IMG/VR virus record: IMGVR_UViG_3300024231_000003
Span: 1-64,000 of that record
Strand: one strand, 5' to 3'
DNA: 64,000 nt
Source: a virus
Below the pieces are notes generated by a model. The model was not told the origin of the DNA. It did not search any database and was given only the letters and a program-made list of their open reading frames with translations. This document shows, one piece after another, positions 1-64,000 of the stretch. Numbering within the stretch: position 1 is the stretch's first letter; the number at the start of each line of letters is the position of its first letter. The position numbers and the translations under genes are program-made.

Positions 1-2
1 GG

Positions 3-434
3 GCTCGTAGAGAACGCAGCTTGGATCAAACTGAACGTGATGCAATTGCAGCAAACGGACTGTTTAATTTAAATGACTTCTTACCTAAGAAGCCAGATGC
101 TGAAGCATTGAATGCTATCTTTGAAAAGTTTGAAGCAAGTGTTGACGGACAGCTTTATGACCCAGAACGATTTGCAACATTTTATCGTCCATATGGTATT
201 GATGCACCATCAAATACTGGAAACTCAGTACCTGCACCATCAGCTATTAATCCAGCACCAGCTACTCCTGCTCCAGTGGCAGCTCCAGCTACTCCTGCTC
301 CAGTGGCAGAAACAGCTCCAGCGGCAGCTCCAGCAGCAGCTCCAGAGGCAGTAGCGGCTCCAACAGCAACAGATGAAGCACAACCAAGTGCTAATGATAT
401 TCTTGCAATGATCCGTCAACGCAAAGACGCTTAA
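3..434 (+). CDS. C-terminal part of gp32-like single-stranded DNA-binding protein (truncated by window start)
   Basis: Frame open from the window edge (ARRERSLDQ...GLFNLNDFLPKKP...FEASVDGQLYDPERF); Pro/Ala linker; directly upstream of uvsX as in T4-like phages. Confidence 0.7.
   Translation, partial: ARRERSLDQTERDAIAANGLFNLNDFLPKKPDAEALNAIFEKFEASVDGQLYDPERFATFYRPYGIDAPSNTGNSVPAPSAINPAPATPAPVAAPATPAPVAETAPAAAPAAAPEAVAAPTATDEAQPSANDILAMIRQRKDA
258..311 (+). repeat. 2 x 27-bp tandem repeat encoding PATPAPVA(A/E) linker
   Basis: ccagctactcctgctccagtggcag(ct/aa) occurs at 258-284 and 285-311. Confidence 0.9.
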
Positions 435-447
435 CATAGCTTTTAAT

Positions 448-480
448 GGAGACGGCAAGAGTCGTCTCCTAACTTTTAAT
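448..480 (+). terminator. Stem-loop after SSB gene (terminator or processing/stability hairpin)
   Basis: GGAGACGGC-AAGA-GTCGTCTCC followed by a T-rich tract. Confidence 0.55.
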
Positions 481-493
481 TTTGGAGATATAT

Positions 494-1612
494 ATGTCAA
501 CTAAACCATTTGATATAAGCAAATTCCGCAAAAGTATTACTAAAGCGGTACCCGGACTAAGTGTCGGGTTTAATGATCCAGATACGTGGATCTCAACAGG
601 CAATTACACACTAAACAAATTAATCAGCGGAGACTTTACTAAAGGTATTCCACTTGGCAAAGTAACAGTACTTGCCGGTGAAAGTGGCGCAGGTAAAAGT
701 TATATTGCCGCAGGTAACATTGTTAAAGCAGCACAAGAACAAGGCATTTTTGTAGTACTAATTGACTCTGAGAATGCACTTGATGCAAGTTGGCTACATG
801 CACTAGATGTAGACACAGATGAAAGCAAGCTACTAAAACTTAATATGTCAATGATTGATGACGTTGCTCGTACTGTAAGTGACTTCATGAAAGACTATAA
901 ATCAGAATATGCCGACAAGGAAAAAGAAGAACGTCCTAAGGTATTATTTGTAGTAGATTCTTTGGGTATGTTACTAACACCAACAGACGTTAAGCAGTTT
1001 GAATCTGGTGACATGAAAGGTGATTTAGGTCGTAAGCCTAAAGCTTTAACTGCATTGGTAAGAAACACAGTAAACATGTTTGGTGAATTTAATGTTGGTA
1101 TGTTGTGTACAAATCACACATATGCATCACAAGATATGTTTGATCCAGATGATAAGATCTCAGGTGGCCAAGGCTTCATCTATGCATCAAGTATTGTTAT
1201 TGCAATGCGTAAACTTAAACTAAAAGTAGATGCTGATGGAAATAAAACATCACAAGTACATGGCATTCGTGCAGCATGTAAAGTAATGAAATCTCGTTAT
1301 GCTAAACCGTTTGAAAGTGTACAAGTAGAAATTCCATACGAAACTGGTATGAGTCCATATAGTGGCCTTGTAGAGTTTTTGGAAGCAAAAGATTTACTCA
1401 AGAAGAGTGGTAATAGCTTAGAATATATTAGCCCTGTAACAGGCGAAGTAATTAAGATGTTCCGCAAACCTTGGAATGCTAATAAAGATGGCTACTTAGA
1501 TCTTGTCATGGCAGAATACGATGAAGAGCTTGTAGAAGCTATTATAGACGAAGATGTGGATACAGACGAGATTGTAGCGACAACAGAAAGGGTATCAGAT
1601 AATGGTGCTTAA
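494..1612 (+). CDS. uvsX: RecA-like recombinase UvsX
   Basis: Walker A GESGAGKS, IDSENALD, VVDSLG, NHTY, SGGQG motifs; GGAG RBS before ATG 494. Confidence 0.95.
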   Translation: MSTKPFDISKFRKSITKAVPGLSVGFNDPDTWISTGNYTLNKLISGDFTKGIPLGKVTVLAGESGAGKSYIAAGNIVKAAQEQGIFVVLIDSENALDASWLHALDVDTDESKLLKLNMSMIDDVARTVSDFMKDYKSEYADKEKEERPKVLFVVDSLGMLLTPTDVKQFESGDMKGDLGRKPKALTALVRNTVNMFGEFNVGMLCTNHTYASQDMFDPDDKISGGQGFIYASSIVIAMRKLKLKVDADGNKTSQVHGIRAACKVMKSRYAKPFESVQVEIPYETGMSPYSGLVEFLEAKDLLKKSGNSLEYISPVTGEVIKMFRKPWNANKDGYLDLVMAEYDEELVEAIIDEDVDTDEIVATTERVSDNGA

Positions 1613-1868
1613 CGATAGTGATTTTGAATTTGTTTTTGCAATGTATGATAGTGCAATTAGATTGCTATCAGATAAAGACAAGCCAGCAATGGCACAAGAA
1701 ACAATTCGTCATATGATTGAGTCTGGAGTAGATATTCGACTATCAGCACCTGAAATATCTGATCATTGTGAAATGCTTGAAGATGCAATTACTGAGTATT
1801 TGGAAGGCGAAGAAGAAGATGGATATGAATCTGAATTTGAATATGAAGATGAGGAATATGATTACTAA
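1602..1868 (+). CDS. Hypothetical protein with acidic C-terminus
   Basis: 88 aa ORF coupled between uvsX and uvsY. Confidence 0.7.
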   Translation: MVLNDSDFEFVFAMYDSAIRLLSDKDKPAMAQETIRHMIESGVDIRLSAPEISDHCEMLEDAITEYLEGEEEDGYESEFEYEDEEYDY

Positions 1869-2326
1869 TGAGTGTATGGTATCGTAAAGTATCTAGTAAC
1901 TTAGGAGAAATAGTTAACGCTGTTTCTCACTTTGAACGGGAAATTGATAGTGCTAGATTTGAATGTAGCATGAAAGGTGTACTTGAGAAACAAAGTCGAG
2001 ATATGCCTGGTATTGTTGAACATCGCTTTAATCAACTACAGGAAGTTGAGGCAATTCTTGAACATTTGAATACTGAAATGCGTAGATTACGTAGTAAGAC
2101 CTTCCGTAAGTTTTTAGAAAACTATAATAAAGCACTTAGTTCTCGTGATGCAGATAAATTTGTTGACGGTGAAGACGAAGTAGTAAATTTACAATACCTA
2201 ATTAATGAGTTTAGCTTAGTAAGAAATAAATTTATTGGTATAATTAAAGCACTTGAAGCAAAGCAATTTCAGATTAACAATGTAGTTAAATTACGTGCTG
2301 CAGGGTTAGAAGATATCACATTATAA
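1868..2326 (+). CDS. uvsY: UvsY-like recombination mediator
   Basis: 152 aa helical protein, ENYNKALSSRDADKFVDGE...IKALEAKQFQINNVVKLR pattern; position after uvsX. Confidence 0.75.
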   Translation: MSVWYRKVSSNLGEIVNAVSHFEREIDSARFECSMKGVLEKQSRDMPGIVEHRFNQLQEVEAILEHLNTEMRRLRSKTFRKFLENYNKALSSRDADKFVDGEDEVVNLQYLINEFSLVRNKFIGIIKALEAKQFQINNVVKLRAAGLEDITL

Positions 2327-2347
2327 GTAAAAAATGTTAAACCATTG

Positions 2348-2377
2348 AAAGCGAACGATTTATTTGTTCGCTTTTTT
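2348..2377 (+). terminator. Rho-independent terminator
   Basis: AAAGCGAACGA-TTTAT-TTGTTCGCTTT followed by more T. Confidence 0.75.
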
Positions 2378-2378
2378 C

Positions 2379-2407
2379 TTGACTATTGTATTTTTATCTG
2401 CTAGAAA
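2379..2407 (+). promoter_or_regulatory. Sigma70-type early promoter
   Basis: TTGACT-17 bp-TAGAAA with TGn extension; -10 imperfect. Confidence 0.5.
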
Positions 2408-2436
2408 TACATAAGTTAGATAAAAGGATATTAGTT

Positions 2437-3129
2437 ATGGTTACAAATTATACTGCTCTCGACGCTGTTGCATTTTCAATTGAAGTGTACAATAGACAGG
2501 GATTTATAAAAAGTGGTGGTGGCTATTCTAAACAAGTTATTAGTAAAGATGGCAATAATATTATTGAAGAAGTTGAAGATAACAAGACAGTTATTAATAA
2601 TATGATGAATGCAAATTCTCAACCTAATAGCGATCATTTAAAGCAAGCCCAAATCTTAATAGACAAGATTAATGGAAAATTAATGTTAAAGAAGATGACT
2701 AATACTTTAAGCAGTTTTGAAGATAACATGATTAAAGTACTAAATGAAGATCTTAGTAAGTTTGCAGTTTCAATAATAGCAAGTATGCCACACAGTATGG
2801 TGATTGACAAAAAACGTCAAGAGTTGGCTGAACGACTTGCAACAATCAAGCATCACAGTAATTTTTACGGACGCATAGGCACTCGTTATGAAATGGAAGC
2901 TGAAGTAATTGATACTAAATTTATACAAAAGGCATCAATTTACATGATTACTACTTTAGTAAAAACAGACCTAGTTAAATTTTGGTGGAAGGACCAGCCT
3001 GACATTAGTGATATTATTGATGGAAAAACAATTTCTATTCGAGGTACAGTTAAAAGTCACGGTATTAACAGATTTAATGATGCTAAAGAAACTATGCTTA
3101 ATAGGGTAAAAATTGCTTTGACTAAATAA
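2437..3129 (+). CDS. Hypothetical protein (possible C-terminal OB-fold)
   Basis: AAGGA RBS before ATG 2437; C-terminal beta-rich GKTISIRGTVKSH...ETMLNRVK. Confidence 0.65.
   Translation: MVTNYTALDAVAFSIEVYNRQGFIKSGGGYSKQVISKDGNNIIEEVEDNKTVINNMMNANSQPNSDHLKQAQILIDKINGKLMLKKMTNTLSSFEDNMIKVLNEDLSKFAVSIIASMPHSMVIDKKRQELAERLATIKHHSNFYGRIGTRYEMEAEVIDTKFIQKASIYMITTLVKTDLVKFWWKDQPDISDIIDGKTISIRGTVKSHGINRFNDAKETMLNRVKIALTK
3123..3128 (+). promoter_or_regulatory. T4-late-type promoter core (TAAATA), 5 nt before ATG
   Basis: TAAATA-N5-ATG, a geometry that recurs at least 6 times in the window. Confidence 0.6.
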
Positions 3130-3133
3130 TAGT

Positions 3134-4201
3134 ATGGCAAAATTTAATAAACTTGAAAAAATAGAATTAGAGCTCACTGGAGATTGCAACGCAGCGTGTC
3201 CATTATGTTCTAGAACGCAAGCTAATATTCCACTACGTGGAAATGGAAATCATACATTAGACGATATTAAGCATGCATTCACTGATATGTTGCCATTCCC
3301 AGAAGAGTTTGAAGTAGCACTATATGGTGCAAGTGGCGATCCTATATTAAATCCAGAGTGTTATGAGATTGTTAAGTGGTTTGTGGACAATGGTGCAGAT
3401 ATCGTTATTTTAAGTACAAATGGTGGATACCAAACTGTTGAATGGTGGGAAAAGATGGCAGCTCTCACCAACACTAGAGTAAAATGGGCAGTAGACGGCG
3501 GACCTGAAACAAATCATATATATCGAGTAAATGTAGTATGGAATACTGTAATGCGCAATATGGAAGCATTCATGAACGCAGGTGGTAAAGGATCATGGGT
3601 TTTTATTCCTTTTGACCATAACATGGATGACTTTGATTTTGCTAGGTCTACCGCAGACAGATTGGGTATGAATTTTGAATCTAAAACTAGTGGAAGAAAT
3701 GCTTTACATAAAGGTTCGCAAGTTAAAAAGTCAAAATCTAAAAAAGATACAACTACAGTTAAATTGCAAGAAGTAGAAGATAAAGAATACAATCATGAAG
3801 ATTTGTCAGAGCTTAGAGAAATACGCCGTCAACAAGATAGAAGAATTGAAGGCAAAAAATTTAATAACGAAGTATTAATAAAAGCCGCCACAACAGTAAA
3901 ATGTAAAGCAATCGATAATCAAGAAGTTTATGTAAGTAATAAATTTGAACTATACCCATGTTGTCACTTACATGATGATATTGATTTTACTCGTGTATAT
4001 GACTTTGGAAAAGATATGCCCAAAGGATGGAATGATATGAGAAAACATTCTATTAATGATATAATGAAATCTGCTCCATTTTCTGAACTAGAAGATAGAT
4101 GGAATCCTGATCACAAATTACACGTTCCTAGATGTGTGTCAACATGTGGAAGTAATGCAGCATATACTCCAAATACAAAATTATTAGATAAAAAATCGTA
4201 A
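3134..4201 (+). CDS. Radical SAM protein with C-terminal SPASM/twitch-like Cys cluster
   Basis: CNAACPLC (CxxxCxxC), GDP, STNG; C-terminal C...PCC...CVSTC. Confidence 0.9.
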   Translation: MAKFNKLEKIELELTGDCNAACPLCSRTQANIPLRGNGNHTLDDIKHAFTDMLPFPEEFEVALYGASGDPILNPECYEIVKWFVDNGADIVILSTNGGYQTVEWWEKMAALTNTRVKWAVDGGPETNHIYRVNVVWNTVMRNMEAFMNAGGKGSWVFIPFDHNMDDFDFARSTADRLGMNFESKTSGRNALHKGSQVKKSKSKKDTTTVKLQEVEDKEYNHEDLSELREIRRQQDRRIEGKKFNNEVLIKAATTVKCKAIDNQEVYVSNKFELYPCCHLHDDIDFTRVYDFGKDMPKGWNDMRKHSINDIMKSAPFSELEDRWNPDHKLHVPRCVSTCGSNAAYTPNTKLLDKKS

Positions 4202-4239
4202 GCTATTGATTTCATTGAAAATATGAATTCACTATTTGC

Positions 4240-4268
4240 TTGACATGTGGTATTAATTAATGTAATGT
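4240..4268 (+). promoter_or_regulatory. Sigma70-type early promoter
   Basis: TTGACA-17 bp-TAATGT. Confidence 0.65.
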
Positions 4269-4303
4269 GTACAAGTAAGTTAAAAATGTTTAGGAGAATA
4301 TCA

Positions 4304-5164
4304 ATGGCTACTTCAATGCAACTTAAAAAGACTCGTGCTAAAAAAGCTACTAAAATTTTAGAAGTAGTAAAGTCTGTATCTGAAAATCCAAATGAAACAG
4401 ATGCAGAAATTGTAGAACGTATGCGTGAGCGGTTTTCAATCTTAGATGATATGACACAAGCCTCAATTGATGGTGTTGTTCGTGGTATGGTTGTAACAGG
4501 TCCTCCAGGCGTAGGTAAAAGCTTTGGTGTAGAAGCAGTGTTAGAAAAAAATAGCCTGTTCGATGTAATGGCAGGAAATAAATTACGTTTTGATGTTATC
4601 AAAGGCGCCAGCTCTGCAATTGGTCTTTATAAAGTATTATACCAGAATGCAGATAAGAATAACGTACTAGTACTAGATGACTGTGATACAGTATTGTATG
4701 ACGAGACATCACTTAACTTACTTAAAGCTGCACTAGACTCTAGCAAGAAGCGTAAAATTAGTTGGAATACAGATAGTGCATTGCTAAGACGTGAAGGTAT
4801 TCCAGATACCTTTGAATTTAGAGGTAGTGTTATTTTTATTACCAACTTAAAGTTTGATAATGTGCGTGGTAAGATTAAGGATCATTTAGATGCTATTATG
4901 TCACGCTGTCACTATTTAGATCTTACTATGGATACAATGCGAGAAAAAGTTCTACGTTGTAAACAAATTGTTGCAGATGGTATGCTTAATGAATATCAGT
5001 TTACACAAGAAGAGCAAGATGACTTAATGGACTTCATGTTTGATAACAAAGAAAAGATGCGTGAAATTAGTTTACGTATGGTTACCAAACTTGCAGATCT
5101 AAAACAATCAATGGGTACTAAGTGGAAACGTACTGCTGAAGTAACATGTATGCGAAGGGTTTAA
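4304..5164 (+). CDS. AAA+/P-loop ATPase
   Basis: Walker A GPPGVGKS, Walker B VLVLDDCD, IFITN sensor, AIMSR arginine finger; AGGAG RBS. Confidence 0.85.
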   Translation: MATSMQLKKTRAKKATKILEVVKSVSENPNETDAEIVERMRERFSILDDMTQASIDGVVRGMVVTGPPGVGKSFGVEAVLEKNSLFDVMAGNKLRFDVIKGASSAIGLYKVLYQNADKNNVLVLDDCDTVLYDETSLNLLKAALDSSKKRKISWNTDSALLRREGIPDTFEFRGSVIFITNLKFDNVRGKIKDHLDAIMSRCHYLDLTMDTMREKVLRCKQIVADGMLNEYQFTQEEQDDLMDFMFDNKEKMREISLRMVTKLADLKQSMGTKWKRTAEVTCMRRV

Positions 5165-5167
5165 AAA

Positions 5168-5503
5168 TTGGAATTTTTAATTAAAGCAATCATTGGCGGC
5201 ATTATTGTCGCCAGTGTTGTTAGCGCAGCGCAGCGAGGCAATCCTACAATAGGTGCACTTATACTGGGTATACCATTAGGTACTATTATTAGTTTAGTGT
5301 TTATGCATTATGGAGGCGGTATTGAGCCTGCAACATTTGCAAAACTAGCCAAAGAGACTGTTTATTTTGTAGTTATTAGTTTAGTATTTTTTCCTATATT
5401 TTCATATATGATTATACACTATAACTTTTGGATAACAATATCTACAGCTATTGGTGTAACTCTAGTTTGTCTATATGTTCTATTATTATATCTTAAGAGT
5501 TGA
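5168..5503 (+). CDS. Small multi-pass membrane protein
   Basis: 111 aa with about four hydrophobic segments; TTG start. Confidence 0.7.
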   Translation: MEFLIKAIIGGIIVASVVSAAQRGNPTIGALILGIPLGTIISLVFMHYGGGIEPATFAKLAKETVYFVVISLVFFPIFSYMIIHYNFWITISTAIGVTLVCLYVLLLYLKS

Positions 5504-5885
5504 TAATCCCGCCACCTATTGTTTCTAAATTGTTTTCACGATCTAGATACTTGTGTTCTACTTTAACAGGATCCCATACTTTGATATGGTCTAATACATG
5601 TTCTGGATCAAATGGTCCGCATGTATAAACATCTAATTGTATAAGTGCAGGAGAAACATCGTTCCATACATGGCATGCCATATGACTAGTTTCAATAATA
5701 ACGGCACATGTTGGTCCATTATTTCCAGGCATATAATCAATATTGCCGCTAATAGGACCAGCAAGTATTTTCATGTCAATTTTATCAACTAAGGATACCA
5801 TCCATTCACGTAACTCTTCTTCTGTTGGAGGCAAGTTTGCCTCAATTCTCAATATAATGTGTTTGTGTACTAATTCTGTACTCAT
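5493..5885 (-). CDS. speD: S-adenosylmethionine decarboxylase proenzyme
   Basis: IIETSHMACHVW (cleavage/pyruvoyl region) and LDVYTCG motifs; AAGGAG RBS. Confidence 0.85.
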   Translation of the reverse strand: MSTELVHKHIILRIEANLPPTEEELREWMVSLVDKIDMKILAGPISGNIDYMPGNNGPTCAVIIETSHMACHVWNDVSPALIQLDVYTCGPFDPEHVLDHIKVWDPVKVEHKYLDRENNLETIGGGIINS

Positions 5886-5926
5886 TGTAATAACTCCTTG
5901 TAGTTATAACTATATTTATATTTAAC

Positions 5927-5955
5927 TTGACTATAACCCAAAAGTAAGCTATTAT
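5927..5955 (+). promoter_or_regulatory. Sigma70-type promoter; predicted start site coincides with uvsW ATG
   Basis: TTGACT-17 bp-TATTAT; ATG at 5962, no RBS. Confidence 0.7.
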
Positions 5956-5961
5956 TATATT

Positions 5962-7413
5962 ATGAAATGTAAAATTATCATTAAAGATGAAGTCAATTGT
6001 AAAATTGAAGGTGTGGAACTCTCCACAAGAAAAAAAATGGAAAAAGAACTAAAGTTCTTTATGCCATATGCATACCATGTGCCTTCCTATAAGCTAGGGA
6101 GATGGGATGGTTGTGTAAGCTATTTTAGTATTGGTGGAGCTACATATGTAAACTTGTTAGATAAACTTCTACCAATACTTATTAATGATAAGTACCAAAT
6201 TGAGATAGAGGATTTACGAGATCCTCATGATATGAAATTTACTGCCTGTAACGAAACGACATTCCAACATAAAGTATGGCCAGAGAAACACCCAGTAGCA
6301 GGACAGCCTGTTACGTTGCGTGACTATCAGATTGATATTGTAAATAAGTTTTTAGAAACCCCACATTGTTTGCAAGAAATTGCAACAGGTGCAGGGAAGA
6401 CACTTATAACAGCAGCATTAAGTAATACTATTGAGCCTTATGGTCGTAGTATTGTTATTGTTCCTAACAAGGACTTAGTGCGCCAAACAGAAGCTGATTA
6501 TATTAATCTAGGTCTCGATGTAGGGGTATATTATGGTGATAAAAAAGATATAGGAAAAACTCATACTATATGTACATGGCAAAGTTTAAACAGTATTAAA
6601 AAACGTTTTCGTGATGGATTAAGTGACTTTGGATTAGCTGATTTTGCAGACGGCGTAGTATGTGTTATTGTTGATGAAGTACACCAAGCTAAAGCAGATG
6701 TATTAAAAGAAATGTTAACCAAAGATTTTGCACGAGTTCCATTAAGATGGGGATTGACTGGAACTGTACCAAAAGCTGATCATGAATTTGTGAGTTTACA
6801 GGCATGTCTTGGAGAAGTAGTTAACAAACTAAGTGCAAGTACATTACAAAATGAAGGTGTTTTAAGTCAGTGCCATGTTAATGTAGTACAAATGAAAGAG
6901 CATGTCGAGTATAGTAACTATCAAAGTGAATTATCATATCTTACTACTGATGCTAAACGTATAGAATATATAAGCAGTGTTATTAAGTCGATTTCGCTAA
7001 GTGGCAACACACTTGTACTTGTTGACCGTATCAAAGGCGGACATTTGATATGCGAAAATATTCCAGAAGCACAATTCGTTAGTGGAGAAATGAAAAGTAT
7101 AGATCGTAAAGACGCATATGACGATATTAATGAAGGAACAAATGAAATTGTAGTAGCAACATATGGAGTTGCAGCAGTTGGTATTAATATTCCACGTATT
7201 TTTAACCTAGTATTACTTGAACCAGGTAAAAGTTTTGTTAGAGTTATTCAAAGTATTGGTCGTGGAATACGTAAAGCTGAAGATAAGGATAATGTTCAAA
7301 TATGGGATATTACTAGTTCAGCAAAATATAGCAAAAAACACTTAACAGAGCGTAAGAAATTTTATAAGGAAGCAAATTATCCTTTTACTATTGAAAAAGT
7401 AGATTGGGAGTAA
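5962..7413 (+). CDS. uvsW: UvsW-like SF2 DNA helicase
   Basis: LRDYQ, ATGAGKT, DEVH, TGT, QSIGRGIR motifs; N-terminal WDG motif. Confidence 0.92.
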   Translation: MKCKIIIKDEVNCKIEGVELSTRKKMEKELKFFMPYAYHVPSYKLGRWDGCVSYFSIGGATYVNLLDKLLPILINDKYQIEIEDLRDPHDMKFTACNETTFQHKVWPEKHPVAGQPVTLRDYQIDIVNKFLETPHCLQEIATGAGKTLITAALSNTIEPYGRSIVIVPNKDLVRQTEADYINLGLDVGVYYGDKKDIGKTHTICTWQSLNSIKKRFRDGLSDFGLADFADGVVCVIVDEVHQAKADVLKEMLTKDFARVPLRWGLTGTVPKADHEFVSLQACLGEVVNKLSASTLQNEGVLSQCHVNVVQMKEHVEYSNYQSELSYLTTDAKRIEYISSVIKSISLSGNTLVLVDRIKGGHLICENIPEAQFVSGEMKSIDRKDAYDDINEGTNEIVVATYGVAAVGINIPRIFNLVLLEPGKSFVRVIQSIGRGIRKAEDKDNVQIWDITSSAKYSKKHLTERKKFYKEANYPFTIEKVDWE

Positions 7414-7421
7414 GGAAAAAA

Positions 7422-7922
7422 ATGAAGATTTTAACAGTAGATAACGACACATACGACTTAGGGGAGATACCTGAAACCATAGATGATTTACGATATGGGG
7501 TACTTGACTATTCTAATCAACAAAATGTTGATTACTACTTTATACCATTGGTATTTTTAGAAAGCTTTTATGCACCAGCAGCAGTTTTGCAAATTGGACA
7601 GTATACAATTAATATGCCATTAGATTGGAGTGTAGTAATTTGTGACCCTAGCGTTGGTGATCCTGAGGTAATAAGTTTAATGAGTCTAAATGATAGAGGA
7701 TTTCATGCATTTGCATTTAATCCAATAACAGGATTTACTCCACAATTTCTTGATGTAGCTATTACTAACATTTATACAGATGTAAAATGGTATGCACCTA
7801 AATTAAAGTTTGGACATTTGTTATGTATACCTCTACATGATGGACCTAATGCTCCTTGTGTATTATTTGTTAAAGATGCAAACAAGCTACCTGAGGTATT
7901 AGATATTGGAGAACTTTGGTAG
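7422..7922 (+). CDS. Hypothetical phage protein
   Basis: AAGGA RBS, in operon after uvsW. Confidence 0.75.
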   Translation: MKILTVDNDTYDLGEIPETIDDLRYGVLDYSNQQNVDYYFIPLVFLESFYAPAAVLQIGQYTINMPLDWSVVICDPSVGDPEVISLMSLNDRGFHAFAFNPITGFTPQFLDVAITNIYTDVKWYAPKLKFGHLLCIPLHDGPNAPCVLFVKDANKLPEVLDIGELW

Positions 7923-7926
7923 TCAT

Positions 7927-8136
7927 ATGAGTGGACAGCGTAGATTTCTAAAAATATGGGCTAGGACTGTTGGTATGCCAATTGGCGTTACTGATGAAGA
8001 CAAGCCTGAGTTTCTTCCTATATCTCAAACAGATGTAAAACGTGCATTACTTTTTAGAACTTTCTGGATTGTCTTGCATATATTAACATGTTGTGCTATT
8101 ATAGCAGGTAACGGAAGAACATTAGGAGCATGGTAA
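7927..8136 (+). CDS. Small membrane protein
   Basis: C-terminal hydrophobic helix; fills the gap between coupled genes. Confidence 0.6.
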   Translation: MSGQRRFLKIWARTVGMPIGVTDEDKPEFLPISQTDVKRALLFRTFWIVLHILTCCAIIAGNGRTLGAW

Positions 8137-8137
8137 A

Positions 8138-8593
8138 ATGAGCAAGTTAAACATTAAAGAAGAGATGCGAGCTATTGATGCAAAAGACCGCGGATGGTAT
8201 GACAGTTTAACAGCAGAAGAAAAGAAGAAGCTAAGTCCTTGGCTACTAATGCGATATACTAGCAATGCAAGTGATAGTATGTTTACTGAGCATTACTTAG
8301 AGTGGACTAATGAAGTAGTAAATGTATATTTTAATGCATTACGAAAACACCCACAACTACAATGGCAGTTATTGCAGTTAGTAGGACTAGGTAAGCCAAC
8401 ATTTCATCCGTGGATACAGCCTGGAAAAGCACAGAAAAAGAATAAACTAGCAACATGGGTATCAGAGAATTACCCTTCTTTCAATGACGATGAGATTGAT
8501 ATTTTTGTGTCACAACGCTCAAAGCCAGAATGGACAGAGTTGTTTGAAGAATATGGTATGGATAAGAAACAAATTAAAGAACTGTTAAAATAA
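8138..8593 (+). CDS. Putative clamp-loader small subunit (gp62-like)
   Basis: Size and PWLLMRYTS...NEVVN...QWQLL...HPWI...K-rich pattern resemble gp62; replication context. Confidence 0.45.
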   Translation: MSKLNIKEEMRAIDAKDRGWYDSLTAEEKKKLSPWLLMRYTSNASDSMFTEHYLEWTNEVVNVYFNALRKHPQLQWQLLQLVGLGKPTFHPWIQPGKAQKKNKLATWVSENYPSFNDDEIDIFVSQRSKPEWTELFEEYGMDKKQIKELLK

Positions 8594-9267
8594 TGTACAA
8601 GTGCGAATATTGTAAAAAGTCCTTTAAGAAAGAATCTACATTAGCCGTACATCGTTGTGAAAAGAAGCGCAGACATTTACAACAAAGCGAAAAGCATGTG
8701 CAACTTGGATTTAGAGCTTATCAATTATTTTATGTTATTGGTACTAATAGCAAGAAAGAAAAAACATATCAGGACTTTGCTGAAAGCCAGTATTATACAG
8801 CATTTGTAAAATATGGCAATTATTGTATTGATCTTAGAATTGATGATGTTCCTAGTTTAACTAAATGGCTACTTACTAATAGTATTAGAATTGACAGATG
8901 GACAAGCGATAGAGAATACGCAAAATGGACTAAAGAACGCCAAAAGACAGAAAGTGTCGATAGAGCAATTGAGCGTAGTATTATGTTTTTACAAGAATGG
9001 GCTGCACAAAATAATACAGTTTGGAATTCTTATTTTGATATCATTCCTGAAAATACTGCAACGTTCCATATATGTAATGGAAAGATAAGTCCATGGGTAG
9101 TTTTTGCAAGTAACAAGGCACAGGAAATGTTGGATAGAATGAATCCAGAACAGATAAAATTAATTGTAGATTATGTTGATATTGATTATTGGCAAAAGCT
9201 ATTTCATAAAAATCCTGATGATTTTAATTGGGTACAAAAATTATTAAAAGAAGCAAACATGGCATGA
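8593..9267 (+). CDS. Zinc-finger protein
   Basis: N-terminal YKCEYCKKSFKKESTLAVHRC (C2H2/C2HC-like finger). Confidence 0.75.
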   Translation: MYKCEYCKKSFKKESTLAVHRCEKKRRHLQQSEKHVQLGFRAYQLFYVIGTNSKKEKTYQDFAESQYYTAFVKYGNYCIDLRIDDVPSLTKWLLTNSIRIDRWTSDREYAKWTKERQKTESVDRAIERSIMFLQEWAAQNNTVWNSYFDIIPENTATFHICNGKISPWVVFASNKAQEMLDRMNPEQIKLIVDYVDIDYWQKLFHKNPDDFNWVQKLLKEANMA

Positions 9268-9848
9268 TAGTTAACACAGATATTGATATTGACATTGCAA
9301 ATAGAGAAGCATTATTATCTCTTATACCAAATATTCCTGCAATGATTTTAAATGAAGGACGCCAACGTAAACATAACACTGGTGTATATTTTCATGAAAT
9401 CCCTGCAAATCCGTTCAACGGATTATCTACTATTGACCATAAGGAAGCTGAAAAGCTAGGATACTTTAAGATAGATGTTCTTAATGTTAATCTATATAAG
9501 AATATTAAAAGTAGATCTCAAATGGAAGAGTTATTGGCAAAAGAACCACTATGGGAATTATTAGAACATAAAGAAGTAGTCGAACAATGTTTCCATATTC
9601 ATAATCATTACAGCATTGTATCTAAATTAAAACCAAATAGCATACAACAGCTAGCAGCAGTACTTGCGATAATCCGCCCAGCAAAACGACATTTAATAAA
9701 TTCTGATTGGGAAAGTATTTTAAAAGATGTATGGGTAAAACCAACTGATGGTTCTTATTATTTTAAAAAAGCACACGCTATCTCATATGCGACCGCTATT
9801 GTGTTACAAATGAATATGTTAGCTACTGGGATTTCTTTACAAGGTTAA
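9264..9848 (+). CDS. Miniature DnaE (Pol III alpha, family C)-like nucleotidyltransferase
   Basis: DIDID, KHNTGVY, GYFKIDVL, LAIIRP, YYFKKAHAISYA follow the order of DnaE motifs DxDxD, HAAGV, KFD, ALYRP, FNKSHAAAY in about 194 aa. Confidence 0.8.
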   Translation: MIVNTDIDIDIANREALLSLIPNIPAMILNEGRQRKHNTGVYFHEIPANPFNGLSTIDHKEAEKLGYFKIDVLNVNLYKNIKSRSQMEELLAKEPLWELLEHKEVVEQCFHIHNHYSIVSKLKPNSIQQLAAVLAIIRPAKRHLINSDWESILKDVWVKPTDGSYYFKKAHAISYATAIVLQMNMLATGISLQG

Positions 9849-10194
9849 TACTTCTTCGCTTAATACGCTTTGTAATACTATTGCTTAGTCTTACTTCAGG
9901 TCCAGCAATTATTTCCATTTGTTTTACGTTAAAACTTTGAACACAATATTGGAATGGCCATCTATTTAAAAGTGCTATATTAATAGGTAATTTTCTATTT
10001 GTTTCCCACCACCATTCATCACCCAGACTTAAGAATAATGTCTTGTGTTCGGTATGTTTTAGCTTGTCATATACATACATGCTTGCAATATGAGTATCTA
10101 TGTTCTGTACAATACCCAAATACTCTTTATTAGAATATTCTAGTACTGTGAGAAATGGATATTCCTCTAATAAATTTTCGTAATTTGTCATCAT
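9823..10194 (-). CDS. Hypothetical phage protein
   Basis: ORF preceded by TAAATA on the minus strand; WWWETNRKLPIN motif. Confidence 0.7.
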   Translation of the reverse strand: MMTNYENLLEEYPFLTVLEYSNKEYLGIVQNIDTHIASMYVYDKLKHTEHKTLFLSLGDEWWWETNRKLPINIALLNRWPFQYCVQSFNVKQMEIIAGPEVRLSNSITKRIKRRSINLVKKSQ

Positions 10195-10200
10195 CAAAAG

Positions 10201-10240
10201 TATTTAGTCTTTTGATATTTGAGTGTTTCTTGCATAAATA
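10201..10240. promoter_or_regulatory. Divergent pair of late-type promoters
   Basis: TAAATA on minus strand (10201-10206) and plus strand (10235-10240) between divergent genes. Confidence 0.55.
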
Positions 10241-10258
10241 CTTACAGGAGAACTACAC

Positions 10259-11080
10259 ATGTCAAACTTTGGAACAACATATGGTATAAGCCAAACTGGA
10301 GATCTATTTACTTTAGAATCATCAGGAACAACAACAGGACTAGCTAAGTATAGATCAACTCGTGGTACTACAGTTAATAGTCCAATGAACTATAGAAACT
10401 TAAAATTGTTCCGTGGATTTGATAATGAATACTTCTTTTTTATTAAAAACCAAGACCGTAAGCCTATTATGCTACAAGGTATTACAATTAATGTTATATT
10501 AGTTGATCGTCATTCAAGCACTACAGTAATAAGTAGAAAAGCAACAGTAGTTGATTATGATACATCTCAAATTAAAGTAACTTTGTTTGATAGCGAAACA
10601 GCATCATTAAATCAAGGACTTTATGACATGGTGTTTAGTTATACTAATAATATGGGTCTAACTATGCCACTTTTTTGTGATTTAAACCTTCGTCCAAACT
10701 ATACGGTTGAAGTGTCAGAGCAGGCCGCATCATCAGTATTACATTCAGCAGAAACATCAACATTTACAGAAGTTTCAGGACTGTTTACTAGTTCTTGGAT
10801 ACCAGCAAGTGGGTATTTTAATAAATTTAATCATATGGCAACTATTGGAGTTTATGCTACCAACTTTACAGGCAATTTCCATATTCAAGGTACGTTAGCT
10901 GATGATCCTACTGATAAGGACTGGTTTAATATTATCCTAGGTACATATACTGAAGAGTTTTTTCCATATAATAATTTCTCTGGTATTGATCCATGGACAT
11001 TCCGCACAAACGTAAAATTACTTAGAGCAGAATTCACACAAACACAAGGAACACTTGACAAAGTAGTCATAAGAGTGTAG
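10259..11080 (+). CDS. Putative virion structural protein (BppU/Ig-like N-terminal domain)
   Basis: Thr/Ser-rich beta protein, FFIKNQDRKPI...GLYDMVFSY pattern; late promoter and AGGAG RBS. Confidence 0.55.
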   Translation: MSNFGTTYGISQTGDLFTLESSGTTTGLAKYRSTRGTTVNSPMNYRNLKLFRGFDNEYFFFIKNQDRKPIMLQGITINVILVDRHSSTTVISRKATVVDYDTSQIKVTLFDSETASLNQGLYDMVFSYTNNMGLTMPLFCDLNLRPNYTVEVSEQAASSVLHSAETSTFTEVSGLFTSSWIPASGYFNKFNHMATIGVYATNFTGNFHIQGTLADDPTDKDWFNIILGTYTEEFFPYNNFSGIDPWTFRTNVKLLRAEFTQTQGTLDKVVIRV

Positions 11081-11083
11081 TAT
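11055..11083 (+). promoter_or_regulatory. Sigma70-type promoter; predicted start site coincides with primase ATG
   Basis: TTGACA-17 bp-TAGTAT; ATG at 11090. Confidence 0.7.
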
Positions 11084-11089
11084 ATACAC

Positions 11090-12106
11090 ATGACTATTGT
11101 TATGGAATACGTGAAAACTCTGATCCCAGTTAACTGGCGATCGTCTCCAGGTGGATGGACTAGTGGCAATTGCCCTATGTGCATACACAATGGCGAATCA
11201 CGTCCAGACACAAAGAGTCGTGGCGGATTTATGTTTGCTGAAGACAAATTCCAATATAACTGTTTTAACTGCGAGTACAAAACTGGATGGGCCGCTGGTG
11301 GTAGAATTTCAGGTAGACTAGAAAAGCTACTTAAACAATTGGGCGCAACTGATAATGATATTCAGCGATTAAAGTTGGAAATACTACGTGAAGCAGATGT
11401 AGCTGATTTACTAATACGTAAAGAACGTAAAGAGACTATGGTTATTGATTGGCCTGAAATGGAATTACCAGAAAACTGTGATACATTTATGAACTACTCG
11501 GAACCAGACAAGGATTGGATTGCAGCAGCAACATATCTAACAGATCGTAGTTTTGATATAAAAGACAAGAGATTTATGTTTAGTACATCTGGAGATCATA
11601 CAAAAGGTCGCATGAATAAAAGATTTGTGTTACCATTCTATTATAAAGGTAAAGTGGTTGGGTATACTGGCCGTTGGGTTGGCAATCCTCCTGACAAGGT
11701 ACCAAAATATTATAATAAACAGCCTCCTAAGAATTTTGTATATGGCTTAGATAGACAAACACAAGATAAGCAAATTGTTATTGTAACTGAAGGTATATTA
11801 GATGCAATTGTAACTGACGGGGTAGCAATAGGTAGTAATAATATTAATGAAGACCAAGCAAATGTTATTGATAAATTAAACAAACGTGTTATACTATTAC
11901 CAGATGCTGATAAAGCAGGAATGAGTACAATTAAACGTGCATTGCAACAAGGATGGGAAGTATCATTTCCTGAATGGATGGATTGTAAAGATGCAAGCGA
12001 TGCTATGCAAAAATATGGTAGATTATATACAGTGCGCAGTATAATAGAAAACGCAGTAAAGAACCCAACAAAAATACAAGTAATGGCAAAAAGTTACTGT
12101 CAATGA
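11090..12106 (+). CDS. DNA primase (gp61/DnaG-like)
   Basis: Zn finger CPMC...CFNC; TOPRIM VTEGILDA, PDADKAG, KDASD. Confidence 0.92.
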   Translation: MTIVMEYVKTLIPVNWRSSPGGWTSGNCPMCIHNGESRPDTKSRGGFMFAEDKFQYNCFNCEYKTGWAAGGRISGRLEKLLKQLGATDNDIQRLKLEILREADVADLLIRKERKETMVIDWPEMELPENCDTFMNYSEPDKDWIAAATYLTDRSFDIKDKRFMFSTSGDHTKGRMNKRFVLPFYYKGKVVGYTGRWVGNPPDKVPKYYNKQPPKNFVYGLDRQTQDKQIVIVTEGILDAIVTDGVAIGSNNINEDQANVIDKLNKRVILLPDADKAGMSTIKRALQQGWEVSFPEWMDCKDASDAMQKYGRLYTVRSIIENAVKNPTKIQVMAKSYCQ

Positions 12107-12119
12107 GGAAAGAAACAAT

Positions 12120-13514
12120 ATGAGTGAACAACGAGAATACACACTGGAATTACAAAAATTATTTGTAGAATTTTTAGCACAGGATCAAGATCTATTTGTG
12201 AGAATTAATAATATCCTGTCTCCAGATTATTTTGATAGATCACTTAGAAAAACTGTTGAGTTTGTACAGACACATGCTGGAGAATATGGAGCATTACCAA
12301 CATTAGATCAAATTAAAGCTACTACTGGTGCAGAGCTACAGCATCTTAAAGATGTAGATGAACGACATCAGAAATGGTTTGTAGATGAATTTGAACAATT
12401 CTCAAAACATAAAGCACTTGAGGGTGCAATTCTTGGTTCTACTGACTTGTTAGAAAAAGGCGATTTTGGTGCAGTTGAAAAATTAATTAAAGATGCAGTA
12501 GGTATTGGCCTAGCAAAACACATGGGCACAGACTATTGGGAGAGTCCTGCAGAACGTATTGAGCGTGTAAGAAATGCACGTGGCGGCACAAGTACTGGAT
12601 GGAAGGGTATTGATGAAAAACTATATGGTGGATTTAACAGAGGCGAATTAAATATATTTGCAGCCGCATCAGGTGGTGGTAAAAGTTTATTCTTACAAAA
12701 CTTGGCATTAAACTGGTCGTTAGAAGGACACAATGTTATATACATATCATTAGAGCTTAGTGAAGAACTATGTAGTATGAGACTTGATAGTATGCTTACT
12801 GGTATGAATACAAAAGAAGTATTTAAAAATGTGTCTGATGTTGATTTAAAAGTACGCATGGCAGGTAAGAAAGCAGGAGTATTACAGATTGTACAATTAC
12901 CAAATGGCATTACTATTAATGATTTAACTAGCTATATTAAAGAGTTTGAAGTTAAAAATGATATTAAAATTGATGCAATGTGTGTTGATTATCTAGACTT
13001 GATGATGCCCGCACAACGCAAAGTACCTCCAAGTGACTTGTTTATTAAAGATAAGTTTGTATCAGAAGAATTACGTAACTTTTCAGTAGAGAATGATTTA
13101 TTATTTGCTACAGCATCGCAGTTGAACAGAAGCGCAGTAGAAGAAGTAGAGTTTGATCATAGTCATATCTCAGGTGGTTTAAGTAAGATTCAGACAGCAG
13201 ATAACGTAATTGGTATCTTTACAAGCCAAGCAATGCGTGAACGAGGCAGATATCAAGTACAATTTATGAAAACACGTAGTAGTAGTGGTGTTGGATCTAA
13301 AGTAGATTTAAAATTTGACATTGGAGGTTTACGTATTACTGATTTAGAAGAAGATGATGATGATACTCCAATGAATCAAACTAGCGCAATGTTCGATAAA
13401 TTAAAACAAAAAACAACAGTTTCACATCAAGAAAAATCAGTTGCAGAAAATAGTGTTGTTGAAAATACAATGGCAGGACATGATAAGTTGAGAAGCATGC
13501 TTAAAAAAATGTAA
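12120..13514 (+). CDS. Replicative DnaB-like helicase (gp41-like)
   Basis: SGGGKS Walker A, ISLELSE, VDYLDLM, TASQLNR, KTRSS. Confidence 0.93.
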   Translation: MSEQREYTLELQKLFVEFLAQDQDLFVRINNILSPDYFDRSLRKTVEFVQTHAGEYGALPTLDQIKATTGAELQHLKDVDERHQKWFVDEFEQFSKHKALEGAILGSTDLLEKGDFGAVEKLIKDAVGIGLAKHMGTDYWESPAERIERVRNARGGTSTGWKGIDEKLYGGFNRGELNIFAAASGGGKSLFLQNLALNWSLEGHNVIYISLELSEELCSMRLDSMLTGMNTKEVFKNVSDVDLKVRMAGKKAGVLQIVQLPNGITINDLTSYIKEFEVKNDIKIDAMCVDYLDLMMPAQRKVPPSDLFIKDKFVSEELRNFSVENDLLFATASQLNRSAVEEVEFDHSHISGGLSKIQTADNVIGIFTSQAMRERGRYQVQFMKTRSSSGVGSKVDLKFDIGGLRITDLEEDDDDTPMNQTSAMFDKLKQKTTVSHQEKSVAENSVVENTMAGHDKLRSMLKKM

Positions 13515-13534
13515 CATAACCGTTAATAATATGC

Positions 13535-13540
13535 TAAATA
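13535..13540 (+). promoter_or_regulatory. Late-type promoter core
   Basis: CTAAATA ahead of the virion-protein block. Confidence 0.5.
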
Positions 13541-13570
13541 CACTATATAACATACAACAGGAGGCCTAAC

Positions 13571-13819
13571 ATGTCCAAACGCACTAGATCTTTGCTAGAA
13601 GAAATTAATGATTTAGCACCAAAGCGTGATAAAGTTAACATACTTGAATCACGAGGAAATAATGCACTTCATGCAATTATTAATGTATTGGATATGATCG
13701 AGGAAAATCACGATACTGCAACAGCACAAGATTTACAAAAACGAATAATGCTATGTATCAAAAATAGAGATATTGATAGATTTACTAGGGGTATTAAGCA
13801 ACTAAGGAATTCGTCATGA
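13571..13819 (+). CDS. Hypothetical protein
   Basis: AGGAGG RBS; 82 aa helical ORF. Confidence 0.75.
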   Translation: MSKRTRSLLEEINDLAPKRDKVNILESRGNNALHAIINVLDMIEENHDTATAQDLQKRIMLCIKNRDIDRFTRGIKQLRNSS

Positions 13820-15183
13820 AGATTAAAGATATTATTGGTGGAACAAAAAAGCGTTTAGATCGAGATAACAGAAAACATCGTAAGGTACAAAAAGATTCAC
13901 TATATACTGTGGATCCAAGTGATTTAGGTGAGGCATTTGGTAGAGCATCCTTTGCACAACAATTGAAGAAGCATGGTATTGATTCAGACAAGATGCATTC
14001 AGATAATGTTAAAGATGCCAAAGCAGCTAAAAAACGCTCTAAGGACGCAGAAAAAGATTTAGCAGACTACAGAAACAAAACTGGTGTTAATTCAGACCTC
14101 AAAGAAGCAAAAGGTCGTGATATTAACCATGTAGAAGATTTAGTAATTTTTTATGGCAAGCAAGGCGGACAACGTGCTGTTAATGCATTGCGTAGTTTAG
14201 AATCCAATCCACAAGATACAACTATTAAATGGGACGGATCTCCCGCAGTTATATTTGGACGTAATGAAGCAGGAGAGTTTGTACTTACTGATAAGAGTGG
14301 ATTTACTGCTAAAGGATATAACGGTAGAGTAACAAGTGCTGATGATTTTGAAGCAATGTTCTTATCACGTGGAAAAGAAGCCCCAAACCAAGATCGTAAA
14401 GACTTTGCAGCAAGAATGAAATCAATTTGGCCAGCATTTGAATCAGCAACACCTGCAGATTTCCGTGGATATATTGCAGGCGATCTTATGTATACTAATA
14501 CACCACAAATTAAGGATGGCAGATTGACATTCCAACCAAATACTACAACTTATGCAGTTGATACAAACAGCGATATTGGTGGTAAAATTAGCCAGAGTAA
14601 AGTTGGTGTAGTAGTACATGTACAAATAGACAGTGATGGCAACAAAAGTAAACCAGATACAACTAATTTCCAAGCAGGAGATTTACTAATACTTCCTCCA
14701 GTTACTATTAGTTCAAGTCAAGATACAAAAGACTTTACAGGTCCACTGCAAAAGCTAGAACAAATGATAACCAGTGCAGGTAATAGTATTGATACATTAA
14801 TTAATCCTCCAGAGGAATTAAAAATGAAAGATTTCCAAAATATACTTTATACATATATTAATAGCACAGTTAAAACTGGAGCAATACCTGGTACTGACTT
14901 TGGAAAGTGGCTTGGTGGCGCAAAGATAAGCGAAGTTAAGAAAAAACGTGTAGCACAATGGGTATCAGACAATAGTAATGGATTTAATTCATTATGGGAA
15001 ATTGTTAACGGCCTTACTACAGTTAAAAATAAAATGATTACAATGCTAGATAATCAACCATCAGATATTGAAGCTTATACAGGTGGAAAGCGTGGCGGAG
15101 AAGGCTACGTAGTTGGTAAAGATGTAAAACTAGTTAATCGATCTGGATTTACAGCAGCAAATGCAGCAAGGAATAATAGTTAA
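13816..15183 (+). CDS. DUF6267-like protein with ligase/nucleotidyltransferase-like motifs
   Basis: HVEDL, IKWDGSPAVIFG (KxDG), GDLMY, GEGYVV, VKLVNR. Confidence 0.65.
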   Translation: MKIKDIIGGTKKRLDRDNRKHRKVQKDSLYTVDPSDLGEAFGRASFAQQLKKHGIDSDKMHSDNVKDAKAAKKRSKDAEKDLADYRNKTGVNSDLKEAKGRDINHVEDLVIFYGKQGGQRAVNALRSLESNPQDTTIKWDGSPAVIFGRNEAGEFVLTDKSGFTAKGYNGRVTSADDFEAMFLSRGKEAPNQDRKDFAARMKSIWPAFESATPADFRGYIAGDLMYTNTPQIKDGRLTFQPNTTTYAVDTNSDIGGKISQSKVGVVVHVQIDSDGNKSKPDTTNFQAGDLLILPPVTISSSQDTKDFTGPLQKLEQMITSAGNSIDTLINPPEELKMKDFQNILYTYINSTVKTGAIPGTDFGKWLGGAKISEVKKKRVAQWVSDNSNGFNSLWEIVNGLTTVKNKMITMLDNQPSDIEAYTGGKRGGEGYVVGKDVKLVNRSGFTAANAARNNS

Positions 15184-15383
15184 TGTTTAGTAAAGAATGC
15201 AAATTACATATGGAAAAAGCAGGAATGACACGATGGGGACATTTTAAGTTCGCTTTTGGATTTTTAATTGAATTAAAGAAAGCAGAACTTGCTATATTAA
15301 TACATATGTTTGTTCCAAGATGTTGTGAAACATATGCTAGTGATAAAATTAAAGAACTAGCAAATAAATTGGAGAAGCACTAA
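15183..15383 (+). CDS. Small hypothetical protein
   Basis: Coupled by TAATG overlaps on both sides. Confidence 0.65.
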   Translation: MFSKECKLHMEKAGMTRWGHFKFAFGFLIELKKAELAILIHMFVPRCCETYASDKIKELANKLEKH

Positions 15384-16144
15384 TGAGTGATGATAAAAAA
15401 TATACACTACAACAATATGCAGCAATGCAAGGCGGTCATGAGATGGAAGAAAATAAAACAAATTTATCTTTTATTGAATCATTAGGCGAAGCTAAAATGT
15501 ATAGGACCCGCAGTCAAATACAACAAGATGGCGCACGTGGCATTACCGATCATTTATTTGTTAGTTTACTTAGTTTATATACTATGAGTAATGATTATAA
15601 TTATGCACCAGTTGCTAAAGAATATGCATTACGCACCATATCTAAAGGTAATTTTGCAACACCAAGTCCAAGTGGAACAGATTTATACCAAACAATACAT
15701 ACCTTACAAAAGCCATCTGGATTACTATCAGGAAGTAAGGATGATATGTTGTTAAACAAAGTACGTATAGATGATAGAAGAATTAAACAATTTATGCAAG
15801 GAATTAAAACAGGAAATATTACAAAAGGACAAGCACAATCATTTTTCTTTAAATTAGAAAAAGATTTAGCAATACAAGATCCTAAGTTAAGAGCTGCTCG
15901 TAGGTTAGCACAAGACTGGACTTCGCTAACATCAGCACAACAGCAACTAGTTGGAACACAATTGACTAAATATTTTAGAACAAGCGGTAGACGTAGCGAT
16001 ATTGCTCCATTATTTAATAAATTTGCAATTAGTAATAAATTAAACGCAGGACCAAGCAAAATTGCCAAAATTGGAAAACGCATAGCACGTGGTGCTGGCG
16101 CATTTGCAGTTGGGTATGCCGCAGGTAAAGCAACAGGAAAATAA
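15383..16144 (+). CDS. Hypothetical, probable head-associated protein
   Basis: 253 aa; SLGEA putative processing site; late block. Confidence 0.7.
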   Translation: MSDDKKYTLQQYAAMQGGHEMEENKTNLSFIESLGEAKMYRTRSQIQQDGARGITDHLFVSLLSLYTMSNDYNYAPVAKEYALRTISKGNFATPSPSGTDLYQTIHTLQKPSGLLSGSKDDMLLNKVRIDDRRIKQFMQGIKTGNITKGQAQSFFFKLEKDLAIQDPKLRAARRLAQDWTSLTSAQQQLVGTQLTKYFRTSGRRSDIAPLFNKFAISNKLNAGPSKIAKIGKRIARGAGAFAVGYAAGKATGK

Positions 16145-16145
16145 A

Positions 16146-16577
16146 TTGCAAAATTTAAATGTGAAGTATAAAATTTTCACTTTAATAGATATTACTAACA
16201 CAAAAGTCATAACTCCTAAAGCTAATCCTGTTGGATTTCATCAGGAACAAAACTTTAATACATTTATACAAATATTAAGTTTACGTACTCAAGTTATATC
16301 TAATAATGTTAAAAAGATTAAAAAAGCAAAATATAATAGTTTTAATTTTGGTTCTGCGTTCGATGGATCTGGTCCATTGTGGGAATTAACTTTTATTGCA
16401 GAAGCTACTGCTCCATGGATTAAAGATGAAGATTTAACATATTGGTTATATCGTGATTTTGATAATATTCCAGTACATATCAAATTAAATGAAAAAGAAA
16501 ACATATATCCAGAGAGTATATCTACTGTAGATAGCTTATCTAAAAATACATGCTTTATAACTGAGCAAATTGGATAA
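16146..16577 (+). CDS. Hypothetical protein (start uncertain, TTG 16146 or GTG 16161)
   Basis: ORF fills the gap; YKIFTLIDIT...QEQNFNTFIQILSLR. Confidence 0.6.
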   Translation: MQNLNVKYKIFTLIDITNTKVITPKANPVGFHQEQNFNTFIQILSLRTQVISNNVKKIKKAKYNSFNFGSAFDGSGPLWELTFIAEATAPWIKDEDLTYWLYRDFDNIPVHIKLNEKENIYPESISTVDSLSKNTCFITEQIG

Positions 16578-16656
16578 ATATATACATGTACCATCAGGTG
16601 CAATAAAAATCAGCTCTCTAAAAGACGCTGCCAAAAAAAATGAATGGATATTTTAA

Positions 16657-16926
16657 ATGGCGATGCAACAGTCAAGACTTGAGCGTGAAAATCTAGAGGC
16701 ACATGTAGACTTATGTGCAGAAAGATATCGCGTGTTAGAAGAAAATTTAAAAAGACTAGAATCAAAAGTAGATGATCTAGTAGATTCAATGAATGATATG
16801 TCAGACAAGCATGCCGTTGATAAAAATCAAAACAATAAAATACTAATGGGTGCAGCAGCAACTATTATAATGGGATTACTTTCAACAGTAGTATTACTTC
16901 TACTAAATCTACAGGCAGGCGGATAA
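16657..16926 (+). CDS. Coiled-coil protein with C-terminal transmembrane helix (holin-like architecture)
   Basis: LEAHVDLCAERY coiled coil then a hydrophobic C-terminus; late promoter at 16575. Confidence 0.65.
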   Translation: MAMQQSRLERENLEAHVDLCAERYRVLEENLKRLESKVDDLVDSMNDMSDKHAVDKNQNNKILMGAAATIIMGLLSTVVLLLLNLQAGG

Positions 16927-17214
16927 ATGATACTTGGTGATGGATATAATGCAGTTGTAACTGAAGCAAAGGTTGTTTTTGCTCGTCGTGGCAAATCAAT
17001 AGCAACAAAATTTAGATGCACAGTTGGCCCAAGAGCCGGCAGAGTAGTATCAAATCCCAGTAGATGTGCCGCCCCTATTGATTTAAAAAAGCGTTTTATT
17101 TTAAAACGTACCAAAGCAGCCAAAGGTGCAAGAATGGCTAAAAAAGCACAAAGAACTAAGAGAATGAACCCTGCAAGTAAAATTGTGGCGAGACTTAATA
17201 AGGCAAGAAGATGA
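16927..17214 (+). CDS. Small highly basic protein (possible internal DNA-binding protein)
   Basis: K/R-rich 95 aa after a VTEA site. Confidence 0.7.
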   Translation: MILGDGYNAVVTEAKVVFARRGKSIATKFRCTVGPRAGRVVSNPSRCAAPIDLKKRFILKRTKAAKGARMAKKAQRTKRMNPASKIVARLNKARR

Positions 17215-17714
17215 AATTAGTAAATGGAAACCTAGTAATAACAACAGTACAATTTGTTAAAGATAATTTTAAAGTAGATGTAGATAAAAAAGAAGTAGCA
17301 GATGTTATACGCTCTCTATCATTTACTGAAACATTAAAACTTGCAGATGCTATTAAAACAGATGATGCCGTAAGTGTATCTTCTTACTTTGATATAGCAG
17401 AGATATCTGAAGCTGGATATGGTACAATAGGTACACAACAAGCTTCATCAAGTAGTATAAAATCACAAGCTACAAAAGATGTAAATGCGCAACGCAGAGC
17501 AAATAATGCACAACAAGATGCAAATAGAGATGCTAATGTTAATGACAGAAGTGTACCAGGAAACATTAATAAAACACAAACTGGACAACCTGGTATGAGA
17601 TATGACCAACGTGCAGATCCAGATGATGTTCAACGTGGACAAAATTCAGCTCAAGCAGCAACAAATGCTGCTGAAATTGCAAGATTAAAACAATTAGTAC
17701 AGGCTAGAAGATAA
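17211..17714 (+). CDS. Hypothetical protein with low-complexity Q/N/A C-terminus
   Basis: ATGA overlap with the upstream gene. Confidence 0.7.
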   Translation: MKLVNGNLVITTVQFVKDNFKVDVDKKEVADVIRSLSFTETLKLADAIKTDDAVSVSSYFDIAEISEAGYGTIGTQQASSSSIKSQATKDVNAQRRANNAQQDANRDANVNDRSVPGNINKTQTGQPGMRYDQRADPDDVQRGQNSAQAATNAAEIARLKQLVQARR

Positions 17715-17908
17715 TGAAAACATTAACTGGGCCAGGTGGAATTTCAACATTTGTTAGTTTGCATGAAAACCGTGCATACGAAAATTTAGTTGAAAGAGTA
17801 TGTAAAGACGATATTTCTGAAAGACAAGCATTACTATTACAAAGTCTAGTAAATAAAAATTTAGTAAAACGAGTAATTGAAAATAAAAAAGTATATTACC
17901 AAAGATAA
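17714..17908 (+). CDS. Small hypothetical protein
   Basis: TAATG coupling; 64 aa. Confidence 0.6.
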   Translation: MKTLTGPGGISTFVSLHENRAYENLVERVCKDDISERQALLLQSLVNKNLVKRVIENKKVYYQR

Positions 17909-17922
17909 CAAGGAACCATAAA

Positions 17923-18507
17923 ATGTCTGATCCAAACGATATGTTAAATATCTTGCAAAAATTAGAAGAAGCAAAGAACAATAAAACACCTAGTATTGAT
18001 GGAACAAAATCATATAGTGTTAGTAAAGATGCAGCTGGAATGCTGAATATTTTAGAAAAGTTAGAAGCCGCTACAACTAGTGCTGCTCAAACTATTGTTA
18101 CTGAATCTAAGGAAGATATAACACTAAGTGCAGGTGCAATACAAAATAATACTGTAACAGTTGGCAAATACAATGTAGTTATGGAAAAGAAAGTAGTTGT
18201 TGAAGGCATTAAAAAAACATTTTATTCTGTTACTGATAAAAAAGGTGACGTAATATATGGAGATATAGCGTTATTTGAGAGTGCAATGGGCATTGTTAAA
18301 GGACTTTTATTCAATAAAGATCACGCTATAAATAAAATCGTTACACTTGATAGTAGGTACGGCAGTCATTTATCTGAAGCCGCATTATATCAATATAAAG
18401 CAAAAACATTAAAAGAAGAATATAAAAAAGATGTAGCAGTAGCAAAGCAAAGTCATGCAATAAGCAAGATGACGCAAATTAAAAAACAGATTAAAAATTT
18501 GTTATAG
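17923..18507 (+). CDS. Hypothetical, probable head-associated protein
   Basis: AAGGA RBS; internal repeat MLNILQKLEEA / MLNILEKLEAA. Confidence 0.7.
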   Translation: MSDPNDMLNILQKLEEAKNNKTPSIDGTKSYSVSKDAAGMLNILEKLEAATTSAAQTIVTESKEDITLSAGAIQNNTVTVGKYNVVMEKKVVVEGIKKTFYSVTDKKGDVIYGDIALFESAMGIVKGLLFNKDHAINKIVTLDSRYGSHLSEAALYQYKAKTLKEEYKKDVAVAKQSHAISKMTQIKKQIKNLL

Positions 18508-18553
18508 CATAAATACATTAAGTACTAAGATATAAATTATAGGGGTTATAATA

Positions 18554-19258
18554 ATGAACTTAAATCAATTACAAGAAAACAGACTGTCAAAAGTTGATCG
18601 TGTCCTACGTGAAGTATTCGGCGCAAATATCAATTTTTCAGCAGAAACAGCAAAGCTTCAAGCAATGAGCGAAGCTACGCAAAACAAAATTAATCAACTA
18701 CGTGAAAGTGGTGTTGATGTTAGTAATAAACAATATCAAAAATTATTACTAGTTGCAGAAGGCTTTACAGAAGCATTATCAGACCGTGTTGATGAATCAG
18801 CAGATCTTGACACAGCTGAAGTATTACTAGCAGCAAAGCAAATGGCAGACGATTTACAAAAAATGGCTGAAAACTTAGCAAGTATGCAAGTTGAAGACTT
18901 AATGTCAATCACTAATGCTATGAAAGAAGAAGTTGGCACAGCAGAAGCAGAAGCATTTAATGCATCAGCAGAAGCAGCAATTGGCTCAGCACTAGAAGCA
19001 GTTAAAACAGCTAACGATCAAGTTAGTAATGCAGTATTAGTAGCACAAGGTGAACCAGCAACAGATATGGACATGCCAATGGGTGAACCAGAAGTTGATG
19101 ACTTAGATGTAGATCTAGATGTAGACATGGATGTAGACACTGATGATTTTGGTGGTGCAGATGCAGCTAATATGGATGTAGATGTAGACGGCAGAGAGAT
19201 GAAAGAATCAGTTACTAAAGAAGATCTTAAAGCAACATTTGCAAAGATTAAAAAGTAA
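18554..19258 (+). CDS. Acidic helical protein, prohead core/scaffold-like
   Basis: Late promoter at 18510; very acidic DVD repeats; several xxE(S/N/A) sites. Confidence 0.6.
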   Translation: MNLNQLQENRLSKVDRVLREVFGANINFSAETAKLQAMSEATQNKINQLRESGVDVSNKQYQKLLLVAEGFTEALSDRVDESADLDTAEVLLAAKQMADDLQKMAENLASMQVEDLMSITNAMKEEVGTAEAEAFNASAEAAIGSALEAVKTANDQVSNAVLVAQGEPATDMDMPMGEPEVDDLDVDLDVDMDVDTDDFGGADAANMDVDVDGREMKESVTKEDLKATFAKIKK

Positions 19259-19569
19259 TGAGATACGCCGATCTAATAAGAGGAGAGGTGATAGATCTTA
19301 TCACTGTTCTTGATGCTGAAGGTATAAACACTGTGCCAATGGAAGTTTTACAAAATGAACTTTCAAAAATTGACATAAATGTTGACTCAGCATCATTAAT
19401 GCCTGTATTAGATAAACTTCGTATTGTTGACAATATTAAAGACGGAGTAGTTTACTTTAATAGTGACGAAAACCATGGAGAATACAATAGCCAACCTGAT
19501 CCAGAAAAGCAAGATAAAAAAATTGATAGTATGGCCAGGAAGCAAGTTAACAAAGAGATAAAAAAATGA
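19258..19569 (+). CDS. Hypothetical protein
   Basis: Coupled ORF, 103 aa. Confidence 0.7.
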   Translation: MRYADLIRGEVIDLITVLDAEGINTVPMEVLQNELSKIDINVDSASLMPVLDKLRIVDNIKDGVVYFNSDENHGEYNSQPDPEKQDKKIDSMARKQVNKEIKK

Positions 19570-20183
19570 ATATTGGATTAAATGCAGCACAAGCAAGAGC
19601 CAAAAGCTCACAGGATATGATAGTTTTTGACGAAAACGTAGCTATTATGAAACAAATAATAACTGACACTGCCCTGGGTGCATTTGAAAGTTATATTACT
19701 GATAATACTATAATGACACTTTCAACTCCAATAGCGGTAAAACAAGGAACAGTTTATAACCCCACTGTTTCTGTTGGAGATACTTTGATTATCCAAGACG
19801 TAACAGTTGTGCTTGGTTCTACTAGCACAGACCTAAATGGTATTATCTGTGATATTAACGATGCTGAAATACCAGGCGTAGTAGCATCAAAAGACAGTGG
19901 ATATTTAGTATTAACAGTTGAACTAGTAGCATCTACTACGTGGACTTATACTATCGGAGCTGGCACAGCCAACACATCATTAGGACTTATAGCTGGAACA
20001 TATACTATTGCTGATACAGCAAGTGTTTCATATTTCAATACTTGGCAAGGCACATTAACTGACCGTGCATTACAAAATCAAATGCAACAAGTTATGAATC
20101 ATTTCAATAACTTAGGATACAAGATAGAACAAATTACAAATACTACTACTGCAAAAACATTTAAGTGGCACGTATACTGGTAA
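19566..20183 (+). CDS. Putative virion structural protein
   Basis: Thr-rich beta protein, DINDAEIPGVVAS...GTANTSLGLIAGTY. Confidence 0.6.
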   Translation: MNIGLNAAQARAKSSQDMIVFDENVAIMKQIITDTALGAFESYITDNTIMTLSTPIAVKQGTVYNPTVSVGDTLIIQDVTVVLGSTSTDLNGIICDINDAEIPGVVASKDSGYLVLTVELVASTTWTYTIGAGTANTSLGLIAGTYTIADTASVSYFNTWQGTLTDRALQNQMQQVMNHFNNLGYKIEQITNTTTAKTFKWHVYW

Positions 20184-20202
20184 TCCTGTATAGGAAAAAC
20201 AA

Positions 20203-20970
20203 ATGAAATTTCAAATAAAAAAGATAGCCTTCATTGGTTGCAGCCATTTTTCTGCCTTTGAGACAGGTGCAGGACAAGGTAAAGATAGTTGGACGTGGCA
20301 ACTAGCTGAAAAATTCCCACATCATTTATATAGAAACTACAGTATTGGAGGACGTGGATTAGAGTATTTTCAATGGTGTATAATGGACGCAAAAAAATGG
20401 GGCGCCAATATTGTATTTGTTAATAAAACATATACAGGCAGATGGGGATTATTAGGACAGTTTGATGAAAATGCACCATCTGAATTTGTTTGGGACTTAC
20501 ATGTTATAGATAGTAAATGGTCTGAGGTATACTTAAAATCAGCACATGTATGGGGGAGCCAAGGATCAAATCATGTAAATGGCAACTTAGCACCATATTT
20601 AAAACGTTCTGTTGAAACAGCCTTAGACGTTGTTACAGAAGTTTCTATAGCTAATGAACTAAGAAAAAGTTATGAGTATGAATGGTATAAAATAGCACCG
20701 TCTATGTATAATTTTGATGATTTTTTCTTAGTACATTGGGCACCTGACAATGAGGACTATCCAGAGTCTTTATCAAATTTTAGTGATACTACTGTAGTAG
20801 ATATGCTAAGAGCTGAAGTAGGATGCAATCATGAGCATGAACTATATCCGTATGGTATTACACTTGCAGAAGACGACAACCACCTAACACACAAGGGACA
20901 TAAACTAGTATTGGACAAATATATTTTATCTTCTGAAAAAGTTAGAAATGCATTGACATCTACTGAATAA
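20203..20970 (+). CDS. SGNH/GDSL-like hydrolase or acyltransferase
   Basis: IAFIGCSH (block I), NYSIGGRG (block II), DDNHLTHKGH (DxxH). Confidence 0.65.
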   Translation: MKFQIKKIAFIGCSHFSAFETGAGQGKDSWTWQLAEKFPHHLYRNYSIGGRGLEYFQWCIMDAKKWGANIVFVNKTYTGRWGLLGQFDENAPSEFVWDLHVIDSKWSEVYLKSAHVWGSQGSNHVNGNLAPYLKRSVETALDVVTEVSIANELRKSYEYEWYKIAPSMYNFDDFFLVHWAPDNEDYPESLSNFSDTTVVDMLRAEVGCNHEHELYPYGITLAEDDNHLTHKGHKLVLDKYILSSEKVRNALTSTE

Positions 20971-20981
20971 AATAGTATAAT
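20953..20981 (+). promoter_or_regulatory. Consensus sigma70 promoter; predicted start site coincides with exonuclease ATG
   Basis: TTGACA-17 bp-TATAAT; ATG at 20988. Confidence 0.8.
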
Positions 20982-20987
20982 CAGAGT

Positions 20988-21680
20988 ATGTTTAAAACAA
21001 CTCAACCATATAATTATCAAGAACTAAAGCGTACAGAAGTAGACGGTAAACGTTTATACAAGAATCCTTGGGGAGAACCTGTGCCAAGTGTAACAACCAT
21101 TCTAAGTGCTACACAACCAGCAGAAAAGCGTCAAGCATTGGCTAACTGGCGTAAGCGTGTTGGTACAGAAGAAGCACAACGTATTACTACAACTGCTGCT
21201 AACCGTGGAACAGTTATGCATAATATATTAGAACACTGGGCTTTAGAAAAATATGAAGAATATAATCCAGGAAACAATATAGTACATCAACAAGCTAAAG
21301 CAATGGCAGCTGAAGTTATCCGTAATATTGACCCTAATGTTGAAGAAGTGTGGGGTACAGAAGTTATGTTATGTATGCCTCAGCTATATGCTGGTACCAC
21401 TGATCTTGTTGGTATGTACAAAGGTAAACAAACAATTATGGATTTTAAGCAAACAAATAAGCCTAAGAAACGTGAATGGATTGACGACTATTTTATGCAA
21501 GGTGCAGCATATGCATTAGCACATAATGAGTTGTACGAAACTAAGATCGAAAATATTGCCATCTTTATGTGTAGTGGCGAATGTGAATTTCAGTTATTTG
21601 AAGTAGCAGAAGAAGAATTTAAGCATTGGGAAACAAAATGGTCCCAAAAAGTCGCCCAGTTTTATGGCGTCAACGTATAA
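20988..21680 (+). CDS. PD-(D/E)XK exonuclease (MGME1/RecB-like phage family)
   Basis: PSVTTILS, RGTVMH, E, YAGTTDLVG, IMDFKQT, QGAAYA. Confidence 0.88.
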   Translation: MFKTTQPYNYQELKRTEVDGKRLYKNPWGEPVPSVTTILSATQPAEKRQALANWRKRVGTEEAQRITTTAANRGTVMHNILEHWALEKYEEYNPGNNIVHQQAKAMAAEVIRNIDPNVEEVWGTEVMLCMPQLYAGTTDLVGMYKGKQTIMDFKQTNKPKKREWIDDYFMQGAAYALAHNELYETKIENIAIFMCSGECEFQLFEVAEEEFKHWETKWSQKVAQFYGVNV

Positions 21681-21683
21681 ATA
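21676..21683 (+). promoter_or_regulatory. T4-type late promoter
   Basis: Exact TATAAATA. Confidence 0.65.
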
Positions 21684-21708
21684 CACGATATAGAAGGACA
21701 TCATAAAA

Positions 21709-22500
21709 ATGGCAGAAACAATTATCGCGAAACTGCTAGTTCGTCAAGGAAGTATTCAAGATCTTCCAATGTTGGCAGCTGGTGAATTTGGTCTCGCACA
21801 GGACGAGCAACGCTTATTTATTGGACAAACTCCAAAAACAGGAACACTAGTTAGTGCAACTGTTAATTCAGCAACAGTAAAATTTAGTAATAGTTTTAAT
21901 GATCAGGCTGATCAATATGTAATTGATTTGGATACAGCTTACAATAGGTCATACCAAATTGACGTATATGATTCCGTTACAAACCAACAGATTCCATCTA
22001 TTTTAGGTACAGATATAAGTTCTAACGATGGTGAAAATACTTTCGATCCAGGACTGAGTAGAGCACTAACTACAGCTGATACCATCACTCTTAGGCATAA
22101 TAAAGAAATCACAAATTATAAATCAGATGACCAGATTATAGGAGGCGTAGAATCTATATACCTAGATCCGGTATCTTCACCAGGAACGCCAGAAAATACT
22201 AATCCACGTATTGATTTTAATAGTGAAATAAAAAACAGTATAACATTTGAGTATATGTTAACTTTGGGTACTAATACTACTAGTATAAGAAAAGGAACAT
22301 TATCTATTTCAGTTTATGGAGATGCTACTTCTAATATTGACGATAATTTTACATCAACTGCTGATTTAGCCAATGTAAAATTTAGTATACATGGAGTAAC
22401 ACCAAAGCACTTTAATTTGCAATACGATACTACTAATATAGAACAAATGCAATTTAGCTATACACAAAAATCATTTAAACAAAATCCTGTAATTAATTAA
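21709..22500 (+). CDS. Putative tail/baseplate structural protein
   Basis: N-terminal VRQG...DLPMLAAGEFGLAQDEQRLFIG, a pattern typical of tail-fibre N-terminal domains. Confidence 0.65.
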   Translation: MAETIIAKLLVRQGSIQDLPMLAAGEFGLAQDEQRLFIGQTPKTGTLVSATVNSATVKFSNSFNDQADQYVIDLDTAYNRSYQIDVYDSVTNQQIPSILGTDISSNDGENTFDPGLSRALTTADTITLRHNKEITNYKSDDQIIGGVESIYLDPVSSPGTPENTNPRIDFNSEIKNSITFEYMLTLGTNTTSIRKGTLSISVYGDATSNIDDNFTSTADLANVKFSIHGVTPKHFNLQYDTTNIEQMQFSYTQKSFKQNPVIN

Positions 22501-22513
22501 AACAGAAAATATT

Positions 22514-22945
22514 ATGAACGAAATATGGCTTATGTCTCCTAACGCCAGACTTAAAAAATGGCGATCATTTAGGAAAGATCTAGTTAATCTAGAGTATATG
22601 GATGCAATCACAGCTTGCGTTGAGCTGTGGTCAAGCGCACCAATCTCTTCAAGAGTACTAGATATATATAATACAGATACCTGGTTACGACCATGGGATC
22701 TACTTTGGTCAGGTGACTTAGACCAAGATGCTATAACATTAGGTATGGCATACACATTACAGCTAGGAGGCATTTCAGATAATGAGATCCGACTAGTACA
22801 AGACCAGAATAAAACTTTTTTAAAACTAATAGTAGTTGTTGACAACCAATATGTTTTAAGTTATAGTTACGGAGAAATTGAAGACATTAAAGTCTTGGAA
22901 GATGTAGATACACTAACTACTGTTCCAGTACAAGACTTATTATAA
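22514..22945 (+). CDS. Hypothetical phage protein
   Basis: 143 aa ORF upstream of nrdA. Confidence 0.7.
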   Translation: MNEIWLMSPNARLKKWRSFRKDLVNLEYMDAITACVELWSSAPISSRVLDIYNTDTWLRPWDLLWSGDLDQDAITLGMAYTLQLGGISDNEIRLVQDQNKTFLKLIVVVDNQYVLSYSYGEIEDIKVLEDVDTLTTVPVQDLL

Positions 22946-22966
22946 GAGAATGGGGTGAACAAATAA

Positions 22967-25264
22967 ATGAGTAAAGAAATTACAGTAATTAAAAGAGATG
23001 GCACTAAAGAGTCATTGGACCTGGAAAAGATGCATCAAGTTGTATTTTTTGCTTGTGAAGGAATAGCTGGTGTAAGTGCTAGTGAAGTAGAAATAAAAAG
23101 TCACATTCAATTTTACAATGGTATTGAAACTGCGGATGTACAAGAAACATTAATTAAAGCTGCTGCTGATTTAATTAGTGAAGAAACACCTAACTACCAA
23201 TGGGTAGCAGGACGTTTAGTAAACTATCATATTCGTAAGCAAGTATATGGTGATTTTGAGCCATGGCATTTACGTGATATTGCTAAGAAAAATGTAGAGC
23301 TAGGTTACTACGATAACAATTTTTTTACTGCCTTTACTGATGATGAAATTGATCAGCTTAACAGATATATTAAGCATCAACGTGATGAGAACATCTCATA
23401 TGTTGGTATGGAACAATTTCGTGGAAAATATTTAACACAAAACCGTGTAACTGGGCAGTTGTATGAAACTCCTCAGATTGCATATATGATGATCGCAGCA
23501 ACACTATTTCAAGACTATCCAACAGATACACGTATGAAATGGATTAAGGACTTTTATGACGCTTCTAGTAATTTCGATATTAGTTTACCTACTCCTATTA
23601 TGGCCGGACTCCGCTCGCCGCAACGTCAATTCAGCAGTTGTGTACTTATTGAGACCGATGATAGTCTTGACTCTATTAATGCTACTAGTAGTTCTATTGT
23701 AAAGTATGTAAGTCAAAAAGCAGGTATTGGAATTGGTGCTGGTAGTATACGTGCAATTGGATCTCCTATACGTAATGGTGATACATCACATACAGGCGTT
23801 ATTCCTTTTTATAAGCATTTTCAGTCAGCAGTAAAATCATGTTCACAAGGCGGTGTTCGTGGTGGTGCAGCTACACTGCATTATCCAATTTGGCATTATG
23901 AAGTAGAGGATATGCTTGTACTAAAGAATAACAAAGGTACAGAAGATAATCGAGTACGTCACATGGATTATAGTGTACAATTTAATAAACTAATGTATGA
24001 GCGTCTAATGACAGGTGGAGATATTACATTATTCTCTCCAGCAGATGTTCCTGGTTTATATGATGCATTTTTTAATGATCAAGACGAATTTAAACGTTTA
24101 TACGAAACAGCAGAACGTAATACGCATATACGCAAAAAGACTATTAAAGCGGCAGAACTTTTTGGCTTGTTTATGGAAGAACGTAAGAATACAGGCCGTA
24201 TTTACCTACAAAATGTAGACCATGCAAATACGCATAGTAGCTTTGATGAATCAGCTGCTGCAATACGCATGAGTAACTTGTGTCAGGAAATTAATTTACC
24301 AACTACTCCACTTACAGATTTTACTGATCCAAACGGTGAAATATCACTATGTACACTTGCAGCAATTAATTGGGGTAATATTAAAACTCCAGCAGATTTT
24401 GAGAGAGTATGTACTCTTGCAGTACGTGCATTAGATCAGTTACTAGATTATCAAAATTATCCAGTACTAGCAGCAGAGCTATCAACAATGAAACGCCGTC
24501 CATTAGGTATTGGTATTATCAACTTTGCATATTGGTTAGCTAAGAATGATCATTCTTACCAAGACATTAGTGAAGAAGGACTTGCATTAGTAGACGAATG
24601 GGCAGAAGCGTGGAGCTATTACCTTATTAAAGCAAGTGCAGACTTAGCAGCGGAAAAAGGTATTATATCAGGAAAAGACGAAACAAAGTATGGCCAAGGA
24701 ATCACACCTAACCAAACATATAAAAAAGACGTAGATGATCTTGTACCTCACGTTGAGCGTATGGATTGGGATAGCCTACGTGAGCAATTAAAAGAAACAG
24801 GAACACGCAATAGTACATTAATGGCACTTATGCCTGCAGAAACATCAGCACAAATTAGTAACAGCACAAACGGTATTGAACCACCACGTGCATATGTAAG
24901 TATTAAGCAATCAAAGCATGGTGTACTAAAGCAAGTTGTTCCAGGTTATCCACGCTTAAAAAACAAATACGATTTACTATGGGATCAACGTAGCCCAGAA
25001 GGATATATTAAAATTATGGCAGTATTGCAAAAGTATATCGATCAGGGCATTAGTGTAAACACAAGTTATAATCCAGCGTTTTATGAAGATGAAAAGATTC
25101 CAATGAGTACAATGCTTGGTCACCTATTGACATTTTACAAATATGGCGGCAAGCAATTGTATTACTTTAACACAAATGATGGTCAAGGAGAAATTGACGT
25201 AACATCAGAACCACTTGCACAAGGACTTATCGATGATGAAGCCTGTGATAGTTGCACAATTTAG
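22967..25264 (+). CDS. nrdA: Ribonucleotide reductase class Ia alpha subunit
   Basis: ATP cone VIKRDG, PTPIMAG, FSSCVL, SNLCQEI, MPAETS, C-terminal CDSC. Confidence 0.97.
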   Translation: MSKEITVIKRDGTKESLDLEKMHQVVFFACEGIAGVSASEVEIKSHIQFYNGIETADVQETLIKAAADLISEETPNYQWVAGRLVNYHIRKQVYGDFEPWHLRDIAKKNVELGYYDNNFFTAFTDDEIDQLNRYIKHQRDENISYVGMEQFRGKYLTQNRVTGQLYETPQIAYMMIAATLFQDYPTDTRMKWIKDFYDASSNFDISLPTPIMAGLRSPQRQFSSCVLIETDDSLDSINATSSSIVKYVSQKAGIGIGAGSIRAIGSPIRNGDTSHTGVIPFYKHFQSAVKSCSQGGVRGGAATLHYPIWHYEVEDMLVLKNNKGTEDNRVRHMDYSVQFNKLMYERLMTGGDITLFSPADVPGLYDAFFNDQDEFKRLYETAERNTHIRKKTIKAAELFGLFMEERKNTGRIYLQNVDHANTHSSFDESAAAIRMSNLCQEINLPTTPLTDFTDPNGEISLCTLAAINWGNIKTPADFERVCTLAVRALDQLLDYQNYPVLAAELSTMKRRPLGIGIINFAYWLAKNDHSYQDISEEGLALVDEWAEAWSYYLIKASADLAAEKGIISGKDETKYGQGITPNQTYKKDVDDLVPHVERMDWDSLREQLKETGTRNSTLMALMPAETSAQISNSTNGIEPPRAYVSIKQSKHGVLKQVVPGYPRLKNKYDLLWDQRSPEGYIKIMAVLQKYIDQGISVNTSYNPAFYEDEKIPMSTMLGHLLTFYKYGGKQLYYFNTNDGQGEIDVTSEPLAQGLIDDEACDSCTI

Positions 25265-25273
25265 GAAAAACAA

Positions 25274-26401
25274 ATGTCAGTACTTAACATAAAGAATGAA
25301 AAACACCACACAGAAGCAAATGCATTTTTAGATGAAGGTCTAGGAATGCAACGATACGATTTAATGAAATACAAGCAATTTGATAAATTAACAGAAAAGC
25401 AATTAGGCTTCTTTTGGCTACCACAAGAAGTTGATGTAAGTAAAGATTCCAAAGACTTTAAAAATCTAACGGATCATGAACAGCATATCTTTACATCAAA
25501 TCTAAAGCGACAAATTTTACTAGACAGTGTGCAAGGACGCTCTCCTAATTTGGCATTGTTGCCAATTGTTAGTCTACCTGAATTAGAAACGTGGATTGAA
25601 ACTTGGGCATTTAGTGAAACAATCCACTCACGTAGTTACACTCATATTATTCGTAATGTATACAATGATCCTAGTAAAGTATTTGATACACTGACGGATA
25701 GTAAAGAGATTACTGATTGTGCAGATGACATTTCAAAGTATTATGATGATCTTATTGAGTATACAAACTTACATGATCTATTAGGTTACGGTACACATAC
25801 TATTAATGGTGAAACTGTAGTAATTGATCGTTTGGAACATAAACGTAAAATCTGGATGTGCATTAATAGTGTTAACGTATTAGAAGGTATACGCTTTTAC
25901 GTATCATTTGCATGTAGTTGGGCATTTGCAGAACTTAAAAAGATGGAAGGCAATGCCAAAATCATTAAGTTCATCGCACGTGACGAAAACATTCACTTAG
26001 CAAGTACACAATACTTGTTAGCAAAAGTATTACCAAAAGAAGATCCAGAGTTTGCACAAATTGCAAAAGAGATGGAACCACAAATTACACAAATGTTTGT
26101 AGATGCAGTTGAGCAAGAAAAACAGTGGGCTGATTACTTGTTTAAAGACGGATCAATGATTGGTCTAAATGCAGAACTATTACATAACTACATTGAATGG
26201 ATTGCATGTAAGCGTATGACCGCACTTGGAATGAAATGCCCATACACAACTAGTCAAGCAAATCCACTGCCGTGGACACAGAAGTGGATTAGTGGAGCAG
26301 ATGTACAAGTAGCACCGCAAGAAACAGAAATTAGTTCATATGTTCAGGGTGGAGTGAAACAAGACGTTTCAGAAGATACATTTAAAGGATTCAGTTTATG
26401 A
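25274..26401 (+). CDS. nrdB: Ribonucleotide reductase class Ia beta subunit
   Basis: FFWLPQEV, DSVQGR, ETIHSRSY, EGIRFYVSF, RDENIH, APQETEISSY. Confidence 0.97.
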   Translation: MSVLNIKNEKHHTEANAFLDEGLGMQRYDLMKYKQFDKLTEKQLGFFWLPQEVDVSKDSKDFKNLTDHEQHIFTSNLKRQILLDSVQGRSPNLALLPIVSLPELETWIETWAFSETIHSRSYTHIIRNVYNDPSKVFDTLTDSKEITDCADDISKYYDDLIEYTNLHDLLGYGTHTINGETVVIDRLEHKRKIWMCINSVNVLEGIRFYVSFACSWAFAELKKMEGNAKIIKFIARDENIHLASTQYLLAKVLPKEDPEFAQIAKEMEPQITQMFVDAVEQEKQWADYLFKDGSMIGLNAELLHNYIEWIACKRMTALGMKCPYTTSQANPLPWTQKWISGADVQVAPQETEISSYVQGGVKQDVSEDTFKGFSL

Positions 26402-26652
26402 GCATAGAAATTTATGGAAAACCACAATGTCCATTTTGTGACAGAGCAAAGACATTATGTGAAACTAGACAACTGTCATACAAGTATTATCAGCTTGGCA
26501 CGGACTTTACACGTGAGGAAGTTTTAGAAATGTTCCCAGGAGCAAGAACATTCCCACAAATTAAAGTAAATGGTAAATCAATTGGTGGATACGATGGGTT
26601 TCCACAATACTTAGAAGAAACAAATTATAACGGAACAGGAAATACAATATGA
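26398..26652 (+). CDS. grx: Glutaredoxin
   Basis: CPFC, TFPQI, IGGY. Confidence 0.93.
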   Translation: MSIEIYGKPQCPFCDRAKTLCETRQLSYKYYQLGTDFTREEVLEMFPGARTFPQIKVNGKSIGGYDGFPQYLEETNYNGTGNTI

Positions 26653-26939
26653 TTATAGAAGCACCATATACAGTGAACGACATTGTTAGTCTTAAACTAG
26701 CAAGTGGCGAGGAAATGATTGCCCGCCTAGTAGCTGAAGATGCAACACACGCAACAGTAACAAAGCCACTAATGCTTATTGCTGCAGACAATGGAATGGG
26801 CCTAGCACCGTTTATGTTTACAGTTAGCCCAGAAGCTAAAATTAAACTAAAAATAAATAGTATTATATGTATAGTTAAATCAGCTAAAGATGCTGTTGAT
26901 ATCTATACAAAACAAACATCAGGATTGGCAACAGTATAA
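26649..26939 (+). CDS. Small Sm-like fold hypothetical protein
   Basis: IVSLKLASGEEMIARL pattern. Confidence 0.6.
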   Translation: MIIEAPYTVNDIVSLKLASGEEMIARLVAEDATHATVTKPLMLIAADNGMGLAPFMFTVSPEAKIKLKINSIICIVKSAKDAVDIYTKQTSGLATV

Positions 26940-27226
26940 TGGCAGGAGTTCACAGAAACGGCGATAGTAGAGCATGCGGTGCTAGCACAATAGCAAGTAA
27001 CCCTAACGTCTTTGTGAACAACAAACTAGCGGCTGTTGACGGAAATCCAAATTCACACGGTGGTGGCAATTTAAATGCTGCAAACCCAAATGTGTTTATT
27101 GGAAATAAACTTGTGGTAATTAATGGAAACAGTGCGTCACCTGATGCATTGTGTCCTTTGCCAGGAGGGGCTCATTGTGCGCCTAGTGCAACCAGTGCTA
27201 GCGGCGATGTATTCATAGGCGGATAA
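26939..27226 (+). CDS. PAAR-like spike tip protein
   Basis: HRNGD..CG, NVFVNN..AAVDG...H, SGDVFIGG repeats. Confidence 0.85.
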   Translation: MAGVHRNGDSRACGASTIASNPNVFVNNKLAAVDGNPNSHGGGNLNAANPNVFIGNKLVVINGNSASPDALCPLPGGAHCAPSATSASGDVFIGG

Positions 27227-27227
27227 T

Positions 27228-28523
27228 ATGGCAGATTTTACTAATGGTATAGAAAATGCCCAACACTATTTAAATGCAGTTGATCAAGCAAGTATAGAAG
27301 TACCAACATCTGTTACTTCTAATTTGTTATCAGGTACAGTATCTTCAAGCACAACAAGCTTTAGTATACGAGAAATTATATGTAGTTTACTTGCTGGAAA
27401 TGGCATAAAGCTACCTAATTTACAAATATGTTTAAAAGTTAATATTGGCAGACTATTAAGTATCAGTGGACTTCCACTATCTATAAAAAATGCATTACTT
27501 TCTGTAGAAAAAGCATTAGATGACTTTATTACACATACTGGTATAGACAATGTGCTAGGTAGATTAAACTCTGCCATTGGTGAATTTGCCGCTATTGCTA
27601 ACATGATTAATTTTTGTGGAACACCAGTAGTACCACGTGCTATTCCAAATGTACTAAAAGATGTATTTGGAGCATACTTAGGTAAAGGACAAGATTTAAT
27701 GGATCGATTAGGCGTAATGCTTGATAATGATATTGGATTATGTTTGGGAGACGGTGGATTTAATGTAAGCATTTTTCAGTCAGGATTATTAAAAGATATT
27801 GGAGATTGGGTAGATGATTTTGGAAATATGCCAACTGCAACAATTAATAGTATTACTAACAGTTTAAAAAATCTATCTTCTGATATTAATGACTTAATTA
27901 AATTTGAAAATAACTTTAGCGGCACAGATAATGCTGGCGGTAGTACATTTAGTCCTACAGAAGGCAGAGTGCATACTGGTATTGGTACAGCACTTCCTGA
28001 AAACATGACACTTGCTGAAAGTCAAAAATATGCAAGTTTATTAAAAGCATTGTATTCAGCTACAAGTGCTTATCCTGTTGATGATGCTGGTAATAATATT
28101 ATGCATTACTTACTAGAACCAGAACTTATATCTAAACTGGAATTAGATAGCAATCCCACATATACACTGGAAGAAAACGAACCAGTTTATGATCATTGTG
28201 GAGTTATTACTGGTTATACAAAATCCACAATACAGGCTCCTGCACCAACAAGCACAGGCGGACCAACAGCATCAGCAACACAGCCAGGTGTAGTTGGTCT
28301 TGCAGAAAGCGGAATAGTTCTTAATAACTCTCCTGCATCAACCGTAAATCTAGGAACGACGAACCCCAATGTTCAGTCAAGTGTACCAGATACTCCTATT
28401 GGTAAAAATGGCGATAAAAAAGGTGATATGGCAGTTAATAGTACACATACATTTATTGCAATTGCTAATTATGATGGTACAACAGCAATATGGTCAAAAT
28501 CAGCAAATAATACTAGTTGGTAA
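27228..28523 (+). CDS. Putative baseplate/virion structural protein
   Basis: 431 aa after PAAR; C-terminal PDTPIGKNGDKKGD...W motif. Confidence 0.55.
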   Translation: MADFTNGIENAQHYLNAVDQASIEVPTSVTSNLLSGTVSSSTTSFSIREIICSLLAGNGIKLPNLQICLKVNIGRLLSISGLPLSIKNALLSVEKALDDFITHTGIDNVLGRLNSAIGEFAAIANMINFCGTPVVPRAIPNVLKDVFGAYLGKGQDLMDRLGVMLDNDIGLCLGDGGFNVSIFQSGLLKDIGDWVDDFGNMPTATINSITNSLKNLSSDINDLIKFENNFSGTDNAGGSTFSPTEGRVHTGIGTALPENMTLAESQKYASLLKALYSATSAYPVDDAGNNIMHYLLEPELISKLELDSNPTYTLEENEPVYDHCGVITGYTKSTIQAPAPTSTGGPTASATQPGVVGLAESGIVLNNSPASTVNLGTTNPNVQSSVPDTPIGKNGDKKGDMAVNSTHTFIAIANYDGTTAIWSKSANNTSW

Positions 28524-28541
28524 AATAATTAAAATTAATGC

Positions 28542-28570
28542 TTGACAAGCTGATATCTTAATGCTATAGT
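28542..28570 (+). promoter_or_regulatory. Sigma70-type promoter
   Basis: TTGACA-17 bp-TATAGT with TGn extension. Confidence 0.7.
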
Positions 28571-28598
28571 GTAGCTATAGTAACAAAAAGGTAAAAAC

Positions 28599-29123
28599 AT
28601 GAAAAATTCAATCCTACTAGCAACAGTTGCAACACTTCTGTCAACAGCAGTAAGTGCATCAGAAATTGTACGAACAGGCATTGTACTTAGAAGTGAACCA
28701 ATTTACACTACAAGAACAGAATCAACTCCATCTACATCATGCAAAACAATTGATGTACCAATTTACGGAAGATCTAACACAACCTCAAATGCAGGCGAAG
28801 GTGCTTTCCTTGGTATGCTATTAGGTGGTATTGGTGGCAAAGTAATTGGTGGTAACGACAAAGGCGCCGCAGCAGGTGCTATACTGGGCGGTATTATTGG
28901 TGCTGATAAAGCACAGAAAAATACAACACGCCAGATTGTTGGATATAACCAAGAACAAAGATGTACAACAGTTTATACTAACAAAAAATTACGTACTCTT
29001 GATGGATATTTTACAGTAGTAGAAGTAAGAGAACTTGATTACTTTCGTTATGATTTTGTAAGCAATACACAGTATGCACAAGGTCAAGAACTTAAAACAC
29101 GTATCAAACTTGAAGTAAAATAA
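28599..29123 (+). CDS. Exported glycine-zipper (YcfJ-like) protein
   Basis: Signal peptide; GAFLGMLLGGIGGKVIGG...AAAGAILGGIIGA; C...C pair. Confidence 0.8.
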   Translation: MKNSILLATVATLLSTAVSASEIVRTGIVLRSEPIYTTRTESTPSTSCKTIDVPIYGRSNTTSNAGEGAFLGMLLGGIGGKVIGGNDKGAAAGAILGGIIGADKAQKNTTRQIVGYNQEQRCTTVYTNKKLRTLDGYFTVVEVRELDYFRYDFVSNTQYAQGQELKTRIKLEVK

Positions 29124-29165
29124 AAAGATAAATAAAACTGTAGATAATTAATATACTAAAAAGTG

Positions 29166-29194
29166 TTGACACTAACTCTTACATGTAGTATATT
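29166..29194 (+). promoter_or_regulatory. Sigma70-type promoter of tRNA cluster 1
   Basis: TTGACA-17 bp-TATATT. Confidence 0.7.
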
Positions 29195-29228
29195 AATTAT
29201 ACAAATACCAAAAACTGTTAACAGTTTT

Positions 29229-29304
29229 GCTCCTATAGCTCAGTTGGTAGAGCAACTGATTTGTAATCAGTAGGTCCGCGGTTCAAGTCCGTGTGGGAGC
29301 ACCA
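29229..29304 (+). tRNA. tRNA-Thr(TGT)
   Basis: Full cloverleaf, loop TTTGTAA, encoded CCA. Confidence 0.95.
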
Positions 29305-29310
29305 GTTAAT

Positions 29311-29394
29311 GCGGATGTGGTGGAATGGTAGACACGCAGGTTTTAGGTACCTGTGCTTCACGGCGTGAGAGTTCGAGTCTCTCCATCCGCACCA
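29311..29394 (+). tRNA. tRNA-Leu(TAG)
   Basis: Cloverleaf with long variable arm, loop TTTAGGT, A73, CCA. Confidence 0.95.
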
Positions 29395-29459
29395 AGATGG
29401 TTAGCAACCAGAAATAGCTCGGGTTGGCCATGGTAAGTCAACACTATTATAGGTATTTG

Positions 29460-29467
29460 TATAAATA
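29460..29467 (+). promoter_or_regulatory. T4-type late promoter inside the tRNA cluster, embedded in an inverted repeat
   Basis: TATAAATA within TTATAGGTATTTG-TA-TAAATACTTATAA. Confidence 0.5.
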
Positions 29468-29485
29468 CTTATAACAACAGTTAAT

Positions 29486-29561
29486 GGGGCATTAGCTCAG
29501 CTGGGAGAGCACCTGCTTTGCAAGCAGGGGGTCAACGGTTCGATCCCGTTATGCTCCACCA
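29486..29561 (+). tRNA. tRNA-Ala(TGC)
   Basis: Cloverleaf, G3:U70, loop TTTGCAA, CCA. Confidence 0.96.
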
Positions 29562-29570
29562 TTAATAATC

Positions 29571-29624
29571 GCCTTTTGGTAAAGGTAGTCTTGGGAGCAG
29601 ACTTTAAACGCTCTCATTTTTTTT
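29571..29624 (+). ncRNA. Candidate small pseudoknot RNA in tRNA spacer
   Basis: GCCTTT/AAAGGT hairpin, AGTCT/AGACT hairpin whose loop TGGGAGC complements downstream GCTCTCA, then T8. Confidence 0.4.
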
Positions 29625-29626
29625 AT

Positions 29627-29702
29627 TCCTTGTTAGCTCAGCTGGTAGAGCAACTGACTGTTAATCAGTAGGTCGTTGGTTCGAGCCCAACACAAGGAGC
29701 CA
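29627..29702 (+). tRNA. tRNA-Asn(GTT)
   Basis: Cloverleaf, loop CTGTTAA, G73, CCA. Confidence 0.96.
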
Positions 29703-29707
29703 ATACA

Positions 29708-29795
29708 GGAGAGGTGGCAGAGTGGTCGAATGCGGCGGTCTTGAAAACCGTTGAACTGCGAGGTTCCCAGGGTTCGAATCCCTGTCTCTCCGCCA
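29708..29795 (+). tRNA. tRNA-Ser(TGA)
   Basis: Long variable arm, loop CTTGAAA, G73, CCA. Confidence 0.96.
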
Positions 29796-29797
29796 TA

Positions 29798-29873
29798 GGG
29801 TGATTAGCTCAGTTGGTAGAGCGTCTCGTTTACACCGAGAATGTCAGGAGTTCGAGTCTCTTATCACCCACCA
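29798..29873 (+). tRNA. tRNA-Val(TAC)
   Basis: Cloverleaf, loop TTTACAC, CCA. Confidence 0.96.
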
Positions 29874-29876
29874 TAT

Positions 29877-29953
29877 AGAGACATAGCTCAGTTGGTTAGA
29901 GCATTCGCCTGATAAGCGAAAGGTCGGTGGTTCGAGTCCACTTGTCTCTACCA
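29877..29953 (+). tRNA. tRNA-Ile(GAT)
   Basis: Cloverleaf, loop CTGATAA, CCA. Confidence 0.96.
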
Positions 29954-29963
29954 ATTTAGATAT

Positions 29964-30038
29964 GCGGGTGTAGCTCAGTGGTAGAGCCTTTCGTTGCCAA
30001 CGAAACTGTCGACAGTTCGAATCTGTTCACCCGCTCCA
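29964..30038 (+). tRNA. tRNA-Gly(GCC)
   Basis: Cloverleaf, loop TTGCCAA, U73, CCA. Confidence 0.95.
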
Positions 30039-30054
30039 TAAATATAAAGTATAC

Positions 30055-30131
30055 GCGGTTGTAGCTCAGTTGGTTAGAGTGCCGGCCTGTCACGCCGGAG
30101 GTCGCGGGTTCGAGTCCCGTCAACCGCGCCA
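30055..30131 (+). tRNA. tRNA-Asp(GTC)
   Basis: Cloverleaf, loop CTGTCAC, G73, CCA. Confidence 0.96.
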
Positions 30132-30152
30132 TTAAATTAGGAGTAAGATGAA

Positions 30153-30590
30153 ATGAAATATATAACCACATTAATAATTGCATGCTTAATTGCAACAAGT
30201 ACATTTGCTAAAGAGCCAGTAATGGTTGAATACGATTTTCCTATTACTAGAGTTATTGATGGAGACACAGTGGCATTTGAAGCAAACTTTTTGCCAGACC
30301 CATTCAAGAAAGAATTAAGTATTCGTGTGTATGGTGTTGACACTCCTGAAAAAAGCTGGAGAGCAGAATGTGATAAAGAAGCACAATGGGGTGCAGAAGC
30401 TAGTGCATTTACAAAAAACATGATTAACGAATCACGTAACATTAAAATTGCTATTTACAAATGGGACAAATACGGTGGACGTGTGTTAGGTGATATTATA
30501 CTTGATGGATTTAGTTTACGTCAACTATTAATTGAAAATGGCTATGCACGTGAATATTACGGAGACAAGAAAGAATCATGGTGTGACTAA
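30153..30590 (+). CDS. Secreted staphylococcal-nuclease (thermonuclease)-like protein
   Basis: Signal peptide; RVIDGDTV, IRVYGVDTPE, DKYGGRVLG, LIENGYA. Confidence 0.9.
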   Translation: MKYITTLIIACLIATSTFAKEPVMVEYDFPITRVIDGDTVAFEANFLPDPFKKELSIRVYGVDTPEKSWRAECDKEAQWGAEASAFTKNMINESRNIKIAIYKWDKYGGRVLGDIILDGFSLRQLLIENGYAREYYGDKKESWCD

Positions 30591-31785
30591 TCCCAAAGAT
30601 GAAAAAGGATTTTGTGTAATACCATTTACACAATCGTTCATACAAGATAATCGATCCAGGCTATGTTGTGAAAGTAAACAAACAGACGTATTTTATTTAA
30701 CAGAAGATGTAAATTTTTCTGATATATGGAATAATGATTTTCATCAGAGCATTAGAAAACAAATGTTATCAGGTTCTGGCGTATTGCCAACATGTTGTGA
30801 AATTTGCACAATGGATGAAGAATCTGGCGAAGAAAGTATGCGCCAATTTCAAAACAAGTATCAAAACGCAAGCATTGCTGATTTTAATAGTGTAATAGCT
30901 CCCCCTCCGATTAGTTACGATATTAGAGCAAATAATAAATGCAATCTTGAATGTGTAATGTGTGATGGACGTCTTAGTACAGCTATCCATAAAAGACTTA
31001 ACGACTATGGTTTAACTGATGATGATGATTTTCCTGTTACATTTGGTGAAGAGTGGAAACAACAAGCATATATTATTGACCATGTTAAAGAAAATAGTAG
31101 CAATATTACTAGTATGAGATTTGCTGGAGGTGAGCCTTTTTTAATGCCAGAAGTATTAGACATGCTTGAATATTTTGCCAACACTGGAGATAGCAAAAAT
31201 ATTGATTTACAAATTCTTACTAATGGTACTACAGTGAGAACTAAATGGTTTTCCAATATACTTACCAAATACAAAAAAGTAAGATTAAAAATTAGTATAG
31301 ACGGCATTGGTGAAACTGGAGAGTATGTAAGATACCCTTCTAAGTGGAGCGTAGTTGATAAAAATATACAACGTCTACTAAAAATATCAAAAGAAAACGA
31401 CAATATAAATGTTGATCTAGTGCCAGTAATTCATTTGCTTAATGCATTAGAAATGGATAAAGTTATAGAGTATGCAGCAATCAATGAAGTTGATATGGCA
31501 TTAACACCAGTATATACAGCAAGCAGTAATTATCATATAACAGCTGATTTACTTACTAATGATCTTAGAAAGATAGCACATGATAAAATGATGAATATGC
31601 TAGACAAATATCCAGATATGTCATTTAGTGTAGGTAAAGGATTTATAACAAATTTGTTAAACATGAAGCAACGAACAGACCCTCGACCAATACAGCAACT
31701 TAATCAAGTTGTAAAATATTGGGATAGTCATAGAGAAGTTAAGTTCCTTGATCGATACCCATATTTGGATTATCTAATTAAATAG
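30583..31785 (+). CDS. Radical SAM protein with N-terminal twitch-like Cys domain (start uncertain)
   Basis: FCVIPF...LCC...CEIC...E; CNLECVMC; FAGGEPF; LTNGT; SIDG. Confidence 0.9.
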   Translation: MTNPKDEKGFCVIPFTQSFIQDNRSRLCCESKQTDVFYLTEDVNFSDIWNNDFHQSIRKQMLSGSGVLPTCCEICTMDEESGEESMRQFQNKYQNASIADFNSVIAPPPISYDIRANNKCNLECVMCDGRLSTAIHKRLNDYGLTDDDDFPVTFGEEWKQQAYIIDHVKENSSNITSMRFAGGEPFLMPEVLDMLEYFANTGDSKNIDLQILTNGTTVRTKWFSNILTKYKKVRLKISIDGIGETGEYVRYPSKWSVVDKNIQRLLKISKENDNINVDLVPVIHLLNALEMDKVIEYAAINEVDMALTPVYTASSNYHITADLLTNDLRKIAHDKMMNMLDKYPDMSFSVGKGFITNLLNMKQRTDPRPIQQLNQVVKYWDSHREVKFLDRYPYLDYLIK

Positions 31786-31789
31786 TAAT

Positions 31790-32332
31790 ATGCGTATAGG
31801 ACTCACACAACGAGTATTTGAACACAACGGCCAATCATATGATGCAACAGATCAAGACTGGTATACATACTTTGACGACCACGAGATTATACCCATACCA
31901 AATTACCCACAGAATTTTATAAGTTTAGCAGACAGTTTAGACTTGCTAGTTATTACAGGAGGCAATGCTCCTGCTGAACGAGTTAAAACAGAACTACACC
32001 TAGTTCGTGCTATGATGGATAATAATAAACCTATATTGGGAGTTTGTCATGGAGCGTTTTTCTTAACTGAACTATTTGGTGGCAAGGTTGTTGAATGTAG
32101 TGGGCATCATAATACTATACACAATGTTACAATGGATAATGCTACAGTACAAGTAAACAGTTTTCATAATTTACAGATAAAAAATGCACCAGAAATGGCT
32201 AAAGTGTTAGCAGTAGACGAAGATGGTTTTTGCGAAAGTTGGACATATGGATCTATTGGTACAGTTGTTTGGCATCCTGAGCGTGGAAATATATCAATAC
32301 CAAATGACATAACACTATTGTTAAATTTATAA
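31790..32332 (+). CDS. Class I glutamine amidotransferase (PuuD/peptidase C26-like)
   Basis: ITGG, ILGVCHG nucleophile elbow, VNSFH, WHPER. Confidence 0.88.
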   Translation: MRIGLTQRVFEHNGQSYDATDQDWYTYFDDHEIIPIPNYPQNFISLADSLDLLVITGGNAPAERVKTELHLVRAMMDNNKPILGVCHGAFFLTELFGGKVVECSGHHNTIHNVTMDNATVQVNSFHNLQIKNAPEMAKVLAVDEDGFCESWTYGSIGTVVWHPERGNISIPNDITLLLNL

Positions 32333-32340
32333 TTTAAAAG

Positions 32341-32434
32341 TATAAATATAGTTGTAGCACAGAGTTGTGCTATTCATCAAGTATGATTCACATGTTTATA
32401 GCAGAGTTGCTATATTATTTAAGGTGTGACTCAT
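32341..32434 (+). promoter_or_regulatory. Late promoter plus structured 5' leader with twin GAGT-loop hairpins
   Basis: TATAAATA, then GTAGCACA-GAGT-TGTGCTAT and TATAGCA-GAGT-TGCTATA, the second carried on an ATGATTCACAT/GTGTGACTCAT stem. Confidence 0.6.
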
Positions 32435-32512
32435 TTATTATAAAAATAAATGTTTTATTCAAATTGTCTACATAGTAGACAACATTACAAAGTTAAAATG
32501 GAGAATAATACA

Positions 32513-33217
32513 ATGGCTTTAACAGGTAAACAATTCGTAGAACAAGTAGCAGCAGATAACGCAGCACTATTCACAGCATCAAAAATGAACGTAAAAGCGT
32601 ATTTTGAGAGCAAAAACAACTCAACAGAAGAACTAGTTGAGCACTTCATCGGTCGTATGGTTAACGAACGTATGAACATGGTAGAGATCAGTAAGCAAGT
32701 AGCAGCAATGCCAGCAAATGCAGATCCAATGGAACTACAAAATCTATCAAAGCAAGCACACGATGAAGCAGTACACTTCCGTATGGTTAAAGAGTGCATC
32801 GAAAAAATCACAGGCGAAGAACTAGACGTAGACGCAGCAATCGCAGCAGAAGCAGCTAAGCCACAAGCTAAAGGTGCTGATCTTTTAGACAAGTACGAAG
32901 CATCAAATGATGAAGCAGCACTAGCAGTATACCAAATGGTTGCTGAAGGTCGTGCAGAAGCAGTATGGAACCAAATGGCTGACTCAATTGAAGATTCATT
33001 CATTGCTAAATCTTATGCAAAAATCGCAAAAGACGAAGGTTTCCACTCAACTATCGGCGCAATGAAACTAGAAACAATTGCAACAGATGCAGATACACAA
33101 GCACGTATCCTAGCAATCGTTGACGGAATGCGTAAAGACTTATTCAACGTATCATGTGAAAACACACTAGAAGCTGAAGGTTCAAAAGAACTAGTAGCTG
33201 AAGCATACGGTTGGTAA
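32513..33217 (+). CDS. Ferritin-like diiron four-helix-bundle protein
   Basis: E...DEAVH...E(GRA)...DEGFH diiron ligand pattern; GGAG RBS; strongly biased codons. Confidence 0.85.
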   Translation: MALTGKQFVEQVAADNAALFTASKMNVKAYFESKNNSTEELVEHFIGRMVNERMNMVEISKQVAAMPANADPMELQNLSKQAHDEAVHFRMVKECIEKITGEELDVDAAIAAEAAKPQAKGADLLDKYEASNDEAALAVYQMVAEGRAEAVWNQMADSIEDSFIAKSYAKIAKDEGFHSTIGAMKLETIATDADTQARILAIVDGMRKDLFNVSCENTLEAEGSKELVAEAYGW

Positions 33218-33244
33218 GTTATACTTAACAATTTTTGTTTAATT

Positions 33245-33270
33245 AAACCCAGTCTTTATGGCTGGGTTTT
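33245..33270. terminator. Bidirectional terminator between convergent genes
   Basis: AAACCCAGTC-TTTAT-GGCTGGGTTTT. Confidence 0.8.
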
Positions 33271-33274
33271 CTTA

Positions 33275-33661
33275 TTATAAGGCAGTAAGCATTGCCATAA
33301 TATCCAATACATCGCTAGGCTTTGCATAATATTCATCTTGTATCCATTCACGCTTTGGTGTAATATACTGACAGTCAAAACTATGATCTCCATTACCATT
33401 GCTAAATGCACAATAATTCCATACTCTACATATAACTGGTAAGTGAGTCATGCCTAATCGAGGTGCTAGGTATATTCTATGATTGCCAGTGTCTAGTCTA
33501 GCTTTTCTACTCCAAACACCTACACTTAATACAATAGGGTCTTGTACACCATTTTCCATGATGTCGCTCATTAATGCTAGATCATCAGTTGGACTGAAAT
33601 CTGGATTACGATATGGAGCCAACATTTGTATTGGCATTTGTTGTATTAAGGTGCTATCCAT
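33275..33661 (-). CDS. ParB/sulfiredoxin-like N-terminal domain protein
   Basis: DIMENGVQDPIVL...LDTGNHRI..A..LG...LPVI. Confidence 0.7.
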   Translation of the reverse strand: MDSTLIQQMPIQMLAPYRNPDFSPTDDLALMSDIMENGVQDPIVLSVGVWSRKARLDTGNHRIYLAPRLGMTHLPVICRVWNYCAFSNGNGDHSFDCQYITPKREWIQDEYYAKPSDVLDIMAMLTAL

Positions 33662-34221
33662 CTTTGCATAAAGCTCTTTCTTACATAACCACGTTGTTGC
33701 ACTCTGTGCCAGCTCTTTTCATTATTAAAGAAGATGCTGCAGTAATTAGGTCTTAATGGGAGTTCAATAACGTCAGTATCATAATCAGACATTATGATTG
33801 TTCCTCCATCAGCATATTCTTCTTCTTGTAAAAATATTTGCAATGTAACCATAAATTCACCTTTGTCACGATGTGGAGGTTGTAATTGATTACTAGGCAA
33901 GTCTAATTTATACGACTGTTTAGCCACGTATGGATGAAAGTCTTGTTCAAATTTGTTAAACACTGCTACAGCAAATTCATTGCTTTTTAATGGATCAGTC
34001 ATTATGATATCGTTATACTGGTGGTTACTCTTATTAGCTAAATTACACCAATTGCTTTCATCATCCATGTGATCAGACCAATCAATACTATCATATATAC
34101 GTTGTTGTTCAATCAACATATCTGGTGGCAAAAATTCTGGTATTACTATATGATTCCATGGATTATTGATAATCTCAGTATCATTTATTTTTTGTAATAT
34201 GTGTGTTAGAAAATCAGTCAT
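33646..34221 (-). CDS. 2OG-Fe(II) oxygenase
   Basis: PWNHIVIPEFLP, HRD, GGT, SWHRV...R. Confidence 0.8.
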   Translation of the reverse strand: MTDFLTHILQKINDTEIINNPWNHIVIPEFLPPDMLIEQQRIYDSIDWSDHMDDESNWCNLANKSNHQYNDIIMTDPLKSNEFAVAVFNKFEQDFHPYVAKQSYKLDLPSNQLQPPHRDKGEFMVTLQIFLQEEEYADGGTIIMSDYDTDVIELPLRPNYCSIFFNNEKSWHRVQQRGYVRKSFMQRWIAP

Positions 34222-34978
34222 TTATATCCTTTATTATAAAGTTGGTCCAGTTTTTATTTGTATCAGGTCCTGCATGTTCACCATCTCTGCCCTTATCAAC
34301 ATAATACTCTTCTTCAAGTGTAGGCCATGATTTTATAGGTATAGTTGTATCTATCCCTTGTGGTCTATCAAAACAATGTACTTCTACATTATGTAACTTC
34401 CATGTATTAATAATAGATTGCTGCATTAAATATGATTTAGTCATGTAGTTACTTTCATAGTATACATATCTTTCCCAAAATTCTATGATGTCATTACCAG
34501 ACCAGTGACCAAGTTGTTGTATCTTATCATCTTTATATATCAGATATCTTGAAGGACATGGGAACATAATTATAACTTTTTTTGGAATATAATTAGACTG
34601 TATTAGGGCATGTGTATTATGGTGTAAAGTATCAACACTTGCACCAGACACACCCATATTTATGGTAGTATTATTTGTGATCTGTTCATATATATTTGGA
34701 ATAGTATGCTTGTTATGCACGCCTTGACCAAATATATGACTGCATCCAAGAAATAGTACACATTCTTTCCAGTCAAATTCTTGTAATTCCTTTGTTCTAT
34801 ATCCGTGTGAATTAAGTCTATAATTCAGGTCCTGGGAATTAAAATATCTCCAATCAGTGCCTAGCTCTTTCTTTGTCTTAATCCAATTTGATTTGTGGTC
34901 ATCATGTAACCATTCGAGTGTAAGATTTGGAGTTTTTTTCTTATTTTCTAAATTTAAAATATCTATTTTATTAAACAT
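34214..34978 (-). CDS. SGNH-like hydrolase/acyltransferase
   Basis: LNSHGYR, FLGCSHIFGQG, NMGVSGAS, RDGEHAG. Confidence 0.7.
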   Translation of the reverse strand: MFNKIDILNLENKKKTPNLTLEWLHDDHKSNWIKTKKELGTDWRYFNSQDLNYRLNSHGYRTKELQEFDWKECVLFLGCSHIFGQGVHNKHTIPNIYEQITNNTTINMGVSGASVDTLHHNTHALIQSNYIPKKVIIMFPCPSRYLIYKDDKIQQLGHWSGNDIIEFWERYVYYESNYMTKSYLMQQSIINTWKLHNVEVHCFDRPQGIDTTIPIKSWPTLEEEYYVDKGRDGEHAGPDTNKNWTNFIIKDIND

Positions 34979-36077
34979 CAAAATGATCCTTCCAATTTAA
35001 TCCTCTGATATTATTCAGTGTTTCAAAATAGGACAACATCTTTTCTCTTAACTTCCCCCGTTCATCTTGGCTACTATTGAATTTGACTATTTTTGTCAAT
35101 TTTTTATTATTTAAATCTAGTATTGTTTGTATTATTTCAGGACTGGCTAAAAATGGTTGTAAGTGCTTTGGTTCATAAACACTCATGCCTGCCCAATGTA
35201 TATCCCGCTCATCACACCATTCTATTAATTTAGGTAGTGACTGCAAACTAGCAGCCTGGACACTAGTTTCAACATTAACTTTAATATTATCGTATGATAT
35301 CATTTTATCTACATTGCGTTCTAATTTGTCCCATTTGATAGGCCATCTTATAAAATCATTAGCTTTTCCATATCCATCTATACTAACATTTATTCGTACA
35401 TCTTCAAATTTAGATAGTACATCTTGTAGTTTTTTTCCAAAGCTGCCCCCGTTAGATGTGATTTGTATAATTGAATGGTTTTTATTTTCTTGTTGTGCTT
35501 CTAGTACAATTTCTAAAAAGTCACTTAACAATCCTCTAACAGTAGGTTCACCACCAGCAAATCTTATTTTACGTGCTTTAGATGCTTCTACTGCAATAGT
35601 TCTAAATTTAGCAGGATCGTCAAACCAATTAACTTCTGGAGAATGATGTTGTGGTCTAAATATTTTAAGTTGTGGATTTTTATTGTGTTCTTCTTCCATC
35701 AAACTACTATTGTAACTACCACACATAATACATCCAGCATTGCATATATTACCAAATTTAATCTCTGTGTCGAATAAACTAAACTCGCCTTCATTAGTAT
35801 ATCTCTGATCGCCGTTATATATCATTCCGTCAATATTGGCTTTTTCATCTAGGACACATTCATTGCATCCTTGGCCAAACCTATTGTTTTTCATATCATT
35901 CATTAGTTTTTTATAAAAATCACTATTTAGATAATCTTGTATTGTATTTTCAGATACTAGAACTTGATCAGGCTGCTCTTGCCAAGCACAACATGGACGA
36001 TAAACGCCTGTACTACTGATACTAATATGATTTACTGGCCATTTACACTTCATAAACATATTTATACTTGTTGACAT
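34971..36077 (-). CDS. Radical SAM protein with N-terminal twitch-like Cys domain
   Basis: CKWP...RPCC...CNEC; CNAGCIMC; FAGGEPT; SIDG; NDFIRWP. Confidence 0.9.
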   Translation of the reverse strand: MSTSINMFMKCKWPVNHISISSTGVYRPCCAWQEQPDQVLVSENTIQDYLNSDFYKKLMNDMKNNRFGQGCNECVLDEKANIDGMIYNGDQRYTNEGEFSLFDTEIKFGNICNAGCIMCGSYNSSLMEEEHNKNPQLKIFRPQHHSPEVNWFDDPAKFRTIAVEASKARKIRFAGGEPTVRGLLSDFLEIVLEAQQENKNHSIIQITSNGGSFGKKLQDVLSKFEDVRINVSIDGYGKANDFIRWPIKWDKLERNVDKMISYDNIKVNVETSVQAASLQSLPKLIEWCDERDIHWAGMSVYEPKHLQPFLASPEIIQTILDLNNKKLTKIVKFNSSQDERGKLREKMLSYFETLNNIRGLNWKDHFDV

Positions 36078-36099
36078 TGACTATCTATTATGCTAATAT
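36071..36099 (+). promoter_or_regulatory. Sigma70-type promoter driving a non-coding region
   Basis: TTGACA-17 bp-TAATAT with TGn extension. Confidence 0.65.
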
Positions 36100-36105
36100 A
36101 TGTAC

Positions 36106-36284
36106 AGACAGTATGCTAGTAGGATGACACGGACGCAATTTACTTGCAGCATCGAATACATATTGTCTAGTGGGGGAATAAAGCTTTTAGTTGACTGTTA
36201 TGTATCTGGCCAGCATCATAACCAACTGTAAGAGTTAGGTAATAAAAACGGATTAGCTATCCTGATAGATCCTTGGACCCCCAC
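36106..36284 (+). ncRNA. Candidate ~180-nt structured ncRNA of unknown family
   Basis: AGACAGTATG/CATATTGTCT stem begins at the predicted +1; second domain closed by GTGGGGG/CCCCCAC with two internal hairpins; no ORF in the track. Confidence 0.6.
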
Positions 36285-36302
36285 ATATATTAAATAAAAG
36301 TG

Positions 36303-36331
36303 TTGACACTCTAATTAATATGTAGTATTAT
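36303..36331 (+). promoter_or_regulatory. Sigma70-type promoter of tRNA cluster 2 (overlaps a TATAAATA late motif)
   Basis: TTGACA-17 bp-TATTAT. Confidence 0.7.
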
Positions 36332-36350
36332 AAATACATAATATAAATTA

Positions 36351-36441
36351 GGACAGGTGGGTGAGTGGCTTAAACCAGGGGATTACTAATCCTCCGAACG
36401 TTCATAGCGTTCCGTGGGTTCGAATCCCACCCTGTCTGCCA
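36351..36441 (+). tRNA. tRNA-Ser with anticodon ACT
   Basis: GGACAGG/CCTGTCT acceptor, G73, long variable arm GAACG/CGTTC, anticodon stem GGGGA/TCCTC, loop TT-ACT-AA, CCA. Confidence 0.88.
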
Positions 36442-36447
36442 AAGTTT

Positions 36448-36522
36448 TGGAACGTAGCATAATGGTAATGCACCGCTTTTTGGTAGCGTAGAGTATAGGT
36501 TCGAGTCCTATCGTTCCAGCCA
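36448..36522 (+). tRNA. tRNA-Gln(TTG)
   Basis: U1-A72, G73, loop TTTTGGT, CCA. Confidence 0.92.
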
Positions 36523-36527
36523 AGTTT

Positions 36528-36602
36528 GGTCCCTTCGTCTATCGGTTAGGACGCCAGGTTTTCAACCTGGAAAGACGGGTTCGATTCCCGTAGGGACTAC
36601 CA
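36528..36602 (+). tRNA. tRNA-Glu(TTC)
   Basis: Cloverleaf, loop TTTTCAA, CCA. Confidence 0.94.
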
Positions 36603-36691
36603 TATCAGTGCAGGTTTGCTAACAGTATTAGATATTCCCCCAGGCGTCAATATCGCCACTGCGGTAAGGTTCGAGTCCTTAGCTGATACCA
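36603..36691 (+). ncRNA. tRNA-like RNA (acceptor stem, T arm, CCA; no canonical D/anticodon arms)
   Basis: TATCAGT/GCTGATA-CCA and TAAGG-TTCGAGT-CCTTA; interior does not form a cloverleaf. Confidence 0.6.
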
Positions 36692-36706
36692 GAAATAAAT
36701 ACAACT

Positions 36707-37792
36707 ATGATAAAATTAGATACAGTACACGTTGAAATAACTAACAGATGTAATGCAATGTGTCCAGGATGCACTAGGCAAGATCCTGATACTGGAAAGT
36801 TACTCGATTTTTTTCATACAACTAATGAAGTTGATTGGTCATTATCTGACTTTAAAAATATACTTCCTCCTCATATTGTTAAAGATACAAACATATTTTT
36901 TGGAGTAACAGTTGATGAGCCATTAATGAATCCAAACTTTTTAGATATTGCAAAATATGTAATTGCGTCTGGAGGTAATATTGAACTTGATACTAATGCA
37001 GGTGCTGGAACAGAAAAAACATGGACTGAATTTGGTAGATTATCACGTGACAATCCTGGAAGAATAAGAGTTGGATTTTCAGTAGATGGATATGAAGATA
37101 CAAATCATATATATCGTGTTAATGTCAAGTGGAATACAGTTGTAAGAAATATGAAAGCATTTGCACAGAATTGTAAAGATGCAACTTGGGTATATCTAGC
37201 ATTTGATCATAATGAGCATGATATACCAAAGGCAGAAAAACTAGCAACAAAAATGGGTATCAAATTTAAAGTACGTGCAAATACTCGAAATATTAAATCT
37301 TGGGTATCAAATACTACTATTAAAAAAGATAAAAAGATAGTTAAAGAAACAAAAATAGTCAAAGTAGACTCTGATAGTAAATTTAAACATAGCGACTTTG
37401 AAAAGATAAAAAAATTAACAAGTCGTAAATCTGACGAATATACTAAAAGTGAACTTGACACCATATCTTGTTTATTAATAGATCAACAAGAAGTTATGAT
37501 TGATTGGTCAAAGAGAATGTGGCCATGTTGTTGGTGGGGAGATGCATATCTTTCAAAAAACAAAAGATGGATGAAAAACATTATTTCTCAATATGGAGAT
37601 GATTGGAATCGGGTAGATTTAACATCAATAGATAAAATACTAGATCATGAATATTATGCTAGTATATTAGGTGGTGAAGCTAGATATGATAATACTAGTA
37701 AATTCTACTGTGGTGATAGTTGCTTTAAGCACTGTGGTGATAAAGGCAAAAGAAATTACGAATACTTTGATAAAGATGGCAAATCAGTCTAG
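36707..37792 (+). CDS. Radical SAM protein with C-terminal SPASM/twitch-like cluster (paralog of 3134-4201)
   Basis: CNAMCPGC; shared TNHIYRVNV.WNTV.RNM.AF; WPCC...CFKHC; TAAATA-N5-ATG. Confidence 0.9.
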   Translation: MIKLDTVHVEITNRCNAMCPGCTRQDPDTGKLLDFFHTTNEVDWSLSDFKNILPPHIVKDTNIFFGVTVDEPLMNPNFLDIAKYVIASGGNIELDTNAGAGTEKTWTEFGRLSRDNPGRIRVGFSVDGYEDTNHIYRVNVKWNTVVRNMKAFAQNCKDATWVYLAFDHNEHDIPKAEKLATKMGIKFKVRANTRNIKSWVSNTTIKKDKKIVKETKIVKVDSDSKFKHSDFEKIKKLTSRKSDEYTKSELDTISCLLIDQQEVMIDWSKRMWPCCWWGDAYLSKNKRWMKNIISQYGDDWNRVDLTSIDKILDHEYYASILGGEARYDNTSKFYCGDSCFKHCGDKGKRNYEYFDKDGKSV

Positions 37793-37801
37793 TCAAATAG
37801 A

Positions 37802-37890
37802 TAAATAAAACTATAAGATACTGCCGTTAACACGGCAAGCTGGACATACAGCTTAAACTAATTAAGGCGTTTGGGCGCCATCTAGACCCA
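37802..37890 (+). promoter_or_regulatory. Late promoter plus structured 5' leader
   Basis: TAAATA, then TGCCGT/ACGGCA, AGCTG/CAGCT and GGCG/CGCC hairpins with possible TGGG/CCCA pseudoknot. Confidence 0.45.
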
Positions 37891-37917
37891 TTTATAATAC
37901 TTTAATTAGGAAGATCT

Positions 37918-39792
37918 ATGAATATATATTTAACACAAATTAATAACACCATAGCAGATGCAATCTTTCTGCCTCTTTCTGTTGGCTACGTGTGGGAATA
38001 TGTTAAAACTCAAAAAGACTTGAAGAAATGTAAATTGGGTGGTATCATATTTGAAAGAGATACTATAGAAAATTATATGGACCAGATAAAAGACCCTGAT
38101 GTAATAGCAATTAGTACATATGTGTGGAACTGGACAATTAGCCAAGAACTAGCTCGTGCTGTTAAGAAGAAATATCCAAAATGCTTAATTGTTATGGGCG
38201 GACCACAAGTACCATTCAAGAAGCAATGGCTTGAGGAAAATAGAGATATGTGTGACGTTATTGTTACATATGCTGGCGAGCGTACATTTGCAGAAGTGCT
38301 TAGAGGAAACTTAACAGCGCCAGGTATTATGAGTGAACACGGATACATTCCTCCCAAGCCAGATAGAGATATATCAGATATTCCAAGTCCATATTTAAGT
38401 GGACTAATGGATAGTTTAATGGATCCTGATAAGAACTATAGTGCTATTGTAGAAACAAATAGAGGATGTCCTTATAGTTGTACATTCTGTGATCAAGAAG
38501 CAGTGTATTATAACAAGATTGCCAAGTTTGATTATGATAGAGTTATTGCAGAAATAGATTGGGTAGTCAAACATAAAATTGACTTCTTATATTTTGCTGA
38601 TAGTAACTTGGGAATATTTGATAGAGATGTAGACTTTATGAGATATATTGCAAAATGTAGAAACGAAACTGGATACCCTAGAAATATCGATTACTCAACA
38701 GCAAAGCAATCTCCTGATCGAGTAACAGAACTTGGAAAAATATTAAATCAAGAAGCAGGCATTACACGTGGTATGACAATTGCACTACAGAGTATGAATC
38801 CTGATACACTTAGTGCAATTAAAAGAATAAACGCTGCTAATGATAAACTAAAGAAAACTATAGATGATTTTCATGCAAATGGTGTTGATAATTATTGTGA
38901 GCTTATATTAGGATTACCAGAGGAAAGTTTTGACAGTTGGGTTAAAGGTACTGGTGAAATACTTGACATAGGCAGTGATCACGCATTACAAATGCACCCA
39001 CTAAGTGTTGTGCCTAACACTCCATTTATGGATGAAGATTATGTACAAAAATATGGTTTAAAATATACACCCACTCAAGCACCTGCAGGAGGAAATACGT
39101 ATCCTGGTGATAGTAATGGTGAGATTGATTACATTTGCTATGAGACAAATACAATGACTCGTGATGAATGGATAGATGCATACTTCTTTACAAAAGGAAT
39201 AGTTATACCTCACCATTATCATGGATTTAGTCAAGTGTTAGCAACCTATCTAAACAGAGAGCTAGGTATTCCTTTTATTGAATACTATACCTTTTTGTTT
39301 AATTGGAGTAAAGTAAGTAGTGGAATTTTACACTCAGAATACATGGCACATACAAATAGTGTTCGTGAAAGCTTATTTGAAAATAAAACTTGGGGTCGCC
39401 CTGTAGATGATACTGATAATTTCCACCTACAAGATAATGGTGCAACTGCATCTTGGTTATATGAAAATATAGATGCAGTATATAATGAGTTACTTATGAT
39501 ATGCAGTGTTAAGTGGGAAATAGATGTATCTGAAGTACTAAGATACAACAAGCACATACTAGATAGATATAATGAAACAACTCAAGATGCTGAATATGAT
39601 AAAAATTGGCATGGATGGTTTAATAATAATGAAACATTAAAAGATGAAAATACTACTGTATCTATTACCACACGTAAAGAATATACAAGTAAATTAGATC
39701 ACGCCAAACATTTATTTTGGTATGGTAGAAAAGCCAAACGTTGCTTCTTAGCAGCAAATGAAAGGAAAACACAATATGATACGAGTAGCTGA
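37918..39792 (+). CDS. Cobalamin-binding radical SAM enzyme
   Basis: LPLSVGYV, PDVIAISTYVWN, IVMGGPQV, GERTF, IPSPYL, ETNRGCPYSCTFC, ADSNLG, LILGLPEE. Confidence 0.92.
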   Translation: MNIYLTQINNTIADAIFLPLSVGYVWEYVKTQKDLKKCKLGGIIFERDTIENYMDQIKDPDVIAISTYVWNWTISQELARAVKKKYPKCLIVMGGPQVPFKKQWLEENRDMCDVIVTYAGERTFAEVLRGNLTAPGIMSEHGYIPPKPDRDISDIPSPYLSGLMDSLMDPDKNYSAIVETNRGCPYSCTFCDQEAVYYNKIAKFDYDRVIAEIDWVVKHKIDFLYFADSNLGIFDRDVDFMRYIAKCRNETGYPRNIDYSTAKQSPDRVTELGKILNQEAGITRGMTIALQSMNPDTLSAIKRINAANDKLKKTIDDFHANGVDNYCELILGLPEESFDSWVKGTGEILDIGSDHALQMHPLSVVPNTPFMDEDYVQKYGLKYTPTQAPAGGNTYPGDSNGEIDYICYETNTMTRDEWIDAYFFTKGIVIPHHYHGFSQVLATYLNRELGIPFIEYYTFLFNWSKVSSGILHSEYMAHTNSVRESLFENKTWGRPVDDTDNFHLQDNGATASWLYENIDAVYNELLMICSVKWEIDVSEVLRYNKHILDRYNETTQDAEYDKNWHGWFNNNETLKDENTTVSITTRKEYTSKLDHAKHLFWYGRKAKRCFLAANERKTQYDTSS

Positions 39793-40345
39793 TACTATTC
39801 CAAATGTAAGAACTATGCATAAAGTAGGGGTTCAAAATTTATGGTTAGAGACACATGAATTATTTGCAAACAAGAAGATTTTGCTTTTTGGTGTTCCAGG
39901 ATCATTTATTGTCGAGTACGCATCAAGTCAAATGCGCACATATGAATTCTTTTATGAAAAGTTTAAAGATTTAGGTATTGATGAAATATGGGTAACTAGT
40001 ACTGAAGACACTTATATACAACGTGCATGGTTAAACAGTGAAGGTATTGAGCAAATAAAAGCATTGCCAGATCCAGCTCTTGAATGGGCAAGTAGTATTG
40101 GTATGCTAGAGGATATGACCAAAGAAGGATTAGGTCCCAATCGTAGTCACAGATATGCAATGATTATTGATAACCTTATATGCAAAGTTGTGCATTATGA
40201 GGATTTTACACACAACCCAATGACATGTTTTCAGGTAAGTGATGCAAACAGTATGATGAATTACTTAGAGAAGATACAAACAAATTATGAAAGGTTTAAT
40301 AATGAAGCAAGAGATACAGTTACCGCTGAAGGAAAAATCAGGTGA
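39776..40345 (+). CDS. Prx5/AHP1-type peroxiredoxin homolog lacking the peroxidatic Cys
   Basis: ELFANKKILLFGVPGSF, GIDEIWV, RSHRYAMIIDN; canonical PGAFTPTCS is replaced by PGSFIVEYA. Confidence 0.8.
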   Translation: MIRVADTIPNVRTMHKVGVQNLWLETHELFANKKILLFGVPGSFIVEYASSQMRTYEFFYEKFKDLGIDEIWVTSTEDTYIQRAWLNSEGIEQIKALPDPALEWASSIGMLEDMTKEGLGPNRSHRYAMIIDNLICKVVHYEDFTHNPMTCFQVSDANSMMNYLEKIQTNYERFNNEARDTVTAEGKIR

Positions 40346-40937
40346 GTATGCATGTGAACTCCCAACGCTTTGGTTTGATAGAGAATATTTATTAGACCAT
40401 GTAAATGGAGTTGCGCTGGATAATTGGTATATTTTTGATTGTGGGCATATTAGATGGACAGTACAAGAAGCATTTGAGCCGCGGCTAGAATGTAAAAATT
40501 ATAAGTTTAACGAATTTCATAAAGAACTAGCTGAGCTATTTAATCCGCCAATTATGCCAGATACAATGCTATACACTAGTACGCCTATAGGGGGAACACC
40601 TCCGCATCAAGATAGAAATAGATTAGGGATAATTAATTTTCCTGTCAAAGGAAAGTTTAATGAAAGCAGTCCACAGACGTTCTATAGTGATTTTGATAGA
40701 GATACATTAGAATACACTATGCACTACACAGAGAGCCAAGCTACAAATGAACTTGCTCCTTGGTTGTTTAGTGGTCCTAAAATTCATGGTGTTGAGAACA
40801 TAGACGATGCTGATAGAACAATTATTACTACGTGTTGGAGACACCATACTTACCAGCAAGTAGTAGACGGATTAAAAGACGGATCTCTTGTAAATTGGGA
40901 TGTTAACGAAAAGAATAAGAGGGTTAAATTTATATAA
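40287..40937 (+). CDS. 2OG-Fe(II)/cupin-fold oxygenase-like protein
   Basis: PPHQD...IINFPV...IHGVEN...R. Confidence 0.7.
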   Translation: MKGLIMKQEIQLPLKEKSGEYACELPTLWFDREYLLDHVNGVALDNWYIFDCGHIRWTVQEAFEPRLECKNYKFNEFHKELAELFNPPIMPDTMLYTSTPIGGTPPHQDRNRLGIINFPVKGKFNESSPQTFYSDFDRDTLEYTMHYTESQATNELAPWLFSGPKIHGVENIDDADRTIITTCWRHHTYQQVVDGLKDGSLVNWDVNEKNKRVKFI

Positions 40938-41578
40938 TGGAAAAAGTCGATAAAGCATTAATGAGATTACACTCTATGGATGATTGGATGCAAATGCAAT
41001 CCTTCAATAGTAATAATTTAATGAAAGAGATGGAACGATATAAAAATGATTGGAAGCCGTATAATGTAAGAAAGCCTAATAATCGTTGGGGACTTAGTAT
41101 TACTAGTTTGGATGGCGAACTGAGCGGCATTCCAGATTTAGATAGTCTTTATGAGTATAATAAAAAGCACAATACTAATATTGCAAACCAAGATATTAAA
41201 ACATATACAGACGTTTATTATGATAGCCCAGAATTACAAAAAATTATAGAACCTTGGAAGCCATGGTTAGGAAGATGTCATTATTTGAGATTAGACAGCG
41301 GTGGATTTTTTCCAGAGCATTATGACATAAACAAACTTGATTATGAATTTGAGGACGCAAGGCTTATTGGTTTTGTTAATCGAACTAGCAAAGATACTAT
41401 GAAATTTATATATGGCGATACTGTTATGGATGTTAAAGAGGGTAGTCTGTATTACTTCAATGCAAGTAAGCGACATAGTGTCTTTAGCATGATGGATGAT
41501 TGCATAATGATTGTTTTTTGCTTGAAGTTTGATGACAAACTATTTGAAACAATGATGAATAACTACAGATTAAAATAA
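40937..41578 (+). CDS. Asp/Asn beta-hydroxylase-like 2OG-Fe(II) oxygenase
   Basis: RCHYLRLDSGGFFPEHYD...GSLYYFNASKRHSV. Confidence 0.75.
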   Translation: MEKVDKALMRLHSMDDWMQMQSFNSNNLMKEMERYKNDWKPYNVRKPNNRWGLSITSLDGELSGIPDLDSLYEYNKKHNTNIANQDIKTYTDVYYDSPELQKIIEPWKPWLGRCHYLRLDSGGFFPEHYDINKLDYEFEDARLIGFVNRTSKDTMKFIYGDTVMDVKEGSLYYFNASKRHSVFSMMDDCIMIVFCLKFDDKLFETMMNNYRLK

Positions 41579-41585
41579 ACTATAC

Positions 41586-41614
41586 TTGACAATTAAAGTG
41601 AAGTAGAGTATAAT
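41586..41614 (+). promoter_or_regulatory. Consensus sigma70 promoter
   Basis: TTGACA-17 bp-TATAAT. Confidence 0.75.
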
Positions 41615-41643
41615 TATTAAAGATAGAAAAGGTATTAATACAA

Positions 41644-42558
41644 ATGTATAATAATCCACTTAACAAGCTAATATGGGATAAGGTACAAGAGATGTTTGGA
41701 TGGAATATTGCTCCTGAATCTCCTATTGCTCAGTTACCATTCAATCAAGATTTTATTACTGCATGCGAGAAAGAATTCTCAATGCAAGTACGTGACACGT
41801 TCTACCCTATTGAATTAGGACAAGTGGAACAGTGGAACAGAAAGCGCATGGAAGACTTTGTTAAAGAAATTGATAAACAGTATCAGCATAACTACTTTGT
41901 TGGAGAAAATGGTACTAGTACAACTGGTGTTGTTGGAGAAATATGTGATGTAAATGATAAGCCTATTGCTAATAAATGGAATATAAGAGGAAATGCACTT
42001 GTTGAAAGATTACAAGCAATGCAAGCAGAAAATCCTGATCTTACTATTTTGGATATAGGTTGTGGTGTTAATGAATACAAAAAGTACCTTAATAATGTAA
42101 CTGGTGTTGATCCATACAGACCTGAAGCAGATATACTTGCTAAACAAGCTGACTTTGATCCACAAGGACAAACATGGGACGTAATAATATGTTTTGGCCC
42201 AATGAACTGGTATACATATGATGAACAGTTTCGTAATATGGCAAAGCTAAAGGAATGTTTAGCACCCAATGGATTATTATTATGGAGTCATAATCATAAC
42301 TATTACAAACTATTTCAGCCAGATGCAGAACATGCGCACACATGGCTTCATGGAAACTTGGAAGATGCACAACGTAATAGTGCTTTCTTTTTTGTAGATA
42401 GAGATTGGAAATATACTTGGTATTTTAACAATACAGAACACAGTATGTCAACATTAGCTACACACGTAGGACTCAAAGTATCTAAAATTGATTACGATCA
42501 TTGTAACTTGTATCGTCCACCAATGTGGAGACTATTTGTGGAGATGACTCATGAATAG
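41644..42558 (+). CDS. Class I SAM-dependent methyltransferase with extra N-terminal helical domain
   Basis: ILDIGCG, TGVDP, WDVIICFG, LAPNGLL. Confidence 0.82.
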   Translation: MYNNPLNKLIWDKVQEMFGWNIAPESPIAQLPFNQDFITACEKEFSMQVRDTFYPIELGQVEQWNRKRMEDFVKEIDKQYQHNYFVGENGTSTTGVVGEICDVNDKPIANKWNIRGNALVERLQAMQAENPDLTILDIGCGVNEYKKYLNNVTGVDPYRPEADILAKQADFDPQGQTWDVIICFGPMNWYTYDEQFRNMAKLKECLAPNGLLLWSHNHNYYKLFQPDAEHAHTWLHGNLEDAQRNSAFFFVDRDWKYTWYFNNTEHSMSTLATHVGLKVSKIDYDHCNLYRPPMWRLFVEMTHE

Positions 42559-43213
42559 ATGGGAAATGACTGTAGATCAAAGTAACTACGATTTTAACCC
42601 GTTTAGAGAAAGTGATCACGGAGCTGGTTTTCGAACAATAGGCAATATAGAGCCTACATGGAAACAAGAAATACCTATTGCAAATTCAAACCAGTATGAT
42701 TTTTATTGGCCATCGCCAGTATCGCCTGACGGCGATAGTTTTAATTACGACTACGAAGAACTGTTATGCAAAGACTGGGGTATTCCTTTAGACTATGTCG
42801 TATACAGACAATGGACAACTACAGAAGAAACTCCTATACTACATAGCATTGCAGAACAAATTGGTCTTGCTGATGCACAAACTAATGTACAGACACAACA
42901 CACAGGCATGATGCTACATTTACACATTGATAGTTTAACTGGCCTACGTAAAGAACGCACAGACCAAAGTAGTAGTAGATCCACAGACATTGAATGGGGA
43001 AGAGTCTTTGTAATGTTAGACGATTGGGCACCAGGACATATTATACAGTTTGGTAATACATATGTACCTCCTTGGAGAGCAGGAGATATTATATGGTTTG
43101 ATTGGGCAAATATTCCACATAGTACAGCAAATACTGGACCATGGCCTCGTAACATACTAAAAATTACAGGCAAAGTTACAGACAAATACACAGAGTTAAT
43201 TAATAATGGATGA
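42551..43213 (+). CDS. 2OG-Fe(II) oxygenase-like protein
   Basis: LHLHID...RVFVMLDDW.PG...WRAGD...PHSTANTG..PR. Confidence 0.75.
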   Translation: MNRWEMTVDQSNYDFNPFRESDHGAGFRTIGNIEPTWKQEIPIANSNQYDFYWPSPVSPDGDSFNYDYEELLCKDWGIPLDYVVYRQWTTTEETPILHSIAEQIGLADAQTNVQTQHTGMMLHLHIDSLTGLRKERTDQSSSRSTDIEWGRVFVMLDDWAPGHIIQFGNTYVPPWRAGDIIWFDWANIPHSTANTGPWPRNILKITGKVTDKYTELINNG

Positions 43214-44468
43214 TTTTGGAGAAAACTATTGTGTATATCCGTTTGTTAGTATGACGATTAGTCCAACTGGTCGTTGGAAGATTTGTTGTGTAGATGAGGA
43301 CGGTGACGATATTCCTACAACAAAAATTACTGATTTTGAAGGAGGAAAATATTACAAATGTTCTGACTATAGCCTAATGGATTTTTGGAAAAGCGACTAT
43401 ATGGATCACATACGTGAAAAAATGTTAAAAGACCAACCAGTACATGAGTGTAGAAGTTGCAAATATAATGAAAAAAAAGGTACCAAAAGTTATAGACAGC
43501 GAGCTAATGAAGAATGGGGATATATAAGTGAAACTATGGAATCTCCAACATACATAGATCTCAAACTAGGAAATACATGTAATCTAAATTGTGTATTTTG
43601 TGATCCTAACAGTAGTAGTAAAGTATTACAAGAATGGAAAAAGATAGGATGGATTACTGCAGAAACTGCACCGTTTGGAGAAGGCATCATGGGTCCTATT
43701 GAAGAACTAGGAACAGAAAAGGTAGACTACAATTGGGTAAATCATAATAACTTTTGGGATAATGTAGATGAAGTTTCTCCATACTTAACTAAATTAAAGT
43801 TTACAGGTGGGGAACCAATGCTTAACAAAAAAATGTTTAAGTTGTTGCAAAGTATAATTGACCAAGATAGGGCCAAAGATATCAGCGTACAAATTACAAC
43901 AAATGGTACTGTAGTTAGCGAAAAGATATGTAATATGCTTAACCAGTTTAAAATGGTACAATTAAATTTTAGTTGTGATGGATTAAAAGGAACAAACGAA
44001 TATATTAGATGGCCACTTGAACATGATAAATGGTTGGAAAATATAGATATGTTTGAAAAATTTACTAACGAGGAAACAGTAACATTAAGTATGCAGCACA
44101 GTTATGGTGCGTTAACAATGCTAAGTCTTGCTGAATACTTTAGATGGGTATTTACAAAAAAGAGATTTGGTTGGCACACATTTAAGGTTTGGAAACCAGA
44201 ATTTATGCAAATGGAAGTTTTAGAACCAGCTACTCTTAATGAAGCCAAAACTGATTTGCAGAATTTAGTAGATGAACTAACTCCTCAGATCAAACTCAGT
44301 AGAGACGAGCATCTTGTACAAGATATTACAGGTATAATTCAAGCCATCGATAATGCAGTCAATTTAACACATTTAAGACCAAAACTATTAGAATACACAA
44401 ATGCTTTGGACAAGAGCAGAGGTATAAATATCTATGATTATATACCAAGACTTAAAAATCATTTGTAA
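43206..44468 (+). CDS. Radical SAM protein with N-terminal twitch-like Cys domain
   Basis: YCVYPF...ICC...CRSC...E; LGNTCNLNCVFC; FTGGEPM; TTNGT; NEYIRWP. Confidence 0.9.
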   Translation: MDDFGENYCVYPFVSMTISPTGRWKICCVDEDGDDIPTTKITDFEGGKYYKCSDYSLMDFWKSDYMDHIREKMLKDQPVHECRSCKYNEKKGTKSYRQRANEEWGYISETMESPTYIDLKLGNTCNLNCVFCDPNSSSKVLQEWKKIGWITAETAPFGEGIMGPIEELGTEKVDYNWVNHNNFWDNVDEVSPYLTKLKFTGGEPMLNKKMFKLLQSIIDQDRAKDISVQITTNGTVVSEKICNMLNQFKMVQLNFSCDGLKGTNEYIRWPLEHDKWLENIDMFEKFTNEETVTLSMQHSYGALTMLSLAEYFRWVFTKKRFGWHTFKVWKPEFMQMEVLEPATLNEAKTDLQNLVDELTPQIKLSRDEHLVQDITGIIQAIDNAVNLTHLRPKLLEYTNALDKSRGINIYDYIPRLKNHL

Positions 44469-44617
44469 AGGATAAATAAAGTTAATAACAGCTTGACATA
44501 CTAAGCGATTGTAGTATACAATAACCCTATGAAACTGACCGTCCTGGTCGGCCCAACAAACAGGCCATTACGGATAATTGCAAAGCAATTATAATCAATA
44601 TTTCAAGGAAAAAAATT

Positions 44618-45601
44618 ATGAAATTATTAAACCTAAAAGCCGCCGCAATGGCGACTATCGTAGCCTTTACGGCAAGTGCATCTGCAGCAGCAGAGTGCGA
44701 AGTAACTATCGCTGAACCTAATTGGAGTTCAGGTCAATTTATGGCATATCTAGATAAGTTTGTTGTAGAAACAGCATTTGGCTGTGAAGCAGAACTAATG
44801 CCAGCAGCTTCTATTGCAGTAGCAACAAGTATGACTGAAAAAGGCACACCGCATATTGCTGGTGAATTTATTTCAGTAAGTGTTGGCGATGTTGTGGACC
44901 AAGCAATTGCTGAAGGAAAAATCCTTATTGCAAATGACGACCCATACCAAGGCGGCGCACAAGAAGGATTTTATGTATCTAAAAGTGTATTAGATGCAAA
45001 CCCAGAAATTAAAACAGTAGAAGATCTATTAGAACGTCCAGAACTAGTTGGCGGTAAAGTATTTTCTTGTCCAGGCGGTTGGGGTTGTAATGCTACAATG
45101 CGTAACAATCTATTAGCACTTGATGTTGAATCAAAAGGCTTTGAAATTGTTGTTCCAGGATCAGGTGCAGCATTTGACGGTTCAATTGCAAACGCAGCAC
45201 AACGTGGTACTGGTTGGTTTGGTTTTTACTGGGCACCAGCAGGCATGTTAAGTAAGTTTGGAATGGTTCCATTACCAACTCGTGCAGGTTTTGCAGGTAC
45301 AGATTATTGGACAAATTGTGCTACTGATTTAGAGTGTACTAATCCACAAGTATCAGATTTTCCAAAACCAACAATCCGTTCACTAACAGTACCAGAATTT
45401 GCAAATGCTAACCCAGCAATTGTAGCGTACTTAGCAAAACGTGACTTCTCAATTGAACAAATTAACTCATACTTAATTCAAATGGAAGCATCACAAGAAA
45501 CAGCAGAAGAAGCAGTTGTATCATTCTTTAAAAATAACGAAGATGTATGGACAACATGGTTTACTGCAGAAACTGTTGCAAAAATTAAAGCAGCACTATA
45601 A
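44618..45601 (+). CDS. proX: Glycine betaine/proline-type ABC transporter substrate-binding protein
   Basis: Signal peptide; VTIAEPNWSS, FGCEAEL, CPGGWGC, PGSGAA, FYWAP. Confidence 0.85.
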   Translation: MKLLNLKAAAMATIVAFTASASAAAECEVTIAEPNWSSGQFMAYLDKFVVETAFGCEAELMPAASIAVATSMTEKGTPHIAGEFISVSVGDVVDQAIAEGKILIANDDPYQGGAQEGFYVSKSVLDANPEIKTVEDLLERPELVGGKVFSCPGGWGCNATMRNNLLALDVESKGFEIVVPGSGAAFDGSIANAAQRGTGWFGFYWAPAGMLSKFGMVPLPTRAGFAGTDYWTNCATDLECTNPQVSDFPKPTIRSLTVPEFANANPAIVAYLAKRDFSIEQINSYLIQMEASQETAEEAVVSFFKNNEDVWTTWFTAETVAKIKAAL

Positions 45602-45604
45602 CTA

Positions 45605-46495
45605 ATGGATAGCAAGTTTTTAACTGAGTTTCCTGGACTAGATACAAGTACACTAAAGTACATCAGAAGAACATTGGATAATGCGTTTTTTGAATTTTCT
45701 AGAAACTGGGGAGAGCAGATTGAAAACTTGCTATATCCTTTAGAATATATTCTAGAAGTATCAGAGGACTTCCTCGTAGATACTCCTTGGTTAGTAATAC
45801 TATTGTTATTAACCACTTTTTGTTATCTTACTACATCCAATAAAAGATTTACTTTTGTTTTCTCGAGCATTTTGTTTTTAATTGGATATTTTGGAATGTG
45901 GGAAGATGCAATGATTACACTTAGTATTGTTATTATTGGTGTTTCATTATGCGTTATCAGTGGAATACCAATAGGCATAGCAATGTCTTCAAGTAATAGA
46001 GTTAGATCTATAATGTTGCCTATATTAGATTTTGCACAAGCAGTACCAACATTTGTCTACTTAATTCCAATTATTATGTTATTAGGTATTGGTGATCTTC
46101 CTGGACTCATTGCTATATGTGTATATGCTGTTCCGCCTATAATTAGATTTACTGACTTGGGAATACGTGAAGTAGATACAGGATCAATCGAAGCTGCAGA
46201 ATCTCTTGGTATGAATAAATGGCAAGTTTTACGAAAAATAAAAATACCACTAGCATACACTAGTATATTTGCTGGGCTTAATCAAACAATTATGATGGCA
46301 TTGGGTATGGTAGTTATTGCAAGTATGATTGGATTACAAGGACTTGGTAGTAACGTACTAACTGCAATTAATCAACAAAGACTAACAATAGGTTTACTTA
46401 ATGGTATGGCTATTGTTAGTTTAGCAATAATATTAGATCGAATGACACAACAATGGGCTAAGAAATTACAAGCCTGGAAATATGTTGACAAGTAG
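45605..46495 (+). CDS. proW: Glycine betaine/proline-type ABC transporter permease
   Basis: GIPIGIAM, PILDFAQAVPTFVYLIP, PPIIRFTDLGIREV, EAA loop, GLNQTIMMALGMVVIASMIG. Confidence 0.92.
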   Translation: MDSKFLTEFPGLDTSTLKYIRRTLDNAFFEFSRNWGEQIENLLYPLEYILEVSEDFLVDTPWLVILLLLTTFCYLTTSNKRFTFVFSSILFLIGYFGMWEDAMITLSIVIIGVSLCVISGIPIGIAMSSSNRVRSIMLPILDFAQAVPTFVYLIPIIMLLGIGDLPGLIAICVYAVPPIIRFTDLGIREVDTGSIEAAESLGMNKWQVLRKIKIPLAYTSIFAGLNQTIMMALGMVVIASMIGLQGLGSNVLTAINQQRLTIGLLNGMAIVSLAIILDRMTQQWAKKLQAWKYVDK

Positions 46496-47821
46496 TTATT
46501 CGTATTCTATACAATCCTGTAACATACTGTTAACTTCTCTATACTTGTCGAATAACTCTTGTTCAGTTGCACCAGTTAAATCAAAGTTTACGTTGAATGC
46601 CTTGTTTTGTAAATTTTGCCATTTTGGAATAAAAGCTCCAACCTCTAATCCAACATTTTGCGCATTAAAGTATTTACTTACTTTGTCTAGGTTATGCAAC
46701 GCTTTAATCTTTCCAGGCTTTAATAAAGCACAGCCCCAGAGTAAATTATTTTTAATGACAAGAGGTTCTCCTTTAACAAAATTGGTAATAATGTTATTGT
46801 CATTAACACTGTCTAGGATATTAACAAATTGTCCAGGTCTTGGATTTAAGTCAATAGCAATAATTTTACCATCATCGCAGGTATGAAAGTCTGGGCCAGC
46901 AAAGAACATTTCTTTAACTTTTAAATGATCCACTAATGTTTGTAAGTATTCAATAGAAGCTTCTTCTATTTCTTTACCAACTTCACTAGCATTGGCAATC
47001 CATACACATCTATCTCTAACAATGTCACTAGATTCACTAATTGAGTGACTTGAAATAGGATCATCCTGTGGATCCATTACATCGCCATATTTAATTTTAC
47101 TATTCTTTACATAGAACTCAATATGTACTTTTCCGTTCTTAACGTATCCTATAGGGGAAACAGTAGGCATTGAACTCCAATGGTACTCTTGAAACATAAT
47201 TCTACAAGCCTTGTTGTTGAACTTCTTAAGGTATATTCCTTGTCCATTAAGTTCAAAAAACTTATTGTGTGATTCCTTGTCTTTTAGGTGTTTTAGGAAA
47301 TGATGCCTATTGTTCCAACGTCTGTATTCCACTGAAGGAGCACTATTGTCATCACCAGGAAAGAATACATTACTTCCTGTACCAATATCTGGTTTACTAA
47401 ACACTTGTTTATTTTTAAAGATACTTAGTTGACTATGGGTTCTAGGTGTTATACTTTTTGGTGTATACTTTTCTAAACCAATTGTTCTACAAAAGTCATC
47501 CATTAACTGTTTATTACTTAATATCTCAGCCGCAAAAGGTGTTAAGTTGTTAATGCCATAATAGCTCTCCAGTTGAGAAGCAACAGGCAATAAGTTTTCA
47601 CTTACACACAGTACTTTATCACAGTTGGGAATATCTTTTACAATTTCTGCTATATTGAATAACTTTGAAATTACAAGAGTATTAGCCATTTTTACATATT
47701 TTTTAGATTCATTAGGTTTATTATCAGTGATAAGGATAACATTATCATCTTTATATGCAGACAATAAACCTTCTGATTTATTTAGGCTTCTTTCGTGTGA
47801 TAGAATTACAATATTCATCAT
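46496..47821 (-). CDS. ATP-grasp ligase
   Basis: NKQLMDDFC..IGL..TPKS, SKPDIGTGSN, FQEY, IDLNPRPG; AAGGA RBS before ATG 47821; TTGCAA-17-TATAAT upstream. Confidence 0.8.
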   Translation of the reverse strand: MMNIVILSHERSLNKSEGLLSAYKDDNVILITDNKPNESKKYVKMANTLVISKLFNIAEIVKDIPNCDKVLCVSENLLPVASQLESYYGINNLTPFAAEILSNKQLMDDFCRTIGLEKYTPKSITPRTHSQLSIFKNKQVFSKPDIGTGSNVFFPGDDNSAPSVEYRRWNNRHHFLKHLKDKESHNKFFELNGQGIYLKKFNNKACRIMFQEYHWSSMPTVSPIGYVKNGKVHIEFYVKNSKIKYGDVMDPQDDPISSHSISESSDIVRDRCVWIANASEVGKEIEEASIEYLQTLVDHLKVKEMFFAGPDFHTCDDGKIIAIDLNPRPGQFVNILDSVNDNNIITNFVKGEPLVIKNNLLWGCALLKPGKIKALHNLDKVSKYFNAQNVGLEVGAFIPKWQNLQNKAFNVNFDLTGATEQELFDKYREVNSMLQDCIEYE

Positions 47822-48579
47822 AAGTATGCTATTTCCTTTAATATCTGGTTTATACACATTATACTATACTTCTCATTACTTTGCAAGACAATTGTTTGGT
47901 TATTCTTTTCAGAGAAATGTTCAGCAAAGCTATGTGTATTAGGCTTTAGTGTATCAAATTCGCTGTTTGACAAAATCTTAGATGTTGTGTTATACTTAGT
48001 TATAAGTATTTCTCTATTCTTATTTGGAATCATAAATCCGTGGTGTGTATTTGGTACTGTAGTACTTATGGGAGGCATCAAACAATGAGCCTCAAAATCA
48101 TTATAGTTGTCACACCAATTATCATTTTTAGCTAAGAATACAGTAGTATTTACATAGTCATTAGACATTAACCTTGGAGTAAGTGCAATAATACCAGGAT
48201 AAAAGCAATAATTCTTAACAAAATGATTACTATGATATAGCCCAAGATAACCACCTAAGCTACTACCTATATGTACAATCTTATCGTATTGTGGCATCGT
48301 AAAATCAAACATATCACTAAATGTACATTCATGCAAATCAATATAAGGTCCATGATCAATCCATCCTAGTGAATCAATACCAAATTTAGAAAAGTAATCA
48401 AGCAATCCTATATTATAACCTTTGGACAGAAACGTTTCAGCTAAACGTAGTTCATTACCGCCAATACCTCCACTGCCATGACTAATTAAAATAAGCACAT
48501 CAGGGCTCTTACAATTATGAGGAATAAATATACTTATGTTATCACGTATTACAGATTTTGAAATTAAAAGATTAGACAT
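47818..48579 (-). CDS. Alpha/beta hydrolase (dienelactone hydrolase-like)
   Basis: SHGSGG, GSSLGG nucleophile elbow, FYPG, D, HGF. Confidence 0.8.
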   Translation of the reverse strand: MSNLLISKSVIRDNISIFIPHNCKSPDVLILISHGSGGIGGNELRLAETFLSKGYNIGLLDYFSKFGIDSLGWIDHGPYIDLHECTFSDMFDFTMPQYDKIVHIGSSLGGYLGLYHSNHFVKNYCFYPGIIALTPRLMSNDYVNTTVFLAKNDNWCDNYNDFEAHCLMPPISTTVPNTHHGFMIPNKNREILITKYNTTSKILSNSEFDTLKPNTHSFAEHFSEKNNQTIVLQSNEKYSIMCINQILKEIAYL

Positions 48580-49078
48580 GGATAATCTCCCTGATGAACT
48601 TTATACATTTGCTGACACTTGTGCTGAACAAGGTATGCAAAATAATATAAGTGTTGCTGCAATGAAGATTGGCAAATGGGGAAATGAGGCATGGTGGTGT
48701 ACCTGGGCTGACGGCAAAATTATTAGCATTAGCGGATGTCACCAAATGGACCAATACGAAAAAGGTTGTTGGCGTCTCATGGTAAGAACAGCCACACTTT
48801 TGGAATACAGAGGCAGAGCACCTGGTAGCATACGTACTATTCGAACTGATTTCAATTGGGGTCATGTTTTGCCTTATCAAGTTAATTATGCAGTATTGCA
48901 AGGAGCAACAAAGGTAGTTTTTACTACTAATAGTGATTCTGACGGAGATAAAAATAGTTTGCGTACAAATAGAGTAGTGCGTAAAGTTCTAGAACCACAA
49001 GGGCTAGTAAAGCTTGATGCACAGGATGTTGAAATATTTTATACCCGTCAAAATGTGTGGGAAATTATAATTTCCTAA
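48536..49078 (+). CDS. GNAT-like acyltransferase
   Basis: DGKIISISG...RLMVRTATLLEYRG pattern; TAAATA-N5-ATG. Confidence 0.55.
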   Translation: MLSRITDFEIKRLDMDNLPDELYTFADTCAEQGMQNNISVAAMKIGKWGNEAWWCTWADGKIISISGCHQMDQYEKGCWRLMVRTATLLEYRGRAPGSIRTIRTDFNWGHVLPYQVNYAVLQGATKVVFTTNSDSDGDKNSLRTNRVVRKVLEPQGLVKLDAQDVEIFYTRQNVWEIIIS

Positions 49079-49641
49079 TCAATAATTTGTATTGGGTCAA
49101 TACTAATATTATTAATATTTATTTCTTTGGGTTGTTCTAATATCCAGTCAATATAACTGGCAGCTTGCTCCATAGGTAATACTGTTCTTCCAGGATTCTT
49201 ATGTGCTTTATTTTGCAGCGTACCAAAACTAATATGCGTTACTTTGGGTGCATTTTGCCAATTACCCATGATAGCAAGGCCATTGGACATTTCGTTTAGA
49301 GCTAATTTTTCATAGTGGTACAAGTTACCCTTACCACGCCTAACAGTATCAGTAGTAGAACCAACATTGATAATTCTTTTGTCAAAGCCACCTTCAGCTA
49401 ACCATTTATGCCATATAGTATGCAATAGCATAGATTGTTTAAAATAAAAGTTTGCATACATATTAATAAAAACGTCACAATCTTGTGATAACCGAGCTAC
49501 TTGTTTAATAGCACCATCATCATTAAAGTCGTATCCATTATCTCGACTAGCTGTTACTATTTCATGACCTCTAGCTTCCAACATAGGAACAAGATACCCA
49601 GTTAAGTCTTTGTCTCTATTACCTGTTATTAAAATTTTCAT
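49075..49641 (-). CDS. Short-chain dehydrogenase/reductase-like protein
   Basis: KILITG, DVFIN, RIINVGS, YHYEK (YxxxK); AAGGAG RBS. Confidence 0.8.
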   Translation of the reverse strand: MKILITGNRDKDLTGYLVPMLEARGHEIVTASRDNGYDFNDDGAIKQVARLSQDCDVFINMYANFYFKQSMLLHTIWHKWLAEGGFDKRIINVGSTTDTVRRGKGNLYHYEKLALNEMSNGLAIMGNWQNAPKVTHISFGTLQNKAHKNPGRTVLPMEQAASYIDWILEQPKEININNISIDPIQIID

Positions 49642-49700
49642 ATTATACTCCTTGTATATATTTATAATAAATAACATAGTACTTAATTAGAAAGAAAATC

Positions 49701-50468
49701 ATGCCAATTATTAAAGAAACAGTTTTAGAAGTAAAGCATTACACAGATAGATTATTCCATATTACAACTACCAGAGATCCTAGTATACGTTTTAGAGATG
49801 GTGAGTTTTTAATGATAGGAATTGAAGTAGATGGAAAGCCATTACTTAGAGCATATAGTGTAGCAAGTCCAAGCCATCAAGAGACTCTAGAGTTTTTTAG
49901 TATTAAAGTACCAGACGGTCCACTTACCAGTCGTTTACAACATATACAGGTAGGCGATGAATTTTTAGTGAATTCCAAAGCAGTTGGCACACTAGTAGCT
50001 GATAACTTAAAACCAGGACGTAACTTATATCTTATGGGCACAGGTACTGGAGTTGCACCATTTTTATCAGTAGCACGTGGATTCGAAGCATATGAAAATT
50101 ATGATCGTGTTATATTGATGTGGGGTACACGAGAAGTTGCAGAACTCCCGTTCATTGAATACTTTGATAATCTCAATGAAGATGAAACTTATGGTGAATT
50201 AACAGAAGGTAAGTTCTTGTTCTACCCAACATGTACTCGTGAGGAATTTAAAAATCAAGGACGAGTAACAACTGCAATGTATGAAGGTAAAGTACAACAA
50301 GTATTAGGTCTAGAGCCATTTGATGCAGAACATGATCGTGTAATGATATGTGGATCTCAGGAAATGAATATGGAATTACGCAAGTATTTTATAGATGATA
50401 TGGGTTGTACTGAAGGGAACGCAAATCATCGAGGAGAATTTGTGTTAGAGAAGGCATTTGTAGGATGA
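49701..50468 (+). CDS. fpr: Ferredoxin/flavodoxin-NADP+ reductase
   Basis: RAYSVAS, IKVPDGPLTSRLQ, TGTGVAPF, MICGS, EKAFV. Confidence 0.95.
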   Translation: MPIIKETVLEVKHYTDRLFHITTTRDPSIRFRDGEFLMIGIEVDGKPLLRAYSVASPSHQETLEFFSIKVPDGPLTSRLQHIQVGDEFLVNSKAVGTLVADNLKPGRNLYLMGTGTGVAPFLSVARGFEAYENYDRVILMWGTREVAELPFIEYFDNLNEDETYGELTEGKFLFYPTCTREEFKNQGRVTTAMYEGKVQQVLGLEPFDAEHDRVMICGSQEMNMELRKYFIDDMGCTEGNANHRGEFVLEKAFVG

Positions 50469-51232
50469 ACTATACTAAAGGTGTAAAGCAAGAAAAACAA
50501 AATATCATAGATAGGTTCTCTCCAGCAAAAATATTAGAAAATGTACTAACAGATGAACAAGTACATGAATTGCTTTTATTTCAATTCCAAAATGCTGACC
50601 GTATTAAGTGGACAGCAACTAGCAGTAATATACAGCCATCAATAAACATTGTAAAAATGTTAGAGAAATTTGATTGGCTAAAGGATATAATAGCTAAAGA
50701 GATAGGTGACTTTTGGGAAGGACAACATAGTGGTAATTACTTTATTACTACTCAGTTGCATGATGCTCATGCAGATCTATTAACTGAAAAAGAAACAGAC
50801 GAAGATTGGGCGCAAGGCTTTATACCATACAAAAGCGCAGTAATTCCAATAATTATTACTGCTAGAGCAAAAGCATATACTGCATTTTTTAATCAAAGAC
50901 ATATTGGACATAGTATAACACTGGATAGAGAGTTTGTCACATCGCAAGACGATAGTATGTACGAAATATCCAGAGACTATCCAGATTTTTATATGGGAGA
51001 TGGCAGTGTTAGTACATTTGCTGATATTGAAAAGCACCCTAAATATATATTCCCTCATATACACCCTGAAAATAACAGAGGACTATCAATTGAAAATGTA
51101 TTTGAATTTAAACCAGGAAACATAATGATATTTGATGCGTGTCAAATCCATGCAAGTTGCGTAACTACTGACCGTCCAAATTTCCATTGGTTAAAAAGCG
51201 GAATTAATATACAGTTTTATAAAAAGTTATAA
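50465..51232 (+). CDS. 2OG-Fe(II)/cupin-fold oxygenase-like protein
   Basis: HDAHAD...SAVIPI...FKPGNIMIFDACQIHAS...K. Confidence 0.65.
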   Translation: MNYTKGVKQEKQNIIDRFSPAKILENVLTDEQVHELLLFQFQNADRIKWTATSSNIQPSINIVKMLEKFDWLKDIIAKEIGDFWEGQHSGNYFITTQLHDAHADLLTEKETDEDWAQGFIPYKSAVIPIIITARAKAYTAFFNQRHIGHSITLDREFVTSQDDSMYEISRDYPDFYMGDGSVSTFADIEKHPKYIFPHIHPENNRGLSIENVFEFKPGNIMIFDACQIHASCVTTDRPNFHWLKSGINIQFYKKL

Positions 51233-51240
51233 ATATATAC

Positions 51241-51322
51241 ACATGATACGATAGGTCAGTGACCAGGAATAGCAAATGCCTGAGAGTGGAATTAGTCAGC
51301 GGAATACCTTATCATATCATGT
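51241..51322 (+). ncRNA. Candidate 82-nt structured late RNA or leader
   Basis: Starts at the expected +1 after TATAAATA (51228-51235); ACATGATACGATAGGT/ACCTTATCATATCATGT closing stem; three GGAAT motifs. Confidence 0.5.
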
Positions 51323-51342
51323 AAAAGAAAATAGGAGAACGG

Positions 51343-51618
51343 ATGGGTATAATTGGCCATAATGACGATGATCAAAATAATTTAAGTGATTCTGAACCTA
51401 AAGGTAAACTTATTATAGATATTACTGATATCTATGACAGAAGAACACGCAAGAAAAAAGAACTAGAATTTTACACCAAAGAGCTTGATAAAATGATGTT
51501 GAGATTATCACTAATACAGCACGAAATTGGTGTAACAGAAACTATTATTACTATGATAGAGAATGAACAAATAGTAGATTTGAGAGAATCAATCAAAGAG
51601 AAGAGAAATAAAGAATGA
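51343..51618 (+). CDS. Small coiled-coil hypothetical protein
   Basis: AGGAG RBS, 91 aa. Confidence 0.7.
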   Translation: MGIIGHNDDDQNNLSDSEPKGKLIIDITDIYDRRTRKKKELEFYTKELDKMMLRLSLIQHEIGVTETIITMIENEQIVDLRESIKEKRNKE

Positions 51619-52379
51619 ATACATTGTATCTTGTATGTAGTCGCAGTTGCATAAATCAAATGGAAATACCATACTTACTTAATAACAGTCCTGATTTGCA
51701 TGGTGAAAGCAAAGCTGGAGAACACTATGCAGGATACGAGCTTGATGGACAGCCTATTGATCATGAACCAGGAATACTTGGAAAAGTAAGAGTACATGAT
51801 GATTATTGGAACTTGTCAGAAGAGGACTTTCAATATTATAACTTTGATGTAAGAAATGAATTAAACATTACTACTGATATGTTAGATAATCTACTTAACA
51901 TTATTGAAGATAAAAGTATTGCAGTATTATTGCATGCACATAATTTAAACGATATATGGAAGTGGAGTAGAGACAAGCCAGTGATTGTAATTAACACAAA
52001 AATTGGTGATTGGGAAGGCAACATTGAAACATGGGCTCCTAGGGAATATAATGTTCTAATGGAAGATGATAGAAATGCTAATTATAGTGGTACTGATCAT
52101 GCGTGGCCAGGTTGTGAAGAGGTTGCCGCAGAATTTGTATCAAGAATGCATTTAGATAGCGAACTTGGTAGGGAACAAGCTGATAGATTAGTTACACAAT
52201 CACAATGGATGATAGCACCAGATATATACACACTATGGGATACAGTTGGTATTGCTCCACCTAGTAAAGAATGGATTGACGCATATTTGCAAGATTATAC
52301 TGAGCACCAGGAATATAATCACGATTTATTAGTTGAGCTTAGAATAGCATATGACAATCATACTGGTAGATATGATTAA
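51615..52379 (+). CDS. Hypothetical protein
   Basis: ATGA-coupled 254 aa ORF; no motif recognised with confidence. Confidence 0.7.
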   Translation: MNTLYLVCSRSCINQMEIPYLLNNSPDLHGESKAGEHYAGYELDGQPIDHEPGILGKVRVHDDYWNLSEEDFQYYNFDVRNELNITTDMLDNLLNIIEDKSIAVLLHAHNLNDIWKWSRDKPVIVINTKIGDWEGNIETWAPREYNVLMEDDRNANYSGTDHAWPGCEEVAAEFVSRMHLDSELGREQADRLVTQSQWMIAPDIYTLWDTVGIAPPSKEWIDAYLQDYTEHQEYNHDLLVELRIAYDNHTGRYD

Positions 52380-52716
52380 TTTTGATCTACCTATAAAAAT
52401 ATTTGTATTTAAAGATGATAGTGAAGTCAAAGTATGCTTTAAAATATCTGATACATGTGTATTAAATAAATTTATTAGTATTGAAGATTTCCAGTATATT
52501 TGCAATAACTGGCGTAATGGGGTAAATGGACTTGAAACTAATATGGGCAAAGTTTGGTGGGAACACAGAACCTCTGGGCCACGACCAAAATGTGAACCTG
52601 CAGATTTTGTATCAATTAACTTTAGTGATTGGAGTTTTAGAATAACAACTCTTGAAATGGAACAATTGGTACAGGAATTTAATAAACAGTTAATTGCAAA
52701 AAATCACTGGGATTAA
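52351..52716 (+). CDS. Hypothetical protein (start may be 52372)
   Basis: ORF in operon context. Confidence 0.6.
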   Translation: MTIILVDMINFDLPIKIFVFKDDSEVKVCFKISDTCVLNKFISIEDFQYICNNWRNGVNGLETNMGKVWWEHRTSGPRPKCEPADFVSINFSDWSFRITTLEMEQLVQEFNKQLIAKNHWD

Positions 52717-52728
52717 CTAAATACTATT

Positions 52729-53220
52729 ATGCAAAACTTGCTTCAAAGATTAAATTTAATTAACTTGTTACTAGTAGTGTCATTATCAGTACTGCTATGT
52801 TCACATGTCTGGTTAATTAAATCATTTTCGCATTTAAGAAACGCTAATCCACTTCATAATTTAAGAGCTCACGCAGTTGAGCCTATTTTTGAAGGTGACA
52901 AAGCTATTAAATTTACTGGTACTTTTGATCGCCATATTAAATGTACATTACTAAATTTTGACCTAAATCTAGTAAACGACAAATCAAATGACTCACTTTT
53001 ACTAGGACCACAACATTTAATTCAATCACCACCTCCAGCAACTGGTCCAGGAGAAAATATTGCAATATCTTTTACTCTTAAGATGCCAGAAATGATGACA
53101 ATAGGTTTATGGAACACTAAATTTACAGGATACTATCAGTGTTCACATGGTATATTTAATGACTATAAAGTGGTAGTAGTAGAAGTTGAACCTTTTTTAA
53201 TCCAACCATTAACACCTTGA
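52729..53220 (+). CDS. Membrane-anchored protein with beta-rich periplasmic-type domain
   Basis: N-terminal transmembrane helix, two Cys in the soluble part; TAAATA-N5-ATG. Confidence 0.65.
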   Translation: MQNLLQRLNLINLLLVVSLSVLLCSHVWLIKSFSHLRNANPLHNLRAHAVEPIFEGDKAIKFTGTFDRHIKCTLLNFDLNLVNDKSNDSLLLGPQHLIQSPPPATGPGENIAISFTLKMPEMMTIGLWNTKFTGYYQCSHGIFNDYKVVVVEVEPFLIQPLTP

Positions 53221-53286
53221 CATACTGTCAGAATATGCTAATATATAAGGACTTAGCATTTATTTAACATATAGTGAAAAAATATG

Positions 53287-53315
53287 TTGACATAATCTAA
53301 ATATATCTATATAAT
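53287..53315 (+). promoter_or_regulatory. Consensus sigma70 promoter of the clamp/deazaguanine operon
   Basis: TTGACA-17 bp-TATAAT; a second TTGACA at 53217. Confidence 0.75.
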
Positions 53316-53346
53316 AATATTATTAACATCTTTAAAGGAGATATGT

Positions 53347-54102
53347 ATGACTATGACTATAAGAGACGTAGTGCAAGACGTTGTCAAGCACACAGCGGGC
53401 TTAGGTTTTATTAATTGCGTCAAAGTTACTGGCGCTGAACAAGAAACAACACTAGACGCAATGGATAGTGATCGAACAGTTATTTTGCAAGCAAAATTGC
53501 ATAATGATGTGCCAGAATTTGCTGGTGAATTTGGCTTAGGAAATCTAGGCTTTTTAAGTGGCATTACTAACCTTGGTAACTATCAAGCAGATGATGCAAC
53601 AATAGAAGTTAGTAAACGTGATCGCAATGGTGTATCTACACCAGACGCATTATTGTTTAAAGACGCAGAAGGCAATACAGACCAATATCGTTTTATGAGC
53701 AAGGAAATTATTGACCAAACACTACAAACTGTAAAGTTTAAAGGTGCTGAATGGGACGTAACATTTGAGCCAACAAAAGCAAAAGTAAGTGAACTACAAC
53801 AAGTAGCAGGCATTTACGGTGGTATTGAACCTAACTTTACTGTTAAGACAGAAAACGGTAATTTAATTGTAACTGTTGGCGCAAGCGATGGTAGCTATAC
53901 AGGTAAGCGTACATTTGCACAAAATGTAAATGGCGAACTTAACGAAGGTTATGCATGGCCATTATCACAAGTACTAGCAATTTTAAAACTAGGAATGAGC
54001 GGAGCATGTGTAATGCAAATCTCAAAGCGTGGCGCACTAATGATTAGTGTAGACTCAGGCATTGGCAAATACGATTATATTCTTCCAGCATTAACGGTGT
54101 AA
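53347..54102 (+). CDS. Putative sliding clamp (gp45/PCNA-like)
   Basis: 251 aa two-domain alpha/beta pattern, GEFGLGNL, C-terminal YDYILPA; AAGGAG RBS. Confidence 0.65.
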   Translation: MTMTIRDVVQDVVKHTAGLGFINCVKVTGAEQETTLDAMDSDRTVILQAKLHNDVPEFAGEFGLGNLGFLSGITNLGNYQADDATIEVSKRDRNGVSTPDALLFKDAEGNTDQYRFMSKEIIDQTLQTVKFKGAEWDVTFEPTKAKVSELQQVAGIYGGIEPNFTVKTENGNLIVTVGASDGSYTGKRTFAQNVNGELNEGYAWPLSQVLAILKLGMSGACVMQISKRGALMISVDSGIGKYDYILPALTV

Positions 54103-54107
54103 ACATT

Positions 54108-55613
54108 ATGGCGACTAAGGTAAATTTAACTGAACGTAATAAAGATTATAGTGTCTTTTTACCAAGTATTAGTAGTTTTTATGATCGTACAATTAGTAAG
54201 TATCGTGAATTGGGATCAGACTTTTATCCAGATTCACGTATACCTGCTGCATTTGAAAATGGTATCGAAGGATGTGATTTTCTAAAAACAGATGCCTATT
54301 ATAATTATAAATGGGGATTGTATTCAGCAGGACATGCTCAACTAGACTTAGCTAAAGCTAACACGCATGATAATATGGTACAAGGTCGTGAGAGAGACAA
54401 AACATTTATCTTAGGCGACTCAGGTGGTTTCCAGATCATTAAAGGAGTTATCCAATGTGATTGGCCTAACTTTAAAACAGATGATACTTTGCGTAAAACA
54501 ATTCTTAATTGGTTGGAACATACTGCAGACTATTCAATGATCTTGGATATTCCAACACTTGCTGCTGATCCAACATTTAGTAAACGAACTGGCATTACTA
54601 GTTTTAATGAATGTTTAGATTATACTGATTTTAATGTAAATTGGTTCAAAGCTAATCGTAAGTGGAATACAAAATACCTTAATGTTATGCAAGGCCGTAA
54701 TTGGCAAGAAGCAGAGTATTGGTATGAGAATATGAAGCACCATGACTTGGATGGTTTTGCATTTGGAGGTGACGCTAAGAACGACATTAACATTATTCTA
54801 CGTACATTAATTAAAATGCGTGATGATAAGCAATTAGAAAAAGGCAAACGAGATTTACTACACTACCTAGGTATTAGTAAACTTGAGTGGGCAGCAGCTT
54901 ATACACAAATTAAACGTAGTTTACGTGAAACTGTTAACAGTGATATCGAAGTTATGTTTGATTGTGCCTCTCCTTTTATTGCAACTGCCAAAGGACAAAT
55001 TTACACACAACACAATCACAAAGCTGATAAATTTGGTTATGTGATGGAAAGTGCGGTAGATGATAAACGCCTTGCTGGAAGTCAAATTCCATTCCCTTGG
55101 GGCAGTCCAGTTGGTGAGCGTATGAATATGGGAGACATTTGTCACTATGCGCCAGGTATGCTTAATAAAATTGGTAAAGAAGGTAAAACTTCTTGGGATA
55201 GTTTAACATATTTCTTGTTAATGTCTCACAATGTTTATCAGCATATCGAAAGTGTACAACGTGCAAACGTATTGGTAGATACTGCAAAAGTACGTTATGA
55301 CACAAATCATAACAACTGGCGCAAACTTAAACATGGTAGCCGTGATGAGCAATTTGATGCTTGGGTACCACGCAATACTTTATATATGGTTAACTTTATT
55401 GATGAACTATTTAAAAGTGAAACTCCAATGCAAATGTTAGATGAAGCGGCTCCTATGCTTGCTAACTTTAACGGTAAGAAAACTTTAACAACAAGCAACA
55501 ATAGCTTTAATAGCTTGTTTGATGTTCAAGAAGTGCAATCATCAATTAATGAAGAATACTCAGAAGAGGAACAAGCAAAAGCTGCTGACTTCCTTGAAAC
55601 TCTAGAAAACTAA
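54108..55613 (+). CDS. tRNA-guanine transglycosylase/DpdA-like base-exchange enzyme
   Basis: ILGDSGGFQI, MILDIP, NVMQG, FAFGG, LHYLG, FDCASP, SHN. Confidence 0.8.
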   Translation: MATKVNLTERNKDYSVFLPSISSFYDRTISKYRELGSDFYPDSRIPAAFENGIEGCDFLKTDAYYNYKWGLYSAGHAQLDLAKANTHDNMVQGRERDKTFILGDSGGFQIIKGVIQCDWPNFKTDDTLRKTILNWLEHTADYSMILDIPTLAADPTFSKRTGITSFNECLDYTDFNVNWFKANRKWNTKYLNVMQGRNWQEAEYWYENMKHHDLDGFAFGGDAKNDINIILRTLIKMRDDKQLEKGKRDLLHYLGISKLEWAAAYTQIKRSLRETVNSDIEVMFDCASPFIATAKGQIYTQHNHKADKFGYVMESAVDDKRLAGSQIPFPWGSPVGERMNMGDICHYAPGMLNKIGKEGKTSWDSLTYFLLMSHNVYQHIESVQRANVLVDTAKVRYDTNHNNWRKLKHGSRDEQFDAWVPRNTLYMVNFIDELFKSETPMQMLDEAAPMLANFNGKKTLTTSNNSFNSLFDVQEVQSSINEEYSEEEQAKAADFLETLEN

Positions 55614-55624
55614 AGGAAAATAAT

Positions 55625-55813
55625 ATGACTAAAAAAATTAGACTTGTTGACGAAGGCGATATTTCAGATACAGAAAATAATGTAAAAACTAAAGCCCCAT
55701 CTGCTTCAACTGAAACAGTACACATTACTCAAATGCTAAAATATGCAGAAGCTATTGACTGGAAGCTTTGGGAAATCTTAAAGATCCTGAAACATCAAAC
55801 AGGGGAAGATTGA
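55625..55813 (+). CDS. Small hypothetical protein
   Basis: AAGGA RBS; IDWKLWE motif. Confidence 0.65.
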   Translation: MTKKIRLVDEGDISDTENNVKTKAPSASTETVHITQMLKYAEAIDWKLWEILKILKHQTGED

Positions 55814-55814
55814 T

Positions 55815-56213
55815 ATGGCTCTAGCCGTAGCAAAACGCCAAATATGGGTAACATTTCAAAAAGAGGGTGTACACTTATATCCTGCGGCGAAAGACGACCC
55901 AGCATTGGCAACTGGAGGATGGGATGATGTATCATTCTTAGGAGTGGCACACCGTCACATTTTCCATTTTCGTGTAGCAATTGACGTATTCCATGATGAC
56001 CGAGATATTGAATTTATTCAATTCAAACGTTGGTTGGAATCATTATATGCTACTAATATACTTGAGCTTAATCATCGTAGTTGTGAGATGATTGCTGAAG
56101 AACTAGCACAACAAATTCACAACAAATATCAAGGCCGTTCAATCACTATCACTGTAGCAGAAGATAATGAAAACGGTGCAACAATGACATTCAACCCTGA
56201 AGAGGAAAAATAA
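55815..56213 (+). CDS. queD: QueD-like (6-pyruvoyltetrahydropterin synthase/T-fold) protein
   Basis: EGVH, HRHIFH, DRDIEF, SCEMIAE, V.EDNENG. Confidence 0.75.
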   Translation: MALAVAKRQIWVTFQKEGVHLYPAAKDDPALATGGWDDVSFLGVAHRHIFHFRVAIDVFHDDRDIEFIQFKRWLESLYATNILELNHRSCEMIAEELAQQIHNKYQGRSITITVAEDNENGATMTFNPEEEK

Positions 56214-56214
56214 A

Positions 56215-56556
56215 ATGTCCAATACTAAAACTTATACAAGTCCTGCTGAAAAGTACAGCATTGGCGGAGTATATTCACTGCAAGACATTAAATATGACTT
56301 GCTGAAAATTATTGAGCCACATGACGGCTTAATGTATAATCGTAAAGATACTGAGAAAGTAAAACAGATCTTTTCGTCATATCTTACAGATCTACAACGA
56401 TCTTGGAAGATGCGTGATCACTCAATTTATATTTCAGAAAAAGCAAATGCTTTTACCTTTGATATTGAAATTCGTATTCACAAAGATCGCAGCCCTAAGA
56501 AGCTGAAGATCCACGTAGGTAAACTTGTTCACTATCGTGATCGTAAGACAGCCTAA
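56215..56556 (+). CDS. Hypothetical protein
   Basis: GAGG RBS, coupled ORF. Confidence 0.65.
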   Translation: MSNTKTYTSPAEKYSIGGVYSLQDIKYDLLKIIEPHDGLMYNRKDTEKVKQIFSSYLTDLQRSWKMRDHSIYISEKANAFTFDIEIRIHKDRSPKKLKIHVGKLVHYRDRKTA

Positions 56557-57323
56557 TGAAAACCATTGTTCTAGTCACCGGTGGATTTGATCCACTACAC
56601 AAAGGCCATATCGCTTATTTTGAAGCGGCACGTACTTTGGGCGATGAACTTTGGGTAGGCGTAAACAGTGATGAATGGTTGACCCGTAAGAAAGGTCAAC
56701 CGTTTATGCCTATGCAAGACCGTTGTGCAATTGTTAATGCACTTGGATGTGTTGATCAAGTTATTGGATTTAATGACGATGATAACAGCGCAAGCGGTGC
56801 AATATTTACTACTCAATCAATGAATGGTAACATAAAATTAATCTTTGCTAATGGCGGAGATAGAAATGCAGGAAATATACCAGAAATGGACGCATATAGT
56901 CATGACCCCAATGTTGAATTTGCATTCGGTGTAGGTGGCGAAGATAAAAAGAATAGTTCATCTTGGATTTTAAAAGAGTGGCAAAAGCCAAATACTACTC
57001 GACTATGGGGCAATTATACTGTATTAGATAAACAAGACACTTGGCAAGTTAAAGAGCTATGCTTTGATGTTGGCAAATCATTATCAGATCAGCGTCACTT
57101 TGTTCGTAGTGAACATTGGTGTGTAGTTGATGGACTAGTTAAAATGGAACTAGAATACCCTAATGGTGATAAACTATCAAAAACATATGGTCCAGGTGAG
57201 AGTATTGATATCCCTACAATGACATGGCATAAAGCCACTAATAGTGGAGATGTACCTGCTAAAGTGGTAGAAGTTTGGATGGGTACTACATTACAAGAAG
57301 ATGATATTGAAAGAAGAGATTGA
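56556..57323 (+). CDS. Cytidylyltransferase-like (HIGH) domain fused to a mannose-6-phosphate isomerase-type cupin
   Basis: TGGFDPLHKGH, VGVNSD, FANGGDR, NSSS; RLWG.Y, LSDQRH..RSEHW, WH, EDDIER. Confidence 0.85.
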   Translation: MKTIVLVTGGFDPLHKGHIAYFEAARTLGDELWVGVNSDEWLTRKKGQPFMPMQDRCAIVNALGCVDQVIGFNDDDNSASGAIFTTQSMNGNIKLIFANGGDRNAGNIPEMDAYSHDPNVEFAFGVGGEDKKNSSSWILKEWQKPNTTRLWGNYTVLDKQDTWQVKELCFDVGKSLSDQRHFVRSEHWCVVDGLVKMELEYPNGDKLSKTYGPGESIDIPTMTWHKATNSGDVPAKVVEVWMGTTLQEDDIERRD

Positions 57324-58129
57324 TGGATACTAGATTTATTGCGGCACTAGATCAGAGTGGTGGATCAACACCAGGTGCATTAGACAACTATGGTGTAGAA
57401 TACACTGAACATAATATGTTTGATAAGATTCATGACATGCGTATGCGTATGGTTAACTCACCAGACTTTAATGACAAAAACATCTGGGCGGCAATCCTCT
57501 ACCAAGACACAGTCACCCGTGGCATGGTTAATGTGCTTGACGAAAAAGGTATTGACACGTTCCTAAAGATTGACAGTGGTTGCGAGGAAAGCGGATTGCT
57601 CAAACAGTTTCCAGTAAAGCAGATGTTGGAGTGGGCTACTAACGGTATTGGTCCTAAGATTTATGGTACAAAGATGCGTAGCATTGTTAAAGGTGTAAGC
57701 ATGGTACATCCTGTACTCAAACAACAGTTTACACTTGCTCGTACTATTTGGGAGCATGGGCTTGTACCAATCATTGAGCCCGAAGTACCTATCGACAATC
57801 CTATTAAAGCTAAAGTTGAATCAGCTCTTATGCATCACTTGCAAGAGTTCTTGGATGAGTTTCCAGGTAAATGTATTCTCAAACTAACACCGCCAGAAGT
57901 ACCTAACTTGTATCACAACCTTACCGTGTTTCCTAATGTAGAACGTGTTGTGTTCCTTAGTGGCGGATATGCTACAGCAGAAGCATGTAACAAACTTGGA
58001 TTAAACGACAATGTCACTGCCAGTTTTAGTAGAGCATTAAGTGAGGGTCTAAAGTATTCATTGACAGACGAAGAGTTTGATGTTAAAATAAGACAAAATA
58101 TTAAAATGATAACAGAGGCAAGTGCATGA
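57323..58129 (+). CDS. fda: Fructose-bisphosphate aldolase class I (bacterial type)
   Basis: FIAALDQSGGSTP, FLKIDSG, GTKMRS, PIIEPEV, LKLT, LSGGY, ASFSRAL.EGL. Confidence 0.92.
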   Translation: MDTRFIAALDQSGGSTPGALDNYGVEYTEHNMFDKIHDMRMRMVNSPDFNDKNIWAAILYQDTVTRGMVNVLDEKGIDTFLKIDSGCEESGLLKQFPVKQMLEWATNGIGPKIYGTKMRSIVKGVSMVHPVLKQQFTLARTIWEHGLVPIIEPEVPIDNPIKAKVESALMHHLQEFLDEFPGKCILKLTPPEVPNLYHNLTVFPNVERVVFLSGGYATAEACNKLGLNDNVTASFSRALSEGLKYSLTDEEFDVKIRQNIKMITEASA

Positions 58130-59190
58130 CAAATACAATTTACATTATTCCAATTGAGCCAATTGATCAACGCTATACAAAACAATGGTATGACAATATT
58201 CCACAGGTACTTTTACAAGAGATCTCCAATAGAGAATTAGATTATAAAGTTATGACTATTGATGGTGAAGACTTTGCACCAGAGCAACGTACTGAAGGTG
58301 CTTTCCTAGACTTTGGCGCAACCAATGTATACAAAGCTAGCCAGACAGTATCAGTAAGCAAATTGTTTAGTAATGGTTTAGTTAAGCCAGGTGATAAGTT
58401 TTTAATTACTGATGCTTGGAACTTTATTATTACACCAATTAAATATATGAGTGACTTGTTGGATATTCCAGTAGAGATACACAGTATTTGGCATGCAGGT
58501 GCATATGATCCTAGTGATATTCTTGGATACAAAATGAGCAAGCCTTGGCCTTGGCTACAAGAACAGAGCTGGTTTATGAGTAGTGATTACAATTACTATG
58601 CAACTAACAGTCACAAGGACATGTTCTTAAAGAACTTAGACATTCCAGAAAAATATGAACATAAAGCAATACGTAGTGGACAACCACATGAGCTTATCGT
58701 TGAACCTTTGTTACAGCGCCAAAACAGCGAGCGTTTTAACACAGTAATGTGGCCACATCGTTACAATGCAGACAAGCAACCTGAAATTGCTGAAGATATG
58801 GCATCAGCTTTTGATATGATTATTACACAAAAGATGGACTTAGATAAAAATGCATATTATGATTTAATGGCAACAAGTAAAGTTATCTTTAGTTGTGCAT
58901 TGCATGAGAACTTAGGCATTAGTGTTATGGAAGCAGTACTTACAGGTGCAATTCCAATATTGCCAGATCGTTGTAGTTATGCTGAAATGTATTTGCCAGA
59001 GTTTAAATATCCAAGTGAATGGACTGAAAGTTTTGACTCTTACGAACAACACAAAGACAAGCTCAACGCATTTGTACAAGACAAGATTGATAACTATGAT
59101 AATTATAAAAACATGGTGAAACAACAACAACAAATACTAATAGATGACTACTTAAATGCATCTATTATGATAGATAAATTATTAGAATAA
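58126..59190 (+). CDS. GT-B fold glycosyltransferase
   Basis: IWHAG, WPHR...DKQP, HENLGISVMEAVLTGAIPILPDRCSYAE (E-x7-E). Confidence 0.85.
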   Translation: MTNTIYIIPIEPIDQRYTKQWYDNIPQVLLQEISNRELDYKVMTIDGEDFAPEQRTEGAFLDFGATNVYKASQTVSVSKLFSNGLVKPGDKFLITDAWNFIITPIKYMSDLLDIPVEIHSIWHAGAYDPSDILGYKMSKPWPWLQEQSWFMSSDYNYYATNSHKDMFLKNLDIPEKYEHKAIRSGQPHELIVEPLLQRQNSERFNTVMWPHRYNADKQPEIAEDMASAFDMIITQKMDLDKNAYYDLMATSKVIFSCALHENLGISVMEAVLTGAIPILPDRCSYAEMYLPEFKYPSEWTESFDSYEQHKDKLNAFVQDKIDNYDNYKNMVKQQQQILIDDYLNASIMIDKLLE

Positions 59191-59210
59191 TAAAGAAAAG
59201 GAGATGTAAT

Positions 59211-59420
59211 ATGACACCTATCGCAGACGGACTACTAGAAGCAGCTCGCAAACATGCTGAAGGAGTAATAGCATTACATAAAGCAAATGTAATGGTATAT
59301 TTAAATAACCCTGCTGGTATTGGCGAACATAGTGATGTAATGGAAGCTATCCAATCAGAATTAGATAAAATGGCATCCGCACACGACCAACTAGAAATGC
59401 TTGATGAATATTTCAAATAA
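59211..59420 (+). CDS. Small hypothetical phage protein
   Basis: AGGAG RBS; VYLNNPAGIGEHSD motif. Confidence 0.7.
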   Translation: MTPIADGLLEAARKHAEGVIALHKANVMVYLNNPAGIGEHSDVMEAIQSELDKMASAHDQLEMLDEYFK

Positions 59421-59468
59421 ATTAAGATATATCAGTAGATATATATATACAAAAGGAACATAGTATAA

Positions 59469-60155
59469 ATGACAAAGACTTCCCAAATTAAACAACGTTT
59501 GCTTGATGCAAATATCCGCCACTGGGCAGGAGATAATATATCTTCAGTACTAGAAGATGGTGACAAAGAAGCACTAATTGATGATGCAACTGTAGCATTT
59601 GAAGGTGTACTAGATGCACTACTAATTGACAGATTTAACGATCCTAACTCACATGGTACAGCAAAGCGTCTTGCCAAGATGTATTTTAATGAGATTATGG
59701 CAGGTCGATATGAAGAAGCTCCAGCCGCGACAGCATTTCCAAATGATAACGGACATACATATAAAGGTATGTTAGTGGTACGTAGTGAACTTAAATCAAT
59801 GTGTTCACACCATCATCAGCCTGTAGCTGGAGTTGCATACATAGGTATAATTCCTGGTGAGAAAGTTATTGGACTTTCAAAGTACACACGTATAGCGCAG
59901 TGGTGCGCACGTCGAGGTACACTACAAGAAGAACTATGTAATGATATTATGCGAGAAATTATAAAGGCTACTGATAGTGAACACGTTGGTGTTTACATTC
60001 AAGCAACACACGGCTGTTGTGAGAACAGAGGCATTATGGCACACAGTAGTTTAACACAAACTACAGTTCTTAATGGTGGGTTCTTAGATGATCCTAGTGT
60101 TAAGGAAGAGTTTTTCAATAACATTAAATTACAGCAAGAATTTGCACCACGATAA
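59469..60155 (+). CDS. folE: GTP cyclohydrolase I
   Basis: TAKRLAKMY, SMCSHH, IGLSKYTR, LQEEL, ATHGC..RG. Confidence 0.95.
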   Translation: MTKTSQIKQRLLDANIRHWAGDNISSVLEDGDKEALIDDATVAFEGVLDALLIDRFNDPNSHGTAKRLAKMYFNEIMAGRYEEAPAATAFPNDNGHTYKGMLVVRSELKSMCSHHHQPVAGVAYIGIIPGEKVIGLSKYTRIAQWCARRGTLQEELCNDIMREIIKATDSEHVGVYIQATHGCCENRGIMAHSSLTQTTVLNGGFLDDPSVKEEFFNNIKLQQEFAPR

Positions 60156-60174
60156 ACAAGAACTGGAGAAAACA

Positions 60175-60723
60175 ATGATTAAAAAAGTACACTATACCTG
60201 GAAAGATGTTGAACACATGATCCAGTCAATCAATAACCTTATGTTTGCAGATAATTGGAGACCAGATTATGTAGTAGGACTCACACGTGGTGGCTTAGTA
60301 CCGTCAGTTATTTTATCTAACATGACTGGTATTCCAATGCATGCCTTAGATGTAAGGTTCCGTGATACAAACGATACATATGGTCCAGAGAGTAATCTTT
60401 GGATGGCAGAAGATGCACTAGGATACAAGGGAGATGGATTAACACACAAACAGCACCGTAAAAATATTCTTATTATGGATGATATTAATGATAGCGGTCG
60501 TACATTGTCTTGGATTAAAGACGATTGGCGTGGGGGTTGTTTACCAAATGATCCAGCATGGAATGATATCTGGGGAGATACAGTACGCACTGCATGTCTA
60601 ATAGATAATGCTGGCAGTGAATTTGGTGACTGTGATTATACTGCCTTAGAAATTAATAAAAACGAAGAAGACGTTTGGGTAGTATTTCCTTGGGAAGGCG
60701 AACGTAATTATGGCAACTGCTAA
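60175..60723 (+). CDS. Purine phosphoribosyltransferase-like protein
   Basis: VVGLTRGGLVP, ILIMDDINDSGRT, WVVFPWE; GGAG RBS. Confidence 0.88.
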   Translation: MIKKVHYTWKDVEHMIQSINNLMFADNWRPDYVVGLTRGGLVPSVILSNMTGIPMHALDVRFRDTNDTYGPESNLWMAEDALGYKGDGLTHKQHRKNILIMDDINDSGRTLSWIKDDWRGGCLPNDPAWNDIWGDTVRTACLIDNAGSEFGDCDYTALEINKNEEDVWVVFPWEGERNYGNC

Positions 60724-60731
60724 ATAGAGCA

Positions 60732-61313
60732 ATGCACACATACAAAATTATTATTAGAGGATATGGTTCACAAGTAAATATTGGAACCATATCTTCTGAT
60801 ATGTATAGTTACTGGACATCTATAACTGATAGTAACTTAATAACAGATCAACTATTTCCAAATTTTGATAATGGCGGTTATGCTGATGACGTTGAAATAG
60901 ATCCAGATGATATAACTCAAATTGGAATGTGGAAAAGACATAACGATATTTTAACATTATGTAGTCCACTTATAGATTATTTGCACATACTAGTTTATGA
61001 TGAATCTAATAAGATAATACATACTCAAGATTCAATTGATCCAAAATCGTGCAGAACAGTTAATAGTGATGAAATAGGCAGTGGATACTTTATAAAAACA
61101 ACTTTTGATAAAAAAGGAGAGTTTGTAAGTATTGAACTTGAAGCAGAAGAATTTGATCCAACTAAGTTAAGTTTTCATAGCAAATCAGTAGATGGCGATG
61201 AATATCTAGATCGTGTAATGTACGATGGCAAGATGAAGAAAAACAAGCTAGATGACAGTCAAAGGCAGTCAGACGATGATAAACGCACATATCATTTAAT
61301 AAAAAACAAATAA
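60732..61313 (+). CDS. Hypothetical protein
   Basis: TAAATA-N5-ATG; 193 aa. Confidence 0.7.
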   Translation: MHTYKIIIRGYGSQVNIGTISSDMYSYWTSITDSNLITDQLFPNFDNGGYADDVEIDPDDITQIGMWKRHNDILTLCSPLIDYLHILVYDESNKIIHTQDSIDPKSCRTVNSDEIGSGYFIKTTFDKKGEFVSIELEAEEFDPTKLSFHSKSVDGDEYLDRVMYDGKMKKNKLDDSQRQSDDDKRTYHLIKNK

Positions 61314-61317
61314 ACAC

Positions 61318-61346
61318 TTGACAATCCAGTACACTGGTGCTATATT
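61318..61346 (+). promoter_or_regulatory. Sigma70-type promoter with an inverted repeat in the spacer
   Basis: TTGACA-17 bp-TATATT, TGn extension; CCAGT-AC-ACTGG in the spacer. Confidence 0.7.
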
Positions 61347-61382
61347 ATACGCATAACTAAAGTAACCATACTGGAGACAGAG

Positions 61383-64000
61383 ATGAAGAAACTATTAGCT
61401 ACTATGGCAATTGCAATAACATTGTTATCTGCAACAACGCCTGTACAAGCATCACAATTTAAAAGTTATTACGCATTGGCTGCTAATTGGCGTCCAGCAC
61501 AGCAGGTTAGCTTTGCTAACAGCATGATAGGTGTATACGAACGTAGTAACAGAATGTATTCAAACTTTATTAACAAGTACTCACGTTATGCAGGTGCAAG
61601 CTGGTATGACAATATGAAGGCACGACATGCATTCCAAGTTAATGAAATTGCAAAGTACAAATTATTAATAGAACAAAGTTCTGCGCCAAAGGTAACATTA
61701 GTTGATACAGTTGTTACAACAGACGATAGAACACTTGTTAATCGTAAAGCAACTGTGGTTACTAGTAATACGTCAACAGTTGAAGTTGAAACTACTGAAA
61801 CAATGGTAAGTGAGTATGCAGTAGTAACACAAATATTGACAACGCCAGTTCATACGATTTATTATACAGTTACTAATACAACTAAAGTATATAGTGATGG
61901 TACACGTCAATCATCAAATGCAGTAAAGGTTAACAGACAAGAAACTGTTGATGAAACAGAAACAAAAATTACACGTGAACTAGTGCGTCAATACGCAGTT
62001 GTAATTAAGCAAGAACCTACTCTATCAGATCCAATTGCTACTGTAGATATTCTAACAGTTGATGAATATTTGGCACGTGCAGATGTAGACTATTCAGGCA
62101 CACAAGCATATATTGATGCAGTACATTCAGTAAACTCTCGCATTAATTCTGCATACATTACAGAAGATCGCGGACTTGCAAAATTTGGTAACTCACTAGC
62201 TGCAATTAATGCTCCAGAAGCATGGGCACGTGGCTGGACAGGTAAAGGTAGTACTATTGCTATACTAGATACTGGTATTGATACAGATCATACTGAATTT
62301 ACAGATAGTATTGCTGATATGAAATGTTTTACTCGTGCATGTAGTACTGGTTACGAAACAATAGAAGACAAAAATCGCTATGCACATGGCACTCATGTTG
62401 CAGGCATTGCAGCAGGTAATTTAGATGGCAATGGCTCAACAGGTGTTGCATATGATGCAGAATTATTAATTGCTAAAACAGCACATGATTTTGGAATGTT
62501 TGACTTCAGTGTTGCAGATGATGCAATTGAATGGGCAGTAGAACGTGGAGCAGATGCTATTAATATTAGTGCAAATTACAATGTAGACCGTACATACAAG
62601 TATAGTATGAAAGAAATTGCACCTGGTATGTTCCGTTCAAATGACAAACGTGGACGTGATGGTATCACTTATGATAATTATGGATACTCAAATATCTACA
62701 ACGATCCATCATATTATGCTGATATCGTAGAAGCTATGACAGGACATGAAGCAGTATTGGTATTAGCCGCAGGTAATCAGCGTTTAGATTTTGCAGGACA
62801 GCCAGCAAGTTTAGCACTTGATGATGAAATTGGCAATCGTGTACTAGTTGTTGGTAACTATGATATTAAATTTAACAAAATGGCATCTAGCTCAAACAAA
62901 GCGGGAACTGTATGTTATGACTTTAATGAAACAACACAACAATGTAATAATACTAAACGTGTTTCAGATCGCTTTATCCTTGCTCCTGGTCAGTGGATAA
63001 TGAGTGCAGACAATAATGGTGAATATAGAACTAACAGTGGTACATCAATGGCTGCTCCAATAGTATCAGGAGCAGTAGGAATAGTTCATCAAATGTGGCC
63101 ACATATGACAGGTGCAAATATAGCTAAACTACTTCTAGATACTGCAAGCACTGATGAAATTATTGATTATGATGTAAATGTACATGGACAAGGACTGTTG
63201 GATTTAAATGAAGCTACTACTCCACAAGGAGTACTTGGCATTCCAACAACAGGACGTATTGATGGTAAAAGCACAAGTGTTGATAGAACAGGTACAATTG
63301 CAATCAGTGGAGCAAGTATTAGCGCACTACAAGAAGTTATGGTTGTTGATGATTACGACAGAGACTTTTATTTTGACGCAAATGCATCTATAGCAGTAAA
63401 TGATACTCGAACAGCAAGTGCTACACAATCAGCACAGAGCGGGTTTACTCCAGATTATTATATTGGTTATACTGGCGGTAAAATTGTTCCAATATCAAAC
63501 GGTGCAATTAGTATTAATTCAGAAAACAATGAATTTGCATTAGTACAACAGTTTGGTGGCTTTACAGTAGGGTTAGCAAGTGAACAAGATAGTTTCCTTG
63601 GTAATGTAGCAAATAGTGATCTAATGAGAGTAACTGGCGCAACTACAGCATATGTTGGATATGGTTTTGACACTGGCTTACTATTTGGTAATGCACAGTT
63701 AGGCGCTACTGACTTAGATGTTGACAATACAAGTTTCCTTAAATCTGCAAGCACGTTAATGAGTTATAGTGCAACAGTTGGTACAAAGAAAACAATTGGC
63801 AATTCAACGTTTGGATTTGTAACAAGTCTTCCAGTATCAATATCAAGTGGACAAGCAAACTTTAATATGCCATCTAGTGTAAGTGCAGACGGTGCAATTC
63901 TTAATAGTGACGCATCAAGCTCATTAGCTACACAGTATCAAGAAGTAGACTTTGGTGTATTTTACAATAATCAAATAACTGATTCAGTAGCATTTGATAG
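61383..64000 (+). CDS. Secreted subtilisin-like S8 serine protease with C-terminal beta-rich (autotransporter-like) region; runs off window end
   Basis: Absent from the ORF track because it has no stop in the window. GGAG RBS, signal peptide MKKLLATMAIAITLLSATTPVQA; IAILDTG, HGTHVAG, AAGN, SGTSMAAP, HGQGLLDL. Confidence 0.9.
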   Translation, partial: MKKLLATMAIAITLLSATTPVQASQFKSYYALAANWRPAQQVSFANSMIGVYERSNRMYSNFINKYSRYAGASWYDNMKARHAFQVNEIAKYKLLIEQSSAPKVTLVDTVVTTDDRTLVNRKATVVTSNTSTVEVETTETMVSEYAVVTQILTTPVHTIYYTVTNTTKVYSDGTRQSSNAVKVNRQETVDETETKITRELVRQYAVVIKQEPTLSDPIATVDILTVDEYLARADVDYSGTQAYIDAVHSVNSRINSAYITEDRGLAKFGNSLAAINAPEAWARGWTGKGSTIAILDTGIDTDHTEFTDSIADMKCFTRACSTGYETIEDKNRYAHGTHVAGIAAGNLDGNGSTGVAYDAELLIAKTAHDFGMFDFSVADDAIEWAVERGADAINISANYNVDRTYKYSMKEIAPGMFRSNDKRGRDGITYDNYGYSNIYNDPSYYADIVEAMTGHEAVLVLAAGNQRLDFAGQPASLALDDEIGNRVLVVGNYDIKFNKMASSSNKAGTVCYDFNETTQQCNNTKRVSDRFILAPGQWIMSADNNGEYRTNSGTSMAAPIVSGAVGIVHQMWPHMTGANIAKLLLDTASTDEIIDYDVNVHGQGLLDLNEATTPQGVLGIPTTGRIDGKSTSVDRTGTIAISGASISALQEVMVVDDYDRDFYFDANASIAVNDTRTASATQSAQSGFTPDYYIGYTGGKIVPISNGAISINSENNEFALVQQFGGFTVGLASEQDSFLGNVANSDLMRVTGATTAYVGYGFDTGLLFGNAQLGATDLDVDNTSFLKSASTLMSYSATVGTKKTIGNSTFGFVTSLPVSISSGQANFNMPSSVSADGAILNSDASSSLATQYQEVDFGVFYNNQITDSVAFD

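Follow-up and report, generated by a model that had tools for sequence, protein, structure and literature searches.

A mosaic 22-kb region of a phage genome with a conserved core, a candidate small-molecule pathway with counterparts in Bdellovibrionota

Gene content of the region

The region lies within a window comprising bases 1-64,000 of an 87,708-bp IMG/VR virus record (IMGVR_UViG_3300024231_000003; CheckV completeness, 24%). Across approximately 22 kb, the ORFs are tightly packed and occupy both strands (Table 1; genes are named below by their first coordinate). The initial annotation had treated this stretch as a single biosynthetic cluster, and most of the genes that it listed are real; the single cluster is not. 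Searches for families, folds or ligand sets agree with the proposed class I amidotransferase, diiron protein and methyltransferase, and family searches bear out the solute-uptake pair, the Fpr-type reductase and the tRNA genes.

Table 1. Features of the region, with the evidence for each assignment
Feature	Coordinates	Strand	Evidence
N-terminal-twitch radical SAM (flank)	30532..31785	+	NF033640 265.8 bits, cut-off 170
Class I GATase / C26 gamma-glutamyl-hydrolase-type	31790..32332	+	Pfam Peptidase_C26 55.8 bits
Diiron-carboxylate helical-bundle enzyme (ferritin-like or heme-oxygenase-like)	32450..33217	+	Ligand set, model
Small protein, weakly ParB-like	33275..33661	-	PHROG matches E 6.6e-4 and 9e-3 only
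Putative 2OG-Fe(II) oxygenase	33646..34221	-	Pfam 2OG-FeII_Oxy_3 21.5 bits, cut-off 27
Protein initially annotated as SGNH	34214..34981	-	Only DUF6473, E 0.0037
N-terminal-twitch radical SAM	34971..36077	-	NF033640 225.1 bits
tRNA-Ser(ACT), tRNA-Gln, tRNA-Glu	36351..36602	+	ARAGORN; Rfam RF00005 50-65 bits
Radical SAM with C-terminal Cys-rich (SPASM-like) region, 'family B'	36707..37792	+	
Cobalamin-dependent radical SAM methylase, TokK/CysS/KedN5-like (core)	37918..39792	+	Pfam B12-binding and Radical_SAM
Peroxiredoxin-fold protein without peroxidatic Cys (core)	39758..40345	+	Pfam Redoxin 51.8 bits
HxD..H cupin-type protein (core)	40287..40937	+	H107, D109, H167 invariant in 14 sequences
2OG/Fe(II)-oxygenase-fold protein (core)	40937..41578	+	Predicted model, pLDDT 91
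Class I SAM methyltransferase (core)	41644..42558	+	Pfam Methyltransf_23
HxD..H..R cupin-type protein (phage core only)	42551..43213	+	H125, D127, H190, R200 invariant
N-terminal-twitch radical SAM	43206..44468	+	NF033640 N_Twi_rSAM 304.4 bits, cut-off 170
Importer pair, OpuAC-type binding protein and ProW/ChoW-like permease	44618..46495	+	Pfam
ATP-grasp-like ligase (core)	46496..47857	-	ESM-Atlas neighbours carry ATP-grasp_4, score 0.96
Alpha/beta hydrolase, dienelactone-hydrolase-like (core)	47818..48579	-	Pfam DLH match of bacterial homologue
GNAT-fold acyltransferase (core)	48536..49078	+	Atlas structure neighbours are GNAT clusters, TM 0.58-0.69
Short Rossmann protein, weakly SDR-like	49075..49677	-	Three PDB matches E 0.05-0.8, all SDRs
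Ferredoxin/flavodoxin-NADP reductase, Fpr type	49701..50468	+	Pfam FAD_binding_6 and NAD_binding_1
HxD..H protein, accessory	50465..51232	+	H102, D104, H229 invariant in 3 sequences
Two proteins, 91 and 254 aa	51343..52379	+	

The four predicted radical SAM proteins and the separate B12-dependent one were all recovered. Three of the four match the N-terminal-twitch profile NF033640, and the fourth, 36707, falls just below the Pfam Radical_SAM cut-off (27.5 versus 29.5 bits; E 4e-6). Both groups have paralogues in the record, that of 30532 at 34971, 43206, 80365 and 82339, and that of the family-B gene at 3134 and 86614. The family profile of the B12 enzyme, 37918, matches TokK (7kdx, 358 bits) and CysS (9n1b, 271 bits) in the PDB.

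The case for five HxD...H oxygenases is uneven. The fold is supported for 40937, whose model has 232 PDB matches at E<=1e-3, all of them 2OG oxygenases among the matches listed (by Foldseek, 7v4f, E 5e-8; proline cis-4-hydroxylase; AspH). H128, D130 and H180 are invariant in this family, which has 1303 homologues, the 120 listed being without any Pfam family. By contrast, 40287, 42551 and 50465 have an invariant motif and no family match, the weak PDB matches of 42551 being solely to PhyH, AtsK and EctD, and 33646 has a sub-threshold Pfam match. Similarly, the ATP-grasp and GNAT assignments of 46496 and 48536 come from language-model and structure neighbours only, as Pfam and PDB sequence/profile searches with the former and Pfam and PDB profile searches with the latter returned no match. 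The hydrolase call at 47818 was reached through a bacterial homologue, the SDR call at 49075 through weak PDB matches, and 34214 had no match in PHROG. The description of 39758 as a 'Cys-less' peroxiredoxin is correct for the peroxidatic Cys, which is missing at the PGxF.. position in 7/7 sequences, but not for the whole protein, in which C157 is invariant.

Within the importer pair, 44618 scores 139 bits to OpuAC and 45605 scores 96 bits to BPD_transp_1; the latter also reaches 234 bits to ChoW and 222 bits to ProW models, both below cut-off. The pair has no ATPase. A perfect TTGACA-17-TATAAT lies at 41586-41614, in front of the methyltransferase gene, and several of the top sigma-70-like sites fall in intergenic gaps. 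However, the late promoters proposed for many of the genes are not enriched (TATAAATA, 10 occurrences versus 13.5 expected), and sigma-70-like sites number 117 versus 102.7 +/- 9.5 expected.

Conservation of the centre and the flanks

A scan with the methyltransferase retrieved 16 related IMG/VR loci, and the region was compared with eight non-redundant ones, two of which are cut by contig ends; a gene was scored as present at 40% identity and 60% coverage or more. The methyltransferase is present in all eight (71-90% identity), and 37918 (65-73% identity), 39758, 40287, 40937, 42551 and 46496 in seven each. These seven core genes recur in order, with identities in the phage relatives down to 53-74%, and 42551 is among the best-conserved of the phage genes. 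The GNAT-fold gene is found in 4/8 loci, and the hydrolase shows 37-56% identity in relatives. The core slot holding the OpuAC-type protein and the permease is filled in this way only here and in two relatives (L005 and L018); TctA or a TonB-dependent receptor takes this place in other relatives.

The flanks behave differently. Radical SAM paralogues shuffle from relative to relative: neither 30532 nor 43206, the N-twitch gene of the core, has a copy of at least 40% identity in the eight loci, 34971 has a 59% orthologue in L005 and L018, and family-B copies show 27-32% identity at varying positions. The two proteins at the right end (51343..52379) have no Pfam match and have orthologues in L005 and L018 only, 33646 has a 43% orthologue in L005, and 49075 is found in L005 alone among the eight. 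Fpr (NF008178, 123.7 bits, below cut-off) occurs in one of five records of B12-core relatives and 50465 in three, each time beside the core. Since these records are fragments, 23-72% complete, the absence of flank genes from them weighs little. Overall, co-occurrence and synteny hold for the centre but not for the flanks, so that the 22 kb represent several modules, a mosaic rather than a single pathway.

One of these modules is the diiron-GATase pair, a separate and very widespread viral cassette. The diiron enzyme has 247 relatives in IMG/VR and none in INPHARED, and E73, E106, H109, E166, E196 and H199 (E/ExxH/E/ExxH) are invariant in 26 sequences. Its model (pLDDT 89) is a helical bundle resembling CADD, TenA and ADO (VIA Z 15.3 to CADD, and likewise to an ADO-like protein). 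Among the 80 loci kept, a GATase homologue is present in 73, adjoining the diiron gene in most of the gene orders listed, a methyltransferase-like gene in 58, a 78998-like gene in 57 and a 42551-like gene in 34. The pair is found in 0/5 of the fragmentary records of B12-core relatives, and a terminator-like hairpin (33245-33269) follows the diiron gene. The top NCBIfam match of the GATase, which can be termed Cj1417-like, is gamma-glutamyl-CDP-amidate hydrolase.

This Campylobacter capsule enzyme might point to tailoring of sugars or surface glycans, that is, to modification of a nucleotide sugar or of a capsule or LPS substituent of the host or the virion. Consistent with such a role, a Pelagibacteraceae locus (L119) combines a B12 radical SAM gene, an N-twitch radical SAM gene and a cytidylyltransferase-like gene, and a pelagimyophage study describes variable islands filled with LPS-type glycosyltransferases (PMC7029224). 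However, the GATase match reaches only 68 bits (cut-off, 250), the gene is part of the distinct diiron cassette, and neither the core nor its bacterial counterparts contain a glycosyltransferase or sugar-nucleotide gene. We consider a glycan-directed function improbable.

Counterparts in Bdellovibrionota

Two Bdellovibrionota genomes likewise have nine of the core families in a cluster, each with its own gene order. In G053 (C1:369.7-384.7 kb), homologues of 46496, 40937, 40287 (two copies), 39758, 43206, 37918, 41644, 48536 and 47818 are interspersed with genes for Aconitase, Aconitase_C, HMGL-like/HCS_D2, Aminotran_1_2 and MmgE_PrpD proteins; G514 (C47) has these nine families too, arranged differently, together with an aminotransferase and PrpD. 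Identities in G053 and G514 were obtained for 40937 (56% and 54%), the methyltransferase (53% and 51%), 40287 (46% and 42%), 39758 (44-45% and 43%), 43206 (41% in both, as the orthologue of the bacterial copies) and 37918 (37% in both). In the bacteria, 48536 shows 40% and 45% identity, 46496 26% and 32%, and 47818 24-28%. The cupin-type protein 42551 is missing from both clusters. The core is carried by a giant marine phage and is also clustered in predatory bacteria. In an alignment scan for the B12 enzyme across genome contigs of 185,579 species, none of the 80 loci kept has other core families, and some have radical SAMs; the bacterial evidence therefore comes from the two genomes.

The bacterial clusters adjoin genes resembling those for 2-oxoacid chain elongation (IPMS/homocitrate-synthase-like, LeuC/D-like and PrpD-like) and a HisC-like aminotransferase. 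The phages are devoid of these precursor genes, and importers occupy the corresponding slot. The class of precursor is uncertain, because a dehydrogenase is missing and all scores are below the equivalog cut-offs.

The region might alternatively be a hypervariable accessory island of unrelated genes, each selected separately. Such a reading would account for the differing flanks, the shuffled radical SAM paralogues and the lack of linkage of the diiron pair and Fpr to the core, as well as for the promoter- and terminator-like sites that split the stretch into many units; radical-SAM-rich variable islands are also known in marine T4-like phages (PMC5332604, PMC7029224). Nevertheless, with nine families together in two bacterial genomes despite different gene orders, and seven in phages, a functional linkage is hard to avoid, and we regard the absence of any common function as unlikely.

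Proposed pathway and comparison with known systems

On the strength of gene families and their neighbourhoods, we favour, with moderate confidence, the interpretation of the core (~36.7-49.1 kb) as a phage copy of a conserved, uncharacterized small-molecule pathway, probably yielding a modified amino or oxo acid. Every chemical step is deduced from family membership. The starting amino or oxo acid would come from the host or be imported by the OpuAC/ProW-like pair with a host ATPase. It could then undergo C-methylation at an unactivated carbon, possibly repeatedly, as with TokK and CysS, followed by oxidation or hydroxylation and by O- or N-methylation, after which the ATP-grasp enzyme would couple the product to a second amine or acid. 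A protecting acyl group may be added and removed by the GNAT and the hydrolase. The end product might be a free small molecule that affects the infected cell or those around it. Of the modules alongside, namely the diiron/GATase pair, the clustered cupin-type and N-twitch radical SAM genes, the tRNAs and Fpr, the last could serve as an electron source for the B12 and Fe-S enzymes. No printed description of the core pathway was found in the searchable literature, within which the earlier label 'undescribed' holds.

The initial annotation had also envisaged a modified amino-acid moiety, which fits the precursor genes of the bacterial copies, but the further idea that this moiety is attached to tRNA, DNA or proteins of the virion is unsupported, no macromolecule-acting transferase being present in the phage or bacterial core. 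Were the pathway to make an amino-acid-like side chain for hypermodification of phage DNA or tRNA bases, the TGT-like gene, FolE, PRTase and sugar genes just downstream (54-61 kb), the tRNA genes interrupting the region and the GmrSD-type endonuclease gene adjoining the G053 cluster would find a ready explanation. Yet a base- or DNA-acting transferase is lacking from the phage core and both bacterial clusters, and across the related loci compared, the core and the deazaguanine genes do not travel together, leaving little probability for this scenario.

Tailoring of a ribosomal peptide or virion protein by the radical SAM/SPASM-type enzymes, B12 methylase, oxygenases, methyltransferase and ATP-grasp protein, comparable to that in proteusins and graspetides or to tail-fibre decoration, is in our view also rather unlikely. 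Many weak NCBIfam matches link the N-twitch enzymes to RiPP maturases (PapB, YhhB, ScmE/F), AspH-family hydroxylases adjoin the core in L005 and G514, and in L006 the core is followed by a protein of 513 aa that matches Mtd_N and HDPD weakly. Furthermore, the pelagimyophage study places the radical SAM cassettes of those phages within a tail-fibre 'host recognition cluster' (PMC7029224), a location that speaks for a role in the virion or at the surface. However, the core in this record is flanked by replication and nucleotide genes, not structural ones. The core intergenic gaps (< ~150 nt) leave no room for a precursor peptide, no small ORF is conserved between the core genes, and the sole short gene, 51343, is confined to L005 and L018 among the relatives. 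The amino- or oxo-acid precursor genes of the bacterial clusters likewise speak against a peptide substrate.

Comparison with characterized systems is more consistent with the small-molecule pathway. The closest solved relatives of the B12 enzyme, TokK and CysS, are small-molecule methylases, which again argues against peptide modification, and the structures closest to the 40937 model are a nucleoside-antibiotic hydroxylase and hydroxylases of free proline.

A conserved core with variable flanks

The initial annotation had read the whole region of about 22 kb as one biosynthetic or tailoring cluster; this interpretation proved correct in type for the 12 kb at the centre (the core, about 36.7-49.1 kb), but the 22 kb do not form a single unit. 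Known enzyme families make up the core, which is a widespread and uncharacterised pathway of phages and predatory bacteria. The gene inventory of the region had been described largely correctly, most of the listed genes being supported by family matches. These include all five radical SAM genes of the region (four plus the B12 enzyme; Table) as well as genes with clear C26-type GATase, Redoxin, Methyltransf_23, OpuAC, BPD_transp_1 and FNR-type reductase families. Ten more proteins of the region matched no Pfam or PHROG family, save for two weak PHROG rows, and for these the assignments are based on orthologue alignments, on the ESM Atlas and on predicted structures of two proteins. Profile searches of the PDB with the GNAT-like and 40287 (cupin) families returned nothing or chance rows. 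The readings of 34214 as SGNH and of 33275 as ParB/Srx obtained only weak matches.

The virus record is linear and 87,708 bp long, the window being its first 64 kb; at a CheckV completeness of 24%, the full genome would span several hundred kb, well above 300 kb. The G+C content is 32-40% along the whole window, without a compositional break at the region, in which ORF calling placed 26 tightly packed genes (30.5-52.4 kb). Upstream lie UvsX-/UvsY-like recombination genes, helicases, a primase, a DnaB-like helicase, a class Ia ribonucleotide reductase and an array of nine tRNAs; downstream, a clamp-like gene is followed by a FolE/PRTase/sugar-gene run. Replication or nucleotide genes thus occupy both sides, and within this fragment the region has no structural genes as neighbours. 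Modification of peptides or of the virion, hypermodification of nucleic acids and tailoring of glycans are rival roles for the core, each of which we consider improbable; we lean towards a free small-molecule product.

Features of the region and of the record, with family evidence and conservation
Gene start or interval	Assignment	Evidence	Orthologue in eight viral loci	Identity in G053
30532	N-twitch radical SAM	N_Twi_rSAM (NF033640) 265.8 bits (cut-off 170)		
31790	GATase	class I GATase/C26 55.8 bits (20.5)		
32450	diiron enzyme	E73, E106, H109, E166, E196, H199 invariant (n=26)		
33646	putative 2OG oxygenase	2OG-FeII_Oxy_3 21.5 bits (27)		
34971	N-twitch radical SAM	NF033640 225.1 bits (170); SPASM at residues 11-74, ahead of Radical_SAM		
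33646-36077(-)	cupin and N-twitch families, 34214 intervening			
36351-36441	tRNA-Ser, anticodon ACT; A34 serine tRNA unusual	ARAGORN; Rfam 50.4 bits		
36707	radical SAM, C-terminal Cys-rich region	Radical_SAM 27.5 bits, slightly under cut-off 29.5		
37918	B12 radical SAM	N-terminal B12-binding Rossmann domain, PF02310 42.8 bits (32.1); radical SAM core, PF04055 41.6 bits	7/8	37%
39758	peroxiredoxin-fold protein	Redoxin PF08534 51.8 bits (26.6)	7/8	45%
40287	cupin	HxD/E...H triad invariant	7/8	46% and 24%
40937	cupin	HxD/E...H triad invariant; structure model	7/8	56%
41586-41614	perfect sigma-70 consensus (TTGACA, 17 nt, TATAAT)	in 65-nt gap before methyltransferase gene		
41644	methyltransferase	Methyltransf_23	8/8	53%
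42551	cupin	HxD/E...H triad invariant	7/8	
43206	N-twitch radical SAM	NF033640 304.4 bits (170); SPASM at residues 9-86, ahead of Radical_SAM		41%
44618 + 45605	importer pair	OpuAC 139.2 bits (binding protein); BPD_transp_1 95.9 bits (permease)		
46496	ATP-grasp-like	ATP-grasp_4 in Atlas feature neighbours (0.96)	7/8	26%
47818	hydrolase	bacterial homologue matches dienelactone hydrolase family	2/8, more if 37-39% identity counted	25%
48536	GNAT-like	Atlas neighbours GNAT	4/8	40%
49075	SDR-like	three weak matches, SDR in all three		
50465	HxD..H protein	HxD/E...H triad invariant		
54108-60723	co-directional run: 501-aa protein, cytidylyltransferase-cupin fusion, aldolase-like, GTP cyclohydrolase I, phosphoribosyltransferase	501-aa protein without Pfam match; run also includes weak GT1 match		
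61383-63998 (ORF to 64082)	899-aa protein with subtilase domain	Peptidase_S8 132 bits		
79652-81795 of whole record (L102:3652-5795)	cupin 79652, N-twitch radical SAM 80365			
81792-82346 of whole record (L102:5792-6346)	184-aa PNP_UDP_1 phosphorylase-family protein	between two N-twitch radical SAM genes		

With the methyltransferase as query, IMG/VR yielded 16 related loci at 71-90% identity, eight of which remained after removal of near-duplicates, two of them cut by contig ends. With orthologues defined by at least 40% identity and at least 60% coverage, the claim of one cluster holds for the centre (seven genes in 7-8 of 8 loci; Table) and not for the flanks. Colinearity across 34971-52729 is limited to the two closest relatives, L005 and L018, and beyond these two no orthologue was found for 30532, the GATase-diiron pair, 33275, 34214, 36707, the OpuAC importer pair, 49075, Fpr, 51343 or 51615. 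Among the whole records of five relatives (23-72% complete), the diiron gene is present in none, Fpr in one and the HxD..H gene 50465 in three, each time beside the core. The loci differ in how many radical SAM paralogues they have and of which kind. In most relatives, 40937 and 41644 are separated by a second B12 radical SAM paralogue, of which there is none in the 88 kb record of this phage. That the clustered genes have no common function is about as improbable as the other rival roles. The families are observed directly, as is the linkage between them in phages and two bacteria. The 22 kb nucleotide sequence had no match among INPHARED phages.

The suggestion that many of the genes lie behind late promoters was not backed by enrichment, late-promoter and sigma-70 consensus matches being no commoner than in shuffled sequences; the best promoter-like matches fall in intergenic gaps. 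A promoter at the perfect sigma-70 consensus before the methyltransferase gene would mean that the core has two or more units on the plus strand.

Enzymes and transporters of the region

The B12 radical SAM enzyme 37918 combines both expected domains, and all 11 sequences compared keep the cysteines of its CxxxCxxC motif (C184, C188 and C191). Its family matches TokK (PDB 7kdx) with 358 bits (E 8.7e-106, profile positions 4-486 of 603) and CysS (9n1b) with 271 bits (E 2.3e-79). The best NCBIfam model is KedN5, yet the score against the curated family NF033712 is 189.5 bits for a cut-off of 700, which marks a relative of the KedN5 subfamily rather than a member. Judged by sequence, 37918 is thus a predicted class B cobalamin-dependent radical SAM methylase of the TokK/CysS/KedN5 type. 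In a tblastn search of INPHARED, only one record matched, at 25% identity.

The record contains nine radical SAM genes, extra copies being located at 3.1, 80.4, 82.3 and 86.6 kb. The N-twitch family matched 41 INPHARED records (40 Vibrio phages and one Ralstonia phage), with identities of about 21-24% among the matches listed and no informative annotation. An HxD..H cupin directly precedes an N-twitch radical SAM twice, as 42551/43206 and as 79652/80365, the cupins of the two pairs being 38% and the radical SAMs 24% identical; the two families occur together once more on the minus strand. This arrangement looks like a duplicated two-gene cassette. Farther along, a phosphorylase-family protein is encoded between two N-twitch radical SAM genes; PNP_UDP_1 proteins include MTA/5'-deoxyadenosine nucleosidases, and if this one is such an enzyme, it would clear an inhibitory radical SAM by-product.

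Five HxD..H oxygenases had been proposed. The invariant motif is present in four of them, and the fold is supported for 40937, the one that was folded, but 33646 stays below threshold. The 40937 model (pLDDT 91) is a double-stranded beta-helix with 232 PDB matches at E<=1e-3; the matches listed are all 2OG oxygenases, the nearest solved structures being a nucleoside-antibiotic hydroxylase (7v4f, E 5e-8), proline cis-4-/3-hydroxylases and AspH. None of the proteins 40287, 40937, 42551 and 50465 has a Pfam match, and neither do the 120 listed among 1303 homologues of 40937 in public metagenomes. In the search for the basic residue that binds the C5 carboxylate of 2OG, R200, located ten residues past the distal His, was found to be invariant in the 42551 family; no equivalent was assignable in the other families. 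Profile-profile comparison of three cupin families gave no significant match, the best being A5 against A6 (E 0.0019, probability 14%).

The description of 39758 as a Cys-less peroxiredoxin is accurate for the peroxidatic Cys, all seven sequences from phages and bacteria lacking a Cys after the PGxF motif, but not for the protein as a whole, in which C157 is invariant, as is Y54. Given the missing peroxidatic Cys, annotation of 39758 as a functional peroxiredoxin is unwarranted. The ATP-grasp-like protein 46496 has no match by sequence in Pfam, NCBIfam or the PDB (profile search included). Searching IMG/VR with its peptide patterns found no relative; tblastn does find 46496 in the loci fetched with the methyltransferase. 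By its Pfam families the importer pair fits the OpuA/ProU betaine type. The OpuAC protein scores 32.7 and 32.6 bits against the ProX and ChoX equivalogs and the permease 222 bits against ProW and 234 bits against ChoW, all below cut-offs, and no ATPase gene adjoins the pair.

The diiron-GATase pair

The assignment of 32450 as a diiron enzyme was upheld by an invariant metal-ligand set of the classical E/ExxH/E/ExxH form and by a confident helical-bundle model. The model is equally close to heme-oxygenase-like proteins (CADD, Z 15.3; TenA, HrmI, UndA) and to ferritin-type proteins (an ADO-like protein, Z 15.3; PaaC, R2), with a best Foldseek E of 4e-3; a profile search of the PDB found nothing. 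IMG/VR contains 247 relatives at 60-85% identity, and INPHARED none. The partner GATase 31790 has as its best NCBIfam model the Campylobacter gamma-glutamyl-CDP-amidate hydrolase (Cj1417 type), at 68 bits for a cut-off of 250.

In 80 kept loci, the diiron ORF was called in 78 and the GATase in 73, most of the gene orders shown placing the two side by side; 58 also carry a methyltransferase relative of 24-34%, 57 a relative of 78998 and 34 a 42551-like cupin. The usual cassette order is MT(-), diiron, GATase, two genes of about 220 aa, 78998-like and cupin. Compared with this widespread viral cassette, the genes are scattered in our phage: GATase and diiron lie at 31.8-33.2 kb, whereas 78998 and the 42551 paralogue (79652) lie at 79.0-80.4 kb, 46 kb away, so that the region holds only the pair. 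The diiron-GATase pair is a separate system from the core. The literature searched holds no print description of the cassette.

In several other viral contigs (L024, L029-L036), the pair comes directly after UvsX-/UvsY-like homologues (84-92% to window 482-2326); in this phage, the slot after UvsX/UvsY lacks the pair, which is 30 kb off. Summed contig depth over the diiron gene (window 32584-33250) is 55, 18 and 8 in three RNA libraries, in which most other protein-coding bins reach about 0.2-4, and one DNA run is flat at about 9. Because the gene is conserved among many phages and contig depth cannot rank genes, this depth is only a hint of high expression.

Bacterial counterpart, proposed pathway and known systems

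A scan of genome contigs with the B12 enzyme alignment yielded 423 relatives, 80 of which were kept. In 73 of these loci the B12 enzyme alone was matched, seven adding a radical SAM, a permease or unrelated matches, and no core family other than radical SAM was found in any of the 80; a search for the methyltransferase matched none of four genomes reached in this way. The same scan supplied a Bacteriovoracia MAG as a search centre, and among 238 genomes of its class the methyltransferase matched two, one of them (G053) at 55%. Around this match in G053, 15 kb of the 2.9-Mb contig C1, from about 369.7 to 384.7 kb, carry homologues of nine core families (Table). Scattered among them are genes for two subunits, a large one of the aconitase family (hacA_fam 454 bits, above cut-off) and a small one of LeuD type, and for an IPMS/homocitrate-synthase-like enzyme, a HisC-like aminotransferase and a PrpD-family protein. 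A second genome, G514, has the same nine families on contig C47 in another order, plus an aminotransferase, PrpD, an AspH-type hydroxylase and further radical SAMs.

In a sample of 401 genomes of the phylum, 25 matched the 40937-family profile, a tally of the family and not of the cluster, because G520, G424, G036 and G486 contain copies without the cluster. The first three were rejected as clusters, having a 40937-like gene and no other core genes, and G486 has a radical SAM array around this gene instead. This array (L200, G486:C8:68000-87999) comprises four N-twitch genes and two genes resembling radical SAM 36707, including a 63% orthologue of the phage N-twitch gene 80365; phage-type radical SAM arrays are therefore also present in Bdellovibrionota.

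OpuAC and a ProW/ChoW-like permease, without an ATPase, occupy the interval from the 42551-type cupin to the ATP-grasp gene in the phage, L005 and L018; in other relatives, this slot is taken by TctA with a 257-aa partner or by a TonB-dependent receptor. The bacterial clusters have no importer and encode precursor enzymes instead. Between phages and bacteria, importers are thus exchanged for precursor genes.

Core DNA is nearly complete in 13 seawater DNA runs of 2018 (sampled-word share 0.76-0.99), three of which may be the source sample. Three metatranscriptome runs contain contigs at least 95% alike (most at least 99%) over 28, 27 and 16 of 30 bins of 30583-50582, bins without cover being uninformative; these contigs are no proof of transcription, because they are assembled and RNA libraries can hold DNA. 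The OpuAC protein is 36% identical to a protein from a Pelagibacteraceae single-cell genome and matched none of three Bdellovibrionota genomes, a possible hint at the host that is too weak to name one.

If the core makes a free small molecule, the bacterial precursor set would extend a 2-oxoacid by one carbon, followed by transamination. The B12 enzyme might then place methyl groups onto an unactivated carbon, perhaps repeatedly, given its likeness to TokK and CysS; the cupins would hydroxylate or desaturate, the methyltransferase cap a hydroxyl or amine, and the ATP-grasp enzyme form an amide. A protecting group could be added by the GNAT and removed by the hydrolase, as occurs in several antimetabolite pathways. 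In the phage version, the start compound would come from the host or be imported. More speculatively, and with considerable doubt, abundant giant marine phages and predatory Bdellovibrionota, two unrelated kinds of killers of bacteria, might share a pathway to a methylated, hydroxylated amino-acid-derived antimetabolite that poisons or reprograms the metabolism of the consumed cell, with betaine-, tricarboxylate- or TonB/B12-type importers, depending on the phage lineage, replacing the precursor genes.

A shared pathway of this kind would be a widespread virus-encoded route to a secondary metabolite. Multi-step small-molecule biosynthesis is not usually credited to phages, and the core has about ten enzymes. 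If the product is a free metabolite, viruses of the surface ocean would be making compounds of a new class, and TokK-like sequential methylases would gain a new type of substrate. The bacterial chromosomal counterpart reveals the likely form of the missing precursor steps and offers practical access to the chemistry without a phage host, and the swap between importers and precursor genes offers a case in which the slimming of a pathway by viruses can be tested.

Phosphinothricin biosynthesis follows a related logic, with homocitrate-synthase- and aconitase-like extension, transamination, N-acetyl protection, B12 radical SAM methylation and deacetylation. The bacterial clusters likewise encode an IPMS/HCS-like enzyme, LeuC/D-like subunits, an aminotransferase, a GNAT, a B12 radical SAM and a hydrolase. 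The PhpK-family models match 37918 weakly (E 5e-11, far below cut-off), and family searches of the phage core and the bacterial clusters found no PEP mutase or other phosphonate family; the comparison is an analogy of pathway logic and not cluster homology. TokK and CysS both methylate sequentially, TokK/ThnK acting on the carbapenem side chain and CysS/KedN5 on alkoxy groups, and thienamycin-type clusters pair such methylases with 2OG oxygenases, GNATs and hydrolases. Family searches of the core genes returned no beta-lactam synthetase or carboxymethylproline synthase. Unlike in these systems, the partners in the core are a peroxiredoxin-fold protein, an N-twitch radical SAM and an ATP-grasp-like protein, and the setting is a phage genome.

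In the literature searched in full text, the cluster, a phage TokK-like enzyme and a phage heme-oxygenase-like diiron enzyme are all without description. The closest precedents are a T4-like genome of environmental origin that carries 12 radical SAM genes (Nishimura 2017, PMC5332604) and pelagimyophages with radical SAM cassettes in a variable 'host recognition cluster' (Zaragoza-Solas 2020, PMC7029224). In the available parts of these two texts, radical SAM genes are noted and a conserved set, a bacterial counterpart or a pathway is not defined; the genomes measure 132-183 kb, compared with the more than 300 kb implied by CheckV here. As far as these parts describe them, such marine T4-like phages share with ours UvsX/UvsY-type replication genes, numerous radical SAMs and islands that gain and lose genes cassette by cassette.
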